Shown here: in pieces, positions 1-64,000 of the stretch | Position numbering within the stretch: position 1 is the first letter of the stretch | Layout of the letters: every line of letters starts with the position of its first letter | Assembly (NCBI GenBank): GCA_947600335.1 | Contig: CANQGB010000001.1 | Coordinates: 2,443-66,442, forward strand | Reading direction: 5' to 3' | DNA length: 64,000 nt | DNA from: an uncultured Bacilli bacterium | GTDB lineage: Bacteria; Bacillota_I; Bacilli_A; RF39; UBA660 | Program-made: the position numbers and the translations under genes | Notes under the pieces: model-generated | The model's input: the letters and a program-made list of their open reading frames with translations, nothing else | Told to the model about the DNA's origin: nothing | Database searches by the model: none

Positions 1-5
1 ACTTA

Positions 6-1220
6 GTGGTTTTAAATACCTGTGCTATTCGCGAAAATGCTCAAGATAAAGTTTTTGGTTATCTCGGAAGATGTAAACATTTAAAACGCGAAAAGCCTAG
101 TTTAAAAATTGCTATCGGTGGCTGCATGAGTCAAGAAGAAAGTGTTATCGAAGAAATAAAGAAGAATCATCCTTACATTGATATTGTCTTTGGTACGCAT
201 AACATTAGTGATTTGCCAAAACTTTTACTCGAAAGTGTGGAAAAGAAACAAGATATCGAAGTTTATAGTATCGAGGGTAATATTTACGAAAATGTCCAAT
301 ACAATCGGGATTCTAATATCACAGCTTGGGTAAACATCATGTATGGTTGTGATAAATTTTGTACCTATTGTATTGTTCCTTATACGCGAGGTAAACAACG
401 GAGTCGGAAATTAGAAAATATTATCGAAGAAGTCCAAGATTTAAAGAATCAAGGTTATCAAGAAGTAACTTTACTAGGGCAAAATGTTAATGCCTATGGT
501 AAAGATTTACAAGATGGCCCTGATTTTAAAACTTTACTGGCTGAAGTGGCTAAGACTAATATTCCGCGAATTCGTTTTGTGACTAGTCATCCTTGGGATT
601 TTACCGATGAAGTAATCGATGTCATTGCTAAATACGATAACATTATGCCTTATATTCATTTACCTTTGCAAAGTGGTAGTAACAATATCTTAAGACTAAT
701 GGGTCGAAGATATACCAAAGAAGAATATATTAAACTTTTTAATACCATCAAAAATAAAATTCCTAATGTCAGTATCACTACCGATATTATTGTCGGGTTC
801 CCTAACGAAACCGAAGAAGATTTTTTAGAAACTTTAGATGTTGTCAATACTTGTAAATTTGATTCCGCATATACTTTTATATATAGTCCGCGCATTGGAA
901 CTCCAGCTAGTCTTATTCAAGATAATGTCAGTTTAGAAGAAAAAAATGCTCGTTTAGCTCGTTTAAATAAATTAGTCAATAATTACTCTTTAAGTCATAA
1001 TCAAGAATATTTAGGCAAAATTGTGGCAGTCCTAATATTAGGAGTCAATGAAAAAGATGAAAACAAATTATATGGTTACACCGATACCATGAAACTAGTC
1101 AATATCATGTCAAATAATCTTGATTTGATTGGAAAAATTGTTAAAATAAAGATAACAGATGCTAAAAGTTTCAGCTTAGATGGTCAAGTAGTAAGTGAGG
1201 AGGCTTGCATTTATGAATAA
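6..1220 (+). CDS. miaB: tRNA methylthiotransferase, MiaB-like radical SAM enzyme (5' partial at window edge)
   Basis: Radical-SAM CxxxCxxC motif (CDKFCTYCIVPYTRG), N-terminal MTTase region and C-terminal TRAM-like domain. Could also be RimO or MtaB. Confidence 0.7.
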   Translation: MVLNTCAIRENAQDKVFGYLGRCKHLKREKPSLKIAIGGCMSQEESVIEEIKKNHPYIDIVFGTHNISDLPKLLLESVEKKQDIEVYSIEGNIYENVQYNRDSNITAWVNIMYGCDKFCTYCIVPYTRGKQRSRKLENIIEEVQDLKNQGYQEVTLLGQNVNAYGKDLQDGPDFKTLLAEVAKTNIPRIRFVTSHPWDFTDEVIDVIAKYDNIMPYIHLPLQSGSNNILRLMGRRYTKEEYIKLFNTIKNKIPNVSITTDIIVGFPNETEEDFLETLDVVNTCKFDSAYTFIYSPRIGTPASLIQDNVSLEEKNARLARLNKLVNNYSLSHNQEYLGKIVAVLILGVNEKDENKLYGYTDTMKLVNIMSNNLDLIGKIVKIKITDAKSFSLDGQVVSEEACIYE

Positions 1221-2346
1221 AAATAGTAAAGAAAAAATTAATGTCGAACAAGTTAATGAAGTTATAAGTTTATCCCGCAAAATATTACATGTATTTTATA
1301 TTGCCATGTTAATTGCCATAGTATTTATTGTTTCGATAATTATTAAAGATTGGGGTATCTTAACTTTTATTTTTCAATTTTTAAAAGTTTTATCACCATT
1401 ATTTATTGGTTTTGTCATTGCTTGGTTATTTAATCCCTTAGTCAAAAAATTAGAAAATCAAGGAATACCCAAAATCGCCGGGGCTATCTTAATTTATTTA
1501 GTATTTATTTTTGTCTTAATTATTTTGCTTCGGGTTTTAATTCCCACCATATTTGTTCAAGTTAATGAATTAATTAGTAATTTACCAAGTATCTTTAATG
1601 ATATCAAAATTTATCTAAGTAGTTTATTTGATAAAATAGGTAATGTTAATGGGTTAGAAATAAACAATATTGAAACTAATGTCATGACTACGCTCGAAAA
1701 TGGCTTAGCTAAATTTACTACTTCTTTCCCAACAACTTTATTAAATATTTTAGGTAGTTTCTTCTCTAGCTTAGTTACTATTGTCATGGGTTTATTTATT
1801 GGTTTATATATGTTATTTGATTTTGATAAAATTTCCACCCATTTTTTAAATTTAATTCCGAAAAAAAATCAATTTGAAATTAAAGTATTATTAGATAATA
1901 TTGGGGGCGAAGTCAGAAAAACTGTCAACAGCACTTTATTAGTTGCTTCCATGGTCTTTGTCTGTGATTCTATTGGTTTTGCTATCGTTGGTTTACAAGC
2001 ACCATTGTTATTTGGCTTATTCTGTGGCCTAACTGATTTAATCCCTTATGTTGGCCCTTATATTGGTGGAGCATTAGCCGTAATTATTGGCTTTAGTCAA
2101 AATTCCTTTATTGGCATCATGACTTTACTTATCTGTGTAGTCGTTCAATGTATTGAAAACTTTATTCTTCAACCAATAGTTATGAGTAAAACCATGAAAT
2201 TACATCCTGTAACTATTTTAGTAGGCTTATTAATCTTTAATAATTTCTTTGGTATAATCGGAATGATTTTTGCTACTCCTTGTATTGCTTTACTAAAAGT
2301 TATTTGGCAATTCATTCAAAATAAATATGAGTTATTTAAAGCTTAA
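1213..2346 (+). CDS. AI-2E family (PerM-like) transporter
   Basis: Polytopic membrane protein of about 380 aa. GGAGG RBS lies 8 nt before the ATG at 1213. The ORF track starts in the same frame at 1195. Confidence 0.6.
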   Translation: MNKNSKEKINVEQVNEVISLSRKILHVFYIAMLIAIVFIVSIIIKDWGILTFIFQFLKVLSPLFIGFVIAWLFNPLVKKLENQGIPKIAGAILIYLVFIFVLIILLRVLIPTIFVQVNELISNLPSIFNDIKIYLSSLFDKIGNVNGLEINNIETNVMTTLENGLAKFTTSFPTTLLNILGSFFSSLVTIVMGLFIGLYMLFDFDKISTHFLNLIPKKNQFEIKVLLDNIGGEVRKTVNSTLLVASMVFVCDSIGFAIVGLQAPLLFGLFCGLTDLIPYVGPYIGGALAVIIGFSQNSFIGIMTLLICVVVQCIENFILQPIVMSKTMKLHPVTILVGLLIFNNFFGIIGMIFATPCIALLKVIWQFIQNKYELFKA

Positions 2347-2483
2347 AACTACAAATAATTTTGCAAAATATTTTGTAGCTTTTTTAATGTTTTAAAAATG
2401 TAAATTGTTCCAAAACATTATTGACAAGATATCTGTAAAGAGGGTATATTTATTGTAGAAAATCGGGAGAGGAGAAACTCGCA

Positions 2484-5372
2484 ATGAGCAAAAAAGGATT
2501 CACAATAGTAGAATTGTTAGCTACAATAGTAATATTAGCTATTATATCAACGCTTGCTTTTGCAGCCTATAGAAATATTCAAGCAAGGATGAAAGAAACA
2601 GCTTTAAAAAATAAAATTGCCTACATAGAAAATGCTTCTTCAAATTATGCTAATGATACTGGCAACTTGGTTACAATTGTTCAAGTTTTAGTAGATGAAG
2701 GATATATTGAACCAGATGATAATAATGGGGTAGTAAAAAATCCTGTAACAGATGAGGAAATGAATTGTTTAGTTGTCAATATTAGAGAAGATCAAAACAA
2801 TTTATATGGGGAATTAACTGATGTCAAAGAATGTGATATTACTAATCTAGAAATAACTAATCGTAATTTAAATGTCGATGTTTTTGAAAAAGATACTAAT
2901 CGCAAACTAGCAGGTAACGAATGGACAAGTAAAGATGTCTATTTACAAGTAAGTTTTAAAGATAGTAGTATAAATAAGAATAATGTCAAAAAGATAACTT
3001 GGATAAGTAACAGTGGTCGAGAAGAGGTTGCAATCAATAATGATTTTGATAGTCACAATCGGAAAGATGTTACAGCTTCATTAATTATCAATGCCACATA
3101 TAAAGTAGAAATATTAATGAATGATGATGTTAAATATCAAGCCCAAACCAATGTCAAAATAGATAAACAACGACCAGAAATATATGAAGCTGAGAACTAT
3201 ATCGAAAATGAGAATAATTATACCAACAGTGATAAATTAGTCAGAATAACAGCAACCGATTTTAATGGTTCAGGCATCGCGGGATATTACATAGGAACCA
3301 GTAATGATTGTAGAACCGCCCGCTATGAATCAAGCAATAACTCTACATATGAAAAAAGTCTAGATAATGGAACCTATTATGCCTGTGCTAAAGATAAAGT
3401 TGGTAATTTATCCGAAGATATAAGTACCAAACAAATCGTAATTAATCGAGTAGATAAAGTAGTTCCAACCTGTGAATTAATGGCTACTGGAGATATGGGA
3501 AAGAATAATTGGTATGTAAGTAATATAGAAATCGCATTTAAGAGTACAGTAGATAATGAAAGTGGAATCAAAAGTGCTACGATAGATAAGCCTTTAATAA
3601 CCGAAAACACTAATGACATAGTAGTAACGGGAACAGTAGTTGATCAAGCGGGAAATAGCAGTACCTGTAATATAACAGTCAAAAAAGATAGTGATAGACC
3701 AAATTGTGAATTAGAGAAATTAGGAACATTAGGTAAAAATGACTATTATACAAGTGATGTTGATATAAAATTTAAAAGTGCCACAGATAACCTAAGTGGT
3801 GTAGCTAGTCAAAGTTTAAATCGTAATAAAATTACAGAAAACACCAACGGAGTAGATATCACTGGAACTATTGAAGACAATGCGGGTAACCAAAATACCT
3901 GTACAATCAATGTTAAAAAAGATAGTGATAAACCAAGTTGTGAATTAGAGAAATTAGGCACATTAGGCAAAAATGATTACTATACCAGTAATGTTGATAT
4001 AAGATTTAAAAGTGCAACTGATGGAACCAGTGGTGTAGCTAGTCAAAATTTAAATCGCAATAGAGTCACAGAAAACACTAATGGAGTAGATATCACCGGA
4101 ACAATCGAAGACAGAGCCGGAAATCAAAATACCTGTACAATCAATGTTAAAAAAGATAGCGAAAATCCAAGTTGTGAATTAGAAAAAGTGGGAAAATTAG
4201 GCAAAAATGATTACTATACTAGTGATGTTGAAATAAGATTTAAAACTGCCACTGATAACATGAGCGGTGTGGCTAGTCAAATTTTAAGCCAAGCTAGAGT
4301 CACGGAAAATACTAATGGTAAAAATATCACTGGAACTATTGAAGACAATGCCGGTAATAAAAGTACTTGTACAATATATGTCAAAAAAGATAGTGATAGA
4401 CCAAATTGTGAACTAGAAAAAGTAGGAACTTTAGGTAAAAATGATTACTATACCAGTAATGTTGATATAAGATTTAAAACTACAAATGATGGAACTAGTG
4501 GTATAGCTAGTCAAAATTTAAATCGCAATAGTGTTACCGAAAATACCAATGGCGTAACCATCACGGGAACTATTGAAGACAATGCCGGCAACCAAAATAC
4601 TTGTACAACAACTGTTAAAAAAGATACTGATAATCCAAGTTGTGAGCTAGAAAAAGTAGGAAAATTAGGCAACAATGATTATTTTACTAGTGATGTCGAA
4701 ATAAAATTTAAAACTACAAATGATGGTACTAGTGGTATATTAAACCAATATTTAAGTCAAAATAAAATAACCAGCGATACTAATGGTGTAACCATCACGG
4801 GAACCATTGAAGATAAAGCTGGTAATCAAAATACATGTACAACAACTGTTAAAAAAGATGCAACTCCTCCAACAGTCACTTTTAGTGGTGAATCAAATGA
4901 ATGGACCAAAAGTGACCGAGTTATAACACTAAACTGCGATGATCATGGCATTAGTGGATGCGTAGAAAACAGTAGACAAATGACATTTTCATCCAATACT
5001 AAAACAGTAACCCGATGGTTTGAAATAGCAGATAGAGCTGGCAATAAAGTTAGTATTACTCGTGAATTTAACGTGTATGTAGATAAATGCACTTCAACTG
5101 AACCTTCTTATGGTGGTTGGAGTGGCTGTAGTGCTGATTGTGGCGGTGGAACACAAACTCGAACTGTAACACATAATAGTACTTTTGGTAGCGGTTTTGC
5201 TTGTTCCTATGGAACAGACTCTCAAAGTTGCAATACCCAATCTTGTTCAAGCGGTGGCGGTGGCGGCGATAGTGGCCCAGGAAATTGCCGAAACCACTGT
5301 TCAGGAGTTTTATACTCTTGCTATGGAAGCTGTGTATGGGGACATGAAACTTGTGAATGCTGTGATTGTTAA
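2484..5372 (+). CDS. Large pilin-like surface protein: type IV prepilin N-terminus, Ig-like repeats, TSP1-like Cys-rich C-terminus
   Basis: N-terminus MSKKGFTIVELLATIVILAIIS is a class III signal (G/F cleavage site, Glu at +5). Six tandem 80-aa repeats (CELEK..GKNDYYTS..TENTNG..TGTIED.AGN..TC). C-terminus has W-S-G-C-S-A-D-C-G-G-G-T-Q-T-R plus many Cys. SD-like GGGAGAGGAG upstream. Confidence 0.75.
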   Translation: MSKKGFTIVELLATIVILAIISTLAFAAYRNIQARMKETALKNKIAYIENASSNYANDTGNLVTIVQVLVDEGYIEPDDNNGVVKNPVTDEEMNCLVVNIREDQNNLYGELTDVKECDITNLEITNRNLNVDVFEKDTNRKLAGNEWTSKDVYLQVSFKDSSINKNNVKKITWISNSGREEVAINNDFDSHNRKDVTASLIINATYKVEILMNDDVKYQAQTNVKIDKQRPEIYEAENYIENENNYTNSDKLVRITATDFNGSGIAGYYIGTSNDCRTARYESSNNSTYEKSLDNGTYYACAKDKVGNLSEDISTKQIVINRVDKVVPTCELMATGDMGKNNWYVSNIEIAFKSTVDNESGIKSATIDKPLITENTNDIVVTGTVVDQAGNSSTCNITVKKDSDRPNCELEKLGTLGKNDYYTSDVDIKFKSATDNLSGVASQSLNRNKITENTNGVDITGTIEDNAGNQNTCTINVKKDSDKPSCELEKLGTLGKNDYYTSNVDIRFKSATDGTSGVASQNLNRNRVTENTNGVDITGTIEDRAGNQNTCTINVKKDSENPSCELEKVGKLGKNDYYTSDVEIRFKTATDNMSGVASQILSQARVTENTNGKNITGTIEDNAGNKSTCTIYVKKDSDRPNCELEKVGTLGKNDYYTSNVDIRFKTTNDGTSGIASQNLNRNSVTENTNGVTITGTIEDNAGNQNTCTTTVKKDTDNPSCELEKVGKLGNNDYFTSDVEIKFKTTNDGTSGILNQYLSQNKITSDTNGVTITGTIEDKAGNQNTCTTTVKKDATPPTVTFSGESNEWTKSDRVITLNCDDHGISGCVENSRQMTFSSNTKTVTRWFEIADRAGNKVSITREFNVYVDKCTSTEPSYGGWSGCSADCGGGTQTRTVTHNSTFGSGFACSYGTDSQSCNTQSCSSGGGGGDSGPGNCRNHCSGVLYSCYGSCVWGHETCECCDC

Positions 5373-5431
5373 ATTTTAAAAATTTAAAACTTTGATTTAG
5401 AACTAAAAAATATAAAGGGAGGTGCATTCAA

Positions 5432-5932
5432 ATGAAAAAGAATAAAATAATTGTATTAGTTATATTGTTGATATTAATAATCGGGGGAGATATTTTCTTA
5501 GTCAGTCATTTTTCCTCAAAGCCCAATAATCCAGAAAATCCTAATTCTACCCCCACAACTCCCAATGATAATCCAACAACCAAAAAAGTCATTTGTACCA
5601 AAGCCGATACAATTGTTGAGGATACAATGACTTATCAATTAGATAAAAAATATTCATTTTCTGTTAACCAAGATAATAAATTATTTGACTATTTAGATGA
5701 AACAATTTATACCTTTGAAAACATCGAAGATTTTAACTCTTTTTATCAAGATTTAGAAATAACTATTGCTAATATGAAAAATAAAGCTGCCTCCATAACT
5801 AAAAATGAGGCCGACTTAACTATATATTTTTCATTAGTTGAACGTTGGGGCGACTCGGAATATTATAAAGATGGCTATGTTGATTTCTTAGAAGATAGTT
5901 TTGGTTACTCTTGTGAAATTCAAAACGCTTAA
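5432..5932 (+). CDS. hypothetical secreted or membrane-anchored protein
   Basis: N-terminal hydrophobic signal anchor followed by a Pro/Asn/Thr-rich linker. Strong RBS AAGGGAGGTG. Confidence 0.45.
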   Translation: MKKNKIIVLVILLILIIGGDIFLVSHFSSKPNNPENPNSTPTTPNDNPTTKKVICTKADTIVEDTMTYQLDKKYSFSVNQDNKLFDYLDETIYTFENIEDFNSFYQDLEITIANMKNKAASITKNEADLTIYFSLVERWGDSEYYKDGYVDFLEDSFGYSCEIQNA

Positions 5933-7047
5933 ATATCTTTATTAAACGGTTTATTTTGCAATTCATAATCATAAGTATGAGTCTGATTAATTAAATCATA
6001 AACACTTGCAGCCTTTAATTCATATTGATATTGTAAGGAATGAATATTAACTTTTAAACTTATATTCATTTCTTTTTTTATTTTCTTTAAATAAATTTGT
6101 CCTGGTTTATTAAAACCTAAAACTCTTATATAGTCTAACTTAAAATTAGCCATATCTTCTTTTTTAATCCCTAATAAAATGTGAATCAACATCCGATTAA
6201 TTTTATTATAAGTATATCTTTTTGTTTTAATAATTTGTCTTAAATCTTCTAAATTATTTACTTTTTTAATTTCCTTAATTAATCTATTTTCAATGCCTTC
6301 ATCTACTGTTAAATATTGCTTTAAATCATCATCAGTCAATATCTTATATTTTAATAGTTTAAATAAATTTGGATAATCTGGCTTTAACATTTTATCTTGA
6401 ACTAGGGTAGGCACAAATTTAGTAATATCATCACCGCTCATAAAATGCTTTCGTACATTAGAAGCACTAATAATATCTTCCATACTTTCTAAATCATGGT
6501 AATCACTAGTTCTTTTAATAACTGCATAATCTATCTTGAAATTTTCTTTTTTAATAGTTTTAATATATGATATTCCCAACAAATCATTAGGCTTGTTAAA
6601 ATCAAAATCAACATTTATTGCTCTTGCCAAAGCCGTCGGATAATTAACTCCATTTTTTAAATAATCTTTTACTTTTTCATCAAAATTACTATCTAATTCT
6701 TTTAACGCAATTTCTTCTAAAACTTTAACATCGTTACATTCACTCCCAAAAATAATGCGATTTACTTGCAAATGATTTAAAATTGTTAAAGCCCCTTTAG
6801 CAAAAATATCCGCGGCTTGAGAACCAAATATAACTGGTAATTCTACAACTAAGTCGATATCATTATTTAAAGCTATCTTAACTTTATCTTCTTTAGTTAA
6901 AAAACTAATCTCTCCTCGTTCTAAAAAATAACCATTTAAAACTAAGATAATTAATGAATCCGGGTATCTTTTTTTAATTTGGTTAATATGATAAATATGC
7001 CCATTATGAAAAGGATTATATTCACAAATAATACCAATAACTTCCAT
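5929..7047 (-). CDS. tmcAL: tRNA(Met) cytidine acetate ligase, YlbM/TmcAL family nucleotidyltransferase
   Basis: N-terminal CEYNPFHNGHIYH (HxGH nucleotidyltransferase motif). Length about 370 aa, typical of the UPF0348 family. Confidence 0.6.
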   Translation of the reverse strand: MEVIGIICEYNPFHNGHIYHINQIKKRYPDSLIILVLNGYFLERGEISFLTKEDKVKIALNNDIDLVVELPVIFGSQAADIFAKGALTILNHLQVNRIIFGSECNDVKVLEEIALKELDSNFDEKVKDYLKNGVNYPTALARAINVDFDFNKPNDLLGISYIKTIKKENFKIDYAVIKRTSDYHDLESMEDIISASNVRKHFMSGDDITKFVPTLVQDKMLKPDYPNLFKLLKYKILTDDDLKQYLTVDEGIENRLIKEIKKVNNLEDLRQIIKTKRYTYNKINRMLIHILLGIKKEDMANFKLDYIRVLGFNKPGQIYLKKIKKEMNISLKVNIHSLQYQYELKAASVYDLINQTHTYDYELQNKPFNKDI

Positions 7048-7135
7048 AAAATCAACCTCGCCAATAGTTTAACATATTCATTTTAAAAAAACAAAACATT
7101 GTTGTTTATCTTAAACTATTATATAATAAAAATAG

Positions 7136-7630
7136 GTGATAAAGGTGCTTATAGATTTAAGTAAAATAACTCATAATCCCTTATCTATTGATGAAAAGAT
7201 TACTTTGGATAAGGAATTATATCAAAATGCTTCTATATTAGACATAAAAGAAATACATTTAACTGGCGAGATTGTTTATGATTACGAAGACAACTTAGCT
7301 CTTAATTTATTAGCTAAAGGGACATTTATTTTAAAAGATAGCTTAACATTAGAACCTTTAGATTATCCATTTAGTTGTGAAATCGAAGAAATAATTGAAG
7401 GAAATGAATTAAAAAATCCGAAATTTTATGAAAAAAGCAAAAATACTCTTGATATTAGTGAGATTTTATGGGAAAATATTGTTCTAGAGATTCCCATTAG
7501 TGCTACTAATCACACCGTTGAAGAAATTAAATCGTGTGGCGATGGTTGGGAACTATTGAAAGAAAATGATGAAAAAATTGATCCAAGATTAGCTAAGTTA
7601 AAAGAGCTACTTGATGAAGGGAAGGAGTGA
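7136..7630 (+). CDS. yceD: YceD/DUF177 family protein (upstream partner of rpmF)
   Basis: Conserved yceD-rpmF synteny, size and an acidic C-terminus. The true start may be the GTG at 7145, which lies after AGGTGA. Confidence 0.55.
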
Positions 7631-7634
7631 GAAT

Positions 7635-7844
7635 ATGTTTAGATTAGACCTTCAAAGATTTGGTGTTCCATTTAGAAGAACTAGCAAAACTAAAAAAAGA
7701 ATGCGTCGAACTCACTTAAAAAAAGAAGCAGGAGCAATTTTAAAATGCCCTAAGTGTGGAGCAGCTTTAAGACCTCATCGTGCTTGTACAAAGTGTGGTA
7801 ATTATAAAAATAAAGAAGTAATTAAAACTTCTGAAGAAGAATAA
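7635..7844 (+). CDS. rpmF: 50S ribosomal protein L32
   Basis: [27 protein letters not shown] zinc-ribbon L32 signature. RBS GAAGGAG. Terminator hairpin immediately downstream. Confidence 0.85.
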
Positions 7845-7868
7845 TAGCATAAAAGGCTATTTTTTTTA
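7845..7868 (+). terminator. rho-independent terminator after rpmF
   Basis: TAGC-ATAAAAG-GCTA hairpin followed by T8. Confidence 0.6.
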
Positions 7869-7996
7869 TGTAATAACAAATTGGTATAATTTATTTGAAA
7901 AAATATTGTATTAAGAACAAATGTTTGATAGAATTAATTTGGAACATTTAATAGTTGGGTGATTGCCGAACTTCTTAATTGAGGGGAGGTGAGAAG

Positions 7997-8080
7997 ATGT
8001 CAAAAAAAGATTTTCTAATTTCCTTTTTGATTATCATTATCCTTTTACTTATAGCATTACTATTTGTAATCTTAAAATAA
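7997..8080 (+). CDS. 27-aa hydrophobic small peptide (MSKKDFLISFLIIIILLLIALLFVILK)
   Basis: Very strong SD (GAGGGGAGGTGA) 6 nt before the ATG. Single transmembrane helix. Not in the ORF track because it is under 60 aa. Confidence 0.35.
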   Translation: MSKKDFLISFLIIIILLLIALLFVILK

Positions 8081-8200
8081 AAGAAATCACCTAACTCAAC
8101 AATGATTTAGGTGATGCACATTATATGGGCAACACTCAACATGAGAAATTGAATGTTCCATTTTTTATTTTATGCAAGTTTCCTTGACATATTCATCATA

Positions 8201-8230
8201 ACATAAAAACATACCTTTATCAAGTATGTT
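8201..8230 (-). terminator. terminator for the SDR gene (minus strand)
   Basis: AACATAC-N9-GTATGTT hairpin with an A-run on the plus strand, which reads as a T-run on the minus strand. Confidence 0.4.
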
Positions 8231-8286
8231 TTCTTTTAACCATGAATAGGATAAATAGCTTATTATTTGAAAATTATAAATATTTT

Positions 8287-9012
8287 TTACATTCTTCCAC
8301 CATTAATCCAAATGTTTTCTCCAGTAATAAAACTAGAATCATCTGATAATAAAAATAAGCAAAGTCTAGCTGTATCTTCTGGAGTAGCAAATCTTCCTAA
8401 TGGTGTTTCTTTTAATTTTTGTTCTATTTCTTCTTGTTTCCAGCCTTTTAATGATAAAGGTGTAGGGGTGAATGCTGGACAAATAGAATTGGCTCTTATT
8501 TTTCTATCAGCGAATTCCAGTGCTGTTGCTTTTGTAAAGTTAATAATTCCGGCGGCTGCTGCACAATAGGCTGGTGATTCAGTACAAGGCACCACTCCTA
8601 AATGAGATGAAATATTAACTATGCTTCCTCCATCATTCATAATAGGGTATGCATGTTTAGTACAAATAACTTTTCCTAACAAATTTATATCTAATACTTT
8701 TCTAAAATCATCAATGCAAAAATCTTTAATTAAATTATCTATGAAAGTACCAGCATTATTAACAAGATAATCAAGTTTTCCAAATTTTTCTTTAATTACT
8801 TTAAACATATTAATAACTTGTTCTTCATTACTAACATCGCATTTTAATATCAAAAGATTTTTGTTATTAAGTTCCTTTTCTAAATTTTTAGCATTTTCTT
8901 CATTACTACTATAACAAGTAATAACTTTACAATCTTTAGAGATTAATTCAATAACAATTTCTTTTCCAATACCCGAAGTACCTCCTGTTACTAAAGCAAC
9001 TTTATTATTCAT
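8287..9012 (-). CDS. SDR family oxidoreductase (3-oxoacyl-ACP reductase-like)
   Basis: N-terminal VALVTGGTSGIGKEI Rossmann motif, catalytic S...Y..AAK-type region, 241 aa. Confidence 0.7.
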   Translation of the reverse strand: MNNKVALVTGGTSGIGKEIVIELISKDCKVITCYSSNEENAKNLEKELNNKNLLILKCDVSNEEQVINMFKVIKEKFGKLDYLVNNAGTFIDNLIKDFCIDDFRKVLDINLLGKVICTKHAYPIMNDGGSIVNISSHLGVVPCTESPAYCAAAAGIINFTKATALEFADRKIRANSICPAFTPTPLSLKGWKQEEIEQKLKETPLGRFATPEDTARLCLFLLSDDSSFITGENIWINGGRM

Positions 9013-9217
9013 ATAATTGTCCTCCTTATTTTTTCAATTAAATGTTCTTATTAAAAATTTAAATTTTCTAATCTAATTATACCATATTATCAAAAAACTC
9101 TTATTGTTATTCTTAATTCTTATAAATTATAAATCAATTATTACAAATATTGACCATCGTTTATCATTCACGTAAAAAAGCAAAAAATATTAAATCGAGA
9201 GTATTTTTAAATAATAA

Positions 9218-9246
9218 AAAAGCCCTATAATAAGGCTTTTACAAAC
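9218..9246 (-). terminator. terminator downstream of tRNA-Arg
   Basis: AAAGCC-loop-GGCTTT hairpin flanked by A and T runs. Confidence 0.45.
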
Positions 9247-9251
9247 TTAAA

Positions 9252-9328
9252 TGGTGTCCCCGGAGTGATTCGAACACTCGACCGTACGCTTAGAAGGCGT
9301 ATGCTCTATCCAGCTGAGCTACGAGGAC
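9252..9328 (-). tRNA. tRNA-Arg (anticodon TCT), CCA encoded
   Basis: The reverse complement folds as a canonical cloverleaf: GTCCTCG acceptor stem, AGCTCAGCTGGATAGAGC D-arm, anticodon loop CTTCTAA, GGTCGAGTGTTCGAATCACTC T-arm, terminal CCA. Confidence 0.85.
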
Positions 9329-9370
9329 AAAATCAGCTAAGACATACTGATTATATAATAATATTATGGA

Positions 9371-10336
9371 TTATTCAAGCGAATTTATAACAAAATTTTC
9401 AACTTTCTCACCATGCGCGACATTAAACTCGACTTTTTCCACATCATACGTATCGCGAATGGACAAAAAAATCGTATACTGAACTTCTTCAATAATTTCA
9501 GAATTATTAATTTCATCTAACAAATACTCATTAAAACTTAACTTAATTTCATTTTCTAAAATTTCATAATTCGTAATCTCAGTACTCGTATGTAAATAAC
9601 TAATTAAATTAGACTCATAAATCGGAGCACTTTTTAATTTTTCAATAATAATTTCCACTTTTTCTTTATCAGTATTAGCAATATAAGTAATTGGAACATA
9701 ATAGAATTTATCATTTTCCTTGGCTCCATAATAAATCGTAGTTTTACTAGTATCTTTCAAACTGGTAATCTCGACAACCTTATTAATTCCAAAATCCTTA
9801 TTCAACACACTTGGGAGTTTTTCTTTACTAAAGGGTAGCTCAATTAATTGTTCACCCTCGATAAAAATTAAAATATTTTTAACTTCCGGTATCTCTGTTA
9901 AAGAATAGATAATCGCCTCGATTAATTTTCGTTCTTTATCTTTATTAGTATTCAAAAAATTTTTCGAAAAATCGAGCTTCAATAAACCGTTTTCTAAACT
10001 CAAATTATTAAGGATCGTCCCACTCGGAATAATTGCATAAAAATTAGTTGGAATATATTCACTTTCATTACTATTGATAGTCAAAATGCTAATTATCTCT
10101 TTAATTCGATTTAAAATGTCTTTATTATCACTAACCATCAAATTAACGCGGGCCACTAATTCCTGTTTATCTAATAAATAAACTGCACTTTCTGCGACAT
10201 CTTCATAACTTAAACTTTGTTTATATTTTTGTTCTGTATTGGCCGTAGGAAAAAAATAAGTAATAATAAAAATAATAAGTGCTAAAGAAGCAATAGCAAT
10301 TCGCCGATAAATACCATTTTTAAGCATAAAATTCAC
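9371..10336 (-). CDS. hypothetical membrane-anchored protein (possibly GerMN-like)
   Basis: N-terminal transmembrane anchor, 321 aa. It lies next to a GerE-type regulator. The domain assignment is a guess. Confidence 0.3.
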   Translation of the reverse strand: MNFMLKNGIYRRIAIASLALIIFIITYFFPTANTEQKYKQSLSYEDVAESAVYLLDKQELVARVNLMVSDNKDILNRIKEIISILTINSNESEYIPTNFYAIIPSGTILNNLSLENGLLKLDFSKNFLNTNKDKERKLIEAIIYSLTEIPEVKNILIFIEGEQLIELPFSKEKLPSVLNKDFGINKVVEITSLKDTSKTTIYYGAKENDKFYYVPITYIANTDKEKVEIIIEKLKSAPIYESNLISYLHTSTEITNYEILENEIKLSFNEYLLDEINNSEIIEEVQYTIFLSIRDTYDVEKVEFNVAHGEKVENFVINSLE

Positions 10337-10415
10337 CTAATAAACTATATTAGAAACTACCTAAAATATTCCATAAATAAAAAAATCTCATCCAAAGATG
10401 AGCATATAATTTATC

Positions 10416-10622
10416 TTAAATATTAATTTCGCCTAACTTCAACAATTCTACAACGGCTTGGGCTCTGCCTTTAACTCCCAACTTTTGCATAACATTGGAA
10501 ATATGATTCCGAACCGTTTTTTCACTTATGCCTAAAAATTCTGCAATTTCTTTTGTTGATTTATTTAAAATTAATAATTCAAAAACTTCTAATTCACGTG
10601 CCGTTAAAATACTATTTTTCAT
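10416..10622 (-). CDS. LuxR/GerE family HTH transcriptional regulator (small, about 68 aa)
   Basis: LTARELEVFELL..STKEIAEFLGISEKTVRNHISNVMQKLGV is a classic LuxR-type HTH. RBS GTGAGGAAAA before the ATG at 10622. Confidence 0.75.
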   Translation of the reverse strand: MKNSILTARELEVFELLILNKSTKEIAEFLGISEKTVRNHISNVMQKLGVKGRAQAVVELLKLGEINI

Positions 10623-10708
10623 GATTTTCCTCACTTTCTTCCCAAAATATATCTAACTATTGTATATTATGAGGAATTCTTTATTAAGTGATGGACTAAG
10701 AACTAATT

Positions 10709-11212
10709 TTAACCTTGAAATTTAACGGTAATATACATTTTTTGGTCAAATTCTTCTTGAATTAAACGAATTATATTATTAGCTAAAGTACTATTATGTT
10801 CCTTACTGGCAATGGTTACGGTAATCTGGTCATTTTTAATTTTAACAAAACTTTCTAAATTATAATTTTCTTTAATTTTCTTTTCTAAACTTTCTTTTTT
10901 ACCTTGCGTCGCATTAATTGTTTGTAAAGAATTATAAGCATCATTTTTTTCTTGTAAACTAGCTGTATCATCTAAAAGAATCGTTTGGAGTTCTTCAATT
11001 TCTTCCAGCATTTCCTCTTCATCTTGAACTCTTAAAGATACTAAAATACTGCTATCTTCAGTTTTAACAACGGAATCTACTTTTTCTTCTTGAACTACGG
11101 AATTAGTTGCAATTTGTAAAATATCATCATCTTTAATCGTTACATAATAAATACTTAAAACTAAAATTAAACTAAATAGTGTCACAAACCATAAACCTTG
11201 TTTATTAATCAT
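10709..11212 (-). CDS. hypothetical membrane-anchored protein
   Basis: N-terminal transmembrane segment and an acidic coiled region. No family recognised. Confidence 0.3.
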   Translation of the reverse strand: MINKQGLWFVTLFSLILVLSIYYVTIKDDDILQIATNSVVQEEKVDSVVKTEDSSILVSLRVQDEEEMLEEIEELQTILLDDTASLQEKNDAYNSLQTINATQGKKESLEKKIKENYNLESFVKIKNDQITVTIASKEHNSTLANNIIRLIQEEFDQKMYITVKFQG

Positions 11213-11310
11213 TTTTTCCCTCCGACTTTAATAAATTATATATAAATGAAATGTTAAATATGCTAAATAATCATCAATATTTTGGAAAAGCATGATATAA
11301 TTTTAAATAG

Positions 11311-12084
11311 GTGAAGAGTATGAAGTTTAATATATCTTATATTTTTATGGTCTTTTTTATTTATAGTGTTCTGGGGTTTATTTCTGAAACTATTTTTACA
11401 AGTATTAAAAACAAAAAATTTGTCAATCGGGGTTTTTTATTTGGACCTTATTGTCCCGTGTATGGTTTTGGTAGTCTTTTTATTATCTATTGTTTATCTC
11501 GTTATGAAAATGACCCCATTGTGGTCTTTATCTTAGGTTCGGTGATTACTTCTTGTTTAGAGTATTTTACGAGTTTTATTTTAGAAAAAATCTTTCATAA
11601 TAAGTGGTGGGATTATTCCGATTATAAATACAATGTTAATGGCCGAATTTGTTTACAAAATACCATTTTATTTGGTCTAGGTAGTTTAGTTATCATTTAT
11701 TTAGGAGACCCTTTAATTTTTAAATTTTTAAATAGATTATCTAATTTTAGTTTAAATTTAAATGCTTTAATTTATGGTTTTATTTTTATTGTCGATACGA
11801 TTTATTCTTTCATTATTGCCTATAACTTAAGAAATAAATTAATTTTCTGTGAAGAATTGAAGAAAGAAAAATTAGCTCATTTACCTGGTATGTTAGAAAA
11901 AATTATGAAAGAACGTTTAAGCAATTTAAAAACTTATCCTAAACGTTTACTAGAAGCTTTCCCTAATTTAAAGAATAACAACTTTAAAGAGTTTGAAATC
12001 ATGAAAGCGATTCGTGAAAAAAATATCTTAGAAAAGAAAAAACAGAAAAAAAATAAAGCAAAGAAGAAAAAAGTTAACAAATAA
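11311..12084 (+). CDS. polytopic membrane protein with a Lys-rich C-terminus (possibly CmpB/PF06541-like)
   Basis: Multiple transmembrane helices and a KKKQKKNKAKKKK tail. The family assignment is tentative. Confidence 0.3.
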   Translation: MKSMKFNISYIFMVFFIYSVLGFISETIFTSIKNKKFVNRGFLFGPYCPVYGFGSLFIIYCLSRYENDPIVVFILGSVITSCLEYFTSFILEKIFHNKWWDYSDYKYNVNGRICLQNTILFGLGSLVIIYLGDPLIFKFLNRLSNFSLNLNALIYGFIFIVDTIYSFIIAYNLRNKLIFCEELKKEKLAHLPGMLEKIMKERLSNLKTYPKRLLEAFPNLKNNNFKEFEIMKAIREKNILEKKKQKKNKAKKKKVNK

Positions 12085-12151
12085 GTTAATTTTTTTTTAA
12101 TTTAAAAGGAAATTTCAAATTTTCATTGTAAATATATAGTAGGAGGTGAAA

Positions 12152-14224
12152 ATGAGAAAAGAATTAATTATAATTCAACAAGACCTAAAAGATTGTGGTG
12201 TATGCTGTTTACAATCGATTATAAAATATTATCATGGCTATGTACCATTAGAAAAAATCCGTATCGATACGGCTACGTCTATGGAGGGGACAAATGCATA
12301 TCAATTAATCAAAGCCGCTAAAAGTTATGGATTTAATTCGCTTGGTAAAAGATTACCTAGTATCAACGATATTAATGATGAATTAATATATCCTTGCATT
12401 GCTCATATTGCTACTAAAAAATATAGCCATTTTGTTGTTATTTATAAGAGTACTAAAGATAGCTTAATTTTAATGGACCCAGCTAAAGGTAAAGTCGTTC
12501 AAAAAAAAGTTGATTTTATGAAAACGTGGACTAATGTCATTATCGAACTTTATCCTCAAAATAAAATTTTAAATATTAAAACGCAAAATTTCATTCCCTT
12601 ATTTTCTAAAAAACTTATTTCGCAAAATAAAAACATATTTTTCAAAATTTTCCTATATAAAATATTCCTTATTTTCTTTAGTTTAGTCTTAAGTTTTCAT
12701 TTTAAAATTAATCTTAGTCTTTTTAATAATCAAGCTATCAAAACTTTTATTATGATATCAACATATTTTATTTTAGGTTATTTTTTCAAAGTAGTTTTTA
12801 ATTACTTCGAGAATTATCAAAAAAATCTTTTGGAAAAAAAGATAGATACTGAAGTTTACCATGATTTTTTATCGCACTTATTTTTACTTCCGGATAGTTT
12901 TATTAAAAATCGGACCTCGGGGGAGATTATGACTAGAGTAGAGGAGTTAAGTAGTATTAAAGAATTTTATTCGAATATTTTCTTATCTTTAGTCCTCGAA
13001 AGTATTTTATTAATCATTTGTAGTATTGTTCTTTTTCATATTAATTTAACTTTATTTTTAACTTTAGGTTTATTTCTAGTTATTTATATTTTGATTGGAA
13101 CAATCTACAGCCGCCGGTTATTTAAAAAAATTATCCAAAATATAGAAGCTACTTCTATATTCAATGCTAAGGTTTTAGAAAATTTAGATGTTTATACGAC
13201 CTTAAAAAATTTAGGTGTCTTAAAGGCAGCTAATCAAGAATTAAATTATATAACTAACTGTTATCTTAAAAATAACTATCAATTAAACGAGTACTTTTTA
13301 AACTTTAATACTTTCTGTGATTTTTTAGAACAGTTGCTTAACTATTTTATTATTACTTTTGGTTTCATTTTAATTTACCAAAATAAATTAAGTATTGTCG
13401 ATTTATATACGTTTCTAATTTTAATTTTTTACCCCATTAATTATATAAAAAATCTTATTATCATAATCCCTAAATATACTTATATTAAAGCAATTATTCA
13501 TAAAATCAACGATTATTTTGATATCCCAATCGCACAAGAAGAAAATAGTACTGAGTTTTCTTATGGGGATATTCGAATAACAAATTTAACTTATTGCCTC
13601 AATTATCAAGAATATATATTTCAAAATTTAAACTTAGTTATTTTAAAAAACAGTCATGTTATGTTAAAAGGTTCATCAGGATGTGGCAAATCAACCCTTT
13701 GTAAATTAATAACTAGGTCCATCACAGATGAGTATATGCCCATAACTATCGATGGCCATTTAATCAACACTTTGACCCAAAAATCTCTAGAACAAAACAT
13801 TACTTACGTCGGTCAAAGAGAAAATTTAATTCAAGATACGATTAAGAATAATATTTTATTCTATCGCCAAATATCCGAAGAAAAGTTAAACCAAATTATT
13901 TCACTATGTGCTTTAGATGAACTAATTAAGAAAAAGCCTTTAGGTTTAGAAACTTTTCTCTTTAAAGACAGTTCTAATTTATCGGGTGGTGAAAAACAAA
14001 GAATAATCTTAGCCCGAGCCTTATTAAATGATTTTAAAATTTTAATCTTAGATGAGGCTTTAAGCGAACTAAATGAAGATTTAGAAATTGGAATAATAAA
14101 AAATTTAAGAAAAAATTATCCTGATAAAACTATCATTTATGTTACGCATAAAAATCATGATGAGTATTTTGACGATGTCATTGATTTAAGCAAAAAAAAG
14201 GAGGTTATTAATGATTTTATCTAA
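12152..14224 (+). CDS. bacteriocin-processing ABC transporter with N-terminal C39 peptidase domain (ATP-binding/permease)
   Basis: N-terminal LKDCGVCCLQSII (C39 catalytic Cys). Transmembrane domain. Walker A GSSGCGKST, ABC signature LSGGEKQRI, Walker B ILILDEA. RBS AGGAGGTGA. Confidence 0.85.
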   Translation: MRKELIIIQQDLKDCGVCCLQSIIKYYHGYVPLEKIRIDTATSMEGTNAYQLIKAAKSYGFNSLGKRLPSINDINDELIYPCIAHIATKKYSHFVVIYKSTKDSLILMDPAKGKVVQKKVDFMKTWTNVIIELYPQNKILNIKTQNFIPLFSKKLISQNKNIFFKIFLYKIFLIFFSLVLSFHFKINLSLFNNQAIKTFIMISTYFILGYFFKVVFNYFENYQKNLLEKKIDTEVYHDFLSHLFLLPDSFIKNRTSGEIMTRVEELSSIKEFYSNIFLSLVLESILLIICSIVLFHINLTLFLTLGLFLVIYILIGTIYSRRLFKKIIQNIEATSIFNAKVLENLDVYTTLKNLGVLKAANQELNYITNCYLKNNYQLNEYFLNFNTFCDFLEQLLNYFIITFGFILIYQNKLSIVDLYTFLILIFYPINYIKNLIIIIPKYTYIKAIIHKINDYFDIPIAQEENSTEFSYGDIRITNLTYCLNYQEYIFQNLNLVILKNSHVMLKGSSGCGKSTLCKLITRSITDEYMPITIDGHLINTLTQKSLEQNITYVGQRENLIQDTIKNNILFYRQISEEKLNQIISLCALDELIKKKPLGLETFLFKDSSNLSGGEKQRIILARALLNDFKILILDEALSELNEDLEIGIIKNLRKNYPDKTIIYVTHKNHDEYFDDVIDLSKKKEVINDFI

Positions 14225-14339
14225 TGAAGAACTACAAACAATATCTGGTGGAAGTTTAAAAGAAGCTTTTATAGTAGGCGTTGGTTCTGTTATCAGTTTT
14301 TTTGTAGGCGTTTTCGAAAGTTTTTTTGCTAGATGCTAG
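14211..14339 (+). CDS. double-glycine leader bacteriocin precursor peptide A (42 aa)
   Basis: MILSNEELQTISGG leader (LSxxELxxIxGG consensus) followed by a hydrophobic Gly-rich 28-aa core. GGAGG RBS 7 nt upstream. Overlaps the last codons of the transporter gene. Confidence 0.7.
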   Translation: MILSNEELQTISGGSLKEAFIVGVGSVISFFVGVFESFFARC

Positions 14340-14359
14340 TTAGAAAGGAGTAAATTAAA

Positions 14360-14512
14360 ATGTATTTAACAAATCAAGAATTAACTAAAATTAATGGTGG
14401 AGCTTTGTCTTCAACGATTAATTCCATGACTAAAATTTTTTCCTTTTTTTATGATTTAGGTAAGTCTGTAGGTAATACCATTAGAAATTTATTTGGAAAA
14501 AATTATTGTTAA
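14360..14512 (+). CDS. double-glycine leader bacteriocin precursor peptide B (50 aa)
   Basis: MYLTNQELTKINGG leader followed by a 36-aa amphipathic core ending in C. RBS AAAGGAG upstream. Confidence 0.7.
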   Translation: MYLTNQELTKINGGALSSTINSMTKIFSFFYDLGKSVGNTIRNLFGKNYC

Positions 14513-14560
14513 AATATCTGAGGTATTATATAATTAATACATACTAAGGAGGGATATATA

Positions 14561-15298
14561 ATGAAGCAAAAATCTCAAGGTTTTATTGCAATTTCATTAA
14601 TATATTCCTTTTTTTTAGTGTTTTTAATGACTATCTCAGCGATTATTGTTGATTATGCTCATAATCGCATCTTAGTTAATGAAGTATTAAAAGACACCCA
14701 AAATTATTTAAATAGCTTAGCCGAAAATGATCAAACTAAACTTCCTCGTAAAGATTATACTTTAAGAGAAAACGTTAATTATGCAGGTTTAACTTGGCAA
14801 GTAATTGGCACTAATGGCAATGATGTCACTTTAGTTTTAAATCGGGCATTAAATAATGCAGAAATAACTGCCGCTATTAATCATATGCATTATGAACTAA
14901 CTCACAATAATGAATACGTTAAAATGTGTAGTAATATTTATACAACTTATTATTGTTTTTATACGAGTAATACCTCTTATAAAGCTTATAATTATGATAA
15001 TAGTTTAATAAAAGCTTTAGTCAATGCTTGGTTTGATACTAATAGTTCTTTACAAGAAGCTTTAACTCACTATTCTTTAACTGCCATGACTGTTGCAGTT
15101 AACGGTACCTCATCTAGTGACTATGTTCGTATTATGAATCGCGATGAAGCTAGTATTATCGGTGATAATAATACCTGGACCTATACTTACTCTCGCTTAG
15201 CAAGTGGAATTAGTTATACTAAAAATGCTAGTAATGCTGATGTTAGTACCGTAGCTGAACAAACCGTAAGACCTGTAATTACAGTCAAAAAGAATTAA
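14561..15298 (+). CDS. hypothetical membrane-anchored protein (possible bacteriocin immunity or accessory protein)
   Basis: N-terminal transmembrane helix. Position immediately after the bacteriocin peptides. RBS AAGGAGGG. Confidence 0.3.
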   Translation: MKQKSQGFIAISLIYSFFLVFLMTISAIIVDYAHNRILVNEVLKDTQNYLNSLAENDQTKLPRKDYTLRENVNYAGLTWQVIGTNGNDVTLVLNRALNNAEITAAINHMHYELTHNNEYVKMCSNIYTTYYCFYTSNTSYKAYNYDNSLIKALVNAWFDTNSSLQEALTHYSLTAMTVAVNGTSSSDYVRIMNRDEASIIGDNNTWTYTYSRLASGISYTKNASNADVSTVAEQTVRPVITVKKN

Positions 15299-16095
15299 GT
15301 AAACAAACTTATAATCTTAGCTAAAAGATAACTTATGACTAAAAAAATCAAGTAATATATAATTTTTTTAAAACTAAAATCTAAACTAGGCATAATTAAA
15401 ATGGCACTCATCAAAACCATACCCCAAAGCAAACTCATTGTCAGTTTGCGATTTTTTTTTAAACAAAATAGTGAGAACTTTCCGCCTAAAAAAATGCCTA
15501 ATAAATCTCCCAGAAAATAAAAACTCAAAGGAATTATAAAATATAAATATTGCCAAGATAAATTAGCTAAATAGGATTTATACAAAAAGTAGGGGCCTAA
15601 AATCATCATTATCATTGACCCCGAAATACCCGGTAAAATTGTAAAAAAGCCGTCAATCATTCCACAACTCCAAAACCAAATTAAAAAAATAAAAGTAATC
15701 TTGGGATAATTGCTAATTACCAAACTATCATTATAACTAATTAAAGATAAAGAACTCATTAAAATAGCTCCCACCAAAAACCATTTTATTGAAAAGTTAC
15801 GAGGTTCTTTTTTTATCATATCTTTTAAACTAAAAAGGACTAAACCCCCAAAGATAATTAATATTTCTTGCGGGAAAAAATAAAACAACAATTCTGCAAT
15901 CCGGGCAAAAGTAATAGTTCCTAAGATAACTCCTATTAAAAGCATTAAAATAATAAACTTATTTTGTTTTTCCTTTAAATTAGTAATAACCATTGTAAAC
16001 CACTCATATTTGTCAAGCATCACTAAAACCGTTCCGCCACTAATACCTGGGATTAAACTAACAACGCCAATTAAAAATCCTGTCAAAAAGTTCAT
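15295..16095 (-). CDS. DUF368 family membrane protein
   Basis: Two internal repeats carrying IPGISGGT and LPGISGSM motifs. Polytopic. Confidence 0.5.
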   Translation of the reverse strand: MNFLTGFLIGVVSLIPGISGGTVLVMLDKYEWFTMVITNLKEKQNKFIILMLLIGVILGTITFARIAELLFYFFPQEILIIFGGLVLFSLKDMIKKEPRNFSIKWFLVGAILMSSLSLISYNDSLVISNYPKITFIFLIWFWSCGMIDGFFTILPGISGSMIMMILGPYFLYKSYLANLSWQYLYFIIPLSFYFLGDLLGIFLGGKFSLFCLKKNRKLTMSLLWGMVLMSAILIMPSLDFSFKKIIYYLIFLVISYLLAKIISLFT

Positions 16096-16177
16096 AAATT
16101 CACCCCTTAATTATATGTTCATTGATTAATAAATTTTCCTGTGATAAAATAACAATATAGAAGAGGAGGACATTATA

Positions 16178-16726
16178 ATGGTATGGTTAATTATCGGGGC
16201 AATTGTTGTTATTATCATTGTCTTTATTATTACAACTTATAATAAACTTGTTGTTTTAAGAAATCGGGTAAGGGACCAATGGTCTCAAATAGATGTGCAA
16301 TTAAAAAGAAGATTTGATTTAATTCCTAATCTTGTTGAAACAGTTAAAGGTTATGCTAAACATGAAAGTGAAACTTTAGAAGATGTTGTTAAAGCGCGTA
16401 ATACTTTTTTAACAGCTAATTCCAAAGAAGCCGAAATGGATGCTAACAATCAACTAACTAGTGCGATGTCAAAATTATTTGCTTTAGCCGAAAGTTATCC
16501 GGATTTAAAAGCCAACACAAATTTTACCGAATTACAACAAGAATTAAGTACTACTGAAGAAAAAATAGCTAGTGCTCGGCAATTCTATAATGATACAGTT
16601 TTAACTTATAACAATGCTATCGAAACAATTCCAAGTAATATTATTGCCGGATTATTTCATTTCAAAAGAGAAGCCTTTTTTGAAGCTAAAGATACTGAAA
16701 GAGAAAATGTTCAAGTTAAATTTTAA
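16178..16726 (+). CDS. lemA: LemA family protein
   Basis: N-terminal transmembrane segment followed by the conserved LemA core ([42 protein letters not shown]). Confidence 0.8.
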
Positions 16727-16765
16727 GCTTAGGCTTAAAATTTTTTTAGTAGGAGATTCGAAAAC

Positions 16766-18649
16766 ATGAAAAAAATTTTAAAAATAATTACCTTATTAGT
16801 TCTTATCTTGCCTTTAACTACCCAAGCCTTAACTTACGATAATGTTTATTATAATATTAGTGATTATTATATCGATGCTGATATTTTAGAAAATGGCGAT
16901 TTGTTAGTCAATGAATTAATTGTTTTAGATGGGACTTTTAATGGTTATATTCGAGATATTGCTTATCGTAATTCCAAATTAACTAGCAATAATTATGAAA
17001 ACAATGTTTTATACAATGCAAGTGGAATTGAATTAATTGATATTTCCGCCAAAAAAATTAATGGCGAGGTAAGTTTTGCCACTATAAATGAATCAGGTTA
17101 TACAACATTAACTCCTAATTACAGTGCTAATTTAGGTTATACCATCACATCTTTATCTAATGAAGAAGAATATAAAATGTACTTTGCCACTAACGGAAAA
17201 GCAGCTTTTAAAATCACCTATTTATTAAAAGATGTCGCGGTTATTCATCAAGATGTCGCGGAACTTTATTGGACATTTATTGGTGATGGTTTTGACGATG
17301 CCATTAACAACTTACACATAAGAGTTAATTTACCCCAAAAAGATAGTAGCTCTGATTTTCGTATCTGGGCCCATGGTGATTTATCCGGTGAAATAAATAA
17401 ATATGATGACAGTTATTGTCTAGCTACCATTAACCAAAATAAAGCTCTTAATCCCATCGACATTCGTCTAACATTTGCTAAGAATTTGTTAGATGAAACC
17501 AGCGTTCAAAAACAAAATGTGGAAACAGCCTTACCCGAAATTTTAAAAGTTGAAGAAAAGAGAGCTGATAAAGCTAATCGTCAAAGAAAGAAAATGCAAA
17601 TTATTAGAAATATTATTTTTATATTAAATCTTCTTTGGTATCTATCCTTATTTATCACAGCTATCTATGTTTATTTCAAATATGATAAAGAATATAAAAG
17701 TATTTTTAAAAACAAATATAATCGAGAATTTATCGACGACTACAATGTTGAAGTAATAGATTATCTTATGAATAAAAACATTACGCCTAATGCCTTAAGT
17801 GCTTCAATTATGAACTTAGTTTACAAAAAAAATATTCGTTTAGAAGAAATAAGTTCTGATAAAAAACATAAAAATTATCAATTTACTTTACTTAATCAAG
17901 ATAATCTCAACGATACCGAAAAATATTTAGTAGATTTCTTATTTAATCGTGTGGGCAAGGAAAATACCTTTACTACGGAAGACTTAAAAAAGTATGCCTC
18001 TAGTCCTAAAACTTATGATAAATTTCACTCTAACTATACCACTTGGAAAAATAAAGTCGTTAGCGATGGCAAAAAGCAACAATTCTTTGAGAAAAAATCT
18101 AAGCCTATTTCTTTGGGTACTTTATTTTTAGTAACCGCCTTTTTATTAATCTTAATCGATGCCATCTTTGGTTTTCAAATTATTTTTTATGGTAGGTTAT
18201 TCTTGGCGATTATCTTCTTTGTTTACACAATAACATTTAGCAAAAGAACCAAAAAAGGTAACGAAGATTATGTCCGTTGGAAAGCTTTCAAAAACTTCTT
18301 ACAAGATTTTGGCAACTTTAAAATCAAAGAACTTCCTGAAATTATCCTGTGGGAAAGATATTTAGTTTATGCCACCATTTTTGGTCTAGCCAAACAAGTA
18401 TCAAAAAATATGAATGTTCTAATTAGTGAAATTCCAGAAGGCACTTATGTCGACTACTATCCATCATTTGTGGACTTTTACATCTTTGATAGCATTTCTA
18501 ACTCCATCAATAGTGCAATTGCTTCGAATAATACAGCCATAACTAACGCCCAAATATCATCATCTAGTAGCAGTGGTGGTGGTTTTGGCGGCGGCTTCTC
18601 TAGTGGTGGCGGCTTCGGTGGAGGCGGCGGCGGTGGTCGTGGTTTCTAG
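16766..18649 (+). CDS. DUF2207 domain membrane protein with a Gly-rich C-terminal tail
   Basis: Canonical LemA+DUF2207 gene pair. Signal peptide, transmembrane helices, C-terminal SSSSGGGFGGGFSSGGGFGGGGGGGRGF. Confidence 0.6.
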   Translation: MKKILKIITLLVLILPLTTQALTYDNVYYNISDYYIDADILENGDLLVNELIVLDGTFNGYIRDIAYRNSKLTSNNYENNVLYNASGIELIDISAKKINGEVSFATINESGYTTLTPNYSANLGYTITSLSNEEEYKMYFATNGKAAFKITYLLKDVAVIHQDVAELYWTFIGDGFDDAINNLHIRVNLPQKDSSSDFRIWAHGDLSGEINKYDDSYCLATINQNKALNPIDIRLTFAKNLLDETSVQKQNVETALPEILKVEEKRADKANRQRKKMQIIRNIIFILNLLWYLSLFITAIYVYFKYDKEYKSIFKNKYNREFIDDYNVEVIDYLMNKNITPNALSASIMNLVYKKNIRLEEISSDKKHKNYQFTLLNQDNLNDTEKYLVDFLFNRVGKENTFTTEDLKKYASSPKTYDKFHSNYTTWKNKVVSDGKKQQFFEKKSKPISLGTLFLVTAFLLILIDAIFGFQIIFYGRLFLAIIFFVYTITFSKRTKKGNEDYVRWKAFKNFLQDFGNFKIKELPEIILWERYLVYATIFGLAKQVSKNMNVLISEIPEGTYVDYYPSFVDFYIFDSISNSINSAIASNNTAITNAQISSSSSSGGGFGGGFSSGGGFGGGGGGGRGF

Positions 18650-18670
18650 AACCCTTGAGGTTCTTTTTTT
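18649..18670 (+). terminator. rho-independent terminator
   Basis: GAACC-CTTGA-GGTTC hairpin followed by T7. Confidence 0.65.
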
Positions 18671-18701
18671 CTGAAAAACTTTATGTTACAATACTAATAA
18701 G

Positions 18702-19346
18702 GTGGTAGGCATGCAAAAAGTAATCGCAGGAGACATCGTTGATGTTGTCATAGTTTATAAAAAAAATAAAAATATTTATTTGCGTTTTCAAAAAGACCAA
18801 AAACTCTATGCTACCTGTAATCGTTTTGTAACCGAAAAAGCCATCTCGAACTTAATTGATGCCAATATGCCCAAAATTACCAAAATGTATGAAGCTATCA
18901 AAAAAGAAAATCTCGGGGACCAATACTTCAACTATTTAGGCCAAAAATATACTATCTGTTACTTAGATGATATTAAAAATCCCTACATTGATGCCGACAT
19001 CATTTACTGTCGTAATTCGCAACAACTAACTAAGTTCTATCAAGCCGAAGTCAAAAGAGTATTTACTAGCGAAGTCAATCGTATAAAACCTTATTTTCCG
19101 CATATTCCTGAATTCACCCTTAAATTTCGTCAAATGAAAACGCGATGGGGTGTTTGTAATCGCCGGCTTAATACGGTTACTTTAAATACAGAGTTATTAA
19201 AAAAGGATTTAGACTTGTTAGATTATGTCATTATTCATGAACTATGTCATTTTTATGAAGCAAATCACAGTTCAAAATTTTGGGACCATGTTGCTAAATA
19301 TTATCCCAACTATAAAGAAGCAAGAAAACGGTTAAGGAGTGTTTAA
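18702..19346 (+). CDS. YgjP-like (DUF45/M48-type) metal-dependent hydrolase
   Basis: C-terminal HELCHFYEANHSSKFW HExxH motif, 214 aa. Confidence 0.6.
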   Translation: MVGMQKVIAGDIVDVVIVYKKNKNIYLRFQKDQKLYATCNRFVTEKAISNLIDANMPKITKMYEAIKKENLGDQYFNYLGQKYTICYLDDIKNPYIDADIIYCRNSQQLTKFYQAEVKRVFTSEVNRIKPYFPHIPEFTLKFRQMKTRWGVCNRRLNTVTLNTELLKKDLDLLDYVIIHELCHFYEANHSSKFWDHVAKYYPNYKEARKRLRSV

Positions 19347-20070
19347 AATGTTGGAAATTACATCTCTAAATAATCCCAAAGTCAAAAATTGGCTTAAATT
19401 AAAAGACAAAAAATATCGGGATTTAACTAATTTATTTTTAATTGAAAACGACCATTTAATTAATGAAGCTAAAAAAGCTCAAGTCTTACAAGAAACCATC
19501 ACGACCAATCAAAACATTAAAGCTGATTACCTCGTTACCAAAGAAATTATGCACCAATTATCTAATCAAAAAAGTTTACCGGAACTAATTGCCGTTTGTC
19601 AAAAAATTCCTCCCCAACCTATTGGTGATAAAATCTTAGTTTTAGATAACATTCAAGACCCCGGTAATCTTGGCACCATTATTCGGAGTGCTGTTGCTTT
19701 TTCTTGTGATACCATCATTTTAAGTACTGATTCCGTTGACTTATATAATGAAAAAGTTATCCGAGCTACGGAAGGCATGCTTTTTTCGATAAATATCATC
19801 CGTACCGACTTAGATGAATTTTTTCCAACTATCCAAGATAAGCCCATTTTAATAACCGATGTAACAAAAGGGGAAAACATCAAAAAAATCTTACCCTTAA
19901 CCAAATATGTCTTAGTCATTGGTAACGAAGGTCAAGGTGTTAAACCCCAATATCAAAAATATGCTACCCATTACTTAAAAATAAATATGCATCCAGCTTG
20001 TGAATCTTTAAATGCGGGAGTCGCTAGTAGTATCTTACTATATGAACTAAATGAGGCCAATCATGAATAA
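19339..20070 (+). CDS. TrmH/SpoU family RNA 2'-O-methyltransferase
   Basis: DNIQDPGNLGTIIRSA..GNEGQGV SpoU motifs. Confidence 0.7.
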   Translation: MFKMLEITSLNNPKVKNWLKLKDKKYRDLTNLFLIENDHLINEAKKAQVLQETITTNQNIKADYLVTKEIMHQLSNQKSLPELIAVCQKIPPQPIGDKILVLDNIQDPGNLGTIIRSAVAFSCDTIILSTDSVDLYNEKVIRATEGMLFSINIIRTDLDEFFPTIQDKPILITDVTKGENIKKILPLTKYVLVIGNEGQGVKPQYQKYATHYLKINMHPACESLNAGVASSILLYELNEANHE

Positions 20071-20560
20071 AGAATACATCTATTTAGGTAAAATTGTTAA
20101 TACTCATGGGATCAAAGGCGAACTTCGTTTAATTAGTAACTTTGAAAAAAAAGCCTTAGTATTTAAACCCGATTTTCCTATCTATATAGGAAAAAATAAA
20201 ATTCCTGAAACCATAAATAGTTATCGCCATCATAAAAATTTTGACATGATTACCTTAAAAAACTACAACAACATTAATGATGTTTTAAAATATAAAAATG
20301 AATTAGTTTATTTCCAAAAAGCCGATTTAAATCTTTCTTCAGATGACTACCTACTCGAAGAATTAATCAATCTTTCTATCTACGAAGAACAAGAATTTCT
20401 TGGCAAAATAACTAATATCGTGTATACTAAAGGTCAAACCTTGCTCGAAATAACTTACACCCAAAAATATTACATTCCTTATGTTTCTGAATATATTAAA
20501 CAAGTTGATATGACCTCTCAAAAAGTAATGGTTGCTAATGTTAAAGGATTGATTTTATGA
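20051..20560 (+). CDS. rimM: 16S rRNA processing protein RimM
   Basis: GKIVNTHGIKGELRL N-terminus plus a PRC barrel. Sits upstream of trmD. Confidence 0.8.
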   Translation: MRPIMNKEYIYLGKIVNTHGIKGELRLISNFEKKALVFKPDFPIYIGKNKIPETINSYRHHKNFDMITLKNYNNINDVLKYKNELVYFQKADLNLSSDDYLLEELINLSIYEEQEFLGKITNIVYTKGQTLLEITYTQKYYIPYVSEYIKQVDMTSQKVMVANVKGLIL

Positions 20561-21219
20561 AAATAGATATTTTGACACTTTTTCCCCAAATGTTTACCGG
20601 CTTTTTAAACGAATCGATAATTAAAAGAGCTATTGCTCAAAAAATAGTTACGGTTAACTTAATTGATTTTCGTAAATTTTCGCATTTAAACAATAGTCAA
20701 GTTGATGATACTCCTTATGGTGGGGGTGGGGGAATGGTTTTAATGCCTGGACCTATTGTTGAAGCTATCGAAAGTGTAAAAACTAAAGATTCTCTCGTTA
20801 TCTTACTTACTCCTCAAGGAAAGACTTATACCCAAAAACAAGCTTTAGAATTAAAAAACTACAAGCATCTCATTTTAGTATGTGGCCATTATGAAGGCTT
20901 TGATGAACGAATTCGTCAGTTTGTCGACTTAGAAATCAGTATTGGCGATTATATCTTAACTGGCGGAGAAATTCCGGCCATGGTTCTAACAGATAGCATA
21001 ACTCGTTTACTAGATGGTACCATAAAAAAAGAATCTTATCAAAATGACTCTTTTACCGATAATTTATTAGACTATCCTACCTATACGAAACCCCAAAACT
21101 TTCGCGGATTAACTGTTCCCGATGTGCTCTTAAGTGGAGACCATGCCAAAATCAAAGCGTGGCGCCAAGCCAAACAATTAGAAAATACCCAAGCTAAACG
21201 AAAAGATTTATTAAAATAA
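20557..21219 (+). CDS. trmD: tRNA (guanine37-N1)-methyltransferase
   Basis: MKIDILTLFPQMF start, then DDTPYGGGGGMVL and GHYEGFDERI motifs. Confidence 0.9.
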   Translation: MKIDILTLFPQMFTGFLNESIIKRAIAQKIVTVNLIDFRKFSHLNNSQVDDTPYGGGGGMVLMPGPIVEAIESVKTKDSLVILLTPQGKTYTQKQALELKNYKHLILVCGHYEGFDERIRQFVDLEISIGDYILTGGEIPAMVLTDSITRLLDGTIKKESYQNDSFTDNLLDYPTYTKPQNFRGLTVPDVLLSGDHAKIKAWRQAKQLENTQAKRKDLLK

Positions 21220-21220
21220 G

Positions 21221-21658
21221 GTGAATAATATGGCTATATATATAATGAAAAGACAAACCATAAAACTAAAAGTCAACAAACTAAAACCCACTCCAGTTTA
21301 CACATTAAAACCTAATATTAAAAATGCCCAAATGGTTAAAATTAAAAGTTTAAACATTGCGAGTCCTAAATGTGCCGATATCTTAATTGCTAAAAAATTA
21401 GACAAAGATTTTCGCAAAATTATGGCTATTTATTTACAAGCTATCGATAGTGATGATAGTGGTAATATTGCCATTGCCTTAAATGAAATTACGCGCTTAA
21501 AAGAAATCATCATGCTAAAATATCAAGAAAACATGAGTAAAGAATTACTATCTAAGTATTTAAAAAGATTAGCTTTATTTGAAAAAAATCTCCAAGAAAA
21601 ACAAAGAATGTTAACCTATGCCGAAGAAATATTGTGGAATAAACCGAAAAGTCGTTAA
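21221..21658 (+). CDS. hypothetical protein between trmD and rplS
   Basis: Intact ORF of 145 aa. No recognisable motif. Confidence 0.35.
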   Translation: MNNMAIYIMKRQTIKLKVNKLKPTPVYTLKPNIKNAQMVKIKSLNIASPKCADILIAKKLDKDFRKIMAIYLQAIDSDDSGNIAIALNEITRLKEIIMLKYQENMSKELLSKYLKRLALFEKNLQEKQRMLTYAEEILWNKPKSR

Positions 21659-21665
21659 AAAAACT

Positions 21666-21694
21666 TGTCAAGTCTCATAAATTTTGTTATAATC
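21666..21694 (+). promoter_or_regulatory. sigma-A type promoter upstream of rplS (TTGTCA, 17 nt spacer, TGtTATAAT)
   Basis: Near-consensus -35 hexamer and an extended -10. Confidence 0.5.
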
Positions 21695-21785
21695 AATTTG
21701 CTTTTTATTAAGCATGTAATCCGCTAAAAAATCATATTTTATGATTGCAGAAGATATTATTTTAATATAGAAAGGAACAAAAATT

Positions 21786-22127
21786 ATGGCTAATTTAATC
21801 GAAAAAGTCAATAAAAAGCATTTAAAACCCAATGTTCCTGAATTCCGTGTCGGTGATACAGTTCGTGTAGATGTTTGGGTTAGTGAAGGAAAAAAAGAAA
21901 GAATACAAGCATTTGAAGGTATTGTTGTAGCTAAAAAAGGCTCTGGTGTATCTAAAACTTTCTCTGTTCGTAAGAAAAGTGGTAGTGTTGGTGTAACTAG
22001 AGTATTCTTAGAAAATGCTCCAACAATTGATAAAATTACAGTTGTTAAAAAAGGTCTTGTTCGTCGAGCTAAACTTAACTTCATTAGTAAAATGCGTAAA
22101 GAATACAAAGTTAAAGAAAGAAATTAA
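21786..22127 (+). CDS. rplS: 50S ribosomal protein L19
   Basis: NVPEFRVGDTVRVDVWVSEGKKERIQAFEGIVVAKKG is the L19 signature. Confidence 0.9.
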   Translation: MANLIEKVNKKHLKPNVPEFRVGDTVRVDVWVSEGKKERIQAFEGIVVAKKGSGVSKTFSVRKKSGSVGVTRVFLENAPTIDKITVVKKGLVRRAKLNFISKMRKEYKVKERN

Positions 22128-22208
22128 GAGTTTTGGCTCTTATTTTTTTTTAGAGTTTTATAATTTCTTGTAATAGTGTATAATCATATAGAGAGAGGTT
22201 GTTTTAAA

Positions 22209-22700
22209 ATGAAAGAAAAAATATTAAAAAATTTAAAAGAACTTTTACCTTATATTATTATTTTAATTGTTGTTATTTTAGTTAGAACTTTTTTAATAAC
22301 TCCTATTAAAGTTAATGGTAGTTCGATGTATGATACTTTAGATGGTACTGAATTTATGATTTTAAATAAACTAGGTAAAATTGACCGTTATGATATAGTT
22401 GTAGCTAAAGCTAATGGAGAAGAATTAATTAAACGCGTATACGGTTTGCCAGGTGAAACTATTGCCATTGAAAATAATAAAATTTATATTAATGATAAAG
22501 TAATTGCCGATGAATTTGCTTATGGTAATACGAGTGACCAAGAAGCTATTACTTTAGCTAGTGATGAATACTTTGTTTTGGGGGACAATCGTGTTGTATC
22601 TTTAGATAGTCGCAGTATTGGTCCAATTAAAGCCCAAAACATTGAAGGAACAACAGACTTTATTATTTTCCCATTTAAAAAGTTTGGTAAAGTAAAATAA
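22209..22700 (+). CDS. lepB: signal peptidase I
   Basis: GSSMYDTL (catalytic Ser box), KRVYGLPGE, GDNRVVSLDSRSIGPI. Confidence 0.85.
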   Translation: MKEKILKNLKELLPYIIILIVVILVRTFLITPIKVNGSSMYDTLDGTEFMILNKLGKIDRYDIVVAKANGEELIKRVYGLPGETIAIENNKIYINDKVIADEFAYGNTSDQEAITLASDEYFVLGDNRVVSLDSRSIGPIKAQNIEGTTDFIIFPFKKFGKVK

Positions 22701-22754
22701 AACTTAACGATGCATCGTTGATCACAACTAATTTTACTAAATTGTCTCTCATTT

Positions 22755-22786
22755 AAAAAGTTAACGATGTGTCGTTAACTTTTTTA
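22755..22786. terminator. bidirectional terminator between lepB and the 143-aa gene
   Basis: AAAAAG-TTAACGATGTGTCGTTAAC-TTTTTT: a perfect palindrome flanked by A and T runs. Confidence 0.6.
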
Positions 22787-22808
22787 TAAATATCTAAAGT
22801 TAGTTTCT

Positions 22809-23240
22809 TTATTCTTCATCATCATGATGAGTATCATCTACTACTTTTTGAGCTCTAGCGCTGGTTATCTGAAATGGTAAAGTATTTAAGATTAATTCTG
22901 GTTCTTGATCGCTTGGTTCATTATCTAAAACTAAATCAGTAATTTTAAAAGTAGTTGATTTAGATTCTTGTAAAGCTTTAAAAGTAAAACCAATTTTTTT
23001 AGAACCTTGACCACCATTAATTTTACCTTCATAGATAATTTCACCAGGAGTAGAATTATCTACTTTGTTGGTTTTAAGTAAGCTAACAACTGAACCTTCA
23101 AGATACTCAAATATTTCCTCATTAAAGCTTAACTTAAATGAGGCACTACTAATTGGCTTATCAAGTACAAGTGATACTTGATTAGTTTCTAACACTCTTA
23201 TTAATGAAAATTGACTTGTTAATTTGGCATTTACATTCAT
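22809..23240 (-). CDS. hypothetical 143-aa protein, copy 1 of a duplicated paralog (acidic DDTHHDDEE tail)
   Basis: Intact ORF. A second copy with about 92% identity lies at 43332-43763. No family recognised. Confidence 0.5.
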   Translation of the reverse strand: MNVNAKLTSQFSLIRVLETNQVSLVLDKPISSASFKLSFNEEIFEYLEGSVVSLLKTNKVDNSTPGEIIYEGKINGGQGSKKIGFTFKALQESKSTTFKITDLVLDNEPSDQEPELILNTLPFQITSARAQKVVDDTHHDDEE

Positions 23241-23476
23241 AATATTCCATATCCTTTCTAATATAATTTTATTATAATAATCAGCTTAATTAAAAATTTT
23301 TAATTAAAGTTAACATTATAGTTGACAAAATATACTTGAGAAACCCCTAAAAATAAGGAAAAAAAGAGTAAATAATGCCCTAAATAATGTAAAAAGTGCA
23401 AAAAATGTAAAAAAATTTCAAAATATTCAAAATATCTGTTATAATATAGAAGAAATATTTAAGAAACGAAAGGAGG
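22810..23476. repeat. direct repeat copy 1 (about 670 bp: 143-aa gene plus divergent promoter region)
   Basis: Roughly 95% identical to 43331-43999. Confidence 0.85.
23417..23445 (+). promoter_or_regulatory. promoter in repeat copy 1 driving the glycan gene cluster (TTCAAA, 17 nt spacer, TGtTATAAT)
   Basis: Extended -10 with TG. Followed by a leader and then the GT2 gene at 23712. Confidence 0.45.
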
Positions 23477-23711
23477 ATAGTAATCATTGGTTTTTAATAA
23501 TTAACGATATAGGATATAAAAAGATTATAAAAAACTAAAAATGTAAATAATTACAATTTTTAAAACTGATATAAGTATTAAAAAAAATATTTTAAACTAT
23601 TTTCTGAAACCATGGAACAGCAAAATAAAAAGTAATAGAAAGGGTACAAAAGAAACCAGGAGATTATATGCTAAGTATTCCACATATAATTTTTTTTTAA
23701 GAAGGTGAAAT

Positions 23712-24566
23712 ATGAAAGTTGATATTATATGTCCATTATATAATGCTGAAAAGTATCTTAAAAAATTGCACGAATCATTTTTGAATCAAAAAAAGGTGAA
23801 TTTACATAAAATTAAATATATATTGACTGAAAGCAATGATTTTACATTAGACATATTAAAAAAATTAAAAAGCAATAAATGTGAATTTGTCTTAATAAAA
23901 AAAGAAGACTTTTCACACAGTTTAGTAAGAGAAAATGCTGCTTTTGAAAGCAAAGCGGATATAATTGTTTTTGTAACGCAAGATATTGAAATAAAAAACG
24001 ATAATTGGTTAGAAAATCTTGTAAAACCAATTGAGAAAGACAAAGTAGCTGCGACATATAGTAGACAACTAACAAAATATAATAATATTGAAAAATATAC
24101 TAGAGAAGCAAATTATCCAGAAAAGTCTTTAATAAAATCTAAAATAGACATTGATAAACTAGGATTAAAAACTTTCTTTTCATCCGATGCTTCTGCTGCA
24201 ATAAAAAGAGATATTTTTGTAGAACTTAATGGATACGATCATAAAGATTTGCCTATTAGTGAAGATATGTATTTTACCTATAAGCTTATTATGAGCGGCC
24301 ATAAAATAAAGTATTGTGCTGATTCAGTAATATATCATTCACATAATTTTACCTTAAGTGAAATTTATAATCGTTATAAATTAACAGGAGAATTTTTTAA
24401 AGAAAATAGTTACTTAGATAAATATGGAACTGATAGCTCAGGATTTACTCTAGCTAAATATGTTTTTAAAAGAATTATTCAAGAACATAGATTTACTCTT
24501 TTAATTAGATTCCCTTTTGATATGGGTGCTAGGTTAATTGGCATGAAAGTTGGGAAGTGGTTTTAA
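23712..24566 (+). CDS. glycosyltransferase family 2
   Basis: N-terminal DIICPLYNAEKYL, an internal DxD-type acidic region (SEDM), GT-A fold features. Confidence 0.65.
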   Translation: MKVDIICPLYNAEKYLKKLHESFLNQKKVNLHKIKYILTESNDFTLDILKKLKSNKCEFVLIKKEDFSHSLVRENAAFESKADIIVFVTQDIEIKNDNWLENLVKPIEKDKVAATYSRQLTKYNNIEKYTREANYPEKSLIKSKIDIDKLGLKTFFSSDASAAIKRDIFVELNGYDHKDLPISEDMYFTYKLIMSGHKIKYCADSVIYHSHNFTLSEIYNRYKLTGEFFKENSYLDKYGTDSSGFTLAKYVFKRIIQEHRFTLLIRFPFDMGARLIGMKVGKWF

Positions 24567-25799
24567 ATGATCGATTCAAATAAAAATGAACTAAAAAATA
24601 TTATCATTATTAATGATTTTGACTATGTACAAGGTGGAGCCAGTAAAGTTGCGATAGATACAGCAAATTCACTGGCTGAAAAAAATTATAATGTAATATT
24701 TTTTTGTGGAATATCAAGTTCCTTATCTCAACTAAATACAAAGGTAAAAAAAATATGTACCAATCAATACGAAGCTTTAAAAGATAAAAATCGAGTTCGA
24801 GGATTAATAAATGGGCTTTATAATTTTAAATCAGAAAAAATATTTAATAATTTATTAAAAGAATATGACAATAAAAATACTATTATCCATATCCATGGTT
24901 GGTCAAAATGTTTGTCTAGTAGTGTTATAAATGCTGGCTTTAAAAAAAAGTTTAAAATTGTATTGACTATGCATGATTACTTTACGGCATGTCCTAATGG
25001 TGGTTTTTTTAATTATCCAAAAAATGAAATTTGTAAATTGAAAGCATTATCTAGTAAGTGTATGATGTGTAATTGTGATTCAAGGAATTATTTATATAAA
25101 ATCTATAGGATAATAAGACAATTAATACAAAAAAATATTGTAAAATTAAACAAAAAAATAGAAAACGTTATATCAATATCTGATTTTAGTGAAAAAATAC
25201 TTAAGCCTTATCTTCCAAAAGATAAAGTAAATATTTATAGAGTATATAATCCAATTGAAATTATGAATGTTAAAAATGATATTAGTAAAAATCAATATTA
25301 CTTATTTGTTGGACGATTATCTCCTGAAAAAGGTGTGGAAACTTTTTGCAATGCAATTAGCAAAAGCAAGAAAAAAGGGATAGTTGTTGGAGATGGACCT
25401 GAAATGAAAAGATTGTCTTTAAAATATCCTGAAATAGATTTTGTTGGATGGAAAAATAAGCATGAGGTCGCTGATTATATGATTAAAGCAAAAGCATTAA
25501 TTTTCCCAAGTTTATGGTATGAAACAGTTGGCCTTACTTTACTTGAAGCCAATATGGTAGGCGTTCCTGGCATAGTAAGGAAAAATATTGCCACATCTGA
25601 ATTTGTACAAGATAATGTAAATGGCTTTTTATTTTCCAATGATGAAGATTTAATTAAAATATTGAAAAAATACGACACTATGTCTAAAGATACACTGTTA
25701 AATATGTCTAGATTAGCTAAATCAAATGCTAAAAATTATACTTATCAAAAATATATATATGATTTAGAAAAATGTTATAAAAATATAATTAATTCATAA
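24567..25799 (+). CDS. glycosyltransferase family 4 (GT-B)
   Basis: C-terminal EANMVGVPGIV...EFVQDNVNGFLF matches the GT4 E-x7-E motif region. Confidence 0.7.
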   Translation: MIDSNKNELKNIIIINDFDYVQGGASKVAIDTANSLAEKNYNVIFFCGISSSLSQLNTKVKKICTNQYEALKDKNRVRGLINGLYNFKSEKIFNNLLKEYDNKNTIIHIHGWSKCLSSSVINAGFKKKFKIVLTMHDYFTACPNGGFFNYPKNEICKLKALSSKCMMCNCDSRNYLYKIYRIIRQLIQKNIVKLNKKIENVISISDFSEKILKPYLPKDKVNIYRVYNPIEIMNVKNDISKNQYYLFVGRLSPEKGVETFCNAISKSKKKGIVVGDGPEMKRLSLKYPEIDFVGWKNKHEVADYMIKAKALIFPSLWYETVGLTLLEANMVGVPGIVRKNIATSEFVQDNVNGFLFSNDEDLIKILKKYDTMSKDTLLNMSRLAKSNAKNYTYQKYIYDLEKCYKNIINS

Positions 25800-25842
25800 T
25801 GTTGAAAATAAATTAAATTTTTATTTAAAGGAGGTAAAATTT

Positions 25843-27225
25843 ATGCTTTATCCATTTGCCTATATTTTATTTATCATTATTTTATATTTAATTTTAACTA
25901 GTAAAGATTTTGATTCATTATTTAAAAGATTTCTTTTATTAGAATGTTTCTTTAGTTGCTCAAGAATGAATATAGGATATTTAACTCATGTATTTAATTC
26001 TGAAATAGAGTACAATGATTTAATATTGGGCATAGTTTTTTGTCTATCAATAATACAAATATTTAGAAAGAGAAAGGTAAATAAAAAGGTTTTTAAATAT
26101 TCAATTATTTTAATAAGTGTTGTGTTAATTAGTATGTTAAATTGTTATTTGAATCCAGCGGCTATAGAAGTTGTAGGTTTTAATAGTAGTTTAGATAAAT
26201 ACTTTCGTGGTGACTTGTCACAATTAACTATGGTTCATTTTTCCATACAAAGCATAATGATGTTTGCAAGACTTATTATATTTATAACAATAATTAATGC
26301 TACAAAAGTATCTTTTTCAAAAGAAGAAATTTTAAATTTTTGTCAAAAGTTGTTGAAATATTTAAAAATTTTAATATTATATGGTTTATTTGAATTTATA
26401 ATAAAATTTATTTTTCATATTGATATCAGTACATATATATATGGTATTTTTGGACATGGTGTTTCTAGTCCCAATATAGTTAGTCGATTGTCGGGGTTAT
26501 CTAGAGAGCCAAGCTATTACTCATTAGCATTATTTATTTATCTATTTCTATCATTTTTATACAATCAATACTATAACAAAAATTTTAAAGTTAATGCTTG
26601 GATGATTTTAGCATTGTTTTTAGGATTTGTTTCAACCTCTTTTTCATTTGTTATTTGCTTTGTTTCTTTGACTTTATTATATATTAATAATTATCGTGAT
26701 TTTATGTTAACAGTTAAAAAAAAGAAACAACTGTTTAATATAATTTTTGGAATTTTATTAATTTCAGGGATTTTTATAATAGTAAATCAAAAATTCCTTG
26801 ATTTTGCTTTAGCTAGTAACTATACATCAATAAATAGGTTAGGTAATTCAATTATCCAAATAAAAAATGGCTTTAAAGGACTCTATATTTTAGGAAAAGA
26901 TTACTCTTCAGAAACTGTTAGGCTGATAGGGGCAATAATTGCTTTTAAAGCTGGTCTTCACCGCCCACTATTTGGTCTTGGCCTCGGCACCGTATATTGT
27001 GTAAATGGTGTTGTGTCAATAATATCTAATATTGGAATTTTAGGATTTATATGTTGGCTATTGCTTTTATTCAAAGGTTATACAAATAATATTAATTTTG
27101 TAGGAATTATTATAATATTACTAACTGTGCTTTTCTGTAACGATTTATATACGCTTTACGATGTGAGTTATGTAATTTTATTACCATTATATTCATTATA
27201 TTATGAAAATAGGAGGTTTAATTAA
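25843..27225 (+). CDS. O-antigen polymerase/ligase-like (Wzy family) membrane protein
   Basis: Ten or more transmembrane helices with a large periplasmic-type loop, 460 aa, located inside a glycan cluster. Confidence 0.55.
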   Translation: MLYPFAYILFIIILYLILTSKDFDSLFKRFLLLECFFSCSRMNIGYLTHVFNSEIEYNDLILGIVFCLSIIQIFRKRKVNKKVFKYSIILISVVLISMLNCYLNPAAIEVVGFNSSLDKYFRGDLSQLTMVHFSIQSIMMFARLIIFITIINATKVSFSKEEILNFCQKLLKYLKILILYGLFEFIIKFIFHIDISTYIYGIFGHGVSSPNIVSRLSGLSREPSYYSLALFIYLFLSFLYNQYYNKNFKVNAWMILALFLGFVSTSFSFVICFVSLTLLYINNYRDFMLTVKKKKQLFNIIFGILLISGIFIIVNQKFLDFALASNYTSINRLGNSIIQIKNGFKGLYILGKDYSSETVRLIGAIIAFKAGLHRPLFGLGLGTVYCVNGVVSIISNIGILGFICWLLLLFKGYTNNINFVGIIIILLTVLFCNDLYTLYDVSYVILLPLYSLYYENRRFN

Positions 27226-28356
27226 ATGAAAAAATGTATTGTATTTATTTCCATGAATACTAAAAAAGAGGGGGCAGAGAAATCTTTAATTTCTTTACAA
27301 AAATATTTAATTAATAGCAAGAATATTAAAACAATTACAATAATTCCAGAAAATGGTAAAATTGAAGAATTATTGAAAGAAAATAATATAGAATATATGA
27401 TCTGTAATTTTAGAAACTGCATAAATCTTAATAAAGGAAAACAATATATTAAAGGAAATCTAAAAAAAATATATAATCAAATTCAGGCAAAAAAATTAGC
27501 CAAAAAACTAAAAAAATATAATATTCAGATTGTTCATACTAATACATTAACCACTGATTTTGGCTATTATTTAGCAAAAGAATTAAATGCAAAACATATT
27601 TGGCATATCCGAGAATTAGCCAAAAAACAATTTAATTTTGATTTTGAATTAGGTAATGATTATATAATAAAATGCGTAAATCAGTCGTCAAAAATAATTT
27701 GTAACTCAGAATCAGTAAAAGAATATTATTCTAATTATTTTGATAAATCCAAAATTATTTGTGTTTATAATGGCGTAAGCACTGCAGAAAGCGGAAAAGA
27801 AGATTGGAATAATCCAAAATTTAAAATGGTTTTAGCAGGCCGCTTAAGTAGTGAAAAATGTCAAATGCTTGCAATAAAAGCATGTAAGATCTTAAAAGAA
27901 TCTAATTATAATAATTTTATATTAGATTTATACGGTGATGGAATTGATAAAGATATTTTAGAAAAAAATATAATTGATTTAAACTTAGAAAAATATATTA
28001 AATTAAAAGGCTTTTCCGATAATGTACCTTTTAAAAATTATCATTTAGGTTTAATGTGTAGTAGTAATGAAGCTTTTGGAAGAGTAACAGTAGAGTATAT
28101 GATGAATTCGCTTCCAGTTATAGGTGCTAATTCATTTGGAACAAAGGAGATTATTAAGGATAACATATCTGGCTATCTATTTAATGTTGATGATGCTAAA
28201 GATTTAGCAGATAAAATTATGATATTTTACAATAATCGAAAATTATGTCAAAAAATGGGAAAAGAAGGTAGAAAAATAGCATTGAGAAATTTTTCAGAAA
28301 ATAGCTATTGTGAAAATATTTATAAAATATATCAAAAAATTTTTTTGGAGGAATAG
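27226..28356 (+). CDS. glycosyltransferase family 4
   Basis: GT-B architecture. C-terminal EAFGRVTVEYMMNSLPVIGANSFGTKEII..GYLF. Confidence 0.7.
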   Translation: MKKCIVFISMNTKKEGAEKSLISLQKYLINSKNIKTITIIPENGKIEELLKENNIEYMICNFRNCINLNKGKQYIKGNLKKIYNQIQAKKLAKKLKKYNIQIVHTNTLTTDFGYYLAKELNAKHIWHIRELAKKQFNFDFELGNDYIIKCVNQSSKIICNSESVKEYYSNYFDKSKIICVYNGVSTAESGKEDWNNPKFKMVLAGRLSSEKCQMLAIKACKILKESNYNNFILDLYGDGIDKDILEKNIIDLNLEKYIKLKGFSDNVPFKNYHLGLMCSSNEAFGRVTVEYMMNSLPVIGANSFGTKEIIKDNISGYLFNVDDAKDLADKIMIFYNNRKLCQKMGKEGRKIALRNFSENSYCENIYKIYQKIFLEE

Positions 28357-28362
28357 ATAGAA

Positions 28363-29292
28363 ATGAATAAAATTAGTATAGTTATCACAACATTTAATGA
28401 TGAAAAAAATATTATCAATGTATTAAAAAATATATATGTTGACCAAAGTTATAAAGTTGATGAAATAGTAATTTGCGATGGTGGCTCAAAAGATAAGACA
28501 GTAAATGTTATTAAAAATTATTCAAAAGAAAATAAAATTAATATTAAATTAATATCTGATGGTAAGCGAAGAAATATTTCAGAAGGCCTAAATCAAGCTA
28601 TTAAAATGGCTACTAATTATTGGATTTTAATTATTGGAACAGGTAATAGTTATCAAAATGATTTTATCGAAAAAATAATAAATGCTCAGTCAAAACATAA
28701 AGTAGATCTAGTTTATGGGCCAATTTTAGGTATTGACAAAACTTTTTTTGGAAAAATTTTTAACCAATATTTTTTAAATGGTAATAAATCAATTGATATG
28801 GGGGCAAGTAATCATGGGGTGCTAATTAATAAAAAAATATTTGAAAAATATGGATATTTTTATGAAAAATTTATATATGCAGGAGAAGATACAGAATTTT
28901 ATATAAGGTTAAAAAATAATTTTGTAAAAGCTTATTATGAAAAAGAGGCTATTCTTTATTGGGATACACCTCAAACTGTAAATGAATATTTAAAAAAAAT
29001 GAGGGTTAATTCAATAGCTGATTGGCAAATATTTAAGCGTCGGAAAGTATGGATAAAAATCATCACCCCAATCATTCTTTTAATATTATACTCAATATTA
29101 GTTTTATTAAATCCGTGTTTTACATTATTAATCTTACCATTAATTGCATGTATTGCTGTAAAGAAGAGAACATTTAATATTTTAGCTATACTATTAGGAA
29201 TTATTACTAAGTATGTTATGGTGTATTATTATTTAAAAAATATAAAATATTCTAATTCAAAATATCATATTCAAAAAAATTATGAATTATAA
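28363..29292 (+). CDS. glycosyltransferase family 2 with C-terminal transmembrane anchor
   Basis: N-terminal ISIVITTFNDE..ICDGGSKD (GT-A DxD region) plus C-terminal transmembrane helices. Confidence 0.65.
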   Translation: MNKISIVITTFNDEKNIINVLKNIYVDQSYKVDEIVICDGGSKDKTVNVIKNYSKENKINIKLISDGKRRNISEGLNQAIKMATNYWILIIGTGNSYQNDFIEKIINAQSKHKVDLVYGPILGIDKTFFGKIFNQYFLNGNKSIDMGASNHGVLINKKIFEKYGYFYEKFIYAGEDTEFYIRLKNNFVKAYYEKEAILYWDTPQTVNEYLKKMRVNSIADWQIFKRRKVWIKIITPIILLILYSILVLLNPCFTLLILPLIACIAVKKRTFNILAILLGIITKYVMVYYYLKNIKYSNSKYHIQKNYEL

Positions 29293-29311
29293 ATAAGAGG
29301 AGTGGTAGTTT

Positions 29312-30526
29312 ATGAAATATTTGATATTAGGTGCTGGACCAGCAGGATTAACAGTCGCAAATAAATTAAAAGAATTAGGCGAAGAAGATTTTTTAGTTTT
29401 AGAAAAGGAAAATGAAGCTGGGGGATTATGTCGCTCCGTAATGGTAGATGGATCACCATTTGATATTGGTGGCGGCCATTTTTTAGATGTTAGGCGTGCA
29501 AATGTTAATAAATTTTTATTTAATTTTATGCCTGAAAATGAATGGAATTTATATGAACGAAATAGTCAAATTAAAGTAAATAATAATATAATAAATCATC
29601 CAATAGAAGCAAATATTTGGCAAATGAAAATTGAAGATCAAGTTGAATATCTAAAATCTATTGCAATAGCTGGATGTAATGTTGGGCAGCCGATGCCTAC
29701 AAAATTTACAGATTGGATATATTGGAAATTGGGAGCAAAAATAGCTGATGATTATATGATACCTTATAATCAAAAAATGTTTAGCAAAGAACTTGATGAA
29801 CTTGGTACATACTGGTTAGAAAAATTACCAAATGTTAGTTTTGAAGAAACACTATTGTCTTGTTTAGAAAAAAAAGCTTATGGTAAGCAACCAGGACACG
29901 CACAATTCTATTATCCTAAAAAATATGGCTATGGAGAATTATGGCTAAGAATGGCAAAAAATATAAACAATAAAATATTGTATGAAAAAGATGTCAATGA
30001 AATAAATTTTGATACATTAACTGTTATAACAAGCGATGGTGAAGAATATCAAGCCGAAAATATTATTACGACAATACCATGGATGGAATTTTCAAAAATC
30101 TATGGAATGCCTAAAGAAATAAAAGAATCAATAAGCAAATTAAAATATAGTTCTATTCAAACAGAATACTTTAATAATAGTTTAGATACTGATGCACATT
30201 GGATATATTATCCTGATCCTCAATTGCCTTATCATCGAATTTTAGTAAGGAGCAACTTTTGCACTAATAGTCGAGGATATTGGACAGAAACAAATTCTGA
30301 GCGAATAAATACAGAAATTCCAAATTCAAATTTTAAATATCTAAACAAATATGCTTATCCTTTAAATACAATAGACAAACCTGAAATAATGAAACGGTTA
30401 TTAGAATGGTGTAAAAATAAAAATGTTTATGGCTTAGGAAGATGGGGAGAGCACCAACATTATAATTCTGATGTTACAGTAGATTTAGCCCTTCAATTAA
30501 CTGATGATTTAATCAATAAAAATTAA
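29312..30526 (+). CDS. FAD/NAD(P)-binding oxidoreductase, UDP-galactopyranose mutase-like
   Basis: N-terminal ILGAGPAGL..LEKENEAGGLCRS dinucleotide-binding motif. Size and context suit a Glf-like enzyme. Confidence 0.45.
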   Translation: MKYLILGAGPAGLTVANKLKELGEEDFLVLEKENEAGGLCRSVMVDGSPFDIGGGHFLDVRRANVNKFLFNFMPENEWNLYERNSQIKVNNNIINHPIEANIWQMKIEDQVEYLKSIAIAGCNVGQPMPTKFTDWIYWKLGAKIADDYMIPYNQKMFSKELDELGTYWLEKLPNVSFEETLLSCLEKKAYGKQPGHAQFYYPKKYGYGELWLRMAKNINNKILYEKDVNEINFDTLTVITSDGEEYQAENIITTIPWMEFSKIYGMPKEIKESISKLKYSSIQTEYFNNSLDTDAHWIYYPDPQLPYHRILVRSNFCTNSRGYWTETNSERINTEIPNSNFKYLNKYAYPLNTIDKPEIMKRLLEWCKNKNVYGLGRWGEHQHYNSDVTVDLALQLTDDLINKN

Positions 30527-30573
30527 ATAAAATTATTTTTAAACAATCAAAAAAGGAAGGAATTAAAAACATC

Positions 30574-31629
30574 ATGAAAAAAAGAAATTCTTCAATAGAA
30601 TTATTGAAAATCATCGCAATTATATTAATTATTATTCAGCATAGTTGTCCCGTTTATGGAAATGTATCTGGGGGGGGGTATATTAATATAAAATATGCCA
30701 CTACAAATATTCAACAATTAATAATTAGTATTTTATCTTGTTTAGGAGAAATTGGAAATATTATATTTATAATGTGTTCTTCATGGTTTCTACTTGAAAA
30801 AAATAAAATAAATAGAAAAAAATTAATTCAAATAATATTAAATAGTTTAATAATTTCAATATTATATTTAGTCATTTTATCATTATTTGGTTTCCATTTT
30901 AATAAAGTATTAATTATCAAACAATTTTTGCCAATAACAATGAAAAATAATTGGTTTATAGGATGTTATTTATTATTTTATATGCTCACCCCATATTTAA
31001 ACATTATTATAAAAAATATTGATAAAAAAAATTTGCAAAATATTAACATAGTTTTATTTATTTTGTATAGTGGATTTTACTTTGTTTTAGGCAATAATGC
31101 GTACTATTTTAATGAATTAATTGGATTTATCTATATTTACTTAATAGTGGCATATGTAAAAATGTATATGTTAGATTTTCAAAAAAACATAAGTTTAAAT
31201 AAAAAATTATTAATATTCAGTTTAATCGGTTTTATAGGTTCTATGTTACTTACAAATTATATTGGATTATCTATTCCTTTATTATCTTCTAAATTAATGC
31301 ATTGGAATAAATTAACAAATCCATTTTATCTTTTATTTAGCATAAGTTTGCTAAACATATTTAAAAATAGAAATTTTTACAATAAAACTATTAATTATAT
31401 TTCATCATTATCATTAATAATATATTTAATACATGAAAACATTCTTTTTCGAGATTATATCAGACCAATATTTTATAATAGTGTGTTTAAATACCAAAAA
31501 TATATATTATGGATTTTTATTGAAATTATATTATTGATATTGTATTCATTAATACTATCAATTATCTATAATAAAACAGTTCAAAAATTTTTAAATTATA
31601 TAATTGAAAAAAAATTAAAATTTGAATAA
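30574..31629 (+). CDS. acyltransferase family 3 (O-acetyltransferase) membrane protein; contains an in-frame G9 tract
   Basis: Polytopic, with the acyltransferase-3 N-terminal pattern (LKIIAIILIIIQHS). G9 at 30670-30678 encodes GGG. Confidence 0.6.
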   Translation: MKKRNSSIELLKIIAIILIIIQHSCPVYGNVSGGGYINIKYATTNIQQLIISILSCLGEIGNIIFIMCSSWFLLEKNKINRKKLIQIILNSLIISILYLVILSLFGFHFNKVLIIKQFLPITMKNNWFIGCYLLFYMLTPYLNIIIKNIDKKNLQNINIVLFILYSGFYFVLGNNAYYFNELIGFIYIYLIVAYVKMYMLDFQKNISLNKKLLIFSLIGFIGSMLLTNYIGLSIPLLSSKLMHWNKLTNPFYLLFSISLLNIFKNRNFYNKTINYISSLSLIIYLIHENILFRDYIRPIFYNSVFKYQKYILWIFIEIILLILYSLILSIIYNKTVQKFLNYIIEKKLKFE

Positions 31630-31705
31630 ATTTAAGTTTCATTTTAGCACTTTAAATATATTATTAATTTTTGATGAAAAATATTATTTATTTGGAGGTT
31701 ATAAA

Positions 31706-32599
31706 ATGTATAATATTGGAGTTATCATATTAAACTATTTAGCATATCAAGCAACAATGGATACAATTGCTTCATTTAAAAAACAAAAAACTAAGGGAAT
31801 GAATGTAAAATATGTTATTGTTGATAATTGCTCAAATAATAATTCTTATTTAGAATTAAAGAAGAAATATAAAAATTGTGAAGATATTATTGTTGTTAAA
31901 GCAGATAAAAATTTAGGCTTTGCAAATGGGAATAATTTAGGTTATAAAACATTATTAAAATTTATGAATCCTGATTTTGTAATTATATCTAATGATGATA
32001 TTTTAATTGAAAATAATTCGTTATTTACATGGCTTATTGAGTGTTTTGATAAATATCATTATGCTGTCTTAGGACCTGACATTTATTCTATTAATGGAAA
32101 ATTTCATCAAAGTCCAGTTATTCCAAACGATACGAATGTATTAAAATGTTATAAGCAACTTATTCGCTATAAAATGAGTAAAATAAAAGGCCAAATAAGA
32201 AAATTATTGAATCAGCCTTCTCCATATGTTGGCTATCCATCATGGGATAATCGATATTATAAAGAATTTCATAATGATATGGCATTACATGGCTCATTTC
32301 AAATTTTCTCAAAATTATATTTTGATGTCTATTCAGAGCCTTATGATCCTTCAACATTTTTATATATGGAAGAAGATATATTGTTTTTACGGTGTAAAAT
32401 GTCTGTGGGGGGGGGGTTAAAAATGGTATATGATCCGAGTTTTCAAATTAAACATTTGCAAGCTGTTTCAACTAATATGATAAACTCAACTAACTATGAT
32501 AAAGAAATTTTTAGAAAAACACAATTGATTAAATCTATGAATATATATATTCATGTTTTAAAAAAAATGAAAAAAGAAGCATCTTGCAAATTTAAATAA
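31706..32599 (+). CDS. glycosyltransferase family 2; contains an in-frame G10 tract
   Basis: N-terminal IGVIILNY..VDNCSNN GT-A motif. RBS TGGAGG upstream of the ATG at 31706. G10 at 32407-32416. Confidence 0.6.
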   Translation: MYNIGVIILNYLAYQATMDTIASFKKQKTKGMNVKYVIVDNCSNNNSYLELKKKYKNCEDIIVVKADKNLGFANGNNLGYKTLLKFMNPDFVIISNDDILIENNSLFTWLIECFDKYHYAVLGPDIYSINGKFHQSPVIPNDTNVLKCYKQLIRYKMSKIKGQIRKLLNQPSPYVGYPSWDNRYYKEFHNDMALHGSFQIFSKLYFDVYSEPYDPSTFLYMEEDILFLRCKMSVGGGLKMVYDPSFQIKHLQAVSTNMINSTNYDKEIFRKTQLIKSMNIYIHVLKKMKKEASCKFK

Positions 32600-32629
32600 T
32601 TAAAAAAATAAAATATAATAAATGTAGAT

Positions 32630-34090
32630 ATGGTGGGAATAATGAAACAAAAATCAATTAAATTAAATTCTATTTTTAATATTTTAAGACAAGTATGTGC
32701 AATGTTATTTCCTATAATTACTTTTCCATATGTTTCTAGAATATTACAATCTGAAAATTATGGAAAAGTTAATTTTGTAAATTCAGTAGTTAGTTATTTT
32801 ATATTACTTGCAAGTTTAGGAATCAATAGTTATGCAATTCGTGAAGGTTCACCGTTAAGGAAGAATAAACAACAATTTCAAGAATTTGCTAATCAAATAT
32901 TTACAATAAACATGCTTTCAACTCTAATATCATATATTTTGCTGATATTATTATTTTTATTTTGGAAAAAGCTTAATTCATATGGGAGTCTTGTTTTAAT
33001 ATTAAGTTTAACAATAATTTCTTGGAATATTGGAGTAGAATGGCTATATTCAATTTATGAAGATTTTGGATATATAACATTTCGAAGTATTGTAGTACAA
33101 ATTATATCATTAGTATTATTATTTGTTTTTGTTAGATCAAAGGATGATTATTTAATTTATGCAGCTATTTTAGTATTATCAACTGGTGGAGCTAATTTAT
33201 TTAATTTTATTCATGCAAAAAAATACATACGTCTTCATATTACTAAAAGCCCAAATATAAAAAGACATATTATTCCAATGTTAATCTTATTTTGCAATTC
33301 TTTAATGACAACAATTTATGTAAATTCAGATATTACGATTCTTGGCATACTTCGTAATGATATTGAAGTTGGAGAATATAGTGTTGCTGTTAGAATATAT
33401 TCAATAATTAAAAGTATTCTTAATGCTATGTTAGTTGTTACACTACCAAGACTTTCTTTTTATGTAAATACTGGTGATAAGGAACATTATGACATTCTTT
33501 CTAAAAAAACTTTAAAATCATTATTAATAATTGTTTTTCCAGCAGTAGTAGGCCTTCTTATGGTAAGCCCTGATATTGTTTTAATATTAGTAGGGAATAA
33601 TTACTCTAATGTAATATTACCATTACGTTTATTAAGTATTGCTCTTGCTTTTACACTAATTGGTTCGTTTTTTGTTTCTGCGGTTTTAATACCACACAAA
33701 AAGGAAAAATTAGTTTTATATTGTACTATTGTCAGTGCAGTTATTAATTTAATTCTTAATTTTATTTTAATTCCTAAATTTGGGATGGTAAGTGCTGCAA
33801 TTACTACTATTATCGCTGAGTGTATTGTTATGATAATGGCAATATGCTTTTCAAGAGGTATTTTTTCATTTAAGGGATATAAGAAAAATATTATTGAAAT
33901 TTTAATTGGAATAGTTTTAATAGTAATTATATGTATACTAGTTGATTTAATTCATGCTAATGTATTTATTGATTTAATTATGAAAATTGTTTTTTCTTGT
34001 ATTTTTTATGGAATGGTATTATTGTTTACCAAAAATGAAATTTTCTATGAATTGAGTAATGAAATTAAAAAAAAATTTTTAAAGAGGTAG
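32630..34090 (+). CDS. Wzx-type polysaccharide flippase (MOP superfamily)
   Basis: Twelve or more transmembrane helices. N-terminal ILRQVCAMLFPIITFPYVSRIL matches the polysaccharide biosynthesis protein family pattern. Confidence 0.65.
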   Translation: MVGIMKQKSIKLNSIFNILRQVCAMLFPIITFPYVSRILQSENYGKVNFVNSVVSYFILLASLGINSYAIREGSPLRKNKQQFQEFANQIFTINMLSTLISYILLILLFLFWKKLNSYGSLVLILSLTIISWNIGVEWLYSIYEDFGYITFRSIVVQIISLVLLFVFVRSKDDYLIYAAILVLSTGGANLFNFIHAKKYIRLHITKSPNIKRHIIPMLILFCNSLMTTIYVNSDITILGILRNDIEVGEYSVAVRIYSIIKSILNAMLVVTLPRLSFYVNTGDKEHYDILSKKTLKSLLIIVFPAVVGLLMVSPDIVLILVGNNYSNVILPLRLLSIALAFTLIGSFFVSAVLIPHKKEKLVLYCTIVSAVINLILNFILIPKFGMVSAAITTIIAECIVMIMAICFSRGIFSFKGYKKNIIEILIGIVLIVIICILVDLIHANVFIDLIMKIVFSCIFYGMVLLFTKNEIFYELSNEIKKKFLKR

Positions 34091-34096
34091 TTTTAT

Positions 34097-35182
34097 ATGA
34101 TAGAAAATAATAAAAAAAGAATGTCCTTTCTTGATATAGCTAGAGGTATAGCTATAATTCTTATGGTATGTGGACATTGTGAAACATCCGGGGGGGGGGT
34201 TATTGAAAAATTTGTTAATTTATTTAGTATGTCCGTTTTTATTTTTATAAGTGGATATTTATTTAAAGATAAAAAATTTAATAATATTAGAGAACTTTTT
34301 AAATATATAGTTCATAAAGCAAAAAAATTATATTTATTTTATTTAAAATATGAATTACTATTTTTGGCATTGACAAACATATTCTTTAAAATTGGATTTT
34401 ATAGTTCAGAAATAAGTTATAGTGGTAAATTTATTTACCCAATAAATTCATTAAAAATAGTATTACAAAAAATTATTGAAATAGTTTTAGGCATGGGTAG
34501 AGAACCTTTTTGTGGAGCATTTTGGTTTATAATTTCTTTAATATTTATAATTTTTGGTTATTCAATTATACAATATATAAGTTATAAGCAAAATATTCTG
34601 AATAAAAAATTATGTGAAAAAATTGCAGTTATTATATGTTTCATAATTGGATGCCTAATGCAAGCAACTATAAATATACCAAGGGTTGCTCCAGCTTTTA
34701 CTTTAATGTTAGTCTATGATTTAGGAAATGAAGCATATATCAATAGAGAAAAAATTAAATTTAATAATTACATTTTAATGATTATTTGCTTTATTTTATT
34801 ATTAATCTTAAATAATTTTGGTAAAATTAGTATGAACAGTAATGAATTTACAAATCCGCTATACTTTATTATTTGTTCTTTAGCTGGAATATATTTTGTA
34901 ATTGCCATTTCAAATTTTATATTGGAAAAAACAAATAAAATAGCCAAAGTTTTAGAATATATTGGGAGAATAACTCTTGAAATAATGGCATGGCATTTTA
35001 TCGGTTTTAAAATTGCCATGTTGATACAACTTATATTTAAACATGTCGCATTTCCAGATTTAGCATACTTAAAAGGATACAATAATTCAAATTTATGGTA
35101 TTTTGTTTATATAATGTGTGGAATTGGATTACCAGTTATGATATCAAGTATCAAAAAAAAACTAGCTTCAAAAACTTGTTAA
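34097..35182 (+). CDS. acyltransferase family 3 membrane protein; contains an in-frame G10 tract
   Basis: Polytopic. N-terminal LDIARGIAIILMVCGH. G10 at 34190-34199 encodes GGG(V). Confidence 0.55.
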   Translation: MIENNKKRMSFLDIARGIAIILMVCGHCETSGGGVIEKFVNLFSMSVFIFISGYLFKDKKFNNIRELFKYIVHKAKKLYLFYLKYELLFLALTNIFFKIGFYSSEISYSGKFIYPINSLKIVLQKIIEIVLGMGREPFCGAFWFIISLIFIIFGYSIIQYISYKQNILNKKLCEKIAVIICFIIGCLMQATINIPRVAPAFTLMLVYDLGNEAYINREKIKFNNYILMIICFILLLILNNFGKISMNSNEFTNPLYFIICSLAGIYFVIAISNFILEKTNKIAKVLEYIGRITLEIMAWHFIGFKIAMLIQLIFKHVAFPDLAYLKGYNNSNLWYFVYIMCGIGLPVMISSIKKKLASKTC

Positions 35183-35479
35183 TATTTTAGAAATTATATC
35201 ATAAATTACAGTATTGAAAAATTGCAATTCTTATGTTAATTATTATATACAATATTAATCGTGAAATAAAAAGTTAAATTCTAGTTTTTAAAGAAAGAAA
35301 AAAATGAACAAGAAAGTTCCAAAAAAGGGACTTTTTTTGCTAGATGTAGAAAAAGAAAAAATAAGATATAATATATTTATCCAGTAAAAAATTTTATTGC
35401 ATACAAAAGGACAACAGAAAGCTGGATTTAAAAAAATATAAAAATAAATTTCTGTTGAGAATAAGTGCAAAAAATTATT

Positions 35480-35990
35480 TTAATGGATGCTTCTATAAAT
35501 ATATTTACTACTTTTTAGTTTTGTAAATATTTTAAGAGATAATGTTTTAGAATAACATTACCTATGTCAATTTTATTAACTCCAATTATAAGGAGTCTTG
35601 CCATTTAAAGACTCACGAAGAGTATAATTGATATGATCACAATAGAAAATATTTAATCTCATTTCTCCGGTATTTGGGTTCAAGTATAAGTTGAAAATCA
35701 TGTAAAGAATTAGACATAGCTTCAGATGTTTTTTTGATTTAATTTACCAAGCATTAAAGAAATATCTTCAAAATAAAAAGTTTGAATATAAGGATCAGAA
35801 TAAGAATTAAAACGGTATCCATTTCAGTAGTTTTAACTTTGGTTTATCTAATTTAAATTTTTCATAGTCTTTGAAATTATGTCTATCATAGTTTAAAGGA
35901 TCTTTCTTTTTTTTATATTTGTTTTTAAAATCTTTTCTTTTAAAGAAAGATTAATTAGTCTTCATTTCTAAAAACACCTTCATTAATATA
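35480..35990 (-). pseudogene. degenerate transposase/integrase remnant (fragmented frames)
   Basis: The minus-strand frame around 35590-35640 encodes a GKTPYNW-like peptide reminiscent of rve-type integrase core motifs. No intact ORF. The interval is about 900 bp of non-coding sequence between acyltransferase genes. Confidence 0.25.
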
Positions 35991-36022
35991 ATGATATAAG
36001 CTACTAAAAAGGATGTTTGTAG

Positions 36023-36051
36023 TTGACAAAGTCTGGGGGGGGGGTTATAAT
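36023..36051 (+). promoter_or_regulatory. sigma-A promoter whose 17-nt spacer contains a G10 homopolymer (candidate phase-variable promoter)
   Basis: TTGACA at 36023-36028, spacer aagtctGGGGGGGGGGt, TATAAT at 36046-36051. The ATG of the downstream gene lies 29 nt further on. Confidence 0.6.
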
Positions 36052-36080
36052 TACTTTAATCTTTTAAAGGATGATTAAGT

Positions 36081-37196
36081 ATGACCAAAAGTAAAAGAAA
36101 TTCCACTCTAGAAATATTAAGAATTATATCTATGCTTCTGATTATTATGCATCACTATTCTGTACATGGTTTTGAATTAATGAATTTACCACTTGCTTTA
36201 AATAAATTTATTGTTGGTTTTCTTTCATTAGGGGGAAAATTAGGAGTATCATGTTTTATTTTAATATCAGGATATTACATGATTGATTCTAAATTTACAT
36301 TGCAAAAGTTTTTAAAATTAGTTGGGGAAATATGGTTTTATTCAATTTCAATGTTAATTTTATTTTTAACAGTATTGAATCCTGTTGAGCTTAATATGAA
36401 ATTGATAATATCCAGTATTTTTCCTTTATTATCTAGTTTTTATTGGTTTATGACCGCCTATGTTTTGCTAATGATTCTTAGTCCTATTTTAAATTTAATA
36501 ATTAATAATATAGGTAAATGTTTACATGAAAATCTAATTATTTTTTCTATATTAATATGGTCATTTTTACACAATTTTTTAAATTTTGAACTTTATTATA
36601 ATGATTTTATATGGTTTATAGTTCTTTATTTTATAGCAGGTTATTTAAAGAAATATCCAAAAAGAAAAACAAAAAAACATTTTCTTAAAGCTTTTATATC
36701 GTATTTAATAATTATAATTAGTGATATTTTATTAATATATATTGGTAGTAAATATAATATAAATTATCTAGTGGAAAAAAGTGCTCATTTTTCAGAATTA
36801 AATAGCCCATTTATTTTATTTTCTTCTATTGAATTGTTTTTAGGTTTTTCTAATTCAAAGCCATTTAATAATAAAATAGTAAACAATGTAGCTAGCACAA
36901 CACTTGGTATATACCTTATTCATGATAATAGAATAATGCGTCCTTTTTTATGGAATACAATATTTAATAATTCCAAAATGTTTTTTTCCAATTTTTTATT
37001 ATTGCATTCTATTTTTTCTGTTTTAATTGTATTTATTTTTTGCATGATAATCGATTTAATTCGGCAAAATACAATTGAAAAATTATATTTAAAAATTTTA
37101 AATAAGTTTTTAATAAAGATTAAATTATTTTTAGAAAAAATTATTTTAAAAATAAAAAATTTATTTTTTGCAAATAAACTTACTAACCAAAATTAA
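36081..37196 (+). CDS. acyltransferase family 3 membrane protein
   Basis: Polytopic. N-terminal LEILRIISMLLIIMHHYSVH is the acyltransferase-3 pattern. Confidence 0.6.
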   Translation: MTKSKRNSTLEILRIISMLLIIMHHYSVHGFELMNLPLALNKFIVGFLSLGGKLGVSCFILISGYYMIDSKFTLQKFLKLVGEIWFYSISMLILFLTVLNPVELNMKLIISSIFPLLSSFYWFMTAYVLLMILSPILNLIINNIGKCLHENLIIFSILIWSFLHNFLNFELYYNDFIWFIVLYFIAGYLKKYPKRKTKKHFLKAFISYLIIIISDILLIYIGSKYNINYLVEKSAHFSELNSPFILFSSIELFLGFSNSKPFNNKIVNNVASTTLGIYLIHDNRIMRPFLWNTIFNNSKMFFSNFLLLHSIFSVLIVFIFCMIIDLIRQNTIEKLYLKILNKFLIKIKLFLEKIILKIKNLFFANKLTNQN

Positions 37197-37423
37197 TATT
37201 TTTTTTAATTATTAAAATTAATATCTTTAGACTGCCGAAATCAGACCTATTAATAGGCCATTTTTTAATTATATAACTGAATAGCTAGAAAAATGTGAAA
37301 TCATCTAATAATTTAATATTTTACGAAAATGTGATAAAATAGCATAATTTTCAAGCAAAAGTGTGATAATTCTATTAAAATTCTCTGCAAAAGTGTGATT
37401 TAATATAATCAAAAGGTGATAAA

Positions 37424-38353
37424 ATGAAAAGATTTATAACTGCCAAATTGATTGAATGGAAAAATAGCCAAGATAGGAAAAATCTCATTTTAAAAGGAAC
37501 AAGGCAAGTAGGGAAAACTTATATTTTACAAGAATTTGGTAAAAATAATTATGATAAAGAAATACCTAAATTATTTGAATCTATGCTTATCGAAAAATTA
37601 AAGGCTTACTATATTGTTGAAGGTATGTCTGAAGGTGTTTATAGTTGGGTTAATAATAAGGATATAGAAAAAGTTAATAAACTTCAACAAAACATTTTAG
37701 ATACTTATGAAGCTGATTTTTCTAAGCATGTGGATACAAATGAAGCCAATAAAATATCGTTAATCTGGAATGGAATACCTTCCCAATTAGCTAGAGAAAA
37801 TAAAAAATTCGTTTATCAATTAGTTAAAGAAGGAGCTCGAGCTCGAGAATATGAAAATGCTCTAAACTGGTTAAAAGATAGTAACTTAATTTCTAAATGT
37901 TTTTTAGTTAATAAATGTGCTTTCCCTTTAAAAGCTTATAATGATTTATCAGCCTATAAAATATATATGCTAGATGTTGGACTTCTAAGAAAGATGGCTA
38001 ATTTAGATAGTAGCATTATTTTAGAAAGCAATAAATTATTTGAAGAGTTTAAGGGTTCTTTTACTGAAAATTACGTAGTAAATGTTTTAAATTATTTATT
38101 TAATTCTTCGCCAAATTATTATACATTTGATCGAAATGAAATTGATTTTGTTATTCAAATAAAAAATAAAATTATCCCTATTGAAATAAAGTCTAATAAA
38201 AGCACTAACCACAATAGTTTAACTAAATATAATGCTAATAATGACAATGAGTTATCATTTAGATTTTCTTTAAACAATTTGAGTAAAGATGGAAAAATTA
38301 TAAATATCCCATTGTATTTCATTGAATATATTTGTAATCTTAATATTTATTAA
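37424..38353 (+). CDS. AAA_14/DUF4143-family ATPase paralog, apparently internally deleted (Walker A retained, Walker B region missing)
   Basis: GTRQVGKTY Walker A is followed directly by the DUF4143-like C-terminal part. Full-length paralogs lie at 44212 and 58832. Confidence 0.45.
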   Translation: MKRFITAKLIEWKNSQDRKNLILKGTRQVGKTYILQEFGKNNYDKEIPKLFESMLIEKLKAYYIVEGMSEGVYSWVNNKDIEKVNKLQQNILDTYEADFSKHVDTNEANKISLIWNGIPSQLARENKKFVYQLVKEGARAREYENALNWLKDSNLISKCFLVNKCAFPLKAYNDLSAYKIYMLDVGLLRKMANLDSSIILESNKLFEEFKGSFTENYVVNVLNYLFNSSPNYYTFDRNEIDFVIQIKNKIIPIEIKSNKSTNHNSLTKYNANNDNELSFRFSLNNLSKDGKIINIPLYFIEYICNLNIY

Positions 38354-38564
38354 AAATAACTAATATAGACAAAAGTTATTCCAGTACACTGGAATAACTT
38401 TTGAAATTAAACAAATATATTATTATAGTATACAAAGTCAATTGGATATATCTAGCACAACTAAAAAATTATATGTCTAAATAACTTGTTTTTAATCCCC
38501 AAAAATATTATAATCATAGCAAACACATGGAAATAAACTCGAAAAATTTAGAAAGTAGGATTAT

Positions 38565-40124
38565 ATGTTAAGTCGGAAAATGTTTGAACGCATCAATTGG
38601 TATAAAAAAGAATATATTCATGATTATTATTCGCGAATCATCATAGATTTTAAGGACTATGAAAAAATATCTCGTACCAAAATGCTTGAAGAAGTATATA
38701 AGGTTTATGATAACCCGGAAAATATTTTAGATATATGTACTTTCAAAGAATTAAAGTACTTACAAATGATAATTGAAAACTCCAAACCAATGCCTGAATT
38801 GTTAGACTCTAAATATGATTGGGAAAGAGATATGCTTCATAAAAAATTTTTAATTCAAGATGATTTTAAGGTTGTGTTTATTCCTGATGAAATAATAGAT
38901 CAAGTAAAGAAAGCTTTAGCCATAGTTGATTGGTCTAAAGTCAAAAAAGCAGACGAAATAAATGAAATAGCGGTTAGCTATTGCAAAATGTTAGGTTCAA
39001 CTATATTTTATCAAGTATGCACCATTACCTCTAGTATTACTGGAATTAATGACGAAGAAGTCTTTAATCATTTAAATCATAATCGGCTTTTTAAATTTTA
39101 TGTATATGTCTATAATAAAGATTTCCAACATCTAAATCAAACTCTGCCTGTTGCTTTATATAATGATTATTATACTATCGGTAATGAAATTGAAACTGAA
39201 AGAAAAAAGCAAGGCATTAAAGCGGTGCCTTCTCTTGATGTAGAATTTTTAAAGAGATATTTTTATAATGACTTTGATATAAAAAATCCTAAAATTGCTA
39301 AATTTATCAAAGAAATAAAAAAGCTTCCTATATTATGGCACGATGCTTTGCGTATTGTTAGAGAATATGCCATCTTAAATATCGATAGAACTCCCTTAAA
39401 ACAATCTTTTAAAGATGTACCTAGTTTACAAAAACATAATTTAACTTCTTTTTTTCATACTTTAGATGAAGCTATGGATGAAATGCCATCAGGTGCTTTA
39501 AATGGCTTAACACCTAACCAAGCTAAAAATTATCGAATGGAACAAGAACAAATAAAGCATGACAAAGAACAAAACTATATTAAACAACAAAATGCTTGCT
39601 TATCGAAAAAAGATGCCGACTTATTTTATAAAATCTATTTTGCTTTATTAGAATTTACAAATAAAAAATTTCAAATTAAAAAAGATTTAAAAATATATCA
39701 ACAAAATCACCTTAATCCTCATGATTTAACTAATATTATTGCAAAATTTTGGGAAAATAAAGAAACTTTAACCCAAGAATTTTGTCAAACTAATCCTTAT
39801 AAATTTAATTCTGAAGAATTAGATATTACCTCAAATTTTCAAAAAGGTTTCAGAGGACATTTTATCGTTGTCAAATTTGAAGAAGAATATACTGCTGTAA
39901 TGGATAAAGATAAAACTTATATGATTAAAGGGATAAACGATAATATTGATAACATTCTTTCGTATCAAAACCTCCCTGTAGTTGTTACAACATCTATTAT
40001 TCCTTTTAAAAATTTTTTAATCTATGATGGAATTTTTTACGAATTTAGTATAAGTCTCGGTTCTAATTTTACTAATATGATTAACCAAGATTTTCAAAAA
40101 TCTTTAAAATATTATCATCTTTAA
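38565..40124 (+). CDS. hypothetical 519-aa protein, no recognisable domain
   Basis: Intact ORF, immediately upstream of and co-oriented with the helicase gene. Confidence 0.4.
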   Translation: MLSRKMFERINWYKKEYIHDYYSRIIIDFKDYEKISRTKMLEEVYKVYDNPENILDICTFKELKYLQMIIENSKPMPELLDSKYDWERDMLHKKFLIQDDFKVVFIPDEIIDQVKKALAIVDWSKVKKADEINEIAVSYCKMLGSTIFYQVCTITSSITGINDEEVFNHLNHNRLFKFYVYVYNKDFQHLNQTLPVALYNDYYTIGNEIETERKKQGIKAVPSLDVEFLKRYFYNDFDIKNPKIAKFIKEIKKLPILWHDALRIVREYAILNIDRTPLKQSFKDVPSLQKHNLTSFFHTLDEAMDEMPSGALNGLTPNQAKNYRMEQEQIKHDKEQNYIKQQNACLSKKDADLFYKIYFALLEFTNKKFQIKKDLKIYQQNHLNPHDLTNIIAKFWENKETLTQEFCQTNPYKFNSEELDITSNFQKGFRGHFIVVKFEEEYTAVMDKDKTYMIKGINDNIDNILSYQNLPVVVTTSIIPFKNFLIYDGIFYEFSISLGSNFTNMINQDFQKSLKYYHL

Positions 40125-40161
40125 TATAGAGAAAATAAAAAGGAAGTAGGTTGTTACATTA

Positions 40162-43100
40162 ATGATACTAGAGTCTGAAACTAAATCATTAGAATATCAA
40201 AAATTGCTTAATTATCAAAAAAATCTTAATAATTTATTATTGCAAGAAAAATATATTTCCCATCACGAATATATGCCACTATATAATGATTTAAAAGAAC
40301 TTTATGCTAAATTGAATTTAATGAAAGAAGAAGATGTCTTAACCGTATGGTGTTCTAAAAATAATTTAGCGTACCCAGAATTTCTAAAATTAATTAACTT
40401 TTATGAACAAACTGCTGCCATTATTCAGAAGCACAATGAAGAATTTATTAATAATCATTTAAAAAGCGAAGAAAAGTATTTAGATCAAATATTAGCTTTA
40501 GATGATCCACAAATTAACTTAGATGAAGAACAAAGAAGAGCAATACTTGCCGATGAAGATTATACTTTAATCATTGCCGGTGCTGGAGCTGGTAAAACTA
40601 CTACGATTGAAGCTAAAGTTAAATATTTAATCGAAAAACAAAATATTGATCCCGATAAAATACTGATAGTTTCTTTTACGAAAAAAGCTACTAAAGAACT
40701 TCAAGATAGATGTCAAAAATTACAATTGCCCATTCACATATCGACCTTTCATAGCATTGCTAATACCATTATTAAAAATAATGAAAATGAAAAGCATTAT
40801 ATTGCCACCCCTGATGTAATGTTTACCACCATCAAAAATTTTTTCCTAGAAAATGCTAGTGATGAAATTTTAGTAAAAAAAATCCTATTATTTTTTGCTA
40901 GCTACTTACAAATTTCTCCCGATGAAGATAATTTAGCAGTTTTAATTCAAGAACTTGCTAAAAATGAATGTACCACTATGCGTTCTGATATTGCTCAAAC
41001 TATTGCTAACTATCAAAAACAACAAGAAAAAAAGCATCATACTATTCAAAATGAAGTTGTTAAAAGTATTGAAGAATGTCGGATTGCCAATTTTCTTTTT
41101 ATTAATGGTATCAATTATGAATACGAACCTATTTATCCCTATGGCTTTCAAGACACTTTAAAACCGTATTGTCCTGATTTTTTAATTAAACAATATGATA
41201 AAGAAATTTACTTAGAACACTTCGGAATTTCGGAAGATGGAAAAAATTCGCGTTTTACTAAAGAAGAATTAAAACTTTATAAGCAACATATCAATGATAA
41301 AATATTATTACATAGAGAACATAAAACTAACTTAATTTATACTTTTTCCAAATATAACGATGGTCGAGATACTATTACTCATTTAAAAGAAGAATTACAA
41401 AAATCGGGTATTTCTTTAGAACCAAAGAATAATAAAGAAATTTATCAATGTCTATTAAAAAATATGGAAGATAAATATTTTAATAAATTCATTCAATTAG
41501 TTTGTGTTTTTATTTCGCGTTTTAAAACCAACAATTTTACTTTATCAAAATTTGATGAATGGAAAATTTCCATATCTGATGAACGTACTAAACTATTTAT
41601 CAATATCTGCTATCAATGTTATTTAGCTTATATGACTCATCTTAAAAATGTCAATAGTATAGATTTTGAGGACATGATTAATAATGCTATCAATATTTTA
41701 GACCAAAAAATTAAAAATAATGAAAATTTACCTTACGAATATATCTTTATTGATGAATATCAAGATATTTCTTTGCAAAGATTTGACTTATGTGAAAAAT
41801 TAGCTCAGTGTTCTACCGCTAAAATTATTGCCGTAGGGGATGATTGGCAATCAATCTTTAAATTTAGTGGTGCTAAAATCGAATTATTTACGCGTTTTAA
41901 AGAAATTTTTCCGACTGCTAATATTCTAAAAATTACAAAAACCTATCGGAATAGTCAAGAATTAATTGCTATTGCTGGTAACTTTGTTATGAAAAATGAA
42001 CTTCAAATTCAAAAAGAATTAAAGTCTAACAAATCTTTAAAAGCACCCATTGTCCTTATGATATATAAAGATAGTTATAATAAAGAAGATTCCAATAAAC
42101 CAATTGATAGAATGTGTTTAGCCATTCTTAATTCGCTTGATATAATCGTAAAGAAGCATGGCGAAAACAGTAATGTTTTGTTAATCGGTAGATATGGATT
42201 TGAAGGTTTTCAGCTAACTCAACAAACTAAATATTTCACTTTTAAAAATGGCTATATTTATGCTTTAAAATACCCTAATTTAAAAATGACTTATCTAACA
42301 GCTCATTCATCTAAAGGATTAGGCTATGATAATGTTATTATTATCAATGGTAAAGATGCTATATTAGGTTTTCCTTCCAAAATAGTTGATGATCCTGTTA
42401 TGCAATTAGTTATCAAAGATACTGAAGATGTAGAATATGCTGAAGAAAGACGATTATTTTATGTTGCCTTAACTAGAACTAAAAATAGAGTATTCATAAT
42501 AACTCCTATTAACCATCCTTCGAAATTTATCTTAGAAATAAAAAATAAATATGAAAATATAATTTTGGGTGGAAATGAATTAAAACCGATTGAAAAATTA
42601 AATAATACTGTTACCTGCCCTTATTGTGGTTTTCCTTTACAAAAAAGAGAAAATAAAAACTTTAAATTAGCTCAAAGATTATGGATATGTTCTAATGACC
42701 CAGAAGTCTGTGGCTTTGTAACTAATGATTTAAGAGGGGGAAAGTTATCGATTACTAAATGTCCAAATTGTCAAGATGGATACTTAATAGTTAAAATGCG
42801 TAAAAATTCGAGTAATACCTCTACCAAAGTATTAGGTTGTACTAATTACAAAAGTGATAAAACTGGCTGTAATACTATTATGTTTCCCCAAAATTATACT
42901 CAAGACCGTGAAGAATTTTCCCTTAAATTTCAAAATCCTAAATTGGATATAACTAAAGTAACTTTTTGTGGTTATCTATTCCCCGAAATGGTGGATATTA
43001 TCTTAAAAGTTATCAAAAAACTACAAGATTCTAAAATTGATATTGACTCTAAAAGGCTTTTTTCCATGCTTTCTGGTACGGATGACCAATTATCTTTTAA

Positions 43101-43281
43101 TAAATATAATTTTAATAAAATCAAAATGCAAGATAAAAAGAAATTTTACGCCTTACTTAATTCCTTAATTGATAATCATTTTATAAATGTTGATTACCAC
43201 AATTACAGTAAGTTAAGTTTAGTAAAAGAAAGTTTAAACTTAAATGATTATGCATTAATATTTGCTGGAATAAAATTGTAA
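40162..43281 (+). CDS. UvrD/Rep-like SF1 helicase with embedded DUF559/Vsr-like nuclease motif and C-terminal topoisomerase-type zinc ribbons
   Basis: Walker A LIIAGAGAGKTTT. DEYQD box at IFIDEYQDIS. UvrD C-terminal motifs LTAHSSKGLGYD and YVALTRTKNRVFII. Insert CPDFLIKQYDKEIYLEHFG (PD..E.H). Cys4 clusters CPYCG..CSNDPEVCG and CPNCQDG..GCTNYKSDKTGCN. Confidence 0.7.
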   Translation: MILESETKSLEYQKLLNYQKNLNNLLLQEKYISHHEYMPLYNDLKELYAKLNLMKEEDVLTVWCSKNNLAYPEFLKLINFYEQTAAIIQKHNEEFINNHLKSEEKYLDQILALDDPQINLDEEQRRAILADEDYTLIIAGAGAGKTTTIEAKVKYLIEKQNIDPDKILIVSFTKKATKELQDRCQKLQLPIHISTFHSIANTIIKNNENEKHYIATPDVMFTTIKNFFLENASDEILVKKILLFFASYLQISPDEDNLAVLIQELAKNECTTMRSDIAQTIANYQKQQEKKHHTIQNEVVKSIEECRIANFLFINGINYEYEPIYPYGFQDTLKPYCPDFLIKQYDKEIYLEHFGISEDGKNSRFTKEELKLYKQHINDKILLHREHKTNLIYTFSKYNDGRDTITHLKEELQKSGISLEPKNNKEIYQCLLKNMEDKYFNKFIQLVCVFISRFKTNNFTLSKFDEWKISISDERTKLFINICYQCYLAYMTHLKNVNSIDFEDMINNAINILDQKIKNNENLPYEYIFIDEYQDISLQRFDLCEKLAQCSTAKIIAVGDDWQSIFKFSGAKIELFTRFKEIFPTANILKITKTYRNSQELIAIAGNFVMKNELQIQKELKSNKSLKAPIVLMIYKDSYNKEDSNKPIDRMCLAILNSLDIIVKKHGENSNVLLIGRYGFEGFQLTQQTKYFTFKNGYIYALKYPNLKMTYLTAHSSKGLGYDNVIIINGKDAILGFPSKIVDDPVMQLVIKDTEDVEYAEERRLFYVALTRTKNRVFIITPINHPSKFILEIKNKYENIILGGNELKPIEKLNNTVTCPYCGFPLQKRENKNFKLAQRLWICSNDPEVCGFVTNDLRGGKLSITKCPNCQDGYLIVKMRKNSSNTSTKVLGCTNYKSDKTGCNTIMFPQNYTQDREEFSLKFQNPKLDITKVTFCGYLFPEMVDIILKVIKKLQDSKIDIDSKRLFSMLSGTDDQLSFNKYNFNKIKMQDKKKFYALLNSLIDNHFINVDYHNYSKLSLVKESLNLNDYALIFAGIKL

Positions 43282-43289
43282 GAATAAAA

Positions 43290-43325
43290 AAACTAAGAAT
43301 TTAAAATAATTTTTTCTTAGTTTTT
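43290..43325. terminator. bidirectional terminator hairpin between the helicase gene and the 143-aa gene, copy 2
   Basis: AAAAAACTAAGAA-N-TTCTTAGTTTTT. Confidence 0.5.
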
Positions 43326-43330
43326 CCCAT

Positions 43331-43999
43331 ATTATTCTTCATCATCATGATGAGTATCATCTACTACTTTTTCTGCTTCAGCCCCAGTTACCTGAAACGG
43401 TAAAGTATTTAAGATCAATTCTGGTTCTTGTTTACTCGGTTCATTGTCTAAAACTAAATCAGTGATTTTAAAAGTAGTTGATTTAGTTTCTTGTAAAGCT
43501 TTAAAAGTAAAACCGATCTTTTTAGAACCTTGACCACCATTAATTTTACCTTCATAGATAATTTCACCAGGAGTAGAATTATCAACTTTGTTAGTTTTAA
43601 GTAAGCTTACAACTGAACCTTCAAGATACTCAAATATTTCCTCATTAAAACTTAATTTAAATGAGGCACTACTGATTGGCTTATCAAGCACAAGTGATAC
43701 TTGATTAGTATCAAGCACTCTGATTAATGTAGATTGAGAAGTTAATTTTGCATTTACATTCATAATATTCCATGTCCTTTCTAATATAATTTTACTATAA
43801 TAATCAGCTTAATTAAAAATTTTTAATTAAAGTTAACATTATAGTTGACAAAATATCCTTGAGAAACCCCTAAAAATAAGGAAAAAAAGAGTAAATAATG
43901 CCCTAAATAATGTAAAAAGTGCAAAAAATGTAAAAAAATTTCAAAATATTCAAAATATCTGTTATAATATAAAAGAAATATTTAAGAAACGAAAGGAGA
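43331..43999. repeat. direct repeat copy 2
   Basis: About 95% identical to 22810-23476. Confidence 0.85.
43332..43763 (-). CDS. hypothetical 143-aa protein, copy 2 of the duplicated paralog
   Basis: About 92% aa identity to the gene at 22809-23240. Confidence 0.5.
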   Translation of the reverse strand: MNVNAKLTSQSTLIRVLDTNQVSLVLDKPISSASFKLSFNEEIFEYLEGSVVSLLKTNKVDNSTPGEIIYEGKINGGQGSKKIGFTFKALQETKSTTFKITDLVLDNEPSKQEPELILNTLPFQVTGAEAEKVVDDTHHDDEE

Positions 44000-44026
44000 C
44001 TTGCTAACCATTGTCAAGTCTTTTTT
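43998..44026 (+). terminator. terminator hairpin immediately after the repeat-borne promoter
   Basis: GACTTG-CTAACCATTGT-CAAGTC followed by T6. Confidence 0.5.
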
Positions 44027-44211
44027 ATATACGCAATTGGTTTATTTAACTGAAATTTTAATTCCACGTCAAAAAGAATAGAGTGATTTCTCTAAAAAGT
44101 CTCGGGTTGATTTGTTAAAATCTCACGGAATGATTTTTCAAAATTACACGGTTTTTACTTGACATTTCTTTAGAACATAATATAAACTTATAATAAGTGA
44201 GGGATAAAACT

Positions 44212-45489
44212 ATGGAAATACAAAATTATCGAAAAAGAATTGTTGATGCTAAAATTGAAGAATACCTCAAAATGTTTGGGGCGGTTTGTATTGAAGGACC
44301 TAAATATTGTGGCAAAACTTGGGCTGGTAGATTTCACGCTAATAGTGAAACATTACTTCATAACAATACCGGTGAGGGTTCTAATAATATCGAAATTGCC
44401 AAAATATCTCCTAATATCATTTTAGAAGGAGCTAAGCCTAAATTAATTGATGAATGGCAAGAAGCGACTAATCTTTGGGATGAAATAAGAAACAATATTG
44501 ATAAAAGTGGTTTAAAAGGCCAATATATTTTAACCGGTTCATCAACTCCCAAAAGGGATGGAATCTCTCATAGTGGTGCCGGTCGCTTTGGTAAAATTCA
44601 TTTACGGCCCATGTCATTATACGAATCTGGTGATTCCACAGGAGTTGTTTCATTGCAAGATATATGTAACAACCAAGAAATCGCTAAATCAACGGGTGAA
44701 GTGGACTTAAAAGAATTAGCTCGCCTAATTATTCGTGGTGGTTGGCCTGGAAACTTAGAATTTTCTTCATCAGAAGCTAAAAAAGCCTTAAATGAATATA
44801 TTGACTTAATAATTAACGATGATTTATATCGCTTAGATGGCATCAACCGCGATAAACATAAAATGAAATTACTTTTAAAATCTTTAGCCCGCAACGAAAG
44901 CACAACTGTTACCAATACTACTTTAAAGCGAGATATTAATGAAAAAGACAATGAGGATATTGATATTGATACCTTAGCATCCTACTTAAATGCTCTTGAC
45001 AAGTTATTTTTACTAGACAATGATGAACCTTTTTCGACTAATATTCGTTCTTCCATCCGAGTTAAACAATCTGAAAAGCGCCATTTTGCCGACCCATCAA
45101 TTGCTTGTGCCTTATTAAACTTATCTGAAGAAAAATTGATCAACGATTTAGAAACCTTTGGCTTTTTATTCGAAGCTATGGTGGAAAGAGACTTAAAAAT
45201 ATACGCTGATTCTTTTGATGCTAAAACCTATCATTATCAAGATTACTTAAATAGAGAAATAGACCAAGTAATTGAACTGGAAGATGGAACTTGGTGTGCC
45301 TTTGAAATCAAATTAGGTGTCAATGCCATTGACCAAGCCGCCAGTAATCTTATCAAAATTCGTGATTCCATTAAAGAAAACAATGGCAATTATCCTAAAG
45401 TATTATGTGTCATCTGTGGTTTAGCCAATGCTGCTTATAAAAGAGCTGATGGAGTTTATGTTGTACCTATTACCGCTTTAAAAAATTAA
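44212..45489 (+). CDS. AAA_14/DUF4143-family ATPase
   Basis: Walker A GPKYCGKTW, DEWQ Walker B-like box, C-terminal DUF4143-type region. RBS GAGGGA. Confidence 0.55.
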   Translation: MEIQNYRKRIVDAKIEEYLKMFGAVCIEGPKYCGKTWAGRFHANSETLLHNNTGEGSNNIEIAKISPNIILEGAKPKLIDEWQEATNLWDEIRNNIDKSGLKGQYILTGSSTPKRDGISHSGAGRFGKIHLRPMSLYESGDSTGVVSLQDICNNQEIAKSTGEVDLKELARLIIRGGWPGNLEFSSSEAKKALNEYIDLIINDDLYRLDGINRDKHKMKLLLKSLARNESTTVTNTTLKRDINEKDNEDIDIDTLASYLNALDKLFLLDNDEPFSTNIRSSIRVKQSEKRHFADPSIACALLNLSEEKLINDLETFGFLFEAMVERDLKIYADSFDAKTYHYQDYLNREIDQVIELEDGTWCAFEIKLGVNAIDQAASNLIKIRDSIKENNGNYPKVLCVICGLANAAYKRADGVYVVPITALKN

Positions 45490-46697
45490 TCTTCATTATC
45501 GCTATCATTTTTATATAACTCTTTAACTCTTGCATAATAAATTCGCAAAAATTTATTTAAACCAGCTACTTTGGCTACTTTTTTAGGTTTACCTTCGGCT
45601 TCCTTTTTTAAAATAAATAAGTAAACACTATTATCTTTTTGTGGTCTTGAAGACTTAATACTTTTCATAACTTCATAGCCAACTTTTCTTAAATATTTAT
45701 TACCTCTTTTGGTAATATGCCTATTCGTAGCATTAAACATACCTGATTGATATGGTGGGGTATCAATACCACAATAAGCAATTAAACAATTAGCATTCTT
45801 AAATCTTCTAATATCCCCGATTTCCGCTATTAATCTAGCTCGCGTTTTTTCACCAACACCAGTCATATTCTTAACAATTTCATATTCATCTAACTGTTTT
45901 GCTAATTCATCCATTCTCGAAATTAAATCATTAGTTATCTTGATAGAATCTCGTAAAAGAATAATACAACTAGTAATAGTTAATTGTAAAGATTCATTGT
46001 AGGGAATAGATGTCGTAACTGTCGGGGCCATTTCATAAATTTGTTCTCCAATAATTCTGCCTACTTTATGTTTATATTTTTGCGCTAAATTTTCTATATT
46101 ATCAATAAAAACCGTTTTGTCTTGTTCCAATACCTTTGTTGGATAAGAATAAATTTCATATATATCTAGTAGTAATTGATATCTGCTTTCCGCATTGACA
46201 ATCTCCTTTATTCCTGGAAAAGTTTGGTCAATTAAATTAGTTAATTGAACCTTTAACTTAGTTTGAATACTTATATATTCTGAATATTGTCTTGATAAAA
46301 AAAGAAGTTGTTCTCTTATTTCATTAGACAATTGATATTTTTTTAGTTTATACCATTTTTCACTGCAATAAACAGCTAATTTTAAAGAATCTTTTTTATC
46401 GTTTTTTACTTTTCTTAAATCTACATCACAATATTTTTTGATTACTAAGGCATTTTCAACACAAACAAAGTAATCATTTTGTAGTAAAAAATTTAAAATA
46501 GATAAATGGTAATGACCTGTTGCCTCCATTAAAATTTTTGTTTCACTTTTGTTTAATTTTTCGAGTTTTAACAGTAAATCGTTAAAACCATTTTGGTCAT
46601 GAATAATTTCAAAAGGTTCATAAATAATTTCACCATGGATATTAATAACTGCAATTGTACTTTTGCCTTTTGAAACATCAATTCCTACTGCATACAT
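45486..46697 (-). CDS. IS110 family transposase
   Basis: N-terminal MYAVGIDVSKGKS..IAVI (DEDD RuvC-like region). C-terminal transposase_20 region with ARLIAEIGDIRRF and AYCGIDTPPYQSG. Confidence 0.85.
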   Translation of the reverse strand: MYAVGIDVSKGKSTIAVINIHGEIIYEPFEIIHDQNGFNDLLLKLEKLNKSETKILMEATGHYHLSILNFLLQNDYFVCVENALVIKKYCDVDLRKVKNDKKDSLKLAVYCSEKWYKLKKYQLSNEIREQLLFLSRQYSEYISIQTKLKVQLTNLIDQTFPGIKEIVNAESRYQLLLDIYEIYSYPTKVLEQDKTVFIDNIENLAQKYKHKVGRIIGEQIYEMAPTVTTSIPYNESLQLTITSCIILLRDSIKITNDLISRMDELAKQLDEYEIVKNMTGVGEKTRARLIAEIGDIRRFKNANCLIAYCGIDTPPYQSGMFNATNRHITKRGNKYLRKVGYEVMKSIKSSRPQKDNSVYLFILKKEAEGKPKKVAKVAGLNKFLRIYYARVKELYKNDSDNED

Positions 46698-47088
46698 ATT
46701 AAAAAAACCTCCTAATTATTATAATTGGTTCCATCCTTCTACATACCTTCTGCCTGGTACACGAACGCATTCGTTCATCTTGCTAATCGAAAGTATTATG
46801 TATTAGATGGTCGACTTTCCTCCTTTTTTCGAACGAATTTAGTTCAGATAGTAAACGTCGACCAATTACGATTATTGATAATAATAAAAATTGGGAAAAT
46901 AATCAACATTTTCTGTATATATAAATATATAAAAGTAACGGTTATCGACCAATTTACACATAATTATCATAAAAAGTGGTCGATAACTTGCTCTTTTATA
47001 AAAAATAATAAGTTTATTATAAATAAAAAAATATATAGGACATTAAATTAACGACACGTCGTTAATATTATAAAATAATTTAATCAAA
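45486..47088 (-). mobile_element. IS110-family insertion sequence (approximate bounds)
   Basis: Transposase gene plus about 390 bp of 5' non-coding region with subterminal TCGACCAATT and GGTCGA repeats. No terminal inverted repeats, as is typical for IS110. The right bound is set by the start of the conserved leader repeat at 47090. Confidence 0.55.
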
Positions 47089-47089
47089 G

Positions 47090-47343
47090 ATAAATTTACT
47101 TTAAAAAAAGTAGATTTTTTTTATGTGAAAAAATAACTCTCATCTTCAGCCTGGTTAATTACACGAAAGTACACAAGGTATTTCAACTTGCTTAAACGAA
47201 AACAGTTAATAAGGAAAAACAACAATCCTCCTTTACGAAAGATAAAACTATTCAGATAGTGAGCGTTGGTTTTTCCTAAATAACAATAATAAGAGTTTGT
47301 AGTAATAATCGATTAATTACTACATCTAAATGGTACCAGGATA
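47090..47343 (+). repeat. conserved roughly 255 bp non-coding leader, copy 1
   Basis: Over 95% identical to 60063-60317. GC-richer than its surroundings. Confidence 0.8.
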
Positions 47344-48393
47344 GTGATGAAAAACATTGAAATAAAAAACAAAACGCTATTAATAACTGGAGTTGCAGGT
47401 TTTATCGGGTCAAATCTATGCCAAAGATTATTAGAAGAAGAACCAAGTGTAAAAATAATTGGAATAGATAATATGAATGATTATTATGATGTCAAATTAA
47501 AAGAATACCGATTAAATCAAATTAATAAATATTCCAATTTTAAGTTCATAAAAGGCAATATTGCTAATAAAGAATTAATAAGAGACATATTTAAAGAATA
47601 TAAACCAGCAATAGTAGTAAATTTAGCTGCTCAAGCAGGAGTAAGATATAGCATTACCAATCCTGATACATACATAGAATCAAATATAATAGGCTTTTAT
47701 AATATTCTGGAAGAATGCCGACATAATCCTGTAGAGCATTTAGTGTATGCTTCATCATCATCCGTATATGGTTCAAACAAAAAAGTCCCATATTCAACAG
47801 AAGATAAGGTAGATAATCCAGTAAGTTTATATGCAGCAACTAAAAAGTCAAATGAATTATTAGCTCATGCATATTCAAAATTATATGATATACCAACAAC
47901 AGGATTAAGATTCTTTACAGTATATGGTCCTGCCGGAAGACCAGATATGGCATATTTTAGTTTTACAAACAAACTGATTTCTGACGAAAAAATACAGATA
48001 TTCAATTATGGAAAATGTAAAAGAGATTTTACATATATAGATGACATAGTAGAAGGAATAATTCGGGTAATAAAAGGAGCACCAGATAAAAAACAAGGAA
48101 AAGATGGATTGCCTATTCCTCCATATGCCATATATAACATCGGCAATAGTAATCCTGAAAATTTATTAGATTTCGTTCAAATATTGCAAGAAGAATTAGT
48201 AAGAGCTGATGTCCTACCAGAAGATTATAATTTTGAAACCAATAAAGAATTAGTACCAATGCAACCTGGTGATGTACCAATTACTTATGCCGATACAACA
48301 CCACTAGAAAGAGATTATGGATTCAGACCAAGTACTCCTTTAAGAGAAGGCTTAAGAAAATTTGCAGAATGGTATAAGGAATATTACAAGTAA
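47344..48393 (+). CDS. NAD-dependent epimerase/dehydratase (UDP-glucuronate 4-epimerase-like)
   Basis: LLITGVAGFIGSN Rossmann motif, YASSSSVYG, YAATK catalytic motif. Confidence 0.75.
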   Translation: MMKNIEIKNKTLLITGVAGFIGSNLCQRLLEEEPSVKIIGIDNMNDYYDVKLKEYRLNQINKYSNFKFIKGNIANKELIRDIFKEYKPAIVVNLAAQAGVRYSITNPDTYIESNIIGFYNILEECRHNPVEHLVYASSSSVYGSNKKVPYSTEDKVDNPVSLYAATKKSNELLAHAYSKLYDIPTTGLRFFTVYGPAGRPDMAYFSFTNKLISDEKIQIFNYGKCKRDFTYIDDIVEGIIRVIKGAPDKKQGKDGLPIPPYAIYNIGNSNPENLLDFVQILQEELVRADVLPEDYNFETNKELVPMQPGDVPITYADTTPLERDYGFRPSTPLREGLRKFAEWYKEYYK

Positions 48394-48405
48394 GAAGGAA
48401 TTACA

Positions 48406-48870
48406 GTGAAAAATAAAAATAATAAACCCAAATTATGTCTAGTATCTAGTAGTGGTGGGCACTGGGAACAATTACAAAAATTGCAACCATTAATAGATAA
48501 ATATTCTGGATTCAAAGTTACAGAAAAAACCAACTTTGAAGCAAATGCTAATTATTTTATGATACAAACTGATATGAAAGATAAATTAATGCCTTTAAAA
48601 ATGTTGTGGAACAGTTTTTATACGTTAATTATATGGATAAAAGAAAGACCAGATTTTATTATTACCACTGGCACAATGGTTGCTTATCCATTTTATTTGT
48701 TATCTATAATATTTAGGAAAAAATTTATTTTTATTGAAACATTTGGTAGAGCAAATATGCCAACAATAGCTGGTAAAAAAATGGAAAAACATAGTGATTT
48801 ATTTATAGTCCAATGGGAAAGTCAAAAAAAATATTATAAAAAGGCTATATATGGAGGTTGTTTATATTGA
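48406..48870 (+). CDS. Alg14-like glycosyltransferase accessory subunit (Cps14F/PssD-like)
   Basis: KLCLVSSSGGHWEQL N-terminus. About 150 aa with transmembrane segments. Paired with the Alg13-like gene. Confidence 0.65.
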   Translation: MKNKNNKPKLCLVSSSGGHWEQLQKLQPLIDKYSGFKVTEKTNFEANANYFMIQTDMKDKLMPLKMLWNSFYTLIIWIKERPDFIITTGTMVAYPFYLLSIIFRKKFIFIETFGRANMPTIAGKKMEKHSDLFIVQWESQKKYYKKAIYGGCLY

Positions 48871-49364
48871 TATTTGTAACAGTTGGTTCAAGGAACTATC
48901 CATTTGATAGATTATTTAAAAAATTAGATGAATTATATGAAAATAAAAAAATTAAAGAAAAAATGTTTGCTCAAATAGGGACATCATCATATAAGCCTAA
49001 ATATTTTGAATATAAAGATTTTATTTCTCCTGAAGAATTTCAAAAAAAAATAAATGAAGCAGATATTGTAATAACCCATGGTGCAAGTGGTTCAATTATG
49101 AAAGCATTAAATGCTAACAAAAAAGTAATAGTAGTTACAAGATTAGAAAAATATGGTGAACATATAAACGACCACCAAATTCAGAATAATGAAGCATTTG
49201 CGGAAAATCATTATGTATTAATGGCTGATTTAGAACTTGAAAATTTAGAAGAGTGTCTAAAAAAAATAAAAGTGAAAAATAATGGGCTTGTAAAATGGGA
49301 TAACAAAGACCCAATGGCTATAGTTAATATGATAGATAAATTTATACAAGATAATTGGAAATAG
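48858..49364 (+). CDS. Alg13-like glycosyltransferase catalytic subunit (Cps14G/PssE-like, GT28 C-terminal domain)
   Basis: IFVTVGS..F.RL start, ITHGASGSIMKAL. Confidence 0.65.
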   Translation: MFILIFVTVGSRNYPFDRLFKKLDELYENKKIKEKMFAQIGTSSYKPKYFEYKDFISPEEFQKKINEADIVITHGASGSIMKALNANKKVIVVTRLEKYGEHINDHQIQNNEAFAENHYVLMADLELENLEECLKKIKVKNNGLVKWDNKDPMAIVNMIDKFIQDNWK

Positions 49365-49446
49365 TTAATTTTAAATAAATTTAAAATTTTGCTATTATTG
49401 AGAAATCAATTTTTTTAAAGATTAATAAGATAGGAGTCTAATTATA

Positions 49447-49926
49447 ATGAATGTTAAAAGATTAAAAAAATTAGCTATGATAATTAAACTATCGCTAAGT
49501 AATGATGGATACAAAAAAGCAGAATATTTAAAAAAGCATGGTAATTTTAAACAATTTGGTGATAAAAACTTTTGGTATCCGCGAATTATTCCTTCAGATA
49601 CTGAATTAATTTCTATTCACAATAATGTTAAAGTTGCAACAGATGTTTATTTTTGTACTCATGATGTTTTACATAATTTATTTAATGATGAAACATCGGG
49701 GGGGGGGTCAAAATTTAGCAGATACTTTGGTGAAATAGAAATATATGATAATGTTTTTATTGGAGCTAGAAGCACAATAATGTATAACGTTAAAATAGGG
49801 CCAAATGCAATAGTTGCTGCTAATAGTGTTGTCACAAAAGATGTACCTGAAGGAGCAGTAGTTGCCGGCAATCCTGCTAGAATAATAGGAAAGTATGAAA
49901 CTATAAAATTTAAAAGGCTGAAATAA
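49447..49926 (+). CDS. hexapeptide-repeat (LbH) O-acetyltransferase; contains an in-frame G10 tract
   Basis: C-terminal IGARSTIMYNVKIGPNAIVAANSVV..VVAGNPARI LbH repeats. G10 at 49698-49707. Confidence 0.65.
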   Translation: MNVKRLKKLAMIIKLSLSNDGYKKAEYLKKHGNFKQFGDKNFWYPRIIPSDTELISIHNNVKVATDVYFCTHDVLHNLFNDETSGGGSKFSRYFGEIEIYDNVFIGARSTIMYNVKIGPNAIVAANSVVTKDVPEGAVVAGNPARIIGKYETIKFKRLK

Positions 49927-49959
49927 AATTAAATATTTAATTTTGAAAGAAGTGAAAAT

Positions 49960-51243
49960 ATGAATTTTGTAAAAGTAGAATCTATTGGTAAAAAAATATT
50001 TGCAAAATTTCCTAAAACAAGAAGATGTTTAAAAAGAATTTATCAAAGAACTATGTATTTACTTTCAAAAAATAAAATAATATGTGAAGGTAACTTAGAA
50101 AGAATTTCGCCAAATGATGATTATGAATATTTTTTTGGATATTATGACAAATCACCTTGGGATATAACAGATAGATATATAATAGCCTTGAAAGTTAAAA
50201 ACGCTCATAAAGTAGCAGATTCAATTGAAGAAGCAGAAATAGTTGTTTTTGACACTCAAAATAAAAACAAAGTAGAAATTATTGGAACAACTCATTGTTG
50301 GAATACGCAACAAGGCTGTATGGCTCAATGGTTAGGACCTCAATTTGATACTAAAATTATTTATAATGACTTTAGAGATAACAAATACATCTCAGTTATA
50401 TATAATTTTAAAGAAAAGAAGGAAGAAAAAGTCTTTGAAATGCCCGTGTATGATGTTTCAAAAAAAGGTGATTTTGCATTAACATTAGATTTTTCTAGAT
50501 TGCATAGATTAAGAAAAGGTTATGGGTATGCTAATAAGGAAGAAGATACAAAAAAAGAATTATGTCCAAATAAACCATGCATCTGGAAAATAGATTTAAA
50601 AAATGGTGAAATAACTCCAATTATAAAATACAGTGATTTAGCTAATTTTGAGCAAAGAAAAGAAATGATAAATGCTGAGCATAAGGTCAATCACATAATG
50701 ATTAATCCCAATGGAACAAGATTTATGGTGTTACATAGATGGTTTAAAAATAACGAAAAATTCACAAGATTAATAACTATGAATATAGATGGTACAGATG
50801 CTTACAATCTTAGTGATGACAATTTTGTATCGCATTGTTGTTGGAAAAATGATAAAGAGATTTTATCATTTTTAAGAAAAAAAGAAACAGGAGAGCATTA
50901 CTATTTGCTTAAAGATAAAACTAGAGAATATAAAATGCTTTGGCCAGAATTAAATACTGATGGTCATTGTACATATTCGCCAAATAAAAAATATATAATT
51001 ACTGACACTTATCCAAATAACAAAAGAATTGCAAGCATATATTTATGTCAAGAAAATGGTAATATAGAAAGATTAGTAAGAGTATTTTCGCCTTTTAAAT
51101 ATGATAATGATACAAGATGTGATCTTCATCCAAGGTGGAAACATAATGGGGATAAAATATGCATAGATTCAGTTCACGAAAATAAAAAAGAATTGTATGT
51201 ATTAAATATACCAGAGGGTGATAAAAATGAAAATAAAAAGTAA
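49960..51243 (+). CDS. hypothetical protein (possibly beta-propeller/TolB-like)
   Basis: Intact ORF of 427 aa inside the glycan locus. Only a weak family signal. Confidence 0.3.
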   Translation: MNFVKVESIGKKIFAKFPKTRRCLKRIYQRTMYLLSKNKIICEGNLERISPNDDYEYFFGYYDKSPWDITDRYIIALKVKNAHKVADSIEEAEIVVFDTQNKNKVEIIGTTHCWNTQQGCMAQWLGPQFDTKIIYNDFRDNKYISVIYNFKEKKEEKVFEMPVYDVSKKGDFALTLDFSRLHRLRKGYGYANKEEDTKKELCPNKPCIWKIDLKNGEITPIIKYSDLANFEQRKEMINAEHKVNHIMINPNGTRFMVLHRWFKNNEKFTRLITMNIDGTDAYNLSDDNFVSHCCWKNDKEILSFLRKKETGEHYYLLKDKTREYKMLWPELNTDGHCTYSPNKKYIITDTYPNNKRIASIYLCQENGNIERLVRVFSPFKYDNDTRCDLHPRWKHNGDKICIDSVHENKKELYVLNIPEGDKNENKK

Positions 51244-53197
51244 AATAAAAAGAATTATAACTACATATCCAAAGTTAGATATAGAAAAAATAAAAAAAAT
51301 AATAAATGAGTATGAATATGTTTCATTTGATATTTTTGATACTTTAATAAAAAGAGATGTAGAAAATCCTAATGATGTATTTACCATTGTTGGTAAAATC
51401 TTTTATAAAAAAAATAATACATTTAAAGAAGATAGGTTAAAAGCAGAGCAAATAGCTAGAAAAAAACTTAATAAAAAAGAAGAAATATTATTAGATGAAA
51501 TTTATAATATTCTTATAAAAGACTATAATTACTCATTAGAAGATGCTAAAAAGCTTAAAACAATTGAAATTGACACAGAAATAAATCTATGCACTAAAAA
51601 TAAAGATATTTATAAAATATATAAATATTGCTTAGAAGCAAATAAAAAAATAATAATAGTATCTAATATGTATTTAGATGAAAATACAATAAATAAAATA
51701 TTAAATTATAATGGATATAAACAATACAAGCTGTATTTATCTTCGACAATAGGTAAAAAGAAGAATGGAACATTGTTTGAATATGTATTAAATGATTTAA
51801 ATATAAAAAGGAATCAAATTATACATATAGGTGACTCTTATAAAAATGATTATTTAGCGGCAAAAAAGAACAAGATAAAAACAATTCGCATTCCTAAAAA
51901 TATAAATAAATTAATCCATTCAGAAGATAAGCAAATCATTGAAAAGGATGCTTTGTTTACTAAAGCATTAAATAGCTTTATTAATAATAGATTGTCATTG
52001 CAAGAAGATAAATACTATAATTTTGGTTACCAATCATTTGGCATATTGTTGTATGGATTTAATGCATTCATGCATGATGATCTTAAAAGAAAAGGTATCA
52101 AAGATATTTTCTTTTTTTCTAGAGATGGATATATTATAAAAAAAGTATATGATGAAATGTATCCAAATGATCAAATTAAAAGTCATTATATTTACGTATC
52201 AAGAAGAAGCCTTAGAGTACCACAAATATGGACCAATCCAGAGCTCGAAAATGTTGTAAAATCTTTCCCGCTATCCAAAATGTTGTCTATAGAAACATTT
52301 TTAAATAATGTAGGCCTAAATCCAAATAATTATATAAGAATTTTAAATAAATATAATTTAGATTTAAAAACAACAATCTTTAAAAAAGACATTTTAAATA
52401 ATCAAAATATCATAGAATTTTATAATGAAATAAAACAAGATATTATTAATCATTCTAAAGAAGAATGCACATTACTTTTAGAATATTTTAAACAAGAACA
52501 TTTTGAAAACAAAGTAGCTATTGTAGATATAGGATGGCATGCTTCGTTACAATATTTTATAGATAATTTGGCTCAGAAATGTAATTATAATATAGATATG
52601 GAAGGATATTACATAGGATTAGCTAAAGAAGCAAAAAAGGGAATTAAAACAAATGGTTATATTATAGATTTTGATTCAAAAACAAATTCGTGTGATAGTT
52701 GGAAATCTTATAATGGCTTAATTGAAACATTATTTTTAGCCCAAGAAGGTTCAACAAAAGCCTTTGAAAAACAAGGTTTCAAAATAAAACCAATATTATA
52801 TAAATATGAATATTCAAAAGACAATGGCGAAAAAGAAAAAGAAGCAAATTATGTTGCTTCTATACAACAAGGTGCAATTGATTTTGCCAAAGATTTTAAA
52901 AAATCTAAACTTTCACAAATAGATTTCTATTCTTTTACAGCTTATAGAAAAATTTATTTAACAGGAATATATCCAAATAAACAAGATTTAAAAATGTTTT
53001 CTGAATTTAGGTTTTTAGAAGAAAAAATAGAATATTTAGCTACACCAAAAAAATTATCATATTATATTACTCATATAAAAAAATTAAAGAAAGATTTATT
53101 TTCAAGTAGATGGAAAATCGGATTTATGAAAAATTTATTCAAAATAAATTTACCATATTTAAAATTTTATCAAATATTAAGAAAGTTGAGTAATTAA
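51218..53197 (+). CDS. HAD-superfamily-like hydrolase domain protein (N-terminal) with large C-terminal unknown region
   Basis: FDIFDTLIKR (motif I-like), IIIVSNMY (motif II), K-rich motif III, IHIGDSYKNDYL (motif IV GDxxxD). Confidence 0.4.
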   Translation: MIKMKIKSKIKRIITTYPKLDIEKIKKIINEYEYVSFDIFDTLIKRDVENPNDVFTIVGKIFYKKNNTFKEDRLKAEQIARKKLNKKEEILLDEIYNILIKDYNYSLEDAKKLKTIEIDTEINLCTKNKDIYKIYKYCLEANKKIIIVSNMYLDENTINKILNYNGYKQYKLYLSSTIGKKKNGTLFEYVLNDLNIKRNQIIHIGDSYKNDYLAAKKNKIKTIRIPKNINKLIHSEDKQIIEKDALFTKALNSFINNRLSLQEDKYYNFGYQSFGILLYGFNAFMHDDLKRKGIKDIFFFSRDGYIIKKVYDEMYPNDQIKSHYIYVSRRSLRVPQIWTNPELENVVKSFPLSKMLSIETFLNNVGLNPNNYIRILNKYNLDLKTTIFKKDILNNQNIIEFYNEIKQDIINHSKEECTLLLEYFKQEHFENKVAIVDIGWHASLQYFIDNLAQKCNYNIDMEGYYIGLAKEAKKGIKTNGYIIDFDSKTNSCDSWKSYNGLIETLFLAQEGSTKAFEKQGFKIKPILYKYEYSKDNGEKEKEANYVASIQQGAIDFAKDFKKSKLSQIDFYSFTAYRKIYLTGIYPNKQDLKMFSEFRFLEEKIEYLATPKKLSYYITHIKKLKKDLFSSRWKIGFMKNLFKINLPYLKFYQILRKLSN

Positions 53198-53248
53198 TAA
53201 TATTAAATTTATGAATAATAAAAAATTAAAAGAATGAAGGAATAAAAT

Positions 53249-54196
53249 ATGTATACTATTAATAATAAAATACAAAAAAAAGAATTTTGTGAATTAATGG
53301 AAGCTTTGAAAAAAACCAATTTAGACTGGCTCAATATGAGACAAAGTAGAGATTATAGAGTTGGAATGGTATTATGCAAAATAGCTTCATGCATTAAAGA
53401 ATTTAAATTTAATACAATATTTAAAGATTTAAAACATTGGAAAATAGGATTGAAAACAAGAATTAAGTATAAAGATAAGAATTCAAAAAGTAATTTATCT
53501 GATAATAATATTGTATCTAATTACTTTAGTAATGAAAGAATTGCAATATATACCTGCATCTTTGGTGCTTATGATAAGATAATAGAACCATACTTTATTC
53601 CGAATAATTGCGATTTCTATATTTTTACAGATCAAAAAGTTAGAAAAAATTCATGCTGGAAACAAATGCCTTTACCCAAAAAAATAGAAAAAATGTCTAA
53701 TATAGAAAAAAATAGATATATAAAAATGTTTCCTAATGAAATATTTAGTGATTATAAATATTCGATTTACGTAGATGGTAATGTTCAAATAATTAGCGAC
53801 TTAACTGAGTATGTTAATAAAATTAATTCAAAAATAGGTTTAGGAATTCATAAGCACCATCTAAGAGATTGCGTTTATGAAGAAATAGTAGCAGTATGTA
53901 AATCTGGAAGAATTAGTAAGAAAGAAGCTAAAAATCACAAAAAATATTTGGAAAAATGCAGGATGCCCAAAAAATACGGCCTTCTTCAATGCAATATTAT
54001 AGTAAGAGAAAATAATAATAAGATTTGCTTAAAAATAATGAAAGAATGGTGGAATGAATTTTTACTATTTTCTAAAAGAGATCAAATATCGCTTCCACAT
54101 GTATTATATGAAAATAATATAAGTATTGATGAAGTAGCGACCCTTGGAAATAATGTATATAAAAATCCATCATTTAGAGTTGTTTCGCATAAATAA
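53249..54196 (+). CDS. hypothetical protein (possible glycosyltransferase-like)
   Basis: Intact ORF of 315 aa in the glycan locus. Confidence 0.3.
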   Translation: MYTINNKIQKKEFCELMEALKKTNLDWLNMRQSRDYRVGMVLCKIASCIKEFKFNTIFKDLKHWKIGLKTRIKYKDKNSKSNLSDNNIVSNYFSNERIAIYTCIFGAYDKIIEPYFIPNNCDFYIFTDQKVRKNSCWKQMPLPKKIEKMSNIEKNRYIKMFPNEIFSDYKYSIYVDGNVQIISDLTEYVNKINSKIGLGIHKHHLRDCVYEEIVAVCKSGRISKKEAKNHKKYLEKCRMPKKYGLLQCNIIVRENNNKICLKIMKEWWNEFLLFSKRDQISLPHVLYENNISIDEVATLGNNVYKNPSFRVVSHK

Positions 54197-54213
54197 ACTA
54201 ATAGGAGTTATGT

Positions 54214-55446
54214 ATGAAAATTAAATATAATACAATTTTAGATTTTTTATTTGCTATATTTATTTTTTCAATTTTTGTTTTATCAAAATCTATAATTGGC
54301 AAAGCATTACAATTGATATTTGTATTATGTACACTTTTAATAGTAAGTAAAGAAAAAATAAAAGTTAATAAATTTCATTTTTTAGAATTAACATTTTGCA
54401 TATTTGTTTTTCTACAATTTGTTTTCAACATAGCTGTCATGAAACAAGCTACTAAATCTATATTCATAACAATGATATATAATATGTTTTTTTCTATAGC
54501 TTTGTATAACTACATTACATATAGAAAAGATTTAAAAAGAATATCATATCAATATTCTATTGTAACAATTATATCATTTGTATTTTTATCATTTTTTTAT
54601 TTTGATACATTGTCACAATTTAGATTTAATACAAACAGTGTGTATAGTATCGGAAATTTTAAATTATTTGGTGGTCATTCTTCTACATCACTATCGTTAT
54701 TTGCCATGATACCTTGCTTTTTCTTAAATTTATTTTATGATGAGAAACATTATAAAAGGAATATATTACTTTCTCTAATTTTACTATTTTTTTCAATATT
54801 AACAGGTACAAGAAAAACTTTGATTGTATTTGCATTTATATTTATTGTAATGATTCCCTTAAAAGGTAAAGATATTAACTTTAAACGCATTTTTAAAATT
54901 ATTTTTACTTTTATAATGGTTTTTATTCCATCATGTATTTTGATAATGAAAATTCCGTTTTTGTATAATATTATAGGTTCAAGAGTGGAAAGTACATTTG
55001 TTTATTTTCTAAATGATGACATCGATATAAATTCTATAGATGATTCATCAATTAGAGTTAGAGAAAGAATGAAAAAAAGAGCATGGGAATTATTTTTAGA
55101 AAAAAAGTATTTTGGTTGGGGAATGGATTATTTTAAAGCAAGTAATCAAAGTAATTTAGGATATTATTCGCATAGTAATTTTCTAGAACTACTGACAGGT
55201 GGAGGAATTGTTGGATTTATAATTTATTATTCAAAATACATTGTTTTATTAATTGAAATAATAATTATTTATTTAAAAAGCTCAAAAAAATATATATGGT
55301 TTTCTAGTATTATCTTTCTATCATTAATGATATTAATCGAATTATGGCAAGTTACATACATTTATAGATTTATATTAATTTATCAATCTATTTTATTATC
55401 AATGGTATATTTACAAAAAAAATATAAAACATTTTTACAAAATTAG
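54214..55446 (+). CDS. O-antigen polymerase/ligase-like (Wzy family) membrane protein
   Basis: Polytopic, 410 aa, with a loop containing an RVRERMKKRAWE..GWGMDYF region that resembles the O-antigen ligase domain. Confidence 0.5.
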   Translation: MKIKYNTILDFLFAIFIFSIFVLSKSIIGKALQLIFVLCTLLIVSKEKIKVNKFHFLELTFCIFVFLQFVFNIAVMKQATKSIFITMIYNMFFSIALYNYITYRKDLKRISYQYSIVTIISFVFLSFFYFDTLSQFRFNTNSVYSIGNFKLFGGHSSTSLSLFAMIPCFFLNLFYDEKHYKRNILLSLILLFFSILTGTRKTLIVFAFIFIVMIPLKGKDINFKRIFKIIFTFIMVFIPSCILIMKIPFLYNIIGSRVESTFVYFLNDDIDINSIDDSSIRVRERMKKRAWELFLEKKYFGWGMDYFKASNQSNLGYYSHSNFLELLTGGGIVGFIIYYSKYIVLLIEIIIIYLKSSKKYIWFSSIIFLSLMILIELWQVTYIYRFILIYQSILLSMVYLQKKYKTFLQN

Positions 55447-55460
55447 GAAGTGATAAATTT

Positions 55461-56957
55461 ATGCGTAAGAAAAAATTAATGTGTAATATGTTATCATCCT
55501 TAATATATCAAGTAGTGGCAATATTATGTGGTTTTATTTTACCAAATTTAATTCTAAAATATTACGGTTCTGAAGTAAACGGATTAGTAAATTCAATTAA
55601 TGAATTTTTAAGAATAATAACATTTTTAGATTTAGGAGTAGGGACCGTTGTTTGTTCAAATTTTTATAAACCATTAGCTCAAAAAGATAATGAGGAAATT
55701 AGTAAAATATATAAATCAGCAAAGAAATATTTTAATAATATAGCTAAATTAATAATATTCTATATATTATTATTACCAATATTTTTTAGTTCCTTTATAA
55801 ATAAAAACTTTAGCTTAATTTATGATATGACTTTGATTTTTTCAATGGGAATAAGTTCGTTTTCACAATATTATTTTGGAATGGTCAACCAATTATTGCT
55901 GACAGCTGATCAAAAAGGCTATATTCAATATAATTTGCAAACAGTTACATTAATAATTAATACAGTGGTTTGTTCAATTCTTATTTGTAAAGGAACAAGC
56001 ATTCAAAATGTTAAATTAACTACATCACTTATTTTCCTAATAAGGCCACTTTATCTCTCAGCATATGTAAAAAGAAAATACAATATAAATTATAATATTG
56101 CCTATACTGTAGAACCTATTAAACAAAAATGGAATGGTCTTTTTCAACATTTAGCTGCTGTTGTTTTAGATTCAACAGATACAATTATATTAACAGTATT
56201 TTCTACGCTTTCTGATGTTTCCATATATTCGGTTTATTTTTTAGTGATTCATGGGATAAGGCAATTAATCCAATCAATAACTAATGGTATTCAAGCATTG
56301 CTGGGGAATATCATTGCTAAAAAAGAAAAAGTAAAACTTAATATTGCATTCAACCTATCAGAATTTGGAATACACGCTTTTACGACATTTAGCTTCGGAT
56401 GTGTTTTAGTTTTAATTGTTCCATTTGCTATGGTTTATACTAAGGAAATAAAAGATACAAATTATATAGTACCTTTATTTGGCAGTCTCTTAGCATGTGC
56501 ACATGCATGCTATTGCTATAGATTACCATATCACTTGATAATAAAAGCTGCCGGCATGTATAAAGAAACTCAGAAAAATTACATAATAGCAATGTTTATT
56601 AATATTGTTTTATCTATTTTGTTTGTTAAAAGTGCTGGATTAATCGGAGTAGCAATAGGAACGTTAGTGGCAATGTTATATCAAACAGTTTGGATGGCAA
56701 ATTTTTGCTCTAAGAAAATATTAAATAGAAAAATACAAAAGTTTTTAAAACAATTTTTTGTAGATATTATAGCCTTATTAATTGGATATTTCTTAACACA
56801 TAAAATAGTAATGAAATCAGTTAATTATTTTTCTTTTATTATTTTGTGTTTCAAAGTGTCCATTATATGGCTAATTATAGTAATTATAATAAATGCTATA
56901 TTTTATATTAAGGAAATAATGGAAGCAAAAATAATGTTAACAAAAACTTATAGATAA
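55461..56957 (+). CDS. oligosaccharide flippase (Wzx/MOP family)
   Basis: Twelve or more transmembrane helices, 498 aa, adjacent to the Wzy-like gene. Confidence 0.55.
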   Translation: MRKKKLMCNMLSSLIYQVVAILCGFILPNLILKYYGSEVNGLVNSINEFLRIITFLDLGVGTVVCSNFYKPLAQKDNEEISKIYKSAKKYFNNIAKLIIFYILLLPIFFSSFINKNFSLIYDMTLIFSMGISSFSQYYFGMVNQLLLTADQKGYIQYNLQTVTLIINTVVCSILICKGTSIQNVKLTTSLIFLIRPLYLSAYVKRKYNINYNIAYTVEPIKQKWNGLFQHLAAVVLDSTDTIILTVFSTLSDVSIYSVYFLVIHGIRQLIQSITNGIQALLGNIIAKKEKVKLNIAFNLSEFGIHAFTTFSFGCVLVLIVPFAMVYTKEIKDTNYIVPLFGSLLACAHACYCYRLPYHLIIKAAGMYKETQKNYIIAMFINIVLSILFVKSAGLIGVAIGTLVAMLYQTVWMANFCSKKILNRKIQKFLKQFFVDIIALLIGYFLTHKIVMKSVNYFSFIILCFKVSIIWLIIVIIINAIFYIKEIMEAKIMLTKTYR

Positions 56958-56970
56958 AAGAAGTGATATC

Positions 56971-57969
56971 ATGAAAGATAAAAGTATATCTATAATAAAA
57001 ACATATATGATGTTAGCTGTAGTTTTATATCATTCTATGATGTTTTATAGTGGAACATGGTTTACGTATATTGAGCCCAAAGTACAGCCGCAGATTATTT
57101 TTCTTTTAACTTTTTTCTTAAATTCTTTTCATGTATCTACTTTTACCGCTGCATCTGGATATTTGTTTTTTTATAAGAAAAAAAATAATAGTAAAGAAAT
57201 TATAAAGAAAAAAATAGATAGATTAATTTTACCATATATTTTTACAACACTTTTTTGGGCAATACCCTTTGAAATAATATTTTTTAAATCAAATATGAAA
57301 ACAATTATTTTAAAATTTCTCTTTGCAATTTCACCCAGACAATTATGGTTTTTATTAATGCTATTTTGGAATTTTGTAATATTTGCATATCTTTTCAAAA
57401 AAATACAGTTTAACAAAAAAAATTTTTTAATTTTATATTTTATATCTAGTGTATTTGGAGTTATTATTTCAAAATTTTCATTAGATATTTTTCAAATAGG
57501 AAAGGCAATTCAATACATTATATATTTTTATTTTGGCGGTTTATTATATTATTATAAAGATATAATAGAAAAAAATAAAAAATTAATTTTATTAGCATTT
57601 ATATTAATTATTGGATTGTATCCATGTTATTTATTAAATATTAATACCGATTTTTGGTCAAAAATCTTATATCATTTGATTATGCCTAGTATTAAATGCT
57701 GCGAAATTTTAATTATTTTTATTATCTTTAGAAAACTAACAACATTTAAAATAAATAATTCTAAAATTTACAAAATATTAGAAAATAATAGCTTTGGAAT
57801 ATACTTATTTCATCAACAAATAATATATATAATTATTGCTATATTAAATAATAAATTAAATGTATTTATGCAAATTACAATATGTCTGGTGTTTTCAATT
57901 ATAATATCAATAATAATGTGTAAAATTCTTGAAAAAAATAAAATAAGTAAAAAAATATTTGGATTATAA
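56971..57969 (+). CDS. acyltransferase family 3 membrane protein
   Basis: Polytopic. N-terminal IIKTYMMLAVVLYHS pattern. Confidence 0.5.
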   Translation: MKDKSISIIKTYMMLAVVLYHSMMFYSGTWFTYIEPKVQPQIIFLLTFFLNSFHVSTFTAASGYLFFYKKKNNSKEIIKKKIDRLILPYIFTTLFWAIPFEIIFFKSNMKTIILKFLFAISPRQLWFLLMLFWNFVIFAYLFKKIQFNKKNFLILYFISSVFGVIISKFSLDIFQIGKAIQYIIYFYFGGLLYYYKDIIEKNKKLILLAFILIIGLYPCYLLNINTDFWSKILYHLIMPSIKCCEILIIFIIFRKLTTFKINNSKIYKILENNSFGIYLFHQQIIYIIIAILNNKLNVFMQITICLVFSIIISIIMCKILEKNKISKKIFGL

Positions 57970-58831
57970 AATTAAAATAAGATAATTTTTAAAAAATATT
58001 AGATTTTCATTATGATAACATAGAGATATTTATTCGTAAAAAATTATTAATTTGAAAGAGCAAATTTAGTTATAAAAGAAAAAAGTATTTAAGAGTTATT
58101 CATGGCTTTTGTAATTAAAATTTAATAAGATTATAATTAAAATGTAATAAATAGAAAAAATCATACTAAAAAATTACTTTACAAAAAATAATTAAAATAT
58201 TTTAGTTAAGTTTTGTGCAAGATTTATGCAAGTCATATTGTAATTGAAATAAAAAACAACTAATTAAGAAATGGGTATTTTTATTCAAAAAATGCATAAA
58301 GATATAGTATTATTAATAAATAATCTTTGAATTATGTTTTCCATTTGTTCTTTGAAATACCAAGTTTTGGAAAATTATTTCCAAAACTTGGCTATTCATT
58401 AAGTATTGGTAGTCCTATCTCCACTAAAAAAATTAGTGAAACATTAACATCTAATCATTTAGCTACTAGTAATCATATCGCAGAATATTAAATGACTGTC
58501 TAAAGGGCAAAAATTATCCAGATAATAATCTATGCGGTCGATAGTTATTAGGCAAAAAAGCCAATACAGATTGCCGAAAATAATAATGGAATGTGATATT
58601 ATCAAGTATCTTTAAATGGTATAACTAAAATAAATGTAATAGATTGGTTATTAAAAAACTAATAATAAATTAAAAAGTTTTTACGCTCTATCGTACTAAC
58701 TTTTTATTTTAAGTAAATTGTTTAATCGTAAAAAAAGTATAAAAAAAACATTTTTTTACGCTATGTAGTAATAAATTGACATCTTTTAATTAATATAATA
58801 TAATGTTATTAATTAGAAAGAGTGAGCTTCA

Positions 58832-60046
58832 ATGATAAAGAGAGAAAAATATTTAAAAGATATTCGCGGTTTCTACAATCAAGATTTAATAAAAGTTATA
58901 ACCGGTATGAGAAGAAGTGGTAAGTCTATTCTTCTTCTTCAAATTATGGATGAATTAAAAGAGCAAGGTATAAAAAGTGACCAAATAATATATCTAAATT
59001 TTGAAATAATTGAAAATCTAAAATATGCTAACCCAGATAGTTTAAACAGCTATATTTCTGACAAAATTGTAGGAAATCAAAAATGTTACTTATTTTTTGA
59101 TGAAATTCAAAATGTATCAAAATGGGAAATGGTTATAAATTCCTTTAGAGCTAAGTATAAAGAAAATATTTCTATATTTATTACTGGTTCTAATAGTAAA
59201 TTATTATCTGGCGAACTTGCAACTCTTATAGCTGGAAGATATGTAAGTTTTAATATATATCCATTTACTTTTAGTGAAGTATGCGAATTAACCAATAATA
59301 AAGATAAAAACAAATTTGAATTAGAAGAATTATTTAATAATTATATAAAATGGGGTGGAATGCCTCAACGATTTAGCCAAAACAATGAAATCGAAATTAA
59401 AAATTATTTAAAAGATGTCTATAACTCAATCGTAATAAAAGATATAATTGAAAGATTTAAAATAAAAGATATTGATTTATTTAATAGAATAATAACATAC
59501 ATTATAACAACTCCCGCCCAAACATTTTCTGCTAATTCTCTTGTAAAATATTTTGAAAGTGAAAATCGAAATGTATCTTTAGAAACAATATATAATTATT
59601 TAGAATATATTACTGAATCATTAATTATAAAAAAAGCTGAAAGATATGATATCAGAGGCAAAAGAATATTAACAGGTAAGTACAAATATTATGTCGCTGA
59701 TTTAGGATTTACTGAAATACTTAGTGAAGGAAGAAAAGAACAAATTGGTTTTAGATTAGAGAATATAGTATATAATGAACTAATTTCTCGAGGATATAAT
59801 GTAAATGTTGGAAATATTGAAGAAGGAGAAATAGATTTTATAGCAACTAAATTTGAAGAAAAAATATATGTTCAAGTAGCTTATATATTAGCTGATGAAA
59901 CTATTGTCAATCGAGAATTTAGTGTATTTGATAGTATCAAAGATAATTATCCAAAGTACGTTATATCTATGGATAAATTAAACTTTTCCCAAAATGGCAT
60001 TATTCATAAAAACATTATTGATTTTTTGTTATCGGATGAAATATAA
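58832..60046 (+). CDS. AAA_14/DUF4143-family ATPase (full length)
   Basis: Walker A GMRRSGKS, Walker B LFFDEIQ, C-terminal DUF4143-like region. Confidence 0.6.
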   Translation: MIKREKYLKDIRGFYNQDLIKVITGMRRSGKSILLLQIMDELKEQGIKSDQIIYLNFEIIENLKYANPDSLNSYISDKIVGNQKCYLFFDEIQNVSKWEMVINSFRAKYKENISIFITGSNSKLLSGELATLIAGRYVSFNIYPFTFSEVCELTNNKDKNKFELEELFNNYIKWGGMPQRFSQNNEIEIKNYLKDVYNSIVIKDIIERFKIKDIDLFNRIITYIITTPAQTFSANSLVKYFESENRNVSLETIYNYLEYITESLIIKKAERYDIRGKRILTGKYKYYVADLGFTEILSEGRKEQIGFRLENIVYNELISRGYNVNVGNIEEGEIDFIATKFEEKIYVQVAYILADETIVNREFSVFDSIKDNYPKYVISMDKLNFSQNGIIHKNIIDFLLSDEI

Positions 60047-60062
60047 ACAAAATCATACTAAA

Positions 60063-64000: not shown

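What the first reader, a model, noticed from the sequence alone, without database searches (positions are those of the whole stretch)
30670..49707. Five G9-G10 homopolymer tracts in 28% GC DNA, all in glycan-modifying genes: predicted slipped-strand phase variation
The tracts lie at 30670-30678 (G9, acyltransferase-3), 32407-32416 (G10, GT2), 34190-34199 (G10, acyltransferase-3), 36035-36044 (G10, promoter spacer) and 49698-49707 (G10, hexapeptide acetyltransferase). Each coding tract is read as GGG-GGG-GGG, so a change of one G gives a frameshift and switches the gene off. Runs of ten G are essentially never seen by chance at this base composition. Their confinement to O-acetyl and glycosyl transferases mirrors the Campylobacter and Neisseria contingency loci. 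It predicts stochastic ON/OFF switching of capsule or EPS decoration, which would serve antigenic and phage-receptor variation.
Basis: partly seen in the sequence, partly recalled or inferred. Interest (0 to 1): 0.9.

Follow-up and report, generated by a model that had tools for sequence, protein, structure and literature searches.

The report
Poly-G switches in surface-sugar genes
An uncultured rabbit-gut bacterium carries five runs of 9-10 G in genes that decorate its surface polysaccharide, and other samples show different run lengths that break or restore two of these genes, as in the mutational on/off switches known from Campylobacter and Neisseria.

Summary
The window (26.0% GC) has exactly five G/C runs of 6 or more: G9 at 30670 and G10 at 32407, 34190, 36035 and 49698. 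About 0.008 are expected, and there are no runs of 6-8. Four lie in frame in two AT3 acyltransferases, a GT2 glycosyltransferase and a hexapeptide acetyltransferase, and ±1 G truncates each. The fifth fills the 17-nt spacer of a perfect TTGACA/TATAAT promoter before a third AT3 gene.

New evidence supports hypermutability. In other metagenome assemblies of the same strain (98.8-100% identical), tract 1 is G10 (frameshifted) in two samples and tract 5 is G7 in one. In a relative with about 82% nucleotide identity, the homologous hexapeptide tract occurs as G8, G9, G10 and G11. Both full-length and truncated products are recorded, and DNA shows G9 against G11 in contigs 99.5% identical. More distant orthologues, including Mediterraneibacter, split at the same Gly run.

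Verdict: these are slipped-strand contingency loci controlling O-acetylation and glycosylation of a capsule or EPS. It is a new member of a known kind, in uncultured gut Bacilli. Reversibility within a clone and the phenotype remain untested.

The parts
30670..30678 (+). Tract 1, G9, codons 33-35 of AT3 acyltransferase a. It is in frame (ON) here.
   Evidence: One search gives the coordinates. One search shows G8 and G10 give 38- and 37-aa products. Searches show G10 in L091 (ERZ27249451) and L092 (ERZ27249440), so the gene is frameshifted there.
30574..31629 (+). AT3 (Acyl_transf_3) membrane O-acyltransferase a, 351 aa, stand-alone AT3 without an SGNH domain.
   Evidence: PF01757, E=3e-19, full length. 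The tract lies just after the first conserved His-containing segment.
31706..32599 (+). GT2 glycosyltransferase, 297 aa from ATG 31706. The ORF lister starts it at TTG 31622, giving 325 aa.
   Evidence: PF00535; the 297-aa product is the form on record (P0079). One search shows the same gene call.
32407..32416 (+). Tract 2, G10, aa 234-237 of 297 in GT2. It is ON here.
   Evidence: G9 and G11 give 237- and 242-aa products that lack the last ~60 aa. L091 also has G10.
32630..34090 (+). Wzx-type flippase (context). It marks the locus as Wzx/Wzy-dependent polysaccharide synthesis.
   Evidence: PF01943, PF13440, MurJ.
34097..35182 (+). AT3 acyltransferase b, 361 aa.
   Evidence: PF01757, E=4.5e-24. 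One search lists homologues.
34190..34199 (+). Tract 3, G10, codons 32-35 of AT3 b. It is ON here.
   Evidence: G9 and G11 give 50- and 36-aa products. At the same site a 73%-identical orthologue has G9 (L010) and a 62%-identical orthologue has G8 (L004). Homologues at 61% identity or less lack a run at this site.
36023..36051 (+). Sigma-70-type promoter, TTGACA-17 nt-TATAAT, with the G10 inside the spacer.
   Evidence: 12 of 12 matches, spacer 17; only 2 such sites in the window against 0.22 expected.
36035..36044 (+). Tract 4, G10, setting the promoter spacer length (17 nt now; 16 or 18 nt after ±1).
   Evidence: L003, another sample, also has G10.
36081..37196 (+). AT3 acyltransferase c, 371 aa, the gene downstream of the tract-bearing promoter.
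   Evidence: PF01757, E=1e-19. An RBS (AAAGGA) lies ahead of ATG 36081.
49447..49926 (+). Hexapeptide-repeat (left-handed beta-helix) acetyltransferase, 159 aa.
   Evidence: PF00132 and PF14602; 910 homologues.
49698..49707 (+). Tract 5, G10, aa 84-87 of 159, in the variable loop before the hexapeptide domain. It is ON here.
   Evidence: L093 (ERZ27249446) has G7. The orthologous tract is G9 in L095 and G11 in L094.
23712..37196 (+). Glycan cluster 1: GT2, GT4/GT1, a membrane protein, a flavin oxidoreductase, AT3 x3, GT2 and Wzx.
47344..63379 (+). Glycan cluster 2: epimerase, Alg14/Alg13-like pairs, hexapeptide AcT, HAD, TOD1-like GT, Wzy, AT3 without a tract, TupA ATP-grasp and CapA-like.

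Best explanation
The five poly-G runs are hypermutable simple-sequence repeats, that is, contingency loci. During replication the nascent or template strand slips within the G run, adding or removing a G. In the four coding tracts this shifts the reading frame. The two AT3 O-acyltransferases are cut after their first conserved His-containing segment, at 36-50 aa. The hexapeptide acetyltransferase is cut before its beta-helix domain, at about 90 aa. The GT2 loses or swaps its last ~60 residues. In the fifth tract the same event changes the -35/-10 spacing of a consensus promoter from the optimal 17 nt to 16 or 18 nt, which should turn expression of a third AT3 gene down. Each switch is heritable and, in principle, reversible by the opposite slip. 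One lineage can therefore generate up to 2^5 combinations of O-acyl and glycosyl decorations on its Wzx/Wzy-made capsule or exopolysaccharide. Shown: the tracts, their non-random nature, the consequences of ±1, and natural tract-length polymorphism that gives intact and broken genes. Inferred: the slippage mechanism, reversibility within a clone, the effect on the glycan, and the selective agent (phage receptors, host antibody or lectins).
For: Statistics: five runs of 9 or more are observed against about 0.008 expected, and the run-length distribution is bimodal with nothing at 6-8.
Codon usage: GGG is 8.5% of Gly codons outside the tracts. All 17 other Gly-Gly-Gly tripeptides in the window use mixed codons, for example GGT GGG GGT GGG GGA in trmD.
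Placement: the tracts lie in non-conserved, length-variable loops and are absent at that site from more distant homologues.
Consequences: ±1 G truncates all four proteins.
Promoter: a 12/12 consensus with a 17-nt spacer that contains the G10.
Polymorphism in the same strain (98.8-100% identity): tract 1 is G9 in the window and G10 in L091 and L092, and this is the only indel in L091. The gene caller then starts at an internal Met (P0067, P0068). Tract 5 is G10 in the window and G7 in L093.
Polymorphism in a relative (~82% nt identity, same flank gatgaaacatcG(n)): L095 is G9 and ON at 19x coverage. L094, from NCBI MAG GCA_947625535.1, is G11 and OFF. The two are 99.5% identical and the single gap is the tract. 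The 90% cluster holds 160-aa forms and 90/91/96/97-aa forms, all diverging exactly at the Gly run, which implies G8 to G11.
Other frameshifted genes in relatives: the L004 GT2 at G9 splits into 71 + 252 aa and is restored by G8 or G11. The L019 AT3 at G9 splits into 231 + 123 aa and is restored by G8 or G11.
Controls: about 34 kb of non-glycan genes in the window have no tract. Eighty AT3 loci (~1.3 Mb) from other taxa have only five runs of 9 or more, and 72 of the 80 loci below 30% GC contribute none of them.
Against: No read-level data were available, so heterogeneity within one population and reversibility are not shown.
The same-strain contigs with different lengths have only 2-3x coverage, so an individual call could be a sequencing or PCR slippage error. 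The G9/G11 pair at 19x and in an NCBI MAG, and variants seen on dozens of contigs, are harder to dismiss.
Tracts 2, 3 and 4 showed no variation in the single other sample available for each, and predicted OFF products for them are not in the protein collection.
All four coding tracts are ON in the window.
The GT2 truncation may not inactivate the enzyme.
The mismatch-repair status of the organism is unknown.
The window is only 64 kb, so the genome-wide distribution of tracts is not known.
Confidence: 0.8

Rival explanations
1. The tracts are real but effectively static. They encode a tolerated Gly3 linker, and the length differences between samples are ordinary fixed strain differences or one-way pseudogenisation, as with wcjE loss in pneumococcal serotypes 11A to 11E, rather than reversible high-frequency switching.
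For: Tracts 2-4 are identical in the one other sample each. All coding tracts are in frame in the window. No within-sample data exist.
Against: Four different lengths (G8-G11) occur at one site among near-identical sequences, with the tract as the only indel. In-frame and out-of-frame variants recur across three orthologue clusters on dozens of contigs. Exclusive use of the rare GGG codon and the gap at run lengths 6-8 argue that the homopolymer itself is selected, not the Gly3 peptide. The tract-encoded residues are not conserved.
Confidence: 0.12
2. Sequencing or assembly artefact. The runs would be poly-G artefacts of two-colour Illumina chemistry, or homopolymer miscalls incorporated into low-coverage contigs.
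For: The same-strain variant contigs have 2-3x coverage. Homopolymers are error-prone.
Against: The tracts are embedded in continuous ORFs with homologous sequence on both sides and keep the frame. They are present in independent assemblies from at least five samples. They are conserved at the homologous site in orthologues 62-87% identical, including a 19x contig and NCBI MAGs. Two-colour artefacts give long terminal G tails, not internal G9-G10 runs.
Confidence: 0.02
3. The runs act mainly at the RNA or translation level. Transcriptional slippage by RNA polymerase, or ribosomal frameshifting on G10, would yield a fixed mixture of full-length and truncated products from one genotype, so expression is tuned rather than switched.
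For: Long homopolymers are known slippage sites for RNA polymerase (established mainly for A/T runs of 9 or more). This could partly rescue OFF genotypes.
Against: It does not explain the DNA-level length polymorphism seen, nor the promoter-spacer tract, which is not transcribed. Slippage on G runs is much weaker than on A/T runs (general knowledge, not tested here).
Confidence: 0.05

Closest known systems
Campylobacter jejuni poly-G contingency loci in the capsule, LOS and flagellar-glycosylation clusters (for example the cj1420-cj1429 capsule-modification genes; 29 tracts of G7 or longer in NCTC11168: PMC4965091, PMC6321876, PMC8355987)
   Same: A low-GC genome carries G9-G10 tracts far above chance. 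They are concentrated in surface-glycan modification genes and are mostly intragenic with ±1 frameshift ON/OFF. Several tracts sit in one locus, giving combinatorial glycan structures, and length differs between isolates.
   Different: The host here is an uncultured monoderm of class Bacilli, not an epsilonproteobacterium. The targets are AT3 and hexapeptide O-acyltransferases rather than MeOPN or methyl transferases. Switching rates, repair background and phenotype are unknown here.
Neisseria meningitidis porA (poly-G in the -35/-10 spacer) and opc (poly-C), Bordetella fim (poly-C), Mycoplasma hyorhinis vlp (poly-A): promoter-spacer phase variation (general knowledge)
   Same: A homopolymer lies between the -35 and -10 hexamers, so tract length sets the spacer and hence promoter strength. 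The present length gives the optimal 17 nt.
   Different: No expression data exist here. The gene controlled is a glycan acyltransferase rather than a porin, fimbria or lipoprotein.
Phase-variable O-acetyltransferases: E. coli K1 NeuO (hexapeptide family, heptanucleotide repeats), Haemophilus influenzae OafA (AT3, repeat-mediated) and Salmonella OafB (AT3, Dam/OxyR epigenetic) (PMC9558356 for the AT3 cases)
   Same: The enzyme families are the same (AT3 and hexapeptide acetyltransferases). The outcome is the same: stochastic presence or absence of O-acetyl groups on capsule or LPS, which affects phage and antibody recognition.
   Different: The repeat type or mechanism differs: heptamer or tetramer repeats or methylation there, mononucleotide G runs here. 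Those cases are in Proteobacteria.
Helicobacter canadensis homopolymeric tracts with C-terminal sequence switching (PMC2823697)
   Same: A tract near the 3' end of a gene changes the C-terminal sequence rather than nulling the protein. This is the likely situation for the GT2 tract (aa 234 of 297).
   Different: The organism and genes differ, and this was not tested here.
Streptococcus pneumoniae stand-alone AT3 capsule O-acetyltransferases WcjE and WciG (PMC9558356)
   Same: These are stand-alone ~350-aa AT3 proteins inside a Gram-positive Wzx/Wzy cps locus, and their loss changes the serotype or epitope.
   Different: Pneumococcal loss is by assorted irreversible mutations, not a built-in homopolymer switch.

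Membership tests
SSR (homopolymer) phase-variable contingency locus | A mononucleotide G/C tract long enough to be hypermutable (7-8 or more) and far above chance expectation | tested here: met
   Five tracts of G9-G10 against about 0.008 expected, with no runs of 6-8.
SSR (homopolymer) phase-variable contingency locus | The tract is positioned so that a length change alters expression (within an ORF, or in the promoter spacer) | tested here: met
   ±1 G truncates all four ORFs. The G10 forms the 17-nt spacer of a 12/12 consensus promoter.
SSR (homopolymer) phase-variable contingency locus | Tract-length polymorphism among near-identical strains, with the tract as the main or only indel | tested here: met
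   Tract 1 is G9 against G10 in two samples, and tract 5 is G10 against G7. The orthologue is G9 against G11 at 99.5% identity, with G8-G11 inferred from proteins. No variation was seen for tracts 2-4 (n=1 other sample each).
SSR (homopolymer) phase-variable contingency locus | High-frequency, reversible ON/OFF switching within a clonal population | not testable with these tools
   This needs raw reads or cultures; only assembly consensus sequences were accessible.
SSR (homopolymer) phase-variable contingency locus | A phenotypic switch (altered surface structure) | not testable with these tools
   The organism is uncultured and no glycan data exist.
Acyltransferase-3 (AT3, PF01757) O-acyltransferases | A full-length match to the AT3 profile above Pfam's gathering score, with the conserved N-terminal His | tested here: met
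   Scores are 69.6, 85.5 and 71.1 bits against a cut-off of 31, covering profile positions 2-324. His27 is invariant in the alignments.
Hexapeptide-repeat (LbH) acetyltransferases (PF00132) | Hexapeptide repeats above the gathering score | tested here: met
   36.4 bits against a cut-off of 27. There are 910 homologues, and the named ones are called acyltransferase or maltose O-acetyltransferase.
Wzx/Wzy-dependent capsule/EPS locus | Flippase, polymerase and glycosyltransferases co-located | tested here: met
   Wzx at 32630-34090, Wzy_C at 54214-55446, and GT1, GT2 and GT4 genes. The syntenic relative L094 adds Wzz, a CpsD-like ATPase and Bac_transf. Which polymer is made is unknown.

The most novel reading that the evidence does not exclude
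Poly-G contingency loci are a conserved and widespread strategy for capsule or EPS decoration in commensal gut Firmicutes, not only a quirk of this MAG. The same loop of one hexapeptide O-acetyltransferase family is kept as a hypermutable G run from uncultured rabbit-gut Bacilli (26% GC) to Mediterraneibacter/[Ruminococcus] torques-group Lachnospiraceae (40% GC). ON and OFF alleles segregate in hundreds of public metagenome contigs, and neighbouring AT3 and GT2 genes carry their own tracts. If so, SSR-based phase variation would stand beside invertons as a major, so far largely uncatalogued source of surface heterogeneity in the gut microbiota, readable directly from metagenomes.
Probability: 0.45. 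Interest if true: 0.65.

Novelty: new member of a known kind. Interest (0 to 1): 0.45.

Why it matters
Phase variation through homopolymer slippage is textbook for mucosal pathogens such as Campylobacter, Helicobacter, Neisseria and Haemophilus. In gut commensals the documented switches are mostly DNA inversions. Here an uncultured Bacilli lineage from rabbit gut has a density of poly-G switches (five in 19 kb) comparable to the C. jejuni capsule locus. All five are aimed at O-acylation or glycosylation of a surface polysaccharide, and public metagenomes already contain the ON and OFF alleles. This gives a concrete, testable case that commensal Firmicutes diversify their glycan coat by slipped-strand mutation. 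It also has three practical consequences. Frameshifted 'pseudogenes' at G runs in MAGs should not be read as gene loss. Assembly consensus hides population heterogeneity at such sites. Tract-length counting in reads could report selection by phage or host immunity on uncultured taxa.

Tried and rejected
1. Exact-protein look-ups of the predicted OFF products of tracts 1, 2, 3 and 5 (ten sequences) found none on record. This is uninformative, because only 1-3 contigs of this strain exist per gene.
2. The genome-contig scan with the AT3 alignment did not return the window's own genome or a close relative with long context. It served only as a control set and gave the 'uncultured Bacilli / Lapin (rabbit)' provenance.
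A few unrelated acetyltransferases with G9-G11 runs were seen but not pursued.
4. L010 (73% orthologue, G9) first looked like an OFF variant because its protein starts late. Reading the DNA showed the tract is in frame and the upstream region simply differs, so it is not counted as OFF.
5. A/T homopolymers (A9/T9, four each) are fewer than base composition predicts (my arithmetic from the base frequencies), so they are not treated as switches.
6. G-quadruplex formation was rejected, because single isolated G10 runs cannot form intramolecular four-run quadruplexes.
7. Literature searches found no description of these tracts in gut Bacilli or Lachnospiraceae, nor of the rabbit MAG set. This is absence from a partial library only.
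Full report
OBSERVATION

The window is 26.0% G+C, and 21-25% over 30-38 kb. A census of homopolymers finds exactly five G or C runs of six or more. They are G9 at 30670-30678, and G10 at 32407-32416, 34190-34199, 36035-36044 and 49698-49707, all G on the + strand. The G-run length distribution is 1-5 (5934, 1201, 128, 31 and 11 runs), then nothing at 6-8, then the five long runs. The longest C run is 5. With the observed p(G)=0.139 and p(G|G)=0.179, about 0.008 runs of 9 or more are expected.

ANATOMY

- ORFs 30574-31629, 34097-35182 and 36081-37196 are stand-alone AT3 acyltransferases (PF01757).
- ORF 31622/31706-32599 is a GT2 glycosyltransferase.
- ORF 49447-49926 is a hexapeptide-repeat acetyltransferase.

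These genes sit in two Wzx/Wzy-type polysaccharide clusters, at 23.7-37.2 kb and 47.3-63.4 kb. The clusters are separated by a helicase, AAA_14/DUF4143 ATPases and an IS110 transposase.

Tracts 1 and 3 occupy codons 33-35 and 32-35 of their AT3 genes, directly after the segment that carries the invariant His. Tract 5 is at aa 84-87 of 159, ahead of the hexapeptide domain. Tract 2 is at aa 234-237 of the 297-aa GT2. All four are in frame in the window.

Simulated ±1 or ±2 changes give products of 35-51 aa (AT3 a and b), 89-97 aa (hexapeptide enzyme) and 237-242 aa (GT2).

Tract 4 is not coding. It lies inside the spacer of TTGACA (36023-28), 17 nt, TATAAT (36046-51). This is a 12/12 consensus match and one of two in the whole window against 0.22 expected. 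It is followed by an RBS and by ATG 36081 of the third AT3 gene.

IS THE HOMOPOLYMER ITSELF SELECTED?

GGG makes up only 8.5% of Gly codons outside the tracts. The 17 other Gly-Gly-Gly tripeptides in the window's ORFs are all written with mixed codons, including the conserved Gly run of trmD. All eight GGGGGG dicodons belong to the four tracts.

In alignments, the tract-encoded glycines fall in non-conserved, length-variable loops. For AT3 b, the 73%- and 62%-identical orthologues have a G run at the same site (G9 in L010, G8 in L004). Homologues at 61% identity or less do not, and one of them carries a G8 at a different site. For the hexapeptide enzyme, the tract lies between the conserved CTHDVLHxLFND and RYSGEIE motifs, where length varies from 0 to 12 residues.

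Housekeeping genes in the window (miaB, rimM, trmD, a SpoU-type methylase, signal peptidase, a helicase) have no tract. As an outside control, 80 AT3-containing loci from other taxa (~1.3 Mb) hold only five G/C runs of 9 or more, and none in the loci below 30% GC.

EVIDENCE FOR HYPERMUTABILITY

The organism is uncultured. Its genes occur only in ENA assemblies and NCBI MAGs. The two related MAGs I fetched (GCA_947625535.1 and GCA_947627975.1) have accession prefixes matching the rabbit ('Lapin') MAG series seen. The nearest named MiaB relatives are 'MAG: Bacilli bacterium' at 73% identity.

Same strain, other samples. Looking up the window's proteins in their 90% clusters gave shorter members. 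P0067 and P0068 start 'MEMYLGGGYINIKY', whereas the window reads '...PVYGNVSGGGYINIKY'. The DNA shows why. L091 (ERZ27249451) and L092 (ERZ27249440) are 99.9% and 98.8% identical to the window, and both carry G10 instead of G9 at tract 1. In L091 this is the only indel. The true N-terminus is therefore out of frame, which is an OFF allele. P0071 (158 aa) has one glycine fewer, and its contig L093 (ERZ27249446) has G7 instead of G10 at tract 5. Tracts 2, 3 and 4 were G10 in the single other contig available for each.

Close relative. The 90% cluster of the 87%-identical hexapeptide orthologue contains two 160-aa proteins and four truncated ones of 90, 91, 96 and 97 aa. All are identical up to the Gly run and diverge there in the two alternative frames, which implies G8, G9, G10 and G11. 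DNA confirms this. L095 (ERZ27059787, 19x coverage) has G9 and an intact gene. L094 (NCBI MAG GCA_947625535.1) has G11 and a 97-aa product. The two are 99.5% identical with one gap, the tract. Both share the window's flank gatgaaacatcG(n) at about 82% nucleotide identity to window 48.4-58.0 kb.

More distant orthologues. Clusters at 72% and 67% identity show the same pattern on many contigs. Full-length forms carry two, three or four glycines. Truncated forms of 98-114 aa branch at the run, for example P0209 on 83 contigs, P0223 on 21 and P0096 on 23.

Mediterraneibacter. One of these lineages is an uncultured Mediterraneibacter MAG (L019, 40% GC). Its syntenic locus has the hexapeptide gene with G7 (ON). 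It also has an AT3 gene split into 231 + 123 aa at a G9, which G8 or G11 restores to 339/340 aa, and a further G9 tract.

L004. The GT2 at G9 is split into 71 + 252 aa and is restored by G8 or G11.

MECHANISM

The best-supported reading is slipped-strand mispairing at homopolymeric tracts. It gives heritable frameshift ON/OFF switching of two AT3 O-acyltransferases and one hexapeptide acetyltransferase. It gives truncation or C-terminal switching of a GT2. It gives spacer-length modulation of the promoter of a third AT3 gene, and the present G10 yields the optimal 17 nt.

The tract-length polymorphism and its consequences for the ORFs are shown. The slippage mechanism, reversibility, rates, the effect on the glycan and the selective agents are inferred by analogy with established systems.

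All tracts, here and in relatives, are G on the sense strand. A plausible reason (inference) is that Gly runs are tolerated whereas CCC runs would encode ribosome-stalling polyproline.

RIVALS

- An artefact is very unlikely. The tracts are embedded in homologous ORFs, recur in independent assemblies and are conserved in orthologues.
- Static tracts with ordinary strain differences cannot be excluded without reads. This fits poorly with four lengths at one site among near-identical sequences, and with the codon evidence.
- RNA-level slippage may add to the effect but does not explain the DNA polymorphism or the promoter tract.

COMPARISON AND NOVELTY

The system works like the C. jejuni poly-G contingency genes of the capsule, LOS and flagellar glycosylation loci (PMC4965091, PMC6321876, PMC8355987). 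The promoter tract works like the Neisseria porA/opc type of spacer switch (general knowledge). Phase-variable O-acetyltransferases of the same enzyme families are known, such as OafA and OafB among AT3 proteins (PMC9558356) and NeuO in the hexapeptide family (general knowledge).

The testable defining features of an SSR contingency locus are met. Clonal reversibility and phenotype are not testable here.

It is therefore a new member of a known kind. What is new is the host, an uncultured gut Bacilli lineage with an indication of the same in Lachnospiraceae, and the density, five switches in 19 kb. I found no description of this in the searchable literature, which is a partial library.

CAVEATS

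The same-strain variant contigs have 2-3x coverage. Only 64 kb of the genome was examined. Tracts 2-4 have no observed variants. The GT2 effect is uncertain.

Noticed in passing
L019:8456-15607 (uncultured Mediterraneibacter sp. MAG, CALWFY010000001.1): A 40%-GC Lachnospiraceae MAG has a syntenic arrangement of Alg13-like gene, hexapeptide AcT and AT3, with its own poly-G tracts. There is a G7 in the AcT (ON). There is a G9 at 10150 that splits the AT3 into 231 + 123 aa, restored by G8 or G11. There is also a G9 at 15096 in a 205-aa ORF. The orthologue clusters (P0083, P0096, and P0112, which is M. faecis/[R.] torques 'maltose O-acetyltransferase') hold many full-length and truncated members.
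   Followed up: partly
window 35480-35720 (- strand): The ~900-nt gap between AT3 b and the G10 promoter holds stop-riddled ORF fragments. One ends '...INYTLRESLNGKTPYNWS', which resembles the C-terminus of an IS integrase/transposase. The tract-bearing promoter and AT3 c may therefore sit next to a decayed insertion sequence.
   Followed up: partly
window 34182-34199 and 49690-49707: Tracts 3 and 5 share the upstream flank GAAACATC(C) followed by G10, which encodes 'ETSGGG' in two unrelated proteins (AT3 and hexapeptide AcT). The hexapeptide flank is conserved in the relative at 82% nt identity. This may be chance, a sequence preference or transfer of the tract; it is unexplained.
   Followed up: no
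window 45486-46697 (-); L095:28-1218 (-): An IS110-family transposase lies between the two glycan clusters. The relative L095 also has an IS110 gene directly upstream of its Alg14-like gene, at 77% nt identity to the window copy.
   Followed up: no
window 48406-49364 and 60318-61300: Two paralogous Alg14-like/Alg13-like (GT28 C-terminal) gene pairs occur. L093 matched both, at 99.7% and at 92.9% over 310 nt, so the cluster contains a recent duplication.
   Followed up: no
window 37424-38353, 44197-45489, 58832-60046: Three AAA_14/DUF4143 ATPase genes, one of them N-terminally truncated, are interspersed with the glycan clusters. The second perfect TTGACA-N17-TATAAT promoter of the window (58776-58804) precedes the third of them.
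   Followed up: no
window 7540-7626 (absent from L002) and 31599-31623 (absent from L092): There are two further indels between samples of the same strain. An 87-bp segment at the 3' end of the YceD-like ORF is missing in L002, where the gene caller then produces a 203-aa product carrying the L32 domain. A 25-bp segment at the 3' end of AT3 a is missing in L092. Both contigs have ~2x coverage, so these may be assembly errors.
   Followed up: partly
window 2484-5372 (+): A 962-aa ORF has a prepilin-type N-terminal cleavage/methylation signal and Gly-rich stretches near its C-terminus. This is unusually large for a pseudopilin-like protein.
   Followed up: no
L006:9899-9905 (also L007-L009); L006:8411-8418: In a relative (NCBI MAG GCA_947627975.1), a G7 run overlaps the Shine-Dalgarno region 6 nt before the ATG of the gene after glf. 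Its AT3 orthologue carries a G8 at a different position (about aa 277, an inserted 'CKFGG') from the window's AT3 b. This suggests independent gains of tracts within the family.
   Followed up: partly
L084:4910, L056:179, L036:4810, L107:503, L096:1486, L146:2548: Isolated G/C runs of 9-11 occur in glycan or acetyltransferase loci of other gut and rumen MAGs and metagenome contigs, including a sheep-rectum bacterium, Segatella and Pyramidobacter. They were not examined gene by gene.
   Followed up: no

Follow-up and report, generated by a model that had tools for sequence, protein, structure and literature searches.

How is the expression of an acyltransferase gene set when a run of ten guanines occupies most of the spacer between the -35 and -10 hexamers of its apparent promoter? 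Positions 36023-36051 of a 64-kb stretch of DNA from an uncultured low-GC Bacilli metagenome-assembled genome (MAG) raise this question. We refer to the whole stretch as the window, and coordinates are those of the window unless a contig is named.

Candidate promoter around the G10 tract

Direct reading of the window gives TTGACAAAGTCTGGGGGGGGGGTTATAAT at 36023-36051, laid out as TTGACA-aagtct-GGGGGGGGGG-t-TATAAT. The initial annotation had described a TTGACA, a 17-nt spacer containing G10, and a TATAAT in front of an acyltransferase gene, and the letters match that description exactly. By its sequence, the flanking DNA of the tract reads as a perfect sigma-A/sigma-70 promoter in the right position. 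The features of the region, all on the + strand, are as follows.

36023..36028, +, -35 hexamer TTGACA, perfect consensus (sequence and consensus scan)
36029..36045, +, 17-nt spacer made of aagtct, G10, and t (sequence)
36035..36044, +, non-coding homopolymeric G10 tract, presumed slippage-prone element (sequence; same in metagenome assemblies L001 and L002)
36046..36051, +, -10 hexamer TATAAT, perfect consensus, without the TG of an extended -10 and with G at -14 and -15
36058..36059, +, predicted transcription start A/A, 7-8 nt past the -10 (from sequence)
36066..36074, +, Shine-Dalgarno sequence AAAGGAtGA, with 9 nt from the end of GGA to the ATG (sequence)
36081..37196, +, AT3-only acyltransferase gene under the promoter, 371 aa, PF01757 (Pfam)

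The ATG at 36081 lies 30 nt past the end of the -10 (36051). The site scores 12/12 in the consensus scanner and is the sole 12/12 site within 28-44 kb; across the whole 64-kb window, the exact pattern TTGACA-N17-TATAAT occurs only twice, here and at 58776. The G10 tract falls entirely within the -35/-10 spacer, and the spacing is therefore set by its length. Between the tract and the ATG, stops are present in all three forward frames, including an in-frame TGA 9 nt before the ATG, so the tract is non-coding. This bears out the earlier statement that the tract is distinct from the coding tracts of the region, and it rules out the candidate reading of the tract as a piece of an N-terminal extension or of an upstream ORF. 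An Rfam search returned only one tRNA, at 9255, and no riboswitch or known RNA near the tract. The second perfect TTGACA-17-TATAAT, at 58776-58804, sits 28 nt before a 404-aa ORF (58832-60046) for which NCBIfam gave no match at E<=1e-10.

The window has a G+C content of 26% and contains five G runs of 9-10 nt and zero of 6-8 nt, while its longest C run is 5. Runs of at least nine G's are far beyond chance in this window. From its base frequencies, P(TTGACA)xP(TATAAT) is 7.9e-7, and eight offsets keep a G10 inside a 17-nt spacer; with this multiplier, the chance of a perfect TTGACA-N17-TATAAT around a given G10 is 6e-6; allowing spacers of 16-18 nt raises it to 2e-5. Over all 12 tracts seen in the lineage, the same chance comes to ~2e-4. 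The placement of the G10 inside a consensus promoter is more than chance.

A further reading takes the poly-G for an artefact of sequencing or assembly, or the arrangement for a coincidence. In its favor, two-colour Illumina chemistry yields poly-G artefacts, and contig L002 breaks at another G tract. Two independent metagenome assemblies from ENA, L001 and L002, however, contain the identical promoter and G10, which makes an assembly artefact unlikely. The tract is internal and the same in all three assemblies, sister tracts keep long ORFs in frame, and the chance probability is ~2e-5. We find the artefact or chance reading hardly credible.

The Bacilli/Firmicute group uses TTGACA-17-TATAAT promoters. 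Among the proteins encoded in the window are MiaB, a nucleotidyltransferase of the YlbM/TmcAL type, and a member of the YtvI family; the closest named relatives of the nucleotidyltransferase are labeled "MAG: Bacilli bacterium" at ~60% identity, and translation with genetic code 11 leaves the long ORFs uninterrupted. Consensus matches of at least 11/12 number 13 in the window. Five of these 13 are intergenic, though intergenic DNA makes up just 12% of the sequence, and all five face a same-strand gene start 11-93 nt downstream. Canonical promoters thus appear to be used in this genome, and 36023-36051 is, as judged from sequence, probably the promoter in use for the acyltransferase gene.

The acyltransferase gene and its glycan locus

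The product of 36081-37196 matches Pfam Acyl_transf_3 with E=1.1e-19 and 71.1 bits (cut-off 31) over residues 9-324 of 371. It carries an R14-x10-H25 motif, in MTKSKRNSTLEILRIISMLLIIMHH; the R/K-x10-H motif of AT3 proteins, located in the first transmembrane helix, is listed as essential (PMC9558356). PF01757 is the sole domain found, with no fused SGNH domain, and judged by eye, no exact match to the RxxR of the first cytoplasmic loop is obvious after TM2. The exact 371-aa protein forms a singleton cluster among 5.8 billion clustered proteins, with the next relatives ~50% identical. Among species-representative genomes, the only match in a search for orthologues was a Clostridia MAG gene, 38% identical.

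The upstream AT3 gene ends at 35182, and the interval 35183-36080 (~900 bp) is closed by stops in all six frames. Since this interval splits the acyltransferase gene from its upstream neighbor, the gene would need a promoter of its own. Apart from an additional 11/12 site on the + strand, located 450 bp upstream and having a 19-nt spacer, the other + strand promoter-like sites in the gap reach 9/12 at best. A minus-frame peptide in the gap ("...ESLNGKTPYN") suggested a transposase or integrase remnant; this candidate was dropped, as the gap gave no Pfam match at E<=10 and no plasmid DNA match. On the other side of the gene, a gap of 227 bp separates the stop codon of the acyltransferase from a truncated DUF4143 gene and contains five copies of AAA(A/G)(T/G)GTGAT(A) at 37290-37425, which could be operator-like or decayed coding sequence.

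Another explanation places the main transcription of the gene in read-through from the upstream polysaccharide operon, which would leave tract length with little phenotypic effect. Terminator prediction found no convincing intrinsic terminator on either side of the acyltransferase gene, and in particular none on the + strand between 35182 and 36023; operon read-through could therefore make expression less dependent on tract length. In addition, AT3 homologues of ~50% identity are internal operon members, and the promoter tract is absent before all of those examined. Against this stand the 900-bp AT-rich non-coding gap between the genes and the rarity of a 12/12 promoter (two in 64 kb), which is hard to explain without selection, the more so since a 12/12 promoter jointly with a G10 has p ~1e-5. 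We consider predominant read-through quite improbable and continue with the reading in which the gene is transcribed from 36023-36051.

The acyltransferase is the last gene of a surface-polysaccharide locus at ~23.7-37.2 kb. This locus contains GT2 and GT4 glycosyltransferases, a Wzx-type flippase, a flavin oxidoreductase/mutase-like protein, and three AT3 paralogues that are mutually only 26-35% identical. Besides the promoter tract, four companion tracts lie in coding sequence.

30670..30678, +, G9 in the AT3 paralogue 30574-31629, in frame (ON)
32407..32416, +, G10 in the GT2 glycosyltransferase 31622-32599, in frame (ON)
34190..34199, +, G10 in the AT3 paralogue 34097-35182, in frame (ON)
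49698..49707, +, G10 in the hexapeptide-repeat transferase 49447-49926, in frame (ON)

All five putative switches are thus ON in the assembly, with the four coding tracts in frame and the promoter tract at its optimum. An origin of the promoter tract by duplication from a paralogue was rejected: its flanks and those of the paralogue coding tracts match by eye at 8/20 bases, which is not above the AT-rich background.

Several other features of the window were observed along the way. A direct repeat of ~590 bp, 95% identical between its copies at 22809-23400 and 43332-43930, brackets a ~20-kb block with the glycan locus and a helicase. Each repeat carries a minus-strand 143-aa ORF without an assigned family, together with the region upstream of this ORF, and a related strain (described below) holds three copies (contig L004, 13169-15849). 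The repeat may mediate exchange of the glycan locus. Farther away, 2484-5372 encodes a 962-aa protein in which a type IV pilin-like methylation motif at the N-terminus precedes repeated segments of HYR-like and thrombospondin type-1-like sequence. By its sequence, it is an unusual large pseudopilin-anchored surface protein.

Tract variation in relatives and poly-G spacers elsewhere

The promoter is present in three records, namely the window, L001, and L002. All three have G10 and are 100% identical around the promoter, and they therefore probably represent one strain; no length polymorphism at 36035-36044 was found among these records. A search of JGI metagenomes for the promoter with other tract lengths gave 0 matches.

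A related strain is represented by GCA_947630615.1 and four metagenome contigs, together L004-L008. Its backbone is ~94% identical to the window downstream, from 38459 on, including a 519-aa ORF and the helicase. The polysaccharide locus varies between strains, with different gene sets in window ~23700-38459 and in L004 1-8296. The upstream genes of the related strain encode an ATP-grasp protein, a GT2, a flippase, and a UDP-galactopyranose mutase, and they contain three G10 tracts of their own. The DUF4143 ATPase is full length in this strain (400 aa) and truncated in the window (309 aa).

Within the related strain, one tract differs between two assemblies, L006 and L004. They align over 10,323 bp with 0 mismatches and a lone single-base indel, at a tract that reads G10 in L004 (5085-5094) and G9 in L006 (2214-2222). 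This change re-partitions the flanking ORFs of the ATP-grasp family, from 194+119 aa with G10 to 202+168 aa with G9. An error of sequencing or assembly at the homopolymer could account for the difference. Another related MAG (L016) contains four G9-10 tracts, of which two lie in AT3 genes. Taken from the sequences at hand, poly-G tracts in glycan genes appear to be a habit of this lineage, with at least one seen to vary, subject to the caveat of homopolymer error. L004, L016, and the window together have 12 tracts, every one of them G rather than C on the sense strand.

These data also bear on whether the tract is evolutionarily static, that is, a G-rich spacer in a functional promoter without biologically relevant slippage. 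The G10 of all three records is compatible with a static tract, as is the in-frame state of all four coding tracts, which would have a probability of ~1% if their states were random. However, the distribution of G runs is bimodal, with runs of G6-8 missing, and the tracts are confined to glycan genes across three MAGs. The G9/G10 difference is the sole change in 10.3 kb of the related strain, and mononucleotide runs of at least nine are hypermutable in all bacteria examined. We regard a static tract as unlikely and retain the reading of a slippage-prone one.

The architecture itself is found well outside this lineage. We scanned metagenome and viral contigs with the pattern TTGACA-N(0-8)-G9-N(0-8)-TATAAT and obtained matches on at least 120 metagenome contigs and nine viral contigs (L018-L146). 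These hold at least 126 distinct TTGACA-G(9-15)-TATAAT sites, on contigs of 24-66% G+C. Spacers of 15-19 nt occur in 106 of the 126 sites listed, where the geometry of the pattern predicts 58 (p=8e-19), and those of 16-18 nt in 68 of the 126, where 36 are expected (p=3e-9). This clustering at 15-19 nt indicates that the poly-G-spacer architecture is recurrent. The tract directly abuts the -10 in 72 of the 126 sites listed (57%), against 14 sites expected. Across the sites listed, the first downstream ORF of 60 aa or more begins a median of 39 nt past the -10. The heavy use of 15- and 19-nt spacers is what would be expected if slippage shifts promoters around the optimum. On sequence, the at least 126 sites look like a broad class of candidate phase-variable promoters.

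The genes downstream of the sites listed are diverse and mostly unannotated. Among them are surface proteins, namely type IV pilin-like (4), collagen-like (2), BspA-LRR, Ig-like, and DUF285 proteins; no acyltransferase lies downstream of a poly-G-spacer site among the matches listed. A recurrent sub-family, TTGACAGAC(T/C)(C/G/A)(G/A)(T/C)AG(n)TATAAT, was observed in human-gut contigs of ~60% GC. L037 and L137, two contigs of 26% GC in which poly-G-spacer promoters precede pilin-like genes, were tried as relatives of the host and set aside, the N-terminal pilin motif being the only common feature.

Predicted effect of tract length and known phase-variable systems

We simulated tracts from G6 to G14. 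TTGACA stays in register (16-18 nt) only at G9-G11, and the optimal 17 nt is reached at G10 alone, with 16 nt at G9 and 18 nt at G11, as the initial annotation had claimed. At none of these lengths does an alternative -35 in register exceed 2/6 matches, and the extended -10 TG is also absent. Without a substitute -35 and without an extended -10, expression should depend on tract length. In each respect that sequence can address, the initial annotation is supported.

How steep this dependence would be is a separate matter. The switch could be effectively binary, ON at G10 and OFF otherwise. The same lack of a back-up -35 and of an extended -10 speaks for this, and 38 of the 126 listed metagenome sites have spacers of 15 or 19 nt, which look like parked OFF states. 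In E. coli and B. subtilis, however, perfect -35/-10 hexamers usually tolerate 16 or 18 nt with reduced rather than abolished activity, and with its perfect hexamers, the promoter here may stay fairly active at these spacings. The porA promoter, in which the gain or loss of one G in the -35/-10 spacer alters the transcript level, has intermediate levels (PMC3899988). From this precedent, we take control at the G10 promoter to be probably graded, a "rheostat" rather than an ON/OFF switch, and we consider a binary switch unlikely.

Our preferred reading, which we hold to be probable, is that the G10-spaced acyltransferase promoter is a slippage-prone element providing porA-type expression control. 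In the scheme that we infer, from slippage at 36035-36044 and its graded effect to the acceptor glycan and the selective benefit, a housekeeping sigma-A type promoter would drive the gene of a stand-alone AT3 O-acyltransferase, which lies at the distal end of a surface-polysaccharide locus that varies between strains. Most of its spacer would be a hypermutable G10 tract, to which slipped-strand mispairing in replication would add or remove a G. G10 would give the optimal 17-nt spacer and high expression, and G9 or G11, at 16 or 18 nt, reduced expression; at G8 or fewer (15 nt or less) and G12 or more (19 nt or more), there would be essentially no -35/-10 pairing. The population would then be a mixture of cells O-acylating the glycan to different degrees. 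Together with the three frameshift-type tracts in the locus (two AT3, one GT2) and the one in the hexapeptide transferase 13 kb away, the promoter tract may provide combinatorial, reversible decoration of the glycan, whose likely benefit would be bet-hedging against phage or host immunity.

The mechanism class is already textbook, and the locus described here would add a case to it rather than a mechanism of its own. The porA/opc/vlp type is defined by a hypermutable repeat of ~8 nt or more, and the tract at 36035-36044 is a G10. In Neisseria meningitidis porA, as here, the spacer is homopolymeric G and the controlled gene affects the cell surface. The differences are that porA encodes a porin in a Gram-negative pathogen, whereas the present promoter belongs to an AT3 O-acyltransferase gene in a low-GC Bacilli MAG, has two perfect hexamers, and is known from sequence. 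Campylobacter jejuni resembles this genome in being AT-rich and in having several G9-10 tracts in the glycan-modification genes of its capsule, LOS, and flagellar-glycosylation loci. In contrast to the canonical -35 and -10 that frame the tract here, its poly-G contingency tracts are, as far as is known, mostly intragenic, and its promoters are not known to have a strong -35. A survey of the Campylobacter loci is cited as reference 54 of PMC11868660.

Simple repeats also act in promoters of the low-GC lineage related to Bacillota. In Mycoplasma hyorhinis, poly-A in the vlp promoter, and in M. mycoides, a TA repeat in the vmm promoter spacer, confer transcriptional ON/OFF control (PMC10502178). 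Those repeats are A or TA and control lipoprotein genes, unlike the G tract before a gene for a glycan-modifying enzyme in a 26%-GC genome that otherwise lacks G runs. In Haemophilus influenzae, TA-repeat length alters the -35/-10 spacing of hifA/hifB (PMC3899988), which differs from the present case in its dinucleotide repeat, its bidirectional promoter, and its fimbrial product. Phase-variable AT3 proteins are likewise known, with H. influenzae oafA switching via intragenic tetranucleotide repeats and Salmonella OafB via Dam-methylation epigenetics (PMC9558356). These proteins share PF01757 and the R/K-x10-H motif with the acyltransferase described here, and they switch surface-glycan O-acetylation on and off. 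The acyltransferase differs in having a homopolymer in a promoter spacer, while two paralogues of its locus take the intragenic route. What seems particular to this case is the host, the perfect hexamers, and the apparent pairing, within a single locus, of two AT3 paralogues under translational switches and a third under a transcriptional one.

A broader reading, to which we give even chances, is that a low-GC Bacilli lineage operates a Campylobacter/Neisseria-style multi-switch poly-G system on a glycan locus. One of the three AT3 paralogues would have moved from translational (intragenic) to transcriptional (promoter-spacer) control, placing a graded channel beside the binary ones, and poly-G-spacer promoters would be widespread and largely uncatalogued. 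Homopolymer slippage is classically tied to Gram-negative mucosal pathogens and mycoplasmas. If the reading is true, uncultured Bacilli of low GC content that are represented by MAGs only would diversify the O-acylation of their surface glycans by homopolymer slippage, both translationally and transcriptionally. TTGACA, at least nine G's, and TATAAT would form a minable signature, with more than 120 candidate phase-variable promoters from one metagenome scan. Since tract states can be read from metagenomic reads, they could be used to track in situ how phages or immunity select on glycan decoration.

Follow-up and report, generated by a model that had tools for sequence, protein, structure and literature searches.

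A predicted PD-(D/E)xK nuclease-like domain nested in domain 1B of a helicase IV-like SF1 helicase from an uncultured Bacilli bacterium

A helicase IV-like UvrD-family SF1 helicase of 1039 aa (40162..43281, + strand), found in a genome fragment of an uncultured Bacilli bacterium, carries within its domain 1B an inserted domain whose predicted structure is a complete restriction-endonuclease-like fold in a single chain. Our main reading, to which we give a probability of roughly 0.55, is that the protein is an SF1A helicase of the helicase IV type with a compact PD-(D/E)xK nuclease domain in 1B, cutting at a fork or branch. All positions refer to the window, i.e., the whole stretch of 64,000 nucleotides analyzed. 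The original prediction had pointed to an endonuclease motif at 41074-41227, and this segment encodes, in frame, E305 to G355 of the 1039-aa ORF (EECRIANFLFINGINYEYEPIYPYGFQDTLKPYCPDFLIKQYDKEIYLEHFG), with the end coordinate 41227 lying one base beyond the G355 codon. The motif was said to lie between the ATP-binding motifs and the DEYQD box, and aa 305-355 are indeed located between Walker A (aa 140-146) and DEYQD (aa 531-535).

The helicase motor and its expanded domain 1B

The 1039-aa protein was assigned by Pfam to UvrD-helicase (2.6e-50), together with AAA_19 and UvrD_C, and the scores for PF00580 (172 bits, cut-off 23) and PF13361 (32.9 bits, cut-off 25.6) place it in the UvrD/Rep group of SF1A. 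The NCBIfam model for DNA helicase IV (NF008276, HelD) matched at 1.1e-88 in two stretches that skip the insert, with a score of 298.5 bits that is under the equivalog cut-off of 543 bits. Identity to E. coli HelD is 31%, covering both core halves (1A and 2A). All the ATPase/translocase motifs (I-VI) are intact: motif I or Walker A, GAGAGKT (aa 140-146; 40579..40599, + strand), found by pattern search and aligned to PcrA motif I; motif II, DEYQD (aa 531-535; 41752..41766, + strand), aligned to motif II of PcrA and HelD; motifs III (aa 559), IV (aa 595), and V (aa 715); and motif VI, ERRLFYVALTR (aa 762-772; 42445..42477, + strand), found by pattern search and by the PcrA and HelD alignments. 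Motif Ia was also located. The motor with all its motifs is therefore the same as that of E. coli helicase IV, UvrD, PcrA, and Rep, and a large 2B is absent, as reported for helicase IV.

The terminal parts are less uniform. The N-terminal domain (aa 1-118; 40162..40515, + strand) is poorly conserved, with a mean identity to homologues of 39%, and matches Helicase_IV_N (PF12462) only faintly (E 0.27; 11.6 bits, cut-off 24.5). A pair of topoisomerase-I-type C4 zinc ribbons (42616..42870, + strand) was recognized from the cysteine pattern in the translation (C819/C822/C843/C850 and C867/C870/C893/C903) and from a weak Pfam match to Zn_ribbon_Top1 (E 0.0028, under the cut-off); PF01396 is on record for one homologue (P0116). 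The variable C-terminal region (aa 904-1039; 42871..43278, + strand; mean identity 33%) gave no Pfam match in the protein itself. In some homologues this region is RQC or winged-helix-like, and PF09382 (RQC) is precomputed for many of them. The two zinc ribbons, the C-terminal extension, and the score under the NCBIfam helicase IV cut-off distinguish the protein from E. coli HelD.

The largest departure from known relatives is found in domain 1B (aa 207-480; 40780..41601, + strand), which was delimited as the gap between the blocks aligned to PcrA and HelD. PcrA residues 11-102 align to residues 119-206 of the query and PcrA residues 171-316 to residues 481-625, leaving 274 query residues between the aligned blocks as compared with 68 in PcrA. 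E. coli HelD has 111 residues at this position, with no nuclease-like domain and neither a PDF nor an EHFG motif, so that the 1B studied here is about 170-200 residues longer than either counterpart. In the AF2 model, the nuclease-like domain is flanked by helical parts of 1B, the helices being at aa 217-290 and 424-480. A low-confidence linker N-terminal to the nuclease-like domain (aa 249-277; 40906..40992, + strand), in which residues 43-60 and 62-71 of the AF2 model have pLDDT <50, is probably flexible.

Fold and sequence relatives of the inserted domain

The inserted domain (aa ~296-415; 41047..41406, + strand) is predicted to have the alpha-beta-beta-beta-alpha-beta core of the PD-(D/E)xK (restriction-endonuclease-like) superfamily and is T7 endonuclease I/Vsr-like in type. 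The expectation that such a fold is inserted in domain 1B was therefore borne out by structure prediction. When the insert was used as a single query for phmmer against PDB sequences, only noise was obtained (coproporphyrinogen oxidase, E 0.5), and a family profile was therefore needed. The domain profile, compared with 177,635 PDB sequences, matched T7 endonuclease I (E 1.4e-3) in an alignment that keeps the catalytic positions in register, and hhalign gave a probability of 93% for the same pair. PHROG 9019, annotated as Holliday junction resolvase, matched the domain of the window protein itself at 2.5e-7, and PHROG 945 was matched by 30 of 40 family members. Pfam Phage_endo_I (PF05367) was matched by 23 of the 40 members, with a best E of 2.6e-4 and all scores under the gathering threshold; the window protein's own domain gave no match to this model at E<=1. 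On these profile comparisons, the nearest sequence relatives appear to be T7 endonuclease I and phage Holliday-junction resolvases.

The likeness to T7 endonuclease I includes the elements S-x-x-E, Y-x-Y-E, and Y-x-P-D-F and the beta-3 Glu, all in register. Aligned at low stringency, the two are colinear across T7 aa 5-122, with confidence limited to about aa 15-72. T7 endonuclease I is a free-standing homodimer whose subunits swap domains and form composite active sites, whereas the inserted domain is modeled as the whole fold in one chain, within a helicase.

Direct membership of the Vsr/DUF559 families, which the original prediction had proposed, was rejected because neither Pfam nor NCBIfam gave a match: hmmscan found nothing at E<=1, and no Vsr, DUF559, DUF2726, or NERD was found in the segment or in the whole protein. 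PF03852, PF04480, and PF10881 are absent among the 25 of 26 matched families listed for 40 family members, and hhalign to E. coli Vsr gave a probability of 3.7%. At the level of the predicted structure, the catalytic domain does resemble the Vsr/DUF559/DUF2726 group (Steczkiewicz et al., 2012; PMC3424549), for which the DUF559 structure 3hrl and the “EDxHD” homing endonuclease I-Bth0305I serve as points of comparison. Of the Vsr active-site residues, the equivalents of E25 and D51 are present (E305 and D339), and the H64/H69/D97 set, the zinc site, and the DUF559 motif E-x-D-G..H are not. The sequence shows no Vsr zinc-site Cys/His pattern, no FWH or DG..H, and none of the intercalating Trp residues of Vsr, and its beta-3 strand, which reads Y-L-E-H-F-G-I-S, contains neither a Cys/His zinc motif nor DG..H. 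The beta-3 Glu is kept in the inserted domain and is lost from Vsr.

Candidate active site

Acidic residues occur where the PD-(D/E)xK fold places them: E305 on alpha-1, D339 where beta-2 begins (PD), and E352 on beta-3. E305 on helix alpha-1 (41074..41076, + strand), a candidate metal-site Glu, is aligned to E20 of T7 endonuclease I and E25 of Vsr and is invariant in 351/351 ungapped copies. The “PD” motif P338-D339-F340 on strand beta-2 (41173..41181, + strand) has its Asp, present in 368 of 372 copies, aligned to T7 D55 and Vsr D51. On strand beta-3, E352-H353-F354-G355 (41215..41226, + strand) brings E352 to the position of T7 E65 and F354 to that of K67, the HMM alignment here pairing “YlehfG” with “FVETKG” of T7 endonuclease I; E352 is kept in 367/368 copies and H353 in 362/367. 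Examination of 378 copies found S302, E305, Y319, Y321, P338-D339-F340, E352, H353, K380, and H384 to be invariant or nearly so, which speaks against a chance match.

Of the T7 catalytic tetrad (E20, D55, E65, and K67), the three acidic residues, which are metal ligands of T7 endonuclease I, have counterparts, and K67 is replaced by F354. The Lys that should stand two residues past the beta-3 acidic residue in (D/E)-x-K is absent from every domain copy: position 354 is F in 335, Y in 26, W in three, and K in none. Lys mutants of T7 endonuclease I such as K67A are catalytically inactive; PDB entry 2pfj is this K67A variant (sequence “VETAG”). Since the Lys position is always F, Y, or W, the domain can be called a putative nuclease only. 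In the strongest alternative, a junction-resolvase-type enzyme gave rise to a domain that has lost catalysis and is retained in 1B to bind or sense particular DNA structures, such as forks, junctions, or flaps, or to serve as a wedge; the protein would then be a helicase/translocase only. We consider this less likely than the main reading, since dead nuclease domains normally lose the acidic residues at the three metal positions, which here are invariant across phyla, down to about 30% identity, and since an extra invariant His and Lys are available.

The precedent of Vsr also weighs against a dead domain, because Vsr-type enzymes cleave DNA without this Lys. Vsr is an accepted member of PD-(D/E)xK that likewise does not have it, its active-site set is E25/D51/H64/H69/D97, and enzymes of this type use His as general base (PMC3239194). 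With an aromatic residue in place of the canonical Lys, catalysis by the inserted domain would therefore need variant chemistry in the style of Vsr, for which a His or Lys might be supplied from elsewhere, either by H353 or by K380/H384 on the next helix. H353 is also the invariant His beside Glu that, together with the aromatic residue, sets the domain apart from T7 endonuclease I; because it is adjacent to E352 on a beta-strand, it probably faces away from the metal site. K380 and H384 on helix alpha-2 (41299..41313, + strand) are near-invariant basic residues (333/337 and 328/332 copies, respectively) and candidate substitutes for the absent Lys. Their placement at the active site is a candidate assignment suggested by D97 of Vsr, which is in the corresponding helix (PMC3239194). 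An invariant E-D-E-H set combined with an aromatic side chain in place of the Lys means either that catalysis takes a new form here or that a nuclease fold has been put to use in recognizing DNA.

Distribution, genomic context, and possible role

Domain 1B is a known site of insertion in the wider family. HelD of B. subtilis and mycobacteria, a relative of helicase IV, has a lineage-specific inserted structure at this position, and unrelated inserts with non-helicase roles are known there (PMC8655204). By analogy, the present insert could be a protein-interaction arm that, like the clamp arm of B. subtilis HelD, tethers the motor to RNA polymerase or to some other machine instead of working on DNA. 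We regard this as improbable: the RNA polymerase-binding arm of these HelD proteins is not a nuclease fold, the fold and conserved residues found here are those of a nuclease active site and not of a coiled-coil arm, no B. subtilis or mycobacterial HelD structure matched the window protein at E<=0.001, and zinc ribbons at the C-terminus suggest that the protein binds DNA.

The inserted domain is conserved as strongly as the ATPase core, with mean identities to homologues of 75% for the domain, 70-75% for the core, and 33-39% for the termini. At least 1725 cluster representatives (50% identity clusters) match the domain, and the arrangement is common in bacteria. The domain lies between Walker A and DExQD in 73 of its matches across 80 genome loci, which are spread over many phyla of bacteria and some archaea; in the other matches, one motif pattern is missing from the ORF as read, and many of them are at contig ends. 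Helicases bearing the domain were found in Firmicutes, Bacteroidota, Proteobacteria, Patescibacteria, and some archaea, and the domain occurs on 72 plasmids. A search of 5.8 billion proteins with the profile of the domain alignment gave only short proteins, none longer than 251 residues and most of them on short contigs; these were uninformative about other architectures, and none was demonstrated to be a free-standing mobile copy. A chance resemblance, or a selfish homing-endonuclease gene that recently inserted in frame and does nothing for the helicase, is hardly credible given this search result, the same insert position in helicases of many phyla, the core-like conservation, and the significant sequence-level homology, and we treat such an origin as ruled out by distribution and conservation.

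In the window, the gene is flanked by DUF4143 ATPases and an IS110 transposase. Genes for integrase, AbiH, SLFN-type helicase, Macro, AbiL, and PtuA were found near homologues, although the neighboring genes of homologues are mostly unrelated housekeeping genes. Neighbors of 55 diverse loci were heterogeneous with no conserved operon partner, and no homologue of the upstream ORF (519 aa) or of the downstream ORF (143 aa) occurred in 86 loci. Since there is no conserved partner gene, a dedicated multi-gene system is unsupported, and the gene appears to be solitary, often located in variable, mobile, or defense-rich regions. Assignment to a known defense system was rejected, the PADLOC matches being to the generic UvrD core (GajB, DRT helicase) and otherwise only to the C-terminus of PDC-S68, a candidate defense protein whose C-terminus is matched by the inserted domain. 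The link of the domain-bearing helicases to defense is anecdotal.

For the nuclease–helicase reading, the following mechanism can be proposed. The motor would move 3'->5' on single-stranded DNA, as judged from helicase IV and UvrD, and domain 1B, by extension from UvrD and PcrA, would sit above the point where single strands pass into duplex, so that the nuclease domain would encounter the fork, the branch point, or the displaced strand. It would cut there in a metal-dependent reaction, with the DNA gripped by the two zinc ribbons and the C-terminal region. Coupling of the putative nuclease to translocation, as the original prediction had it, is plausible, and processing of branched or foreign DNA is the most likely biological role. 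More tentatively, we propose that there is a large unnamed helicase IV-like clade with a Lys-less E-D-E(H) junction-resolvase-type nuclease in 1B, in which a single chain would unwind DNA and cut at the fork or branch.

In RecB, AddA-AddB, and Dna2, too, a single polypeptide contains both an SF1 motor and a PD-(D/E)xK nuclease. Their nuclease, which is of RecB/Cas4 type and has its D-x-K intact, is a terminal domain, whereas the domain described here is T7 endonuclease I/Vsr-like, Lys-less, and nested in 1B between motifs Ia and II. The RecB nuclease, too, is attached by a linker; a helicase-nuclease tether is named in the title of PMC6326792. Nesting in 1B, as opposed to a terminal location in RecB/AddA and Dna2, would be a third way to combine such a nuclease with an SF1 motor, and if the main reading is true, the design is distinct from those of RecB/AddAB, Dna2, and Cas3 and may be used against mobile DNA or in the processing of forks and junctions. 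We found no description of a nuclease domain in 1B of helicase IV/UvrD-type helicases in the literature covered, which includes few of the subscription journals.

Helicase IV is among the least understood SF1 helicases. A conserved nuclease-fold domain that is probably located where the motor meets the fork, in many members of the wider family, provides a testable hypothesis for its function, and either outcome, a catalytic variant or a reuse for DNA recognition, would be informative. Thousands of entries now named only “UvrD-helicase domain-containing protein” are open to better annotation.

The helicase gene and its expanded domain 1B

The ORF at 40162-43281 (+) encodes a UvrD-family SF1 helicase of 1039 aa (Pfam UvrD-helicase, 2.6e-50, with matches also to AAA_19 and UvrD_C). 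Its top NCBIfam match is DNA helicase IV (1.1e-88), for which the score of 298 bits is below the equivalog cut-off of 543 bits. The SF1A motor is intact: besides Walker A (GAGAGKT, aa 140-146) and motif II (DEYQD, aa 531-535), the ORF has motifs Ia, III, IV, V and VI. The segment 41074-41227, in frame with the helicase, codes for E305 to G355 (EECRIANFLFINGINYEYEPIYPYGFQDTLKPYCPDFLIKQYDKEIYLEHFG); from the positions of the two motifs, it does fall after the ATP-binding motif and ahead of the DEYQD box, as originally noted. The C-terminal part (42616-43278, +; aa 819-1039) contains two topoisomerase-I-type zinc ribbons, both C4 (CPYC...CSNDPEVC and CPNC...GCTNYKSDKTGC), followed by a variable, poorly conserved tail in which many homologues, but not the window protein, have an RQC (PF09382) annotation.

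In alignment with PcrA (1pjr), PcrA residues 11-102 pair with residues 119-206 of the helicase and 171-316 with 481-625, and domain 1B has 274 residues, whereas that of PcrA has 68. For E. coli HelD, residues 172-286 pair with 90-207 and 398-675 with 489-795; only 111 residues separate the aligned blocks of HelD, and these have neither the PDF nor the EHFG motif. From these block alignments, the extra 170-200 residues of the window protein are assigned to an expansion of domain 1B. Since only 87 residues are found between the blocks that flank the 246-residue 2B-containing region of PcrA, the protein lacks a large 2B domain, as has been reported for helicase IV (PMC8655204).

Fold and sequence family of the inserted domain

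The AlphaFold2 model for aa 207-481, for which 127 sequences were aligned, has a mean pLDDT of 83.5, with 87-98 across the inserted domain (aa ~296-415). Its topology, helix-strand-strand-strand-helix-strand-helix, is that of a PD-(D/E)xK core, with a low-confidence linker (aa 249-277) ahead of the domain and 1B helices on either side. The predicted structure thus has the restriction-endonuclease-like fold that had been expected in domain 1B/2B: nested in 1B behind the linker is a nuclease-type fold that is complete and strongly conserved. Similar structures (scores in parentheses) are the I-Bth0305I catalytic domain (3r3p, 9.0), Vsr (1cw0, 8.8), VRR-NUC (8.3), DUF559 protein NGO0050 (3hrl, 8.1), TnsA (8.0) and Bax1 (7.8).

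Membership in Vsr/DUF559, which the original prediction had proposed, was not borne out: Vsr, DUF559, DUF2726 and NERD gave no Pfam match in the window segment at E<=1 and are absent from the Pfam families listed for 40 diverse members. By hhalign, the domain profile matches E. coli Vsr with a probability of 3.7%, in a short alignment that pairs E305 with E25 and both PDF motifs. Of the sequence families, phage T7 endonuclease I is the nearest judged by profile comparison; it was found in PDB at E 1.4e-3 with the domain profile and has a probability of 93% by hhalign; T7 residues 5-122 are colinear with the domain at low stringency, the second half with low confidence. Pfam Phage_endo_I is matched by 23 of the 40 members, all below threshold, and PHROG 945 'endonuclease' by 30 of them, while PHROG 9019 'Holliday junction resolvase' is matched by the window's own domain at 2.5e-7.

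S17-x-x-E20, P54-D55-F56 and E65-T66-K67-G68 of T7 endonuclease I are in register with S302-x-x-E305, P338-D339-F340 and E352-H353-F354-G355, and three of the four catalytic residues are kept. The three conserved acidic residues are placed by sequence at the canonical metal-binding positions. The position of the Lys is occupied by F in 335 copies, Y in 26 and W in 3, and by K in none; Vsr-type enzymes likewise have no Lys here, their general base being a His and Asp97 coming from the helix after beta-3 (PMC3239194). K380 and H384, both near-invariant, are on the helix corresponding to that carrying Asp97 and may reach the active site.

Conservation, distribution and neighbourhood

The whole-protein search yielded more than 3000 homologues, the best 120 being alike in length and architecture. 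With aa 207-481 alone as query, filter-free HMMER gave 1725 cluster representatives at E<=1e-3, of which 897 reach E<=1e-10; most are proteins of 800-1100 residues matched at about aa 210-490. In alignments of 27-96% identity, S302, E305, A309, N310, Y319, Y321, E322, Y336, P338, D339, F340, E352, H353, G355, Y373, K380, H384 and S396 are invariant or nearly so. The motif is more than a chance resemblance, its residues being conserved in homologues: among 378 domain copies, E305 is kept in 351/351, D339 in 368/372 and E352 in 367/368, and the corresponding counts are 362/367 for H353, 333/337 for K380 and 328/332 for H384. Mean identity to 119 homologues is 75% for aa 296-415, 70-75% for the ATPase core, 39% for the N-terminus and 33% for the C-terminus.

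Scanning a single genome for each species gave 80 loci. The closest relatives are Bacilli and Clostridia MAGs (76-82% identity in the domain), and others are from Erysipelotrichaceae, Bacteroidota, Patescibacteria, Helicobacter, Treponema, Vibrio, Marinomonas and a few archaea. For 73 matches, the domain lies between Walker A and DExQD of the same ORF; in the others, one or other of these two motif patterns is missing from the ORF as read, and many of them are at contig ends. The domain was also found on 72 plasmids, where its gene bears no annotation beyond 'UvrD-helicase domain-containing protein', and in only four records labelled phage, all unannotated. Short proteins of 115-234 aa consisting mostly of the domain (P0309, P0311, P0313, P0315 and P0345), on contigs of 29 kb to 1.3 Mb, could be free-standing versions or split or pseudogenised helicases.

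No neighbour of the helicase gene is conserved: the genes around 55 diverse loci are heterogeneous, with genes of defence or mobile type (among them AAA_21/AbiL, PtuA-like ATPases, NERD, resolvases and SLFN-type proteins) scattered between many housekeeping genes. The C-terminal ~100 positions of the PADLOC candidate defence entry PDC-S68 match the inserted domain (whole-protein E 9e-17). In the window, the helicase is bracketed by two DUF4143/AAA_14 ATPase genes matching another such entry, PDC-S01. The upstream copy (37424-38353, +; 309 aa) looks truncated: AAA_14 is matched at residues 18-46 only, and the alignment with PDC-S01 starts at model position 173. The downstream copy (44197-45489, +) is full-length. 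An IS110-family transposase gene (DEDD_Tnp_IS110 and Transposase_20; 45486-46697, -) directly downstream of the latter suggests that the helicase is within a variable or mobile stretch. The ORF just upstream (38565-40124, +; 519 aa), 38 bp from the helicase gene, has no Pfam or PADLOC match; since no homologue is present among 86 fetched loci, it is not a conserved partner. For the 143-aa ORF convergent with the helicase (43332-43763, -), neither a Pfam match nor a homologue among the fetched loci was found. Further upstream, two Acyl_transf_3 acyltransferase genes (34097-35182 and 36081-37196, both +) and a long series of same-strand ORFs (about 23.7 to 37.2 kb) have the look of a surface-polysaccharide locus that stops just short of the variable region.

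Possible function and significance

By analogy with UvrD/PcrA and helicase IV, the motor would move 3'->5' on single-stranded DNA with domain 1B at the duplex junction, so that the inserted domain would meet a fork, branch point or displaced strand. Because the domain is homologous to a junction-resolving enzyme, branched DNA would be a natural substrate. We favour, with a probability of about 0.55, an active, motor-coupled nuclease using a Lys-less, Vsr-like variant chemistry. A catalytically inert module recognising DNA structure seems less likely, and less probable still is a protein-interaction arm, comparable to the clamp arm that Bacillus HelD has at its 1B position (PMC8655204). A chance match and a selfish insertion are both ruled out by the conservation and distribution of the domain.

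Nuclease-helicase fusions, and both folds singly, are already well known. The layout found here is a T7 endonuclease I/Vsr-like domain nested in 1B of a helicase IV-like motor, marked by an invariant E-D-E-H set and by an aromatic residue in place of the Lys. No description of it was found in Pfam (2025 copy), NCBIfam, PADLOC 2.0 or the literature covered, which leaves out most subscription journals, so that an earlier description may exist. This nuclease-in-1B layout is widespread, and it makes a poorly understood helicase family testable.
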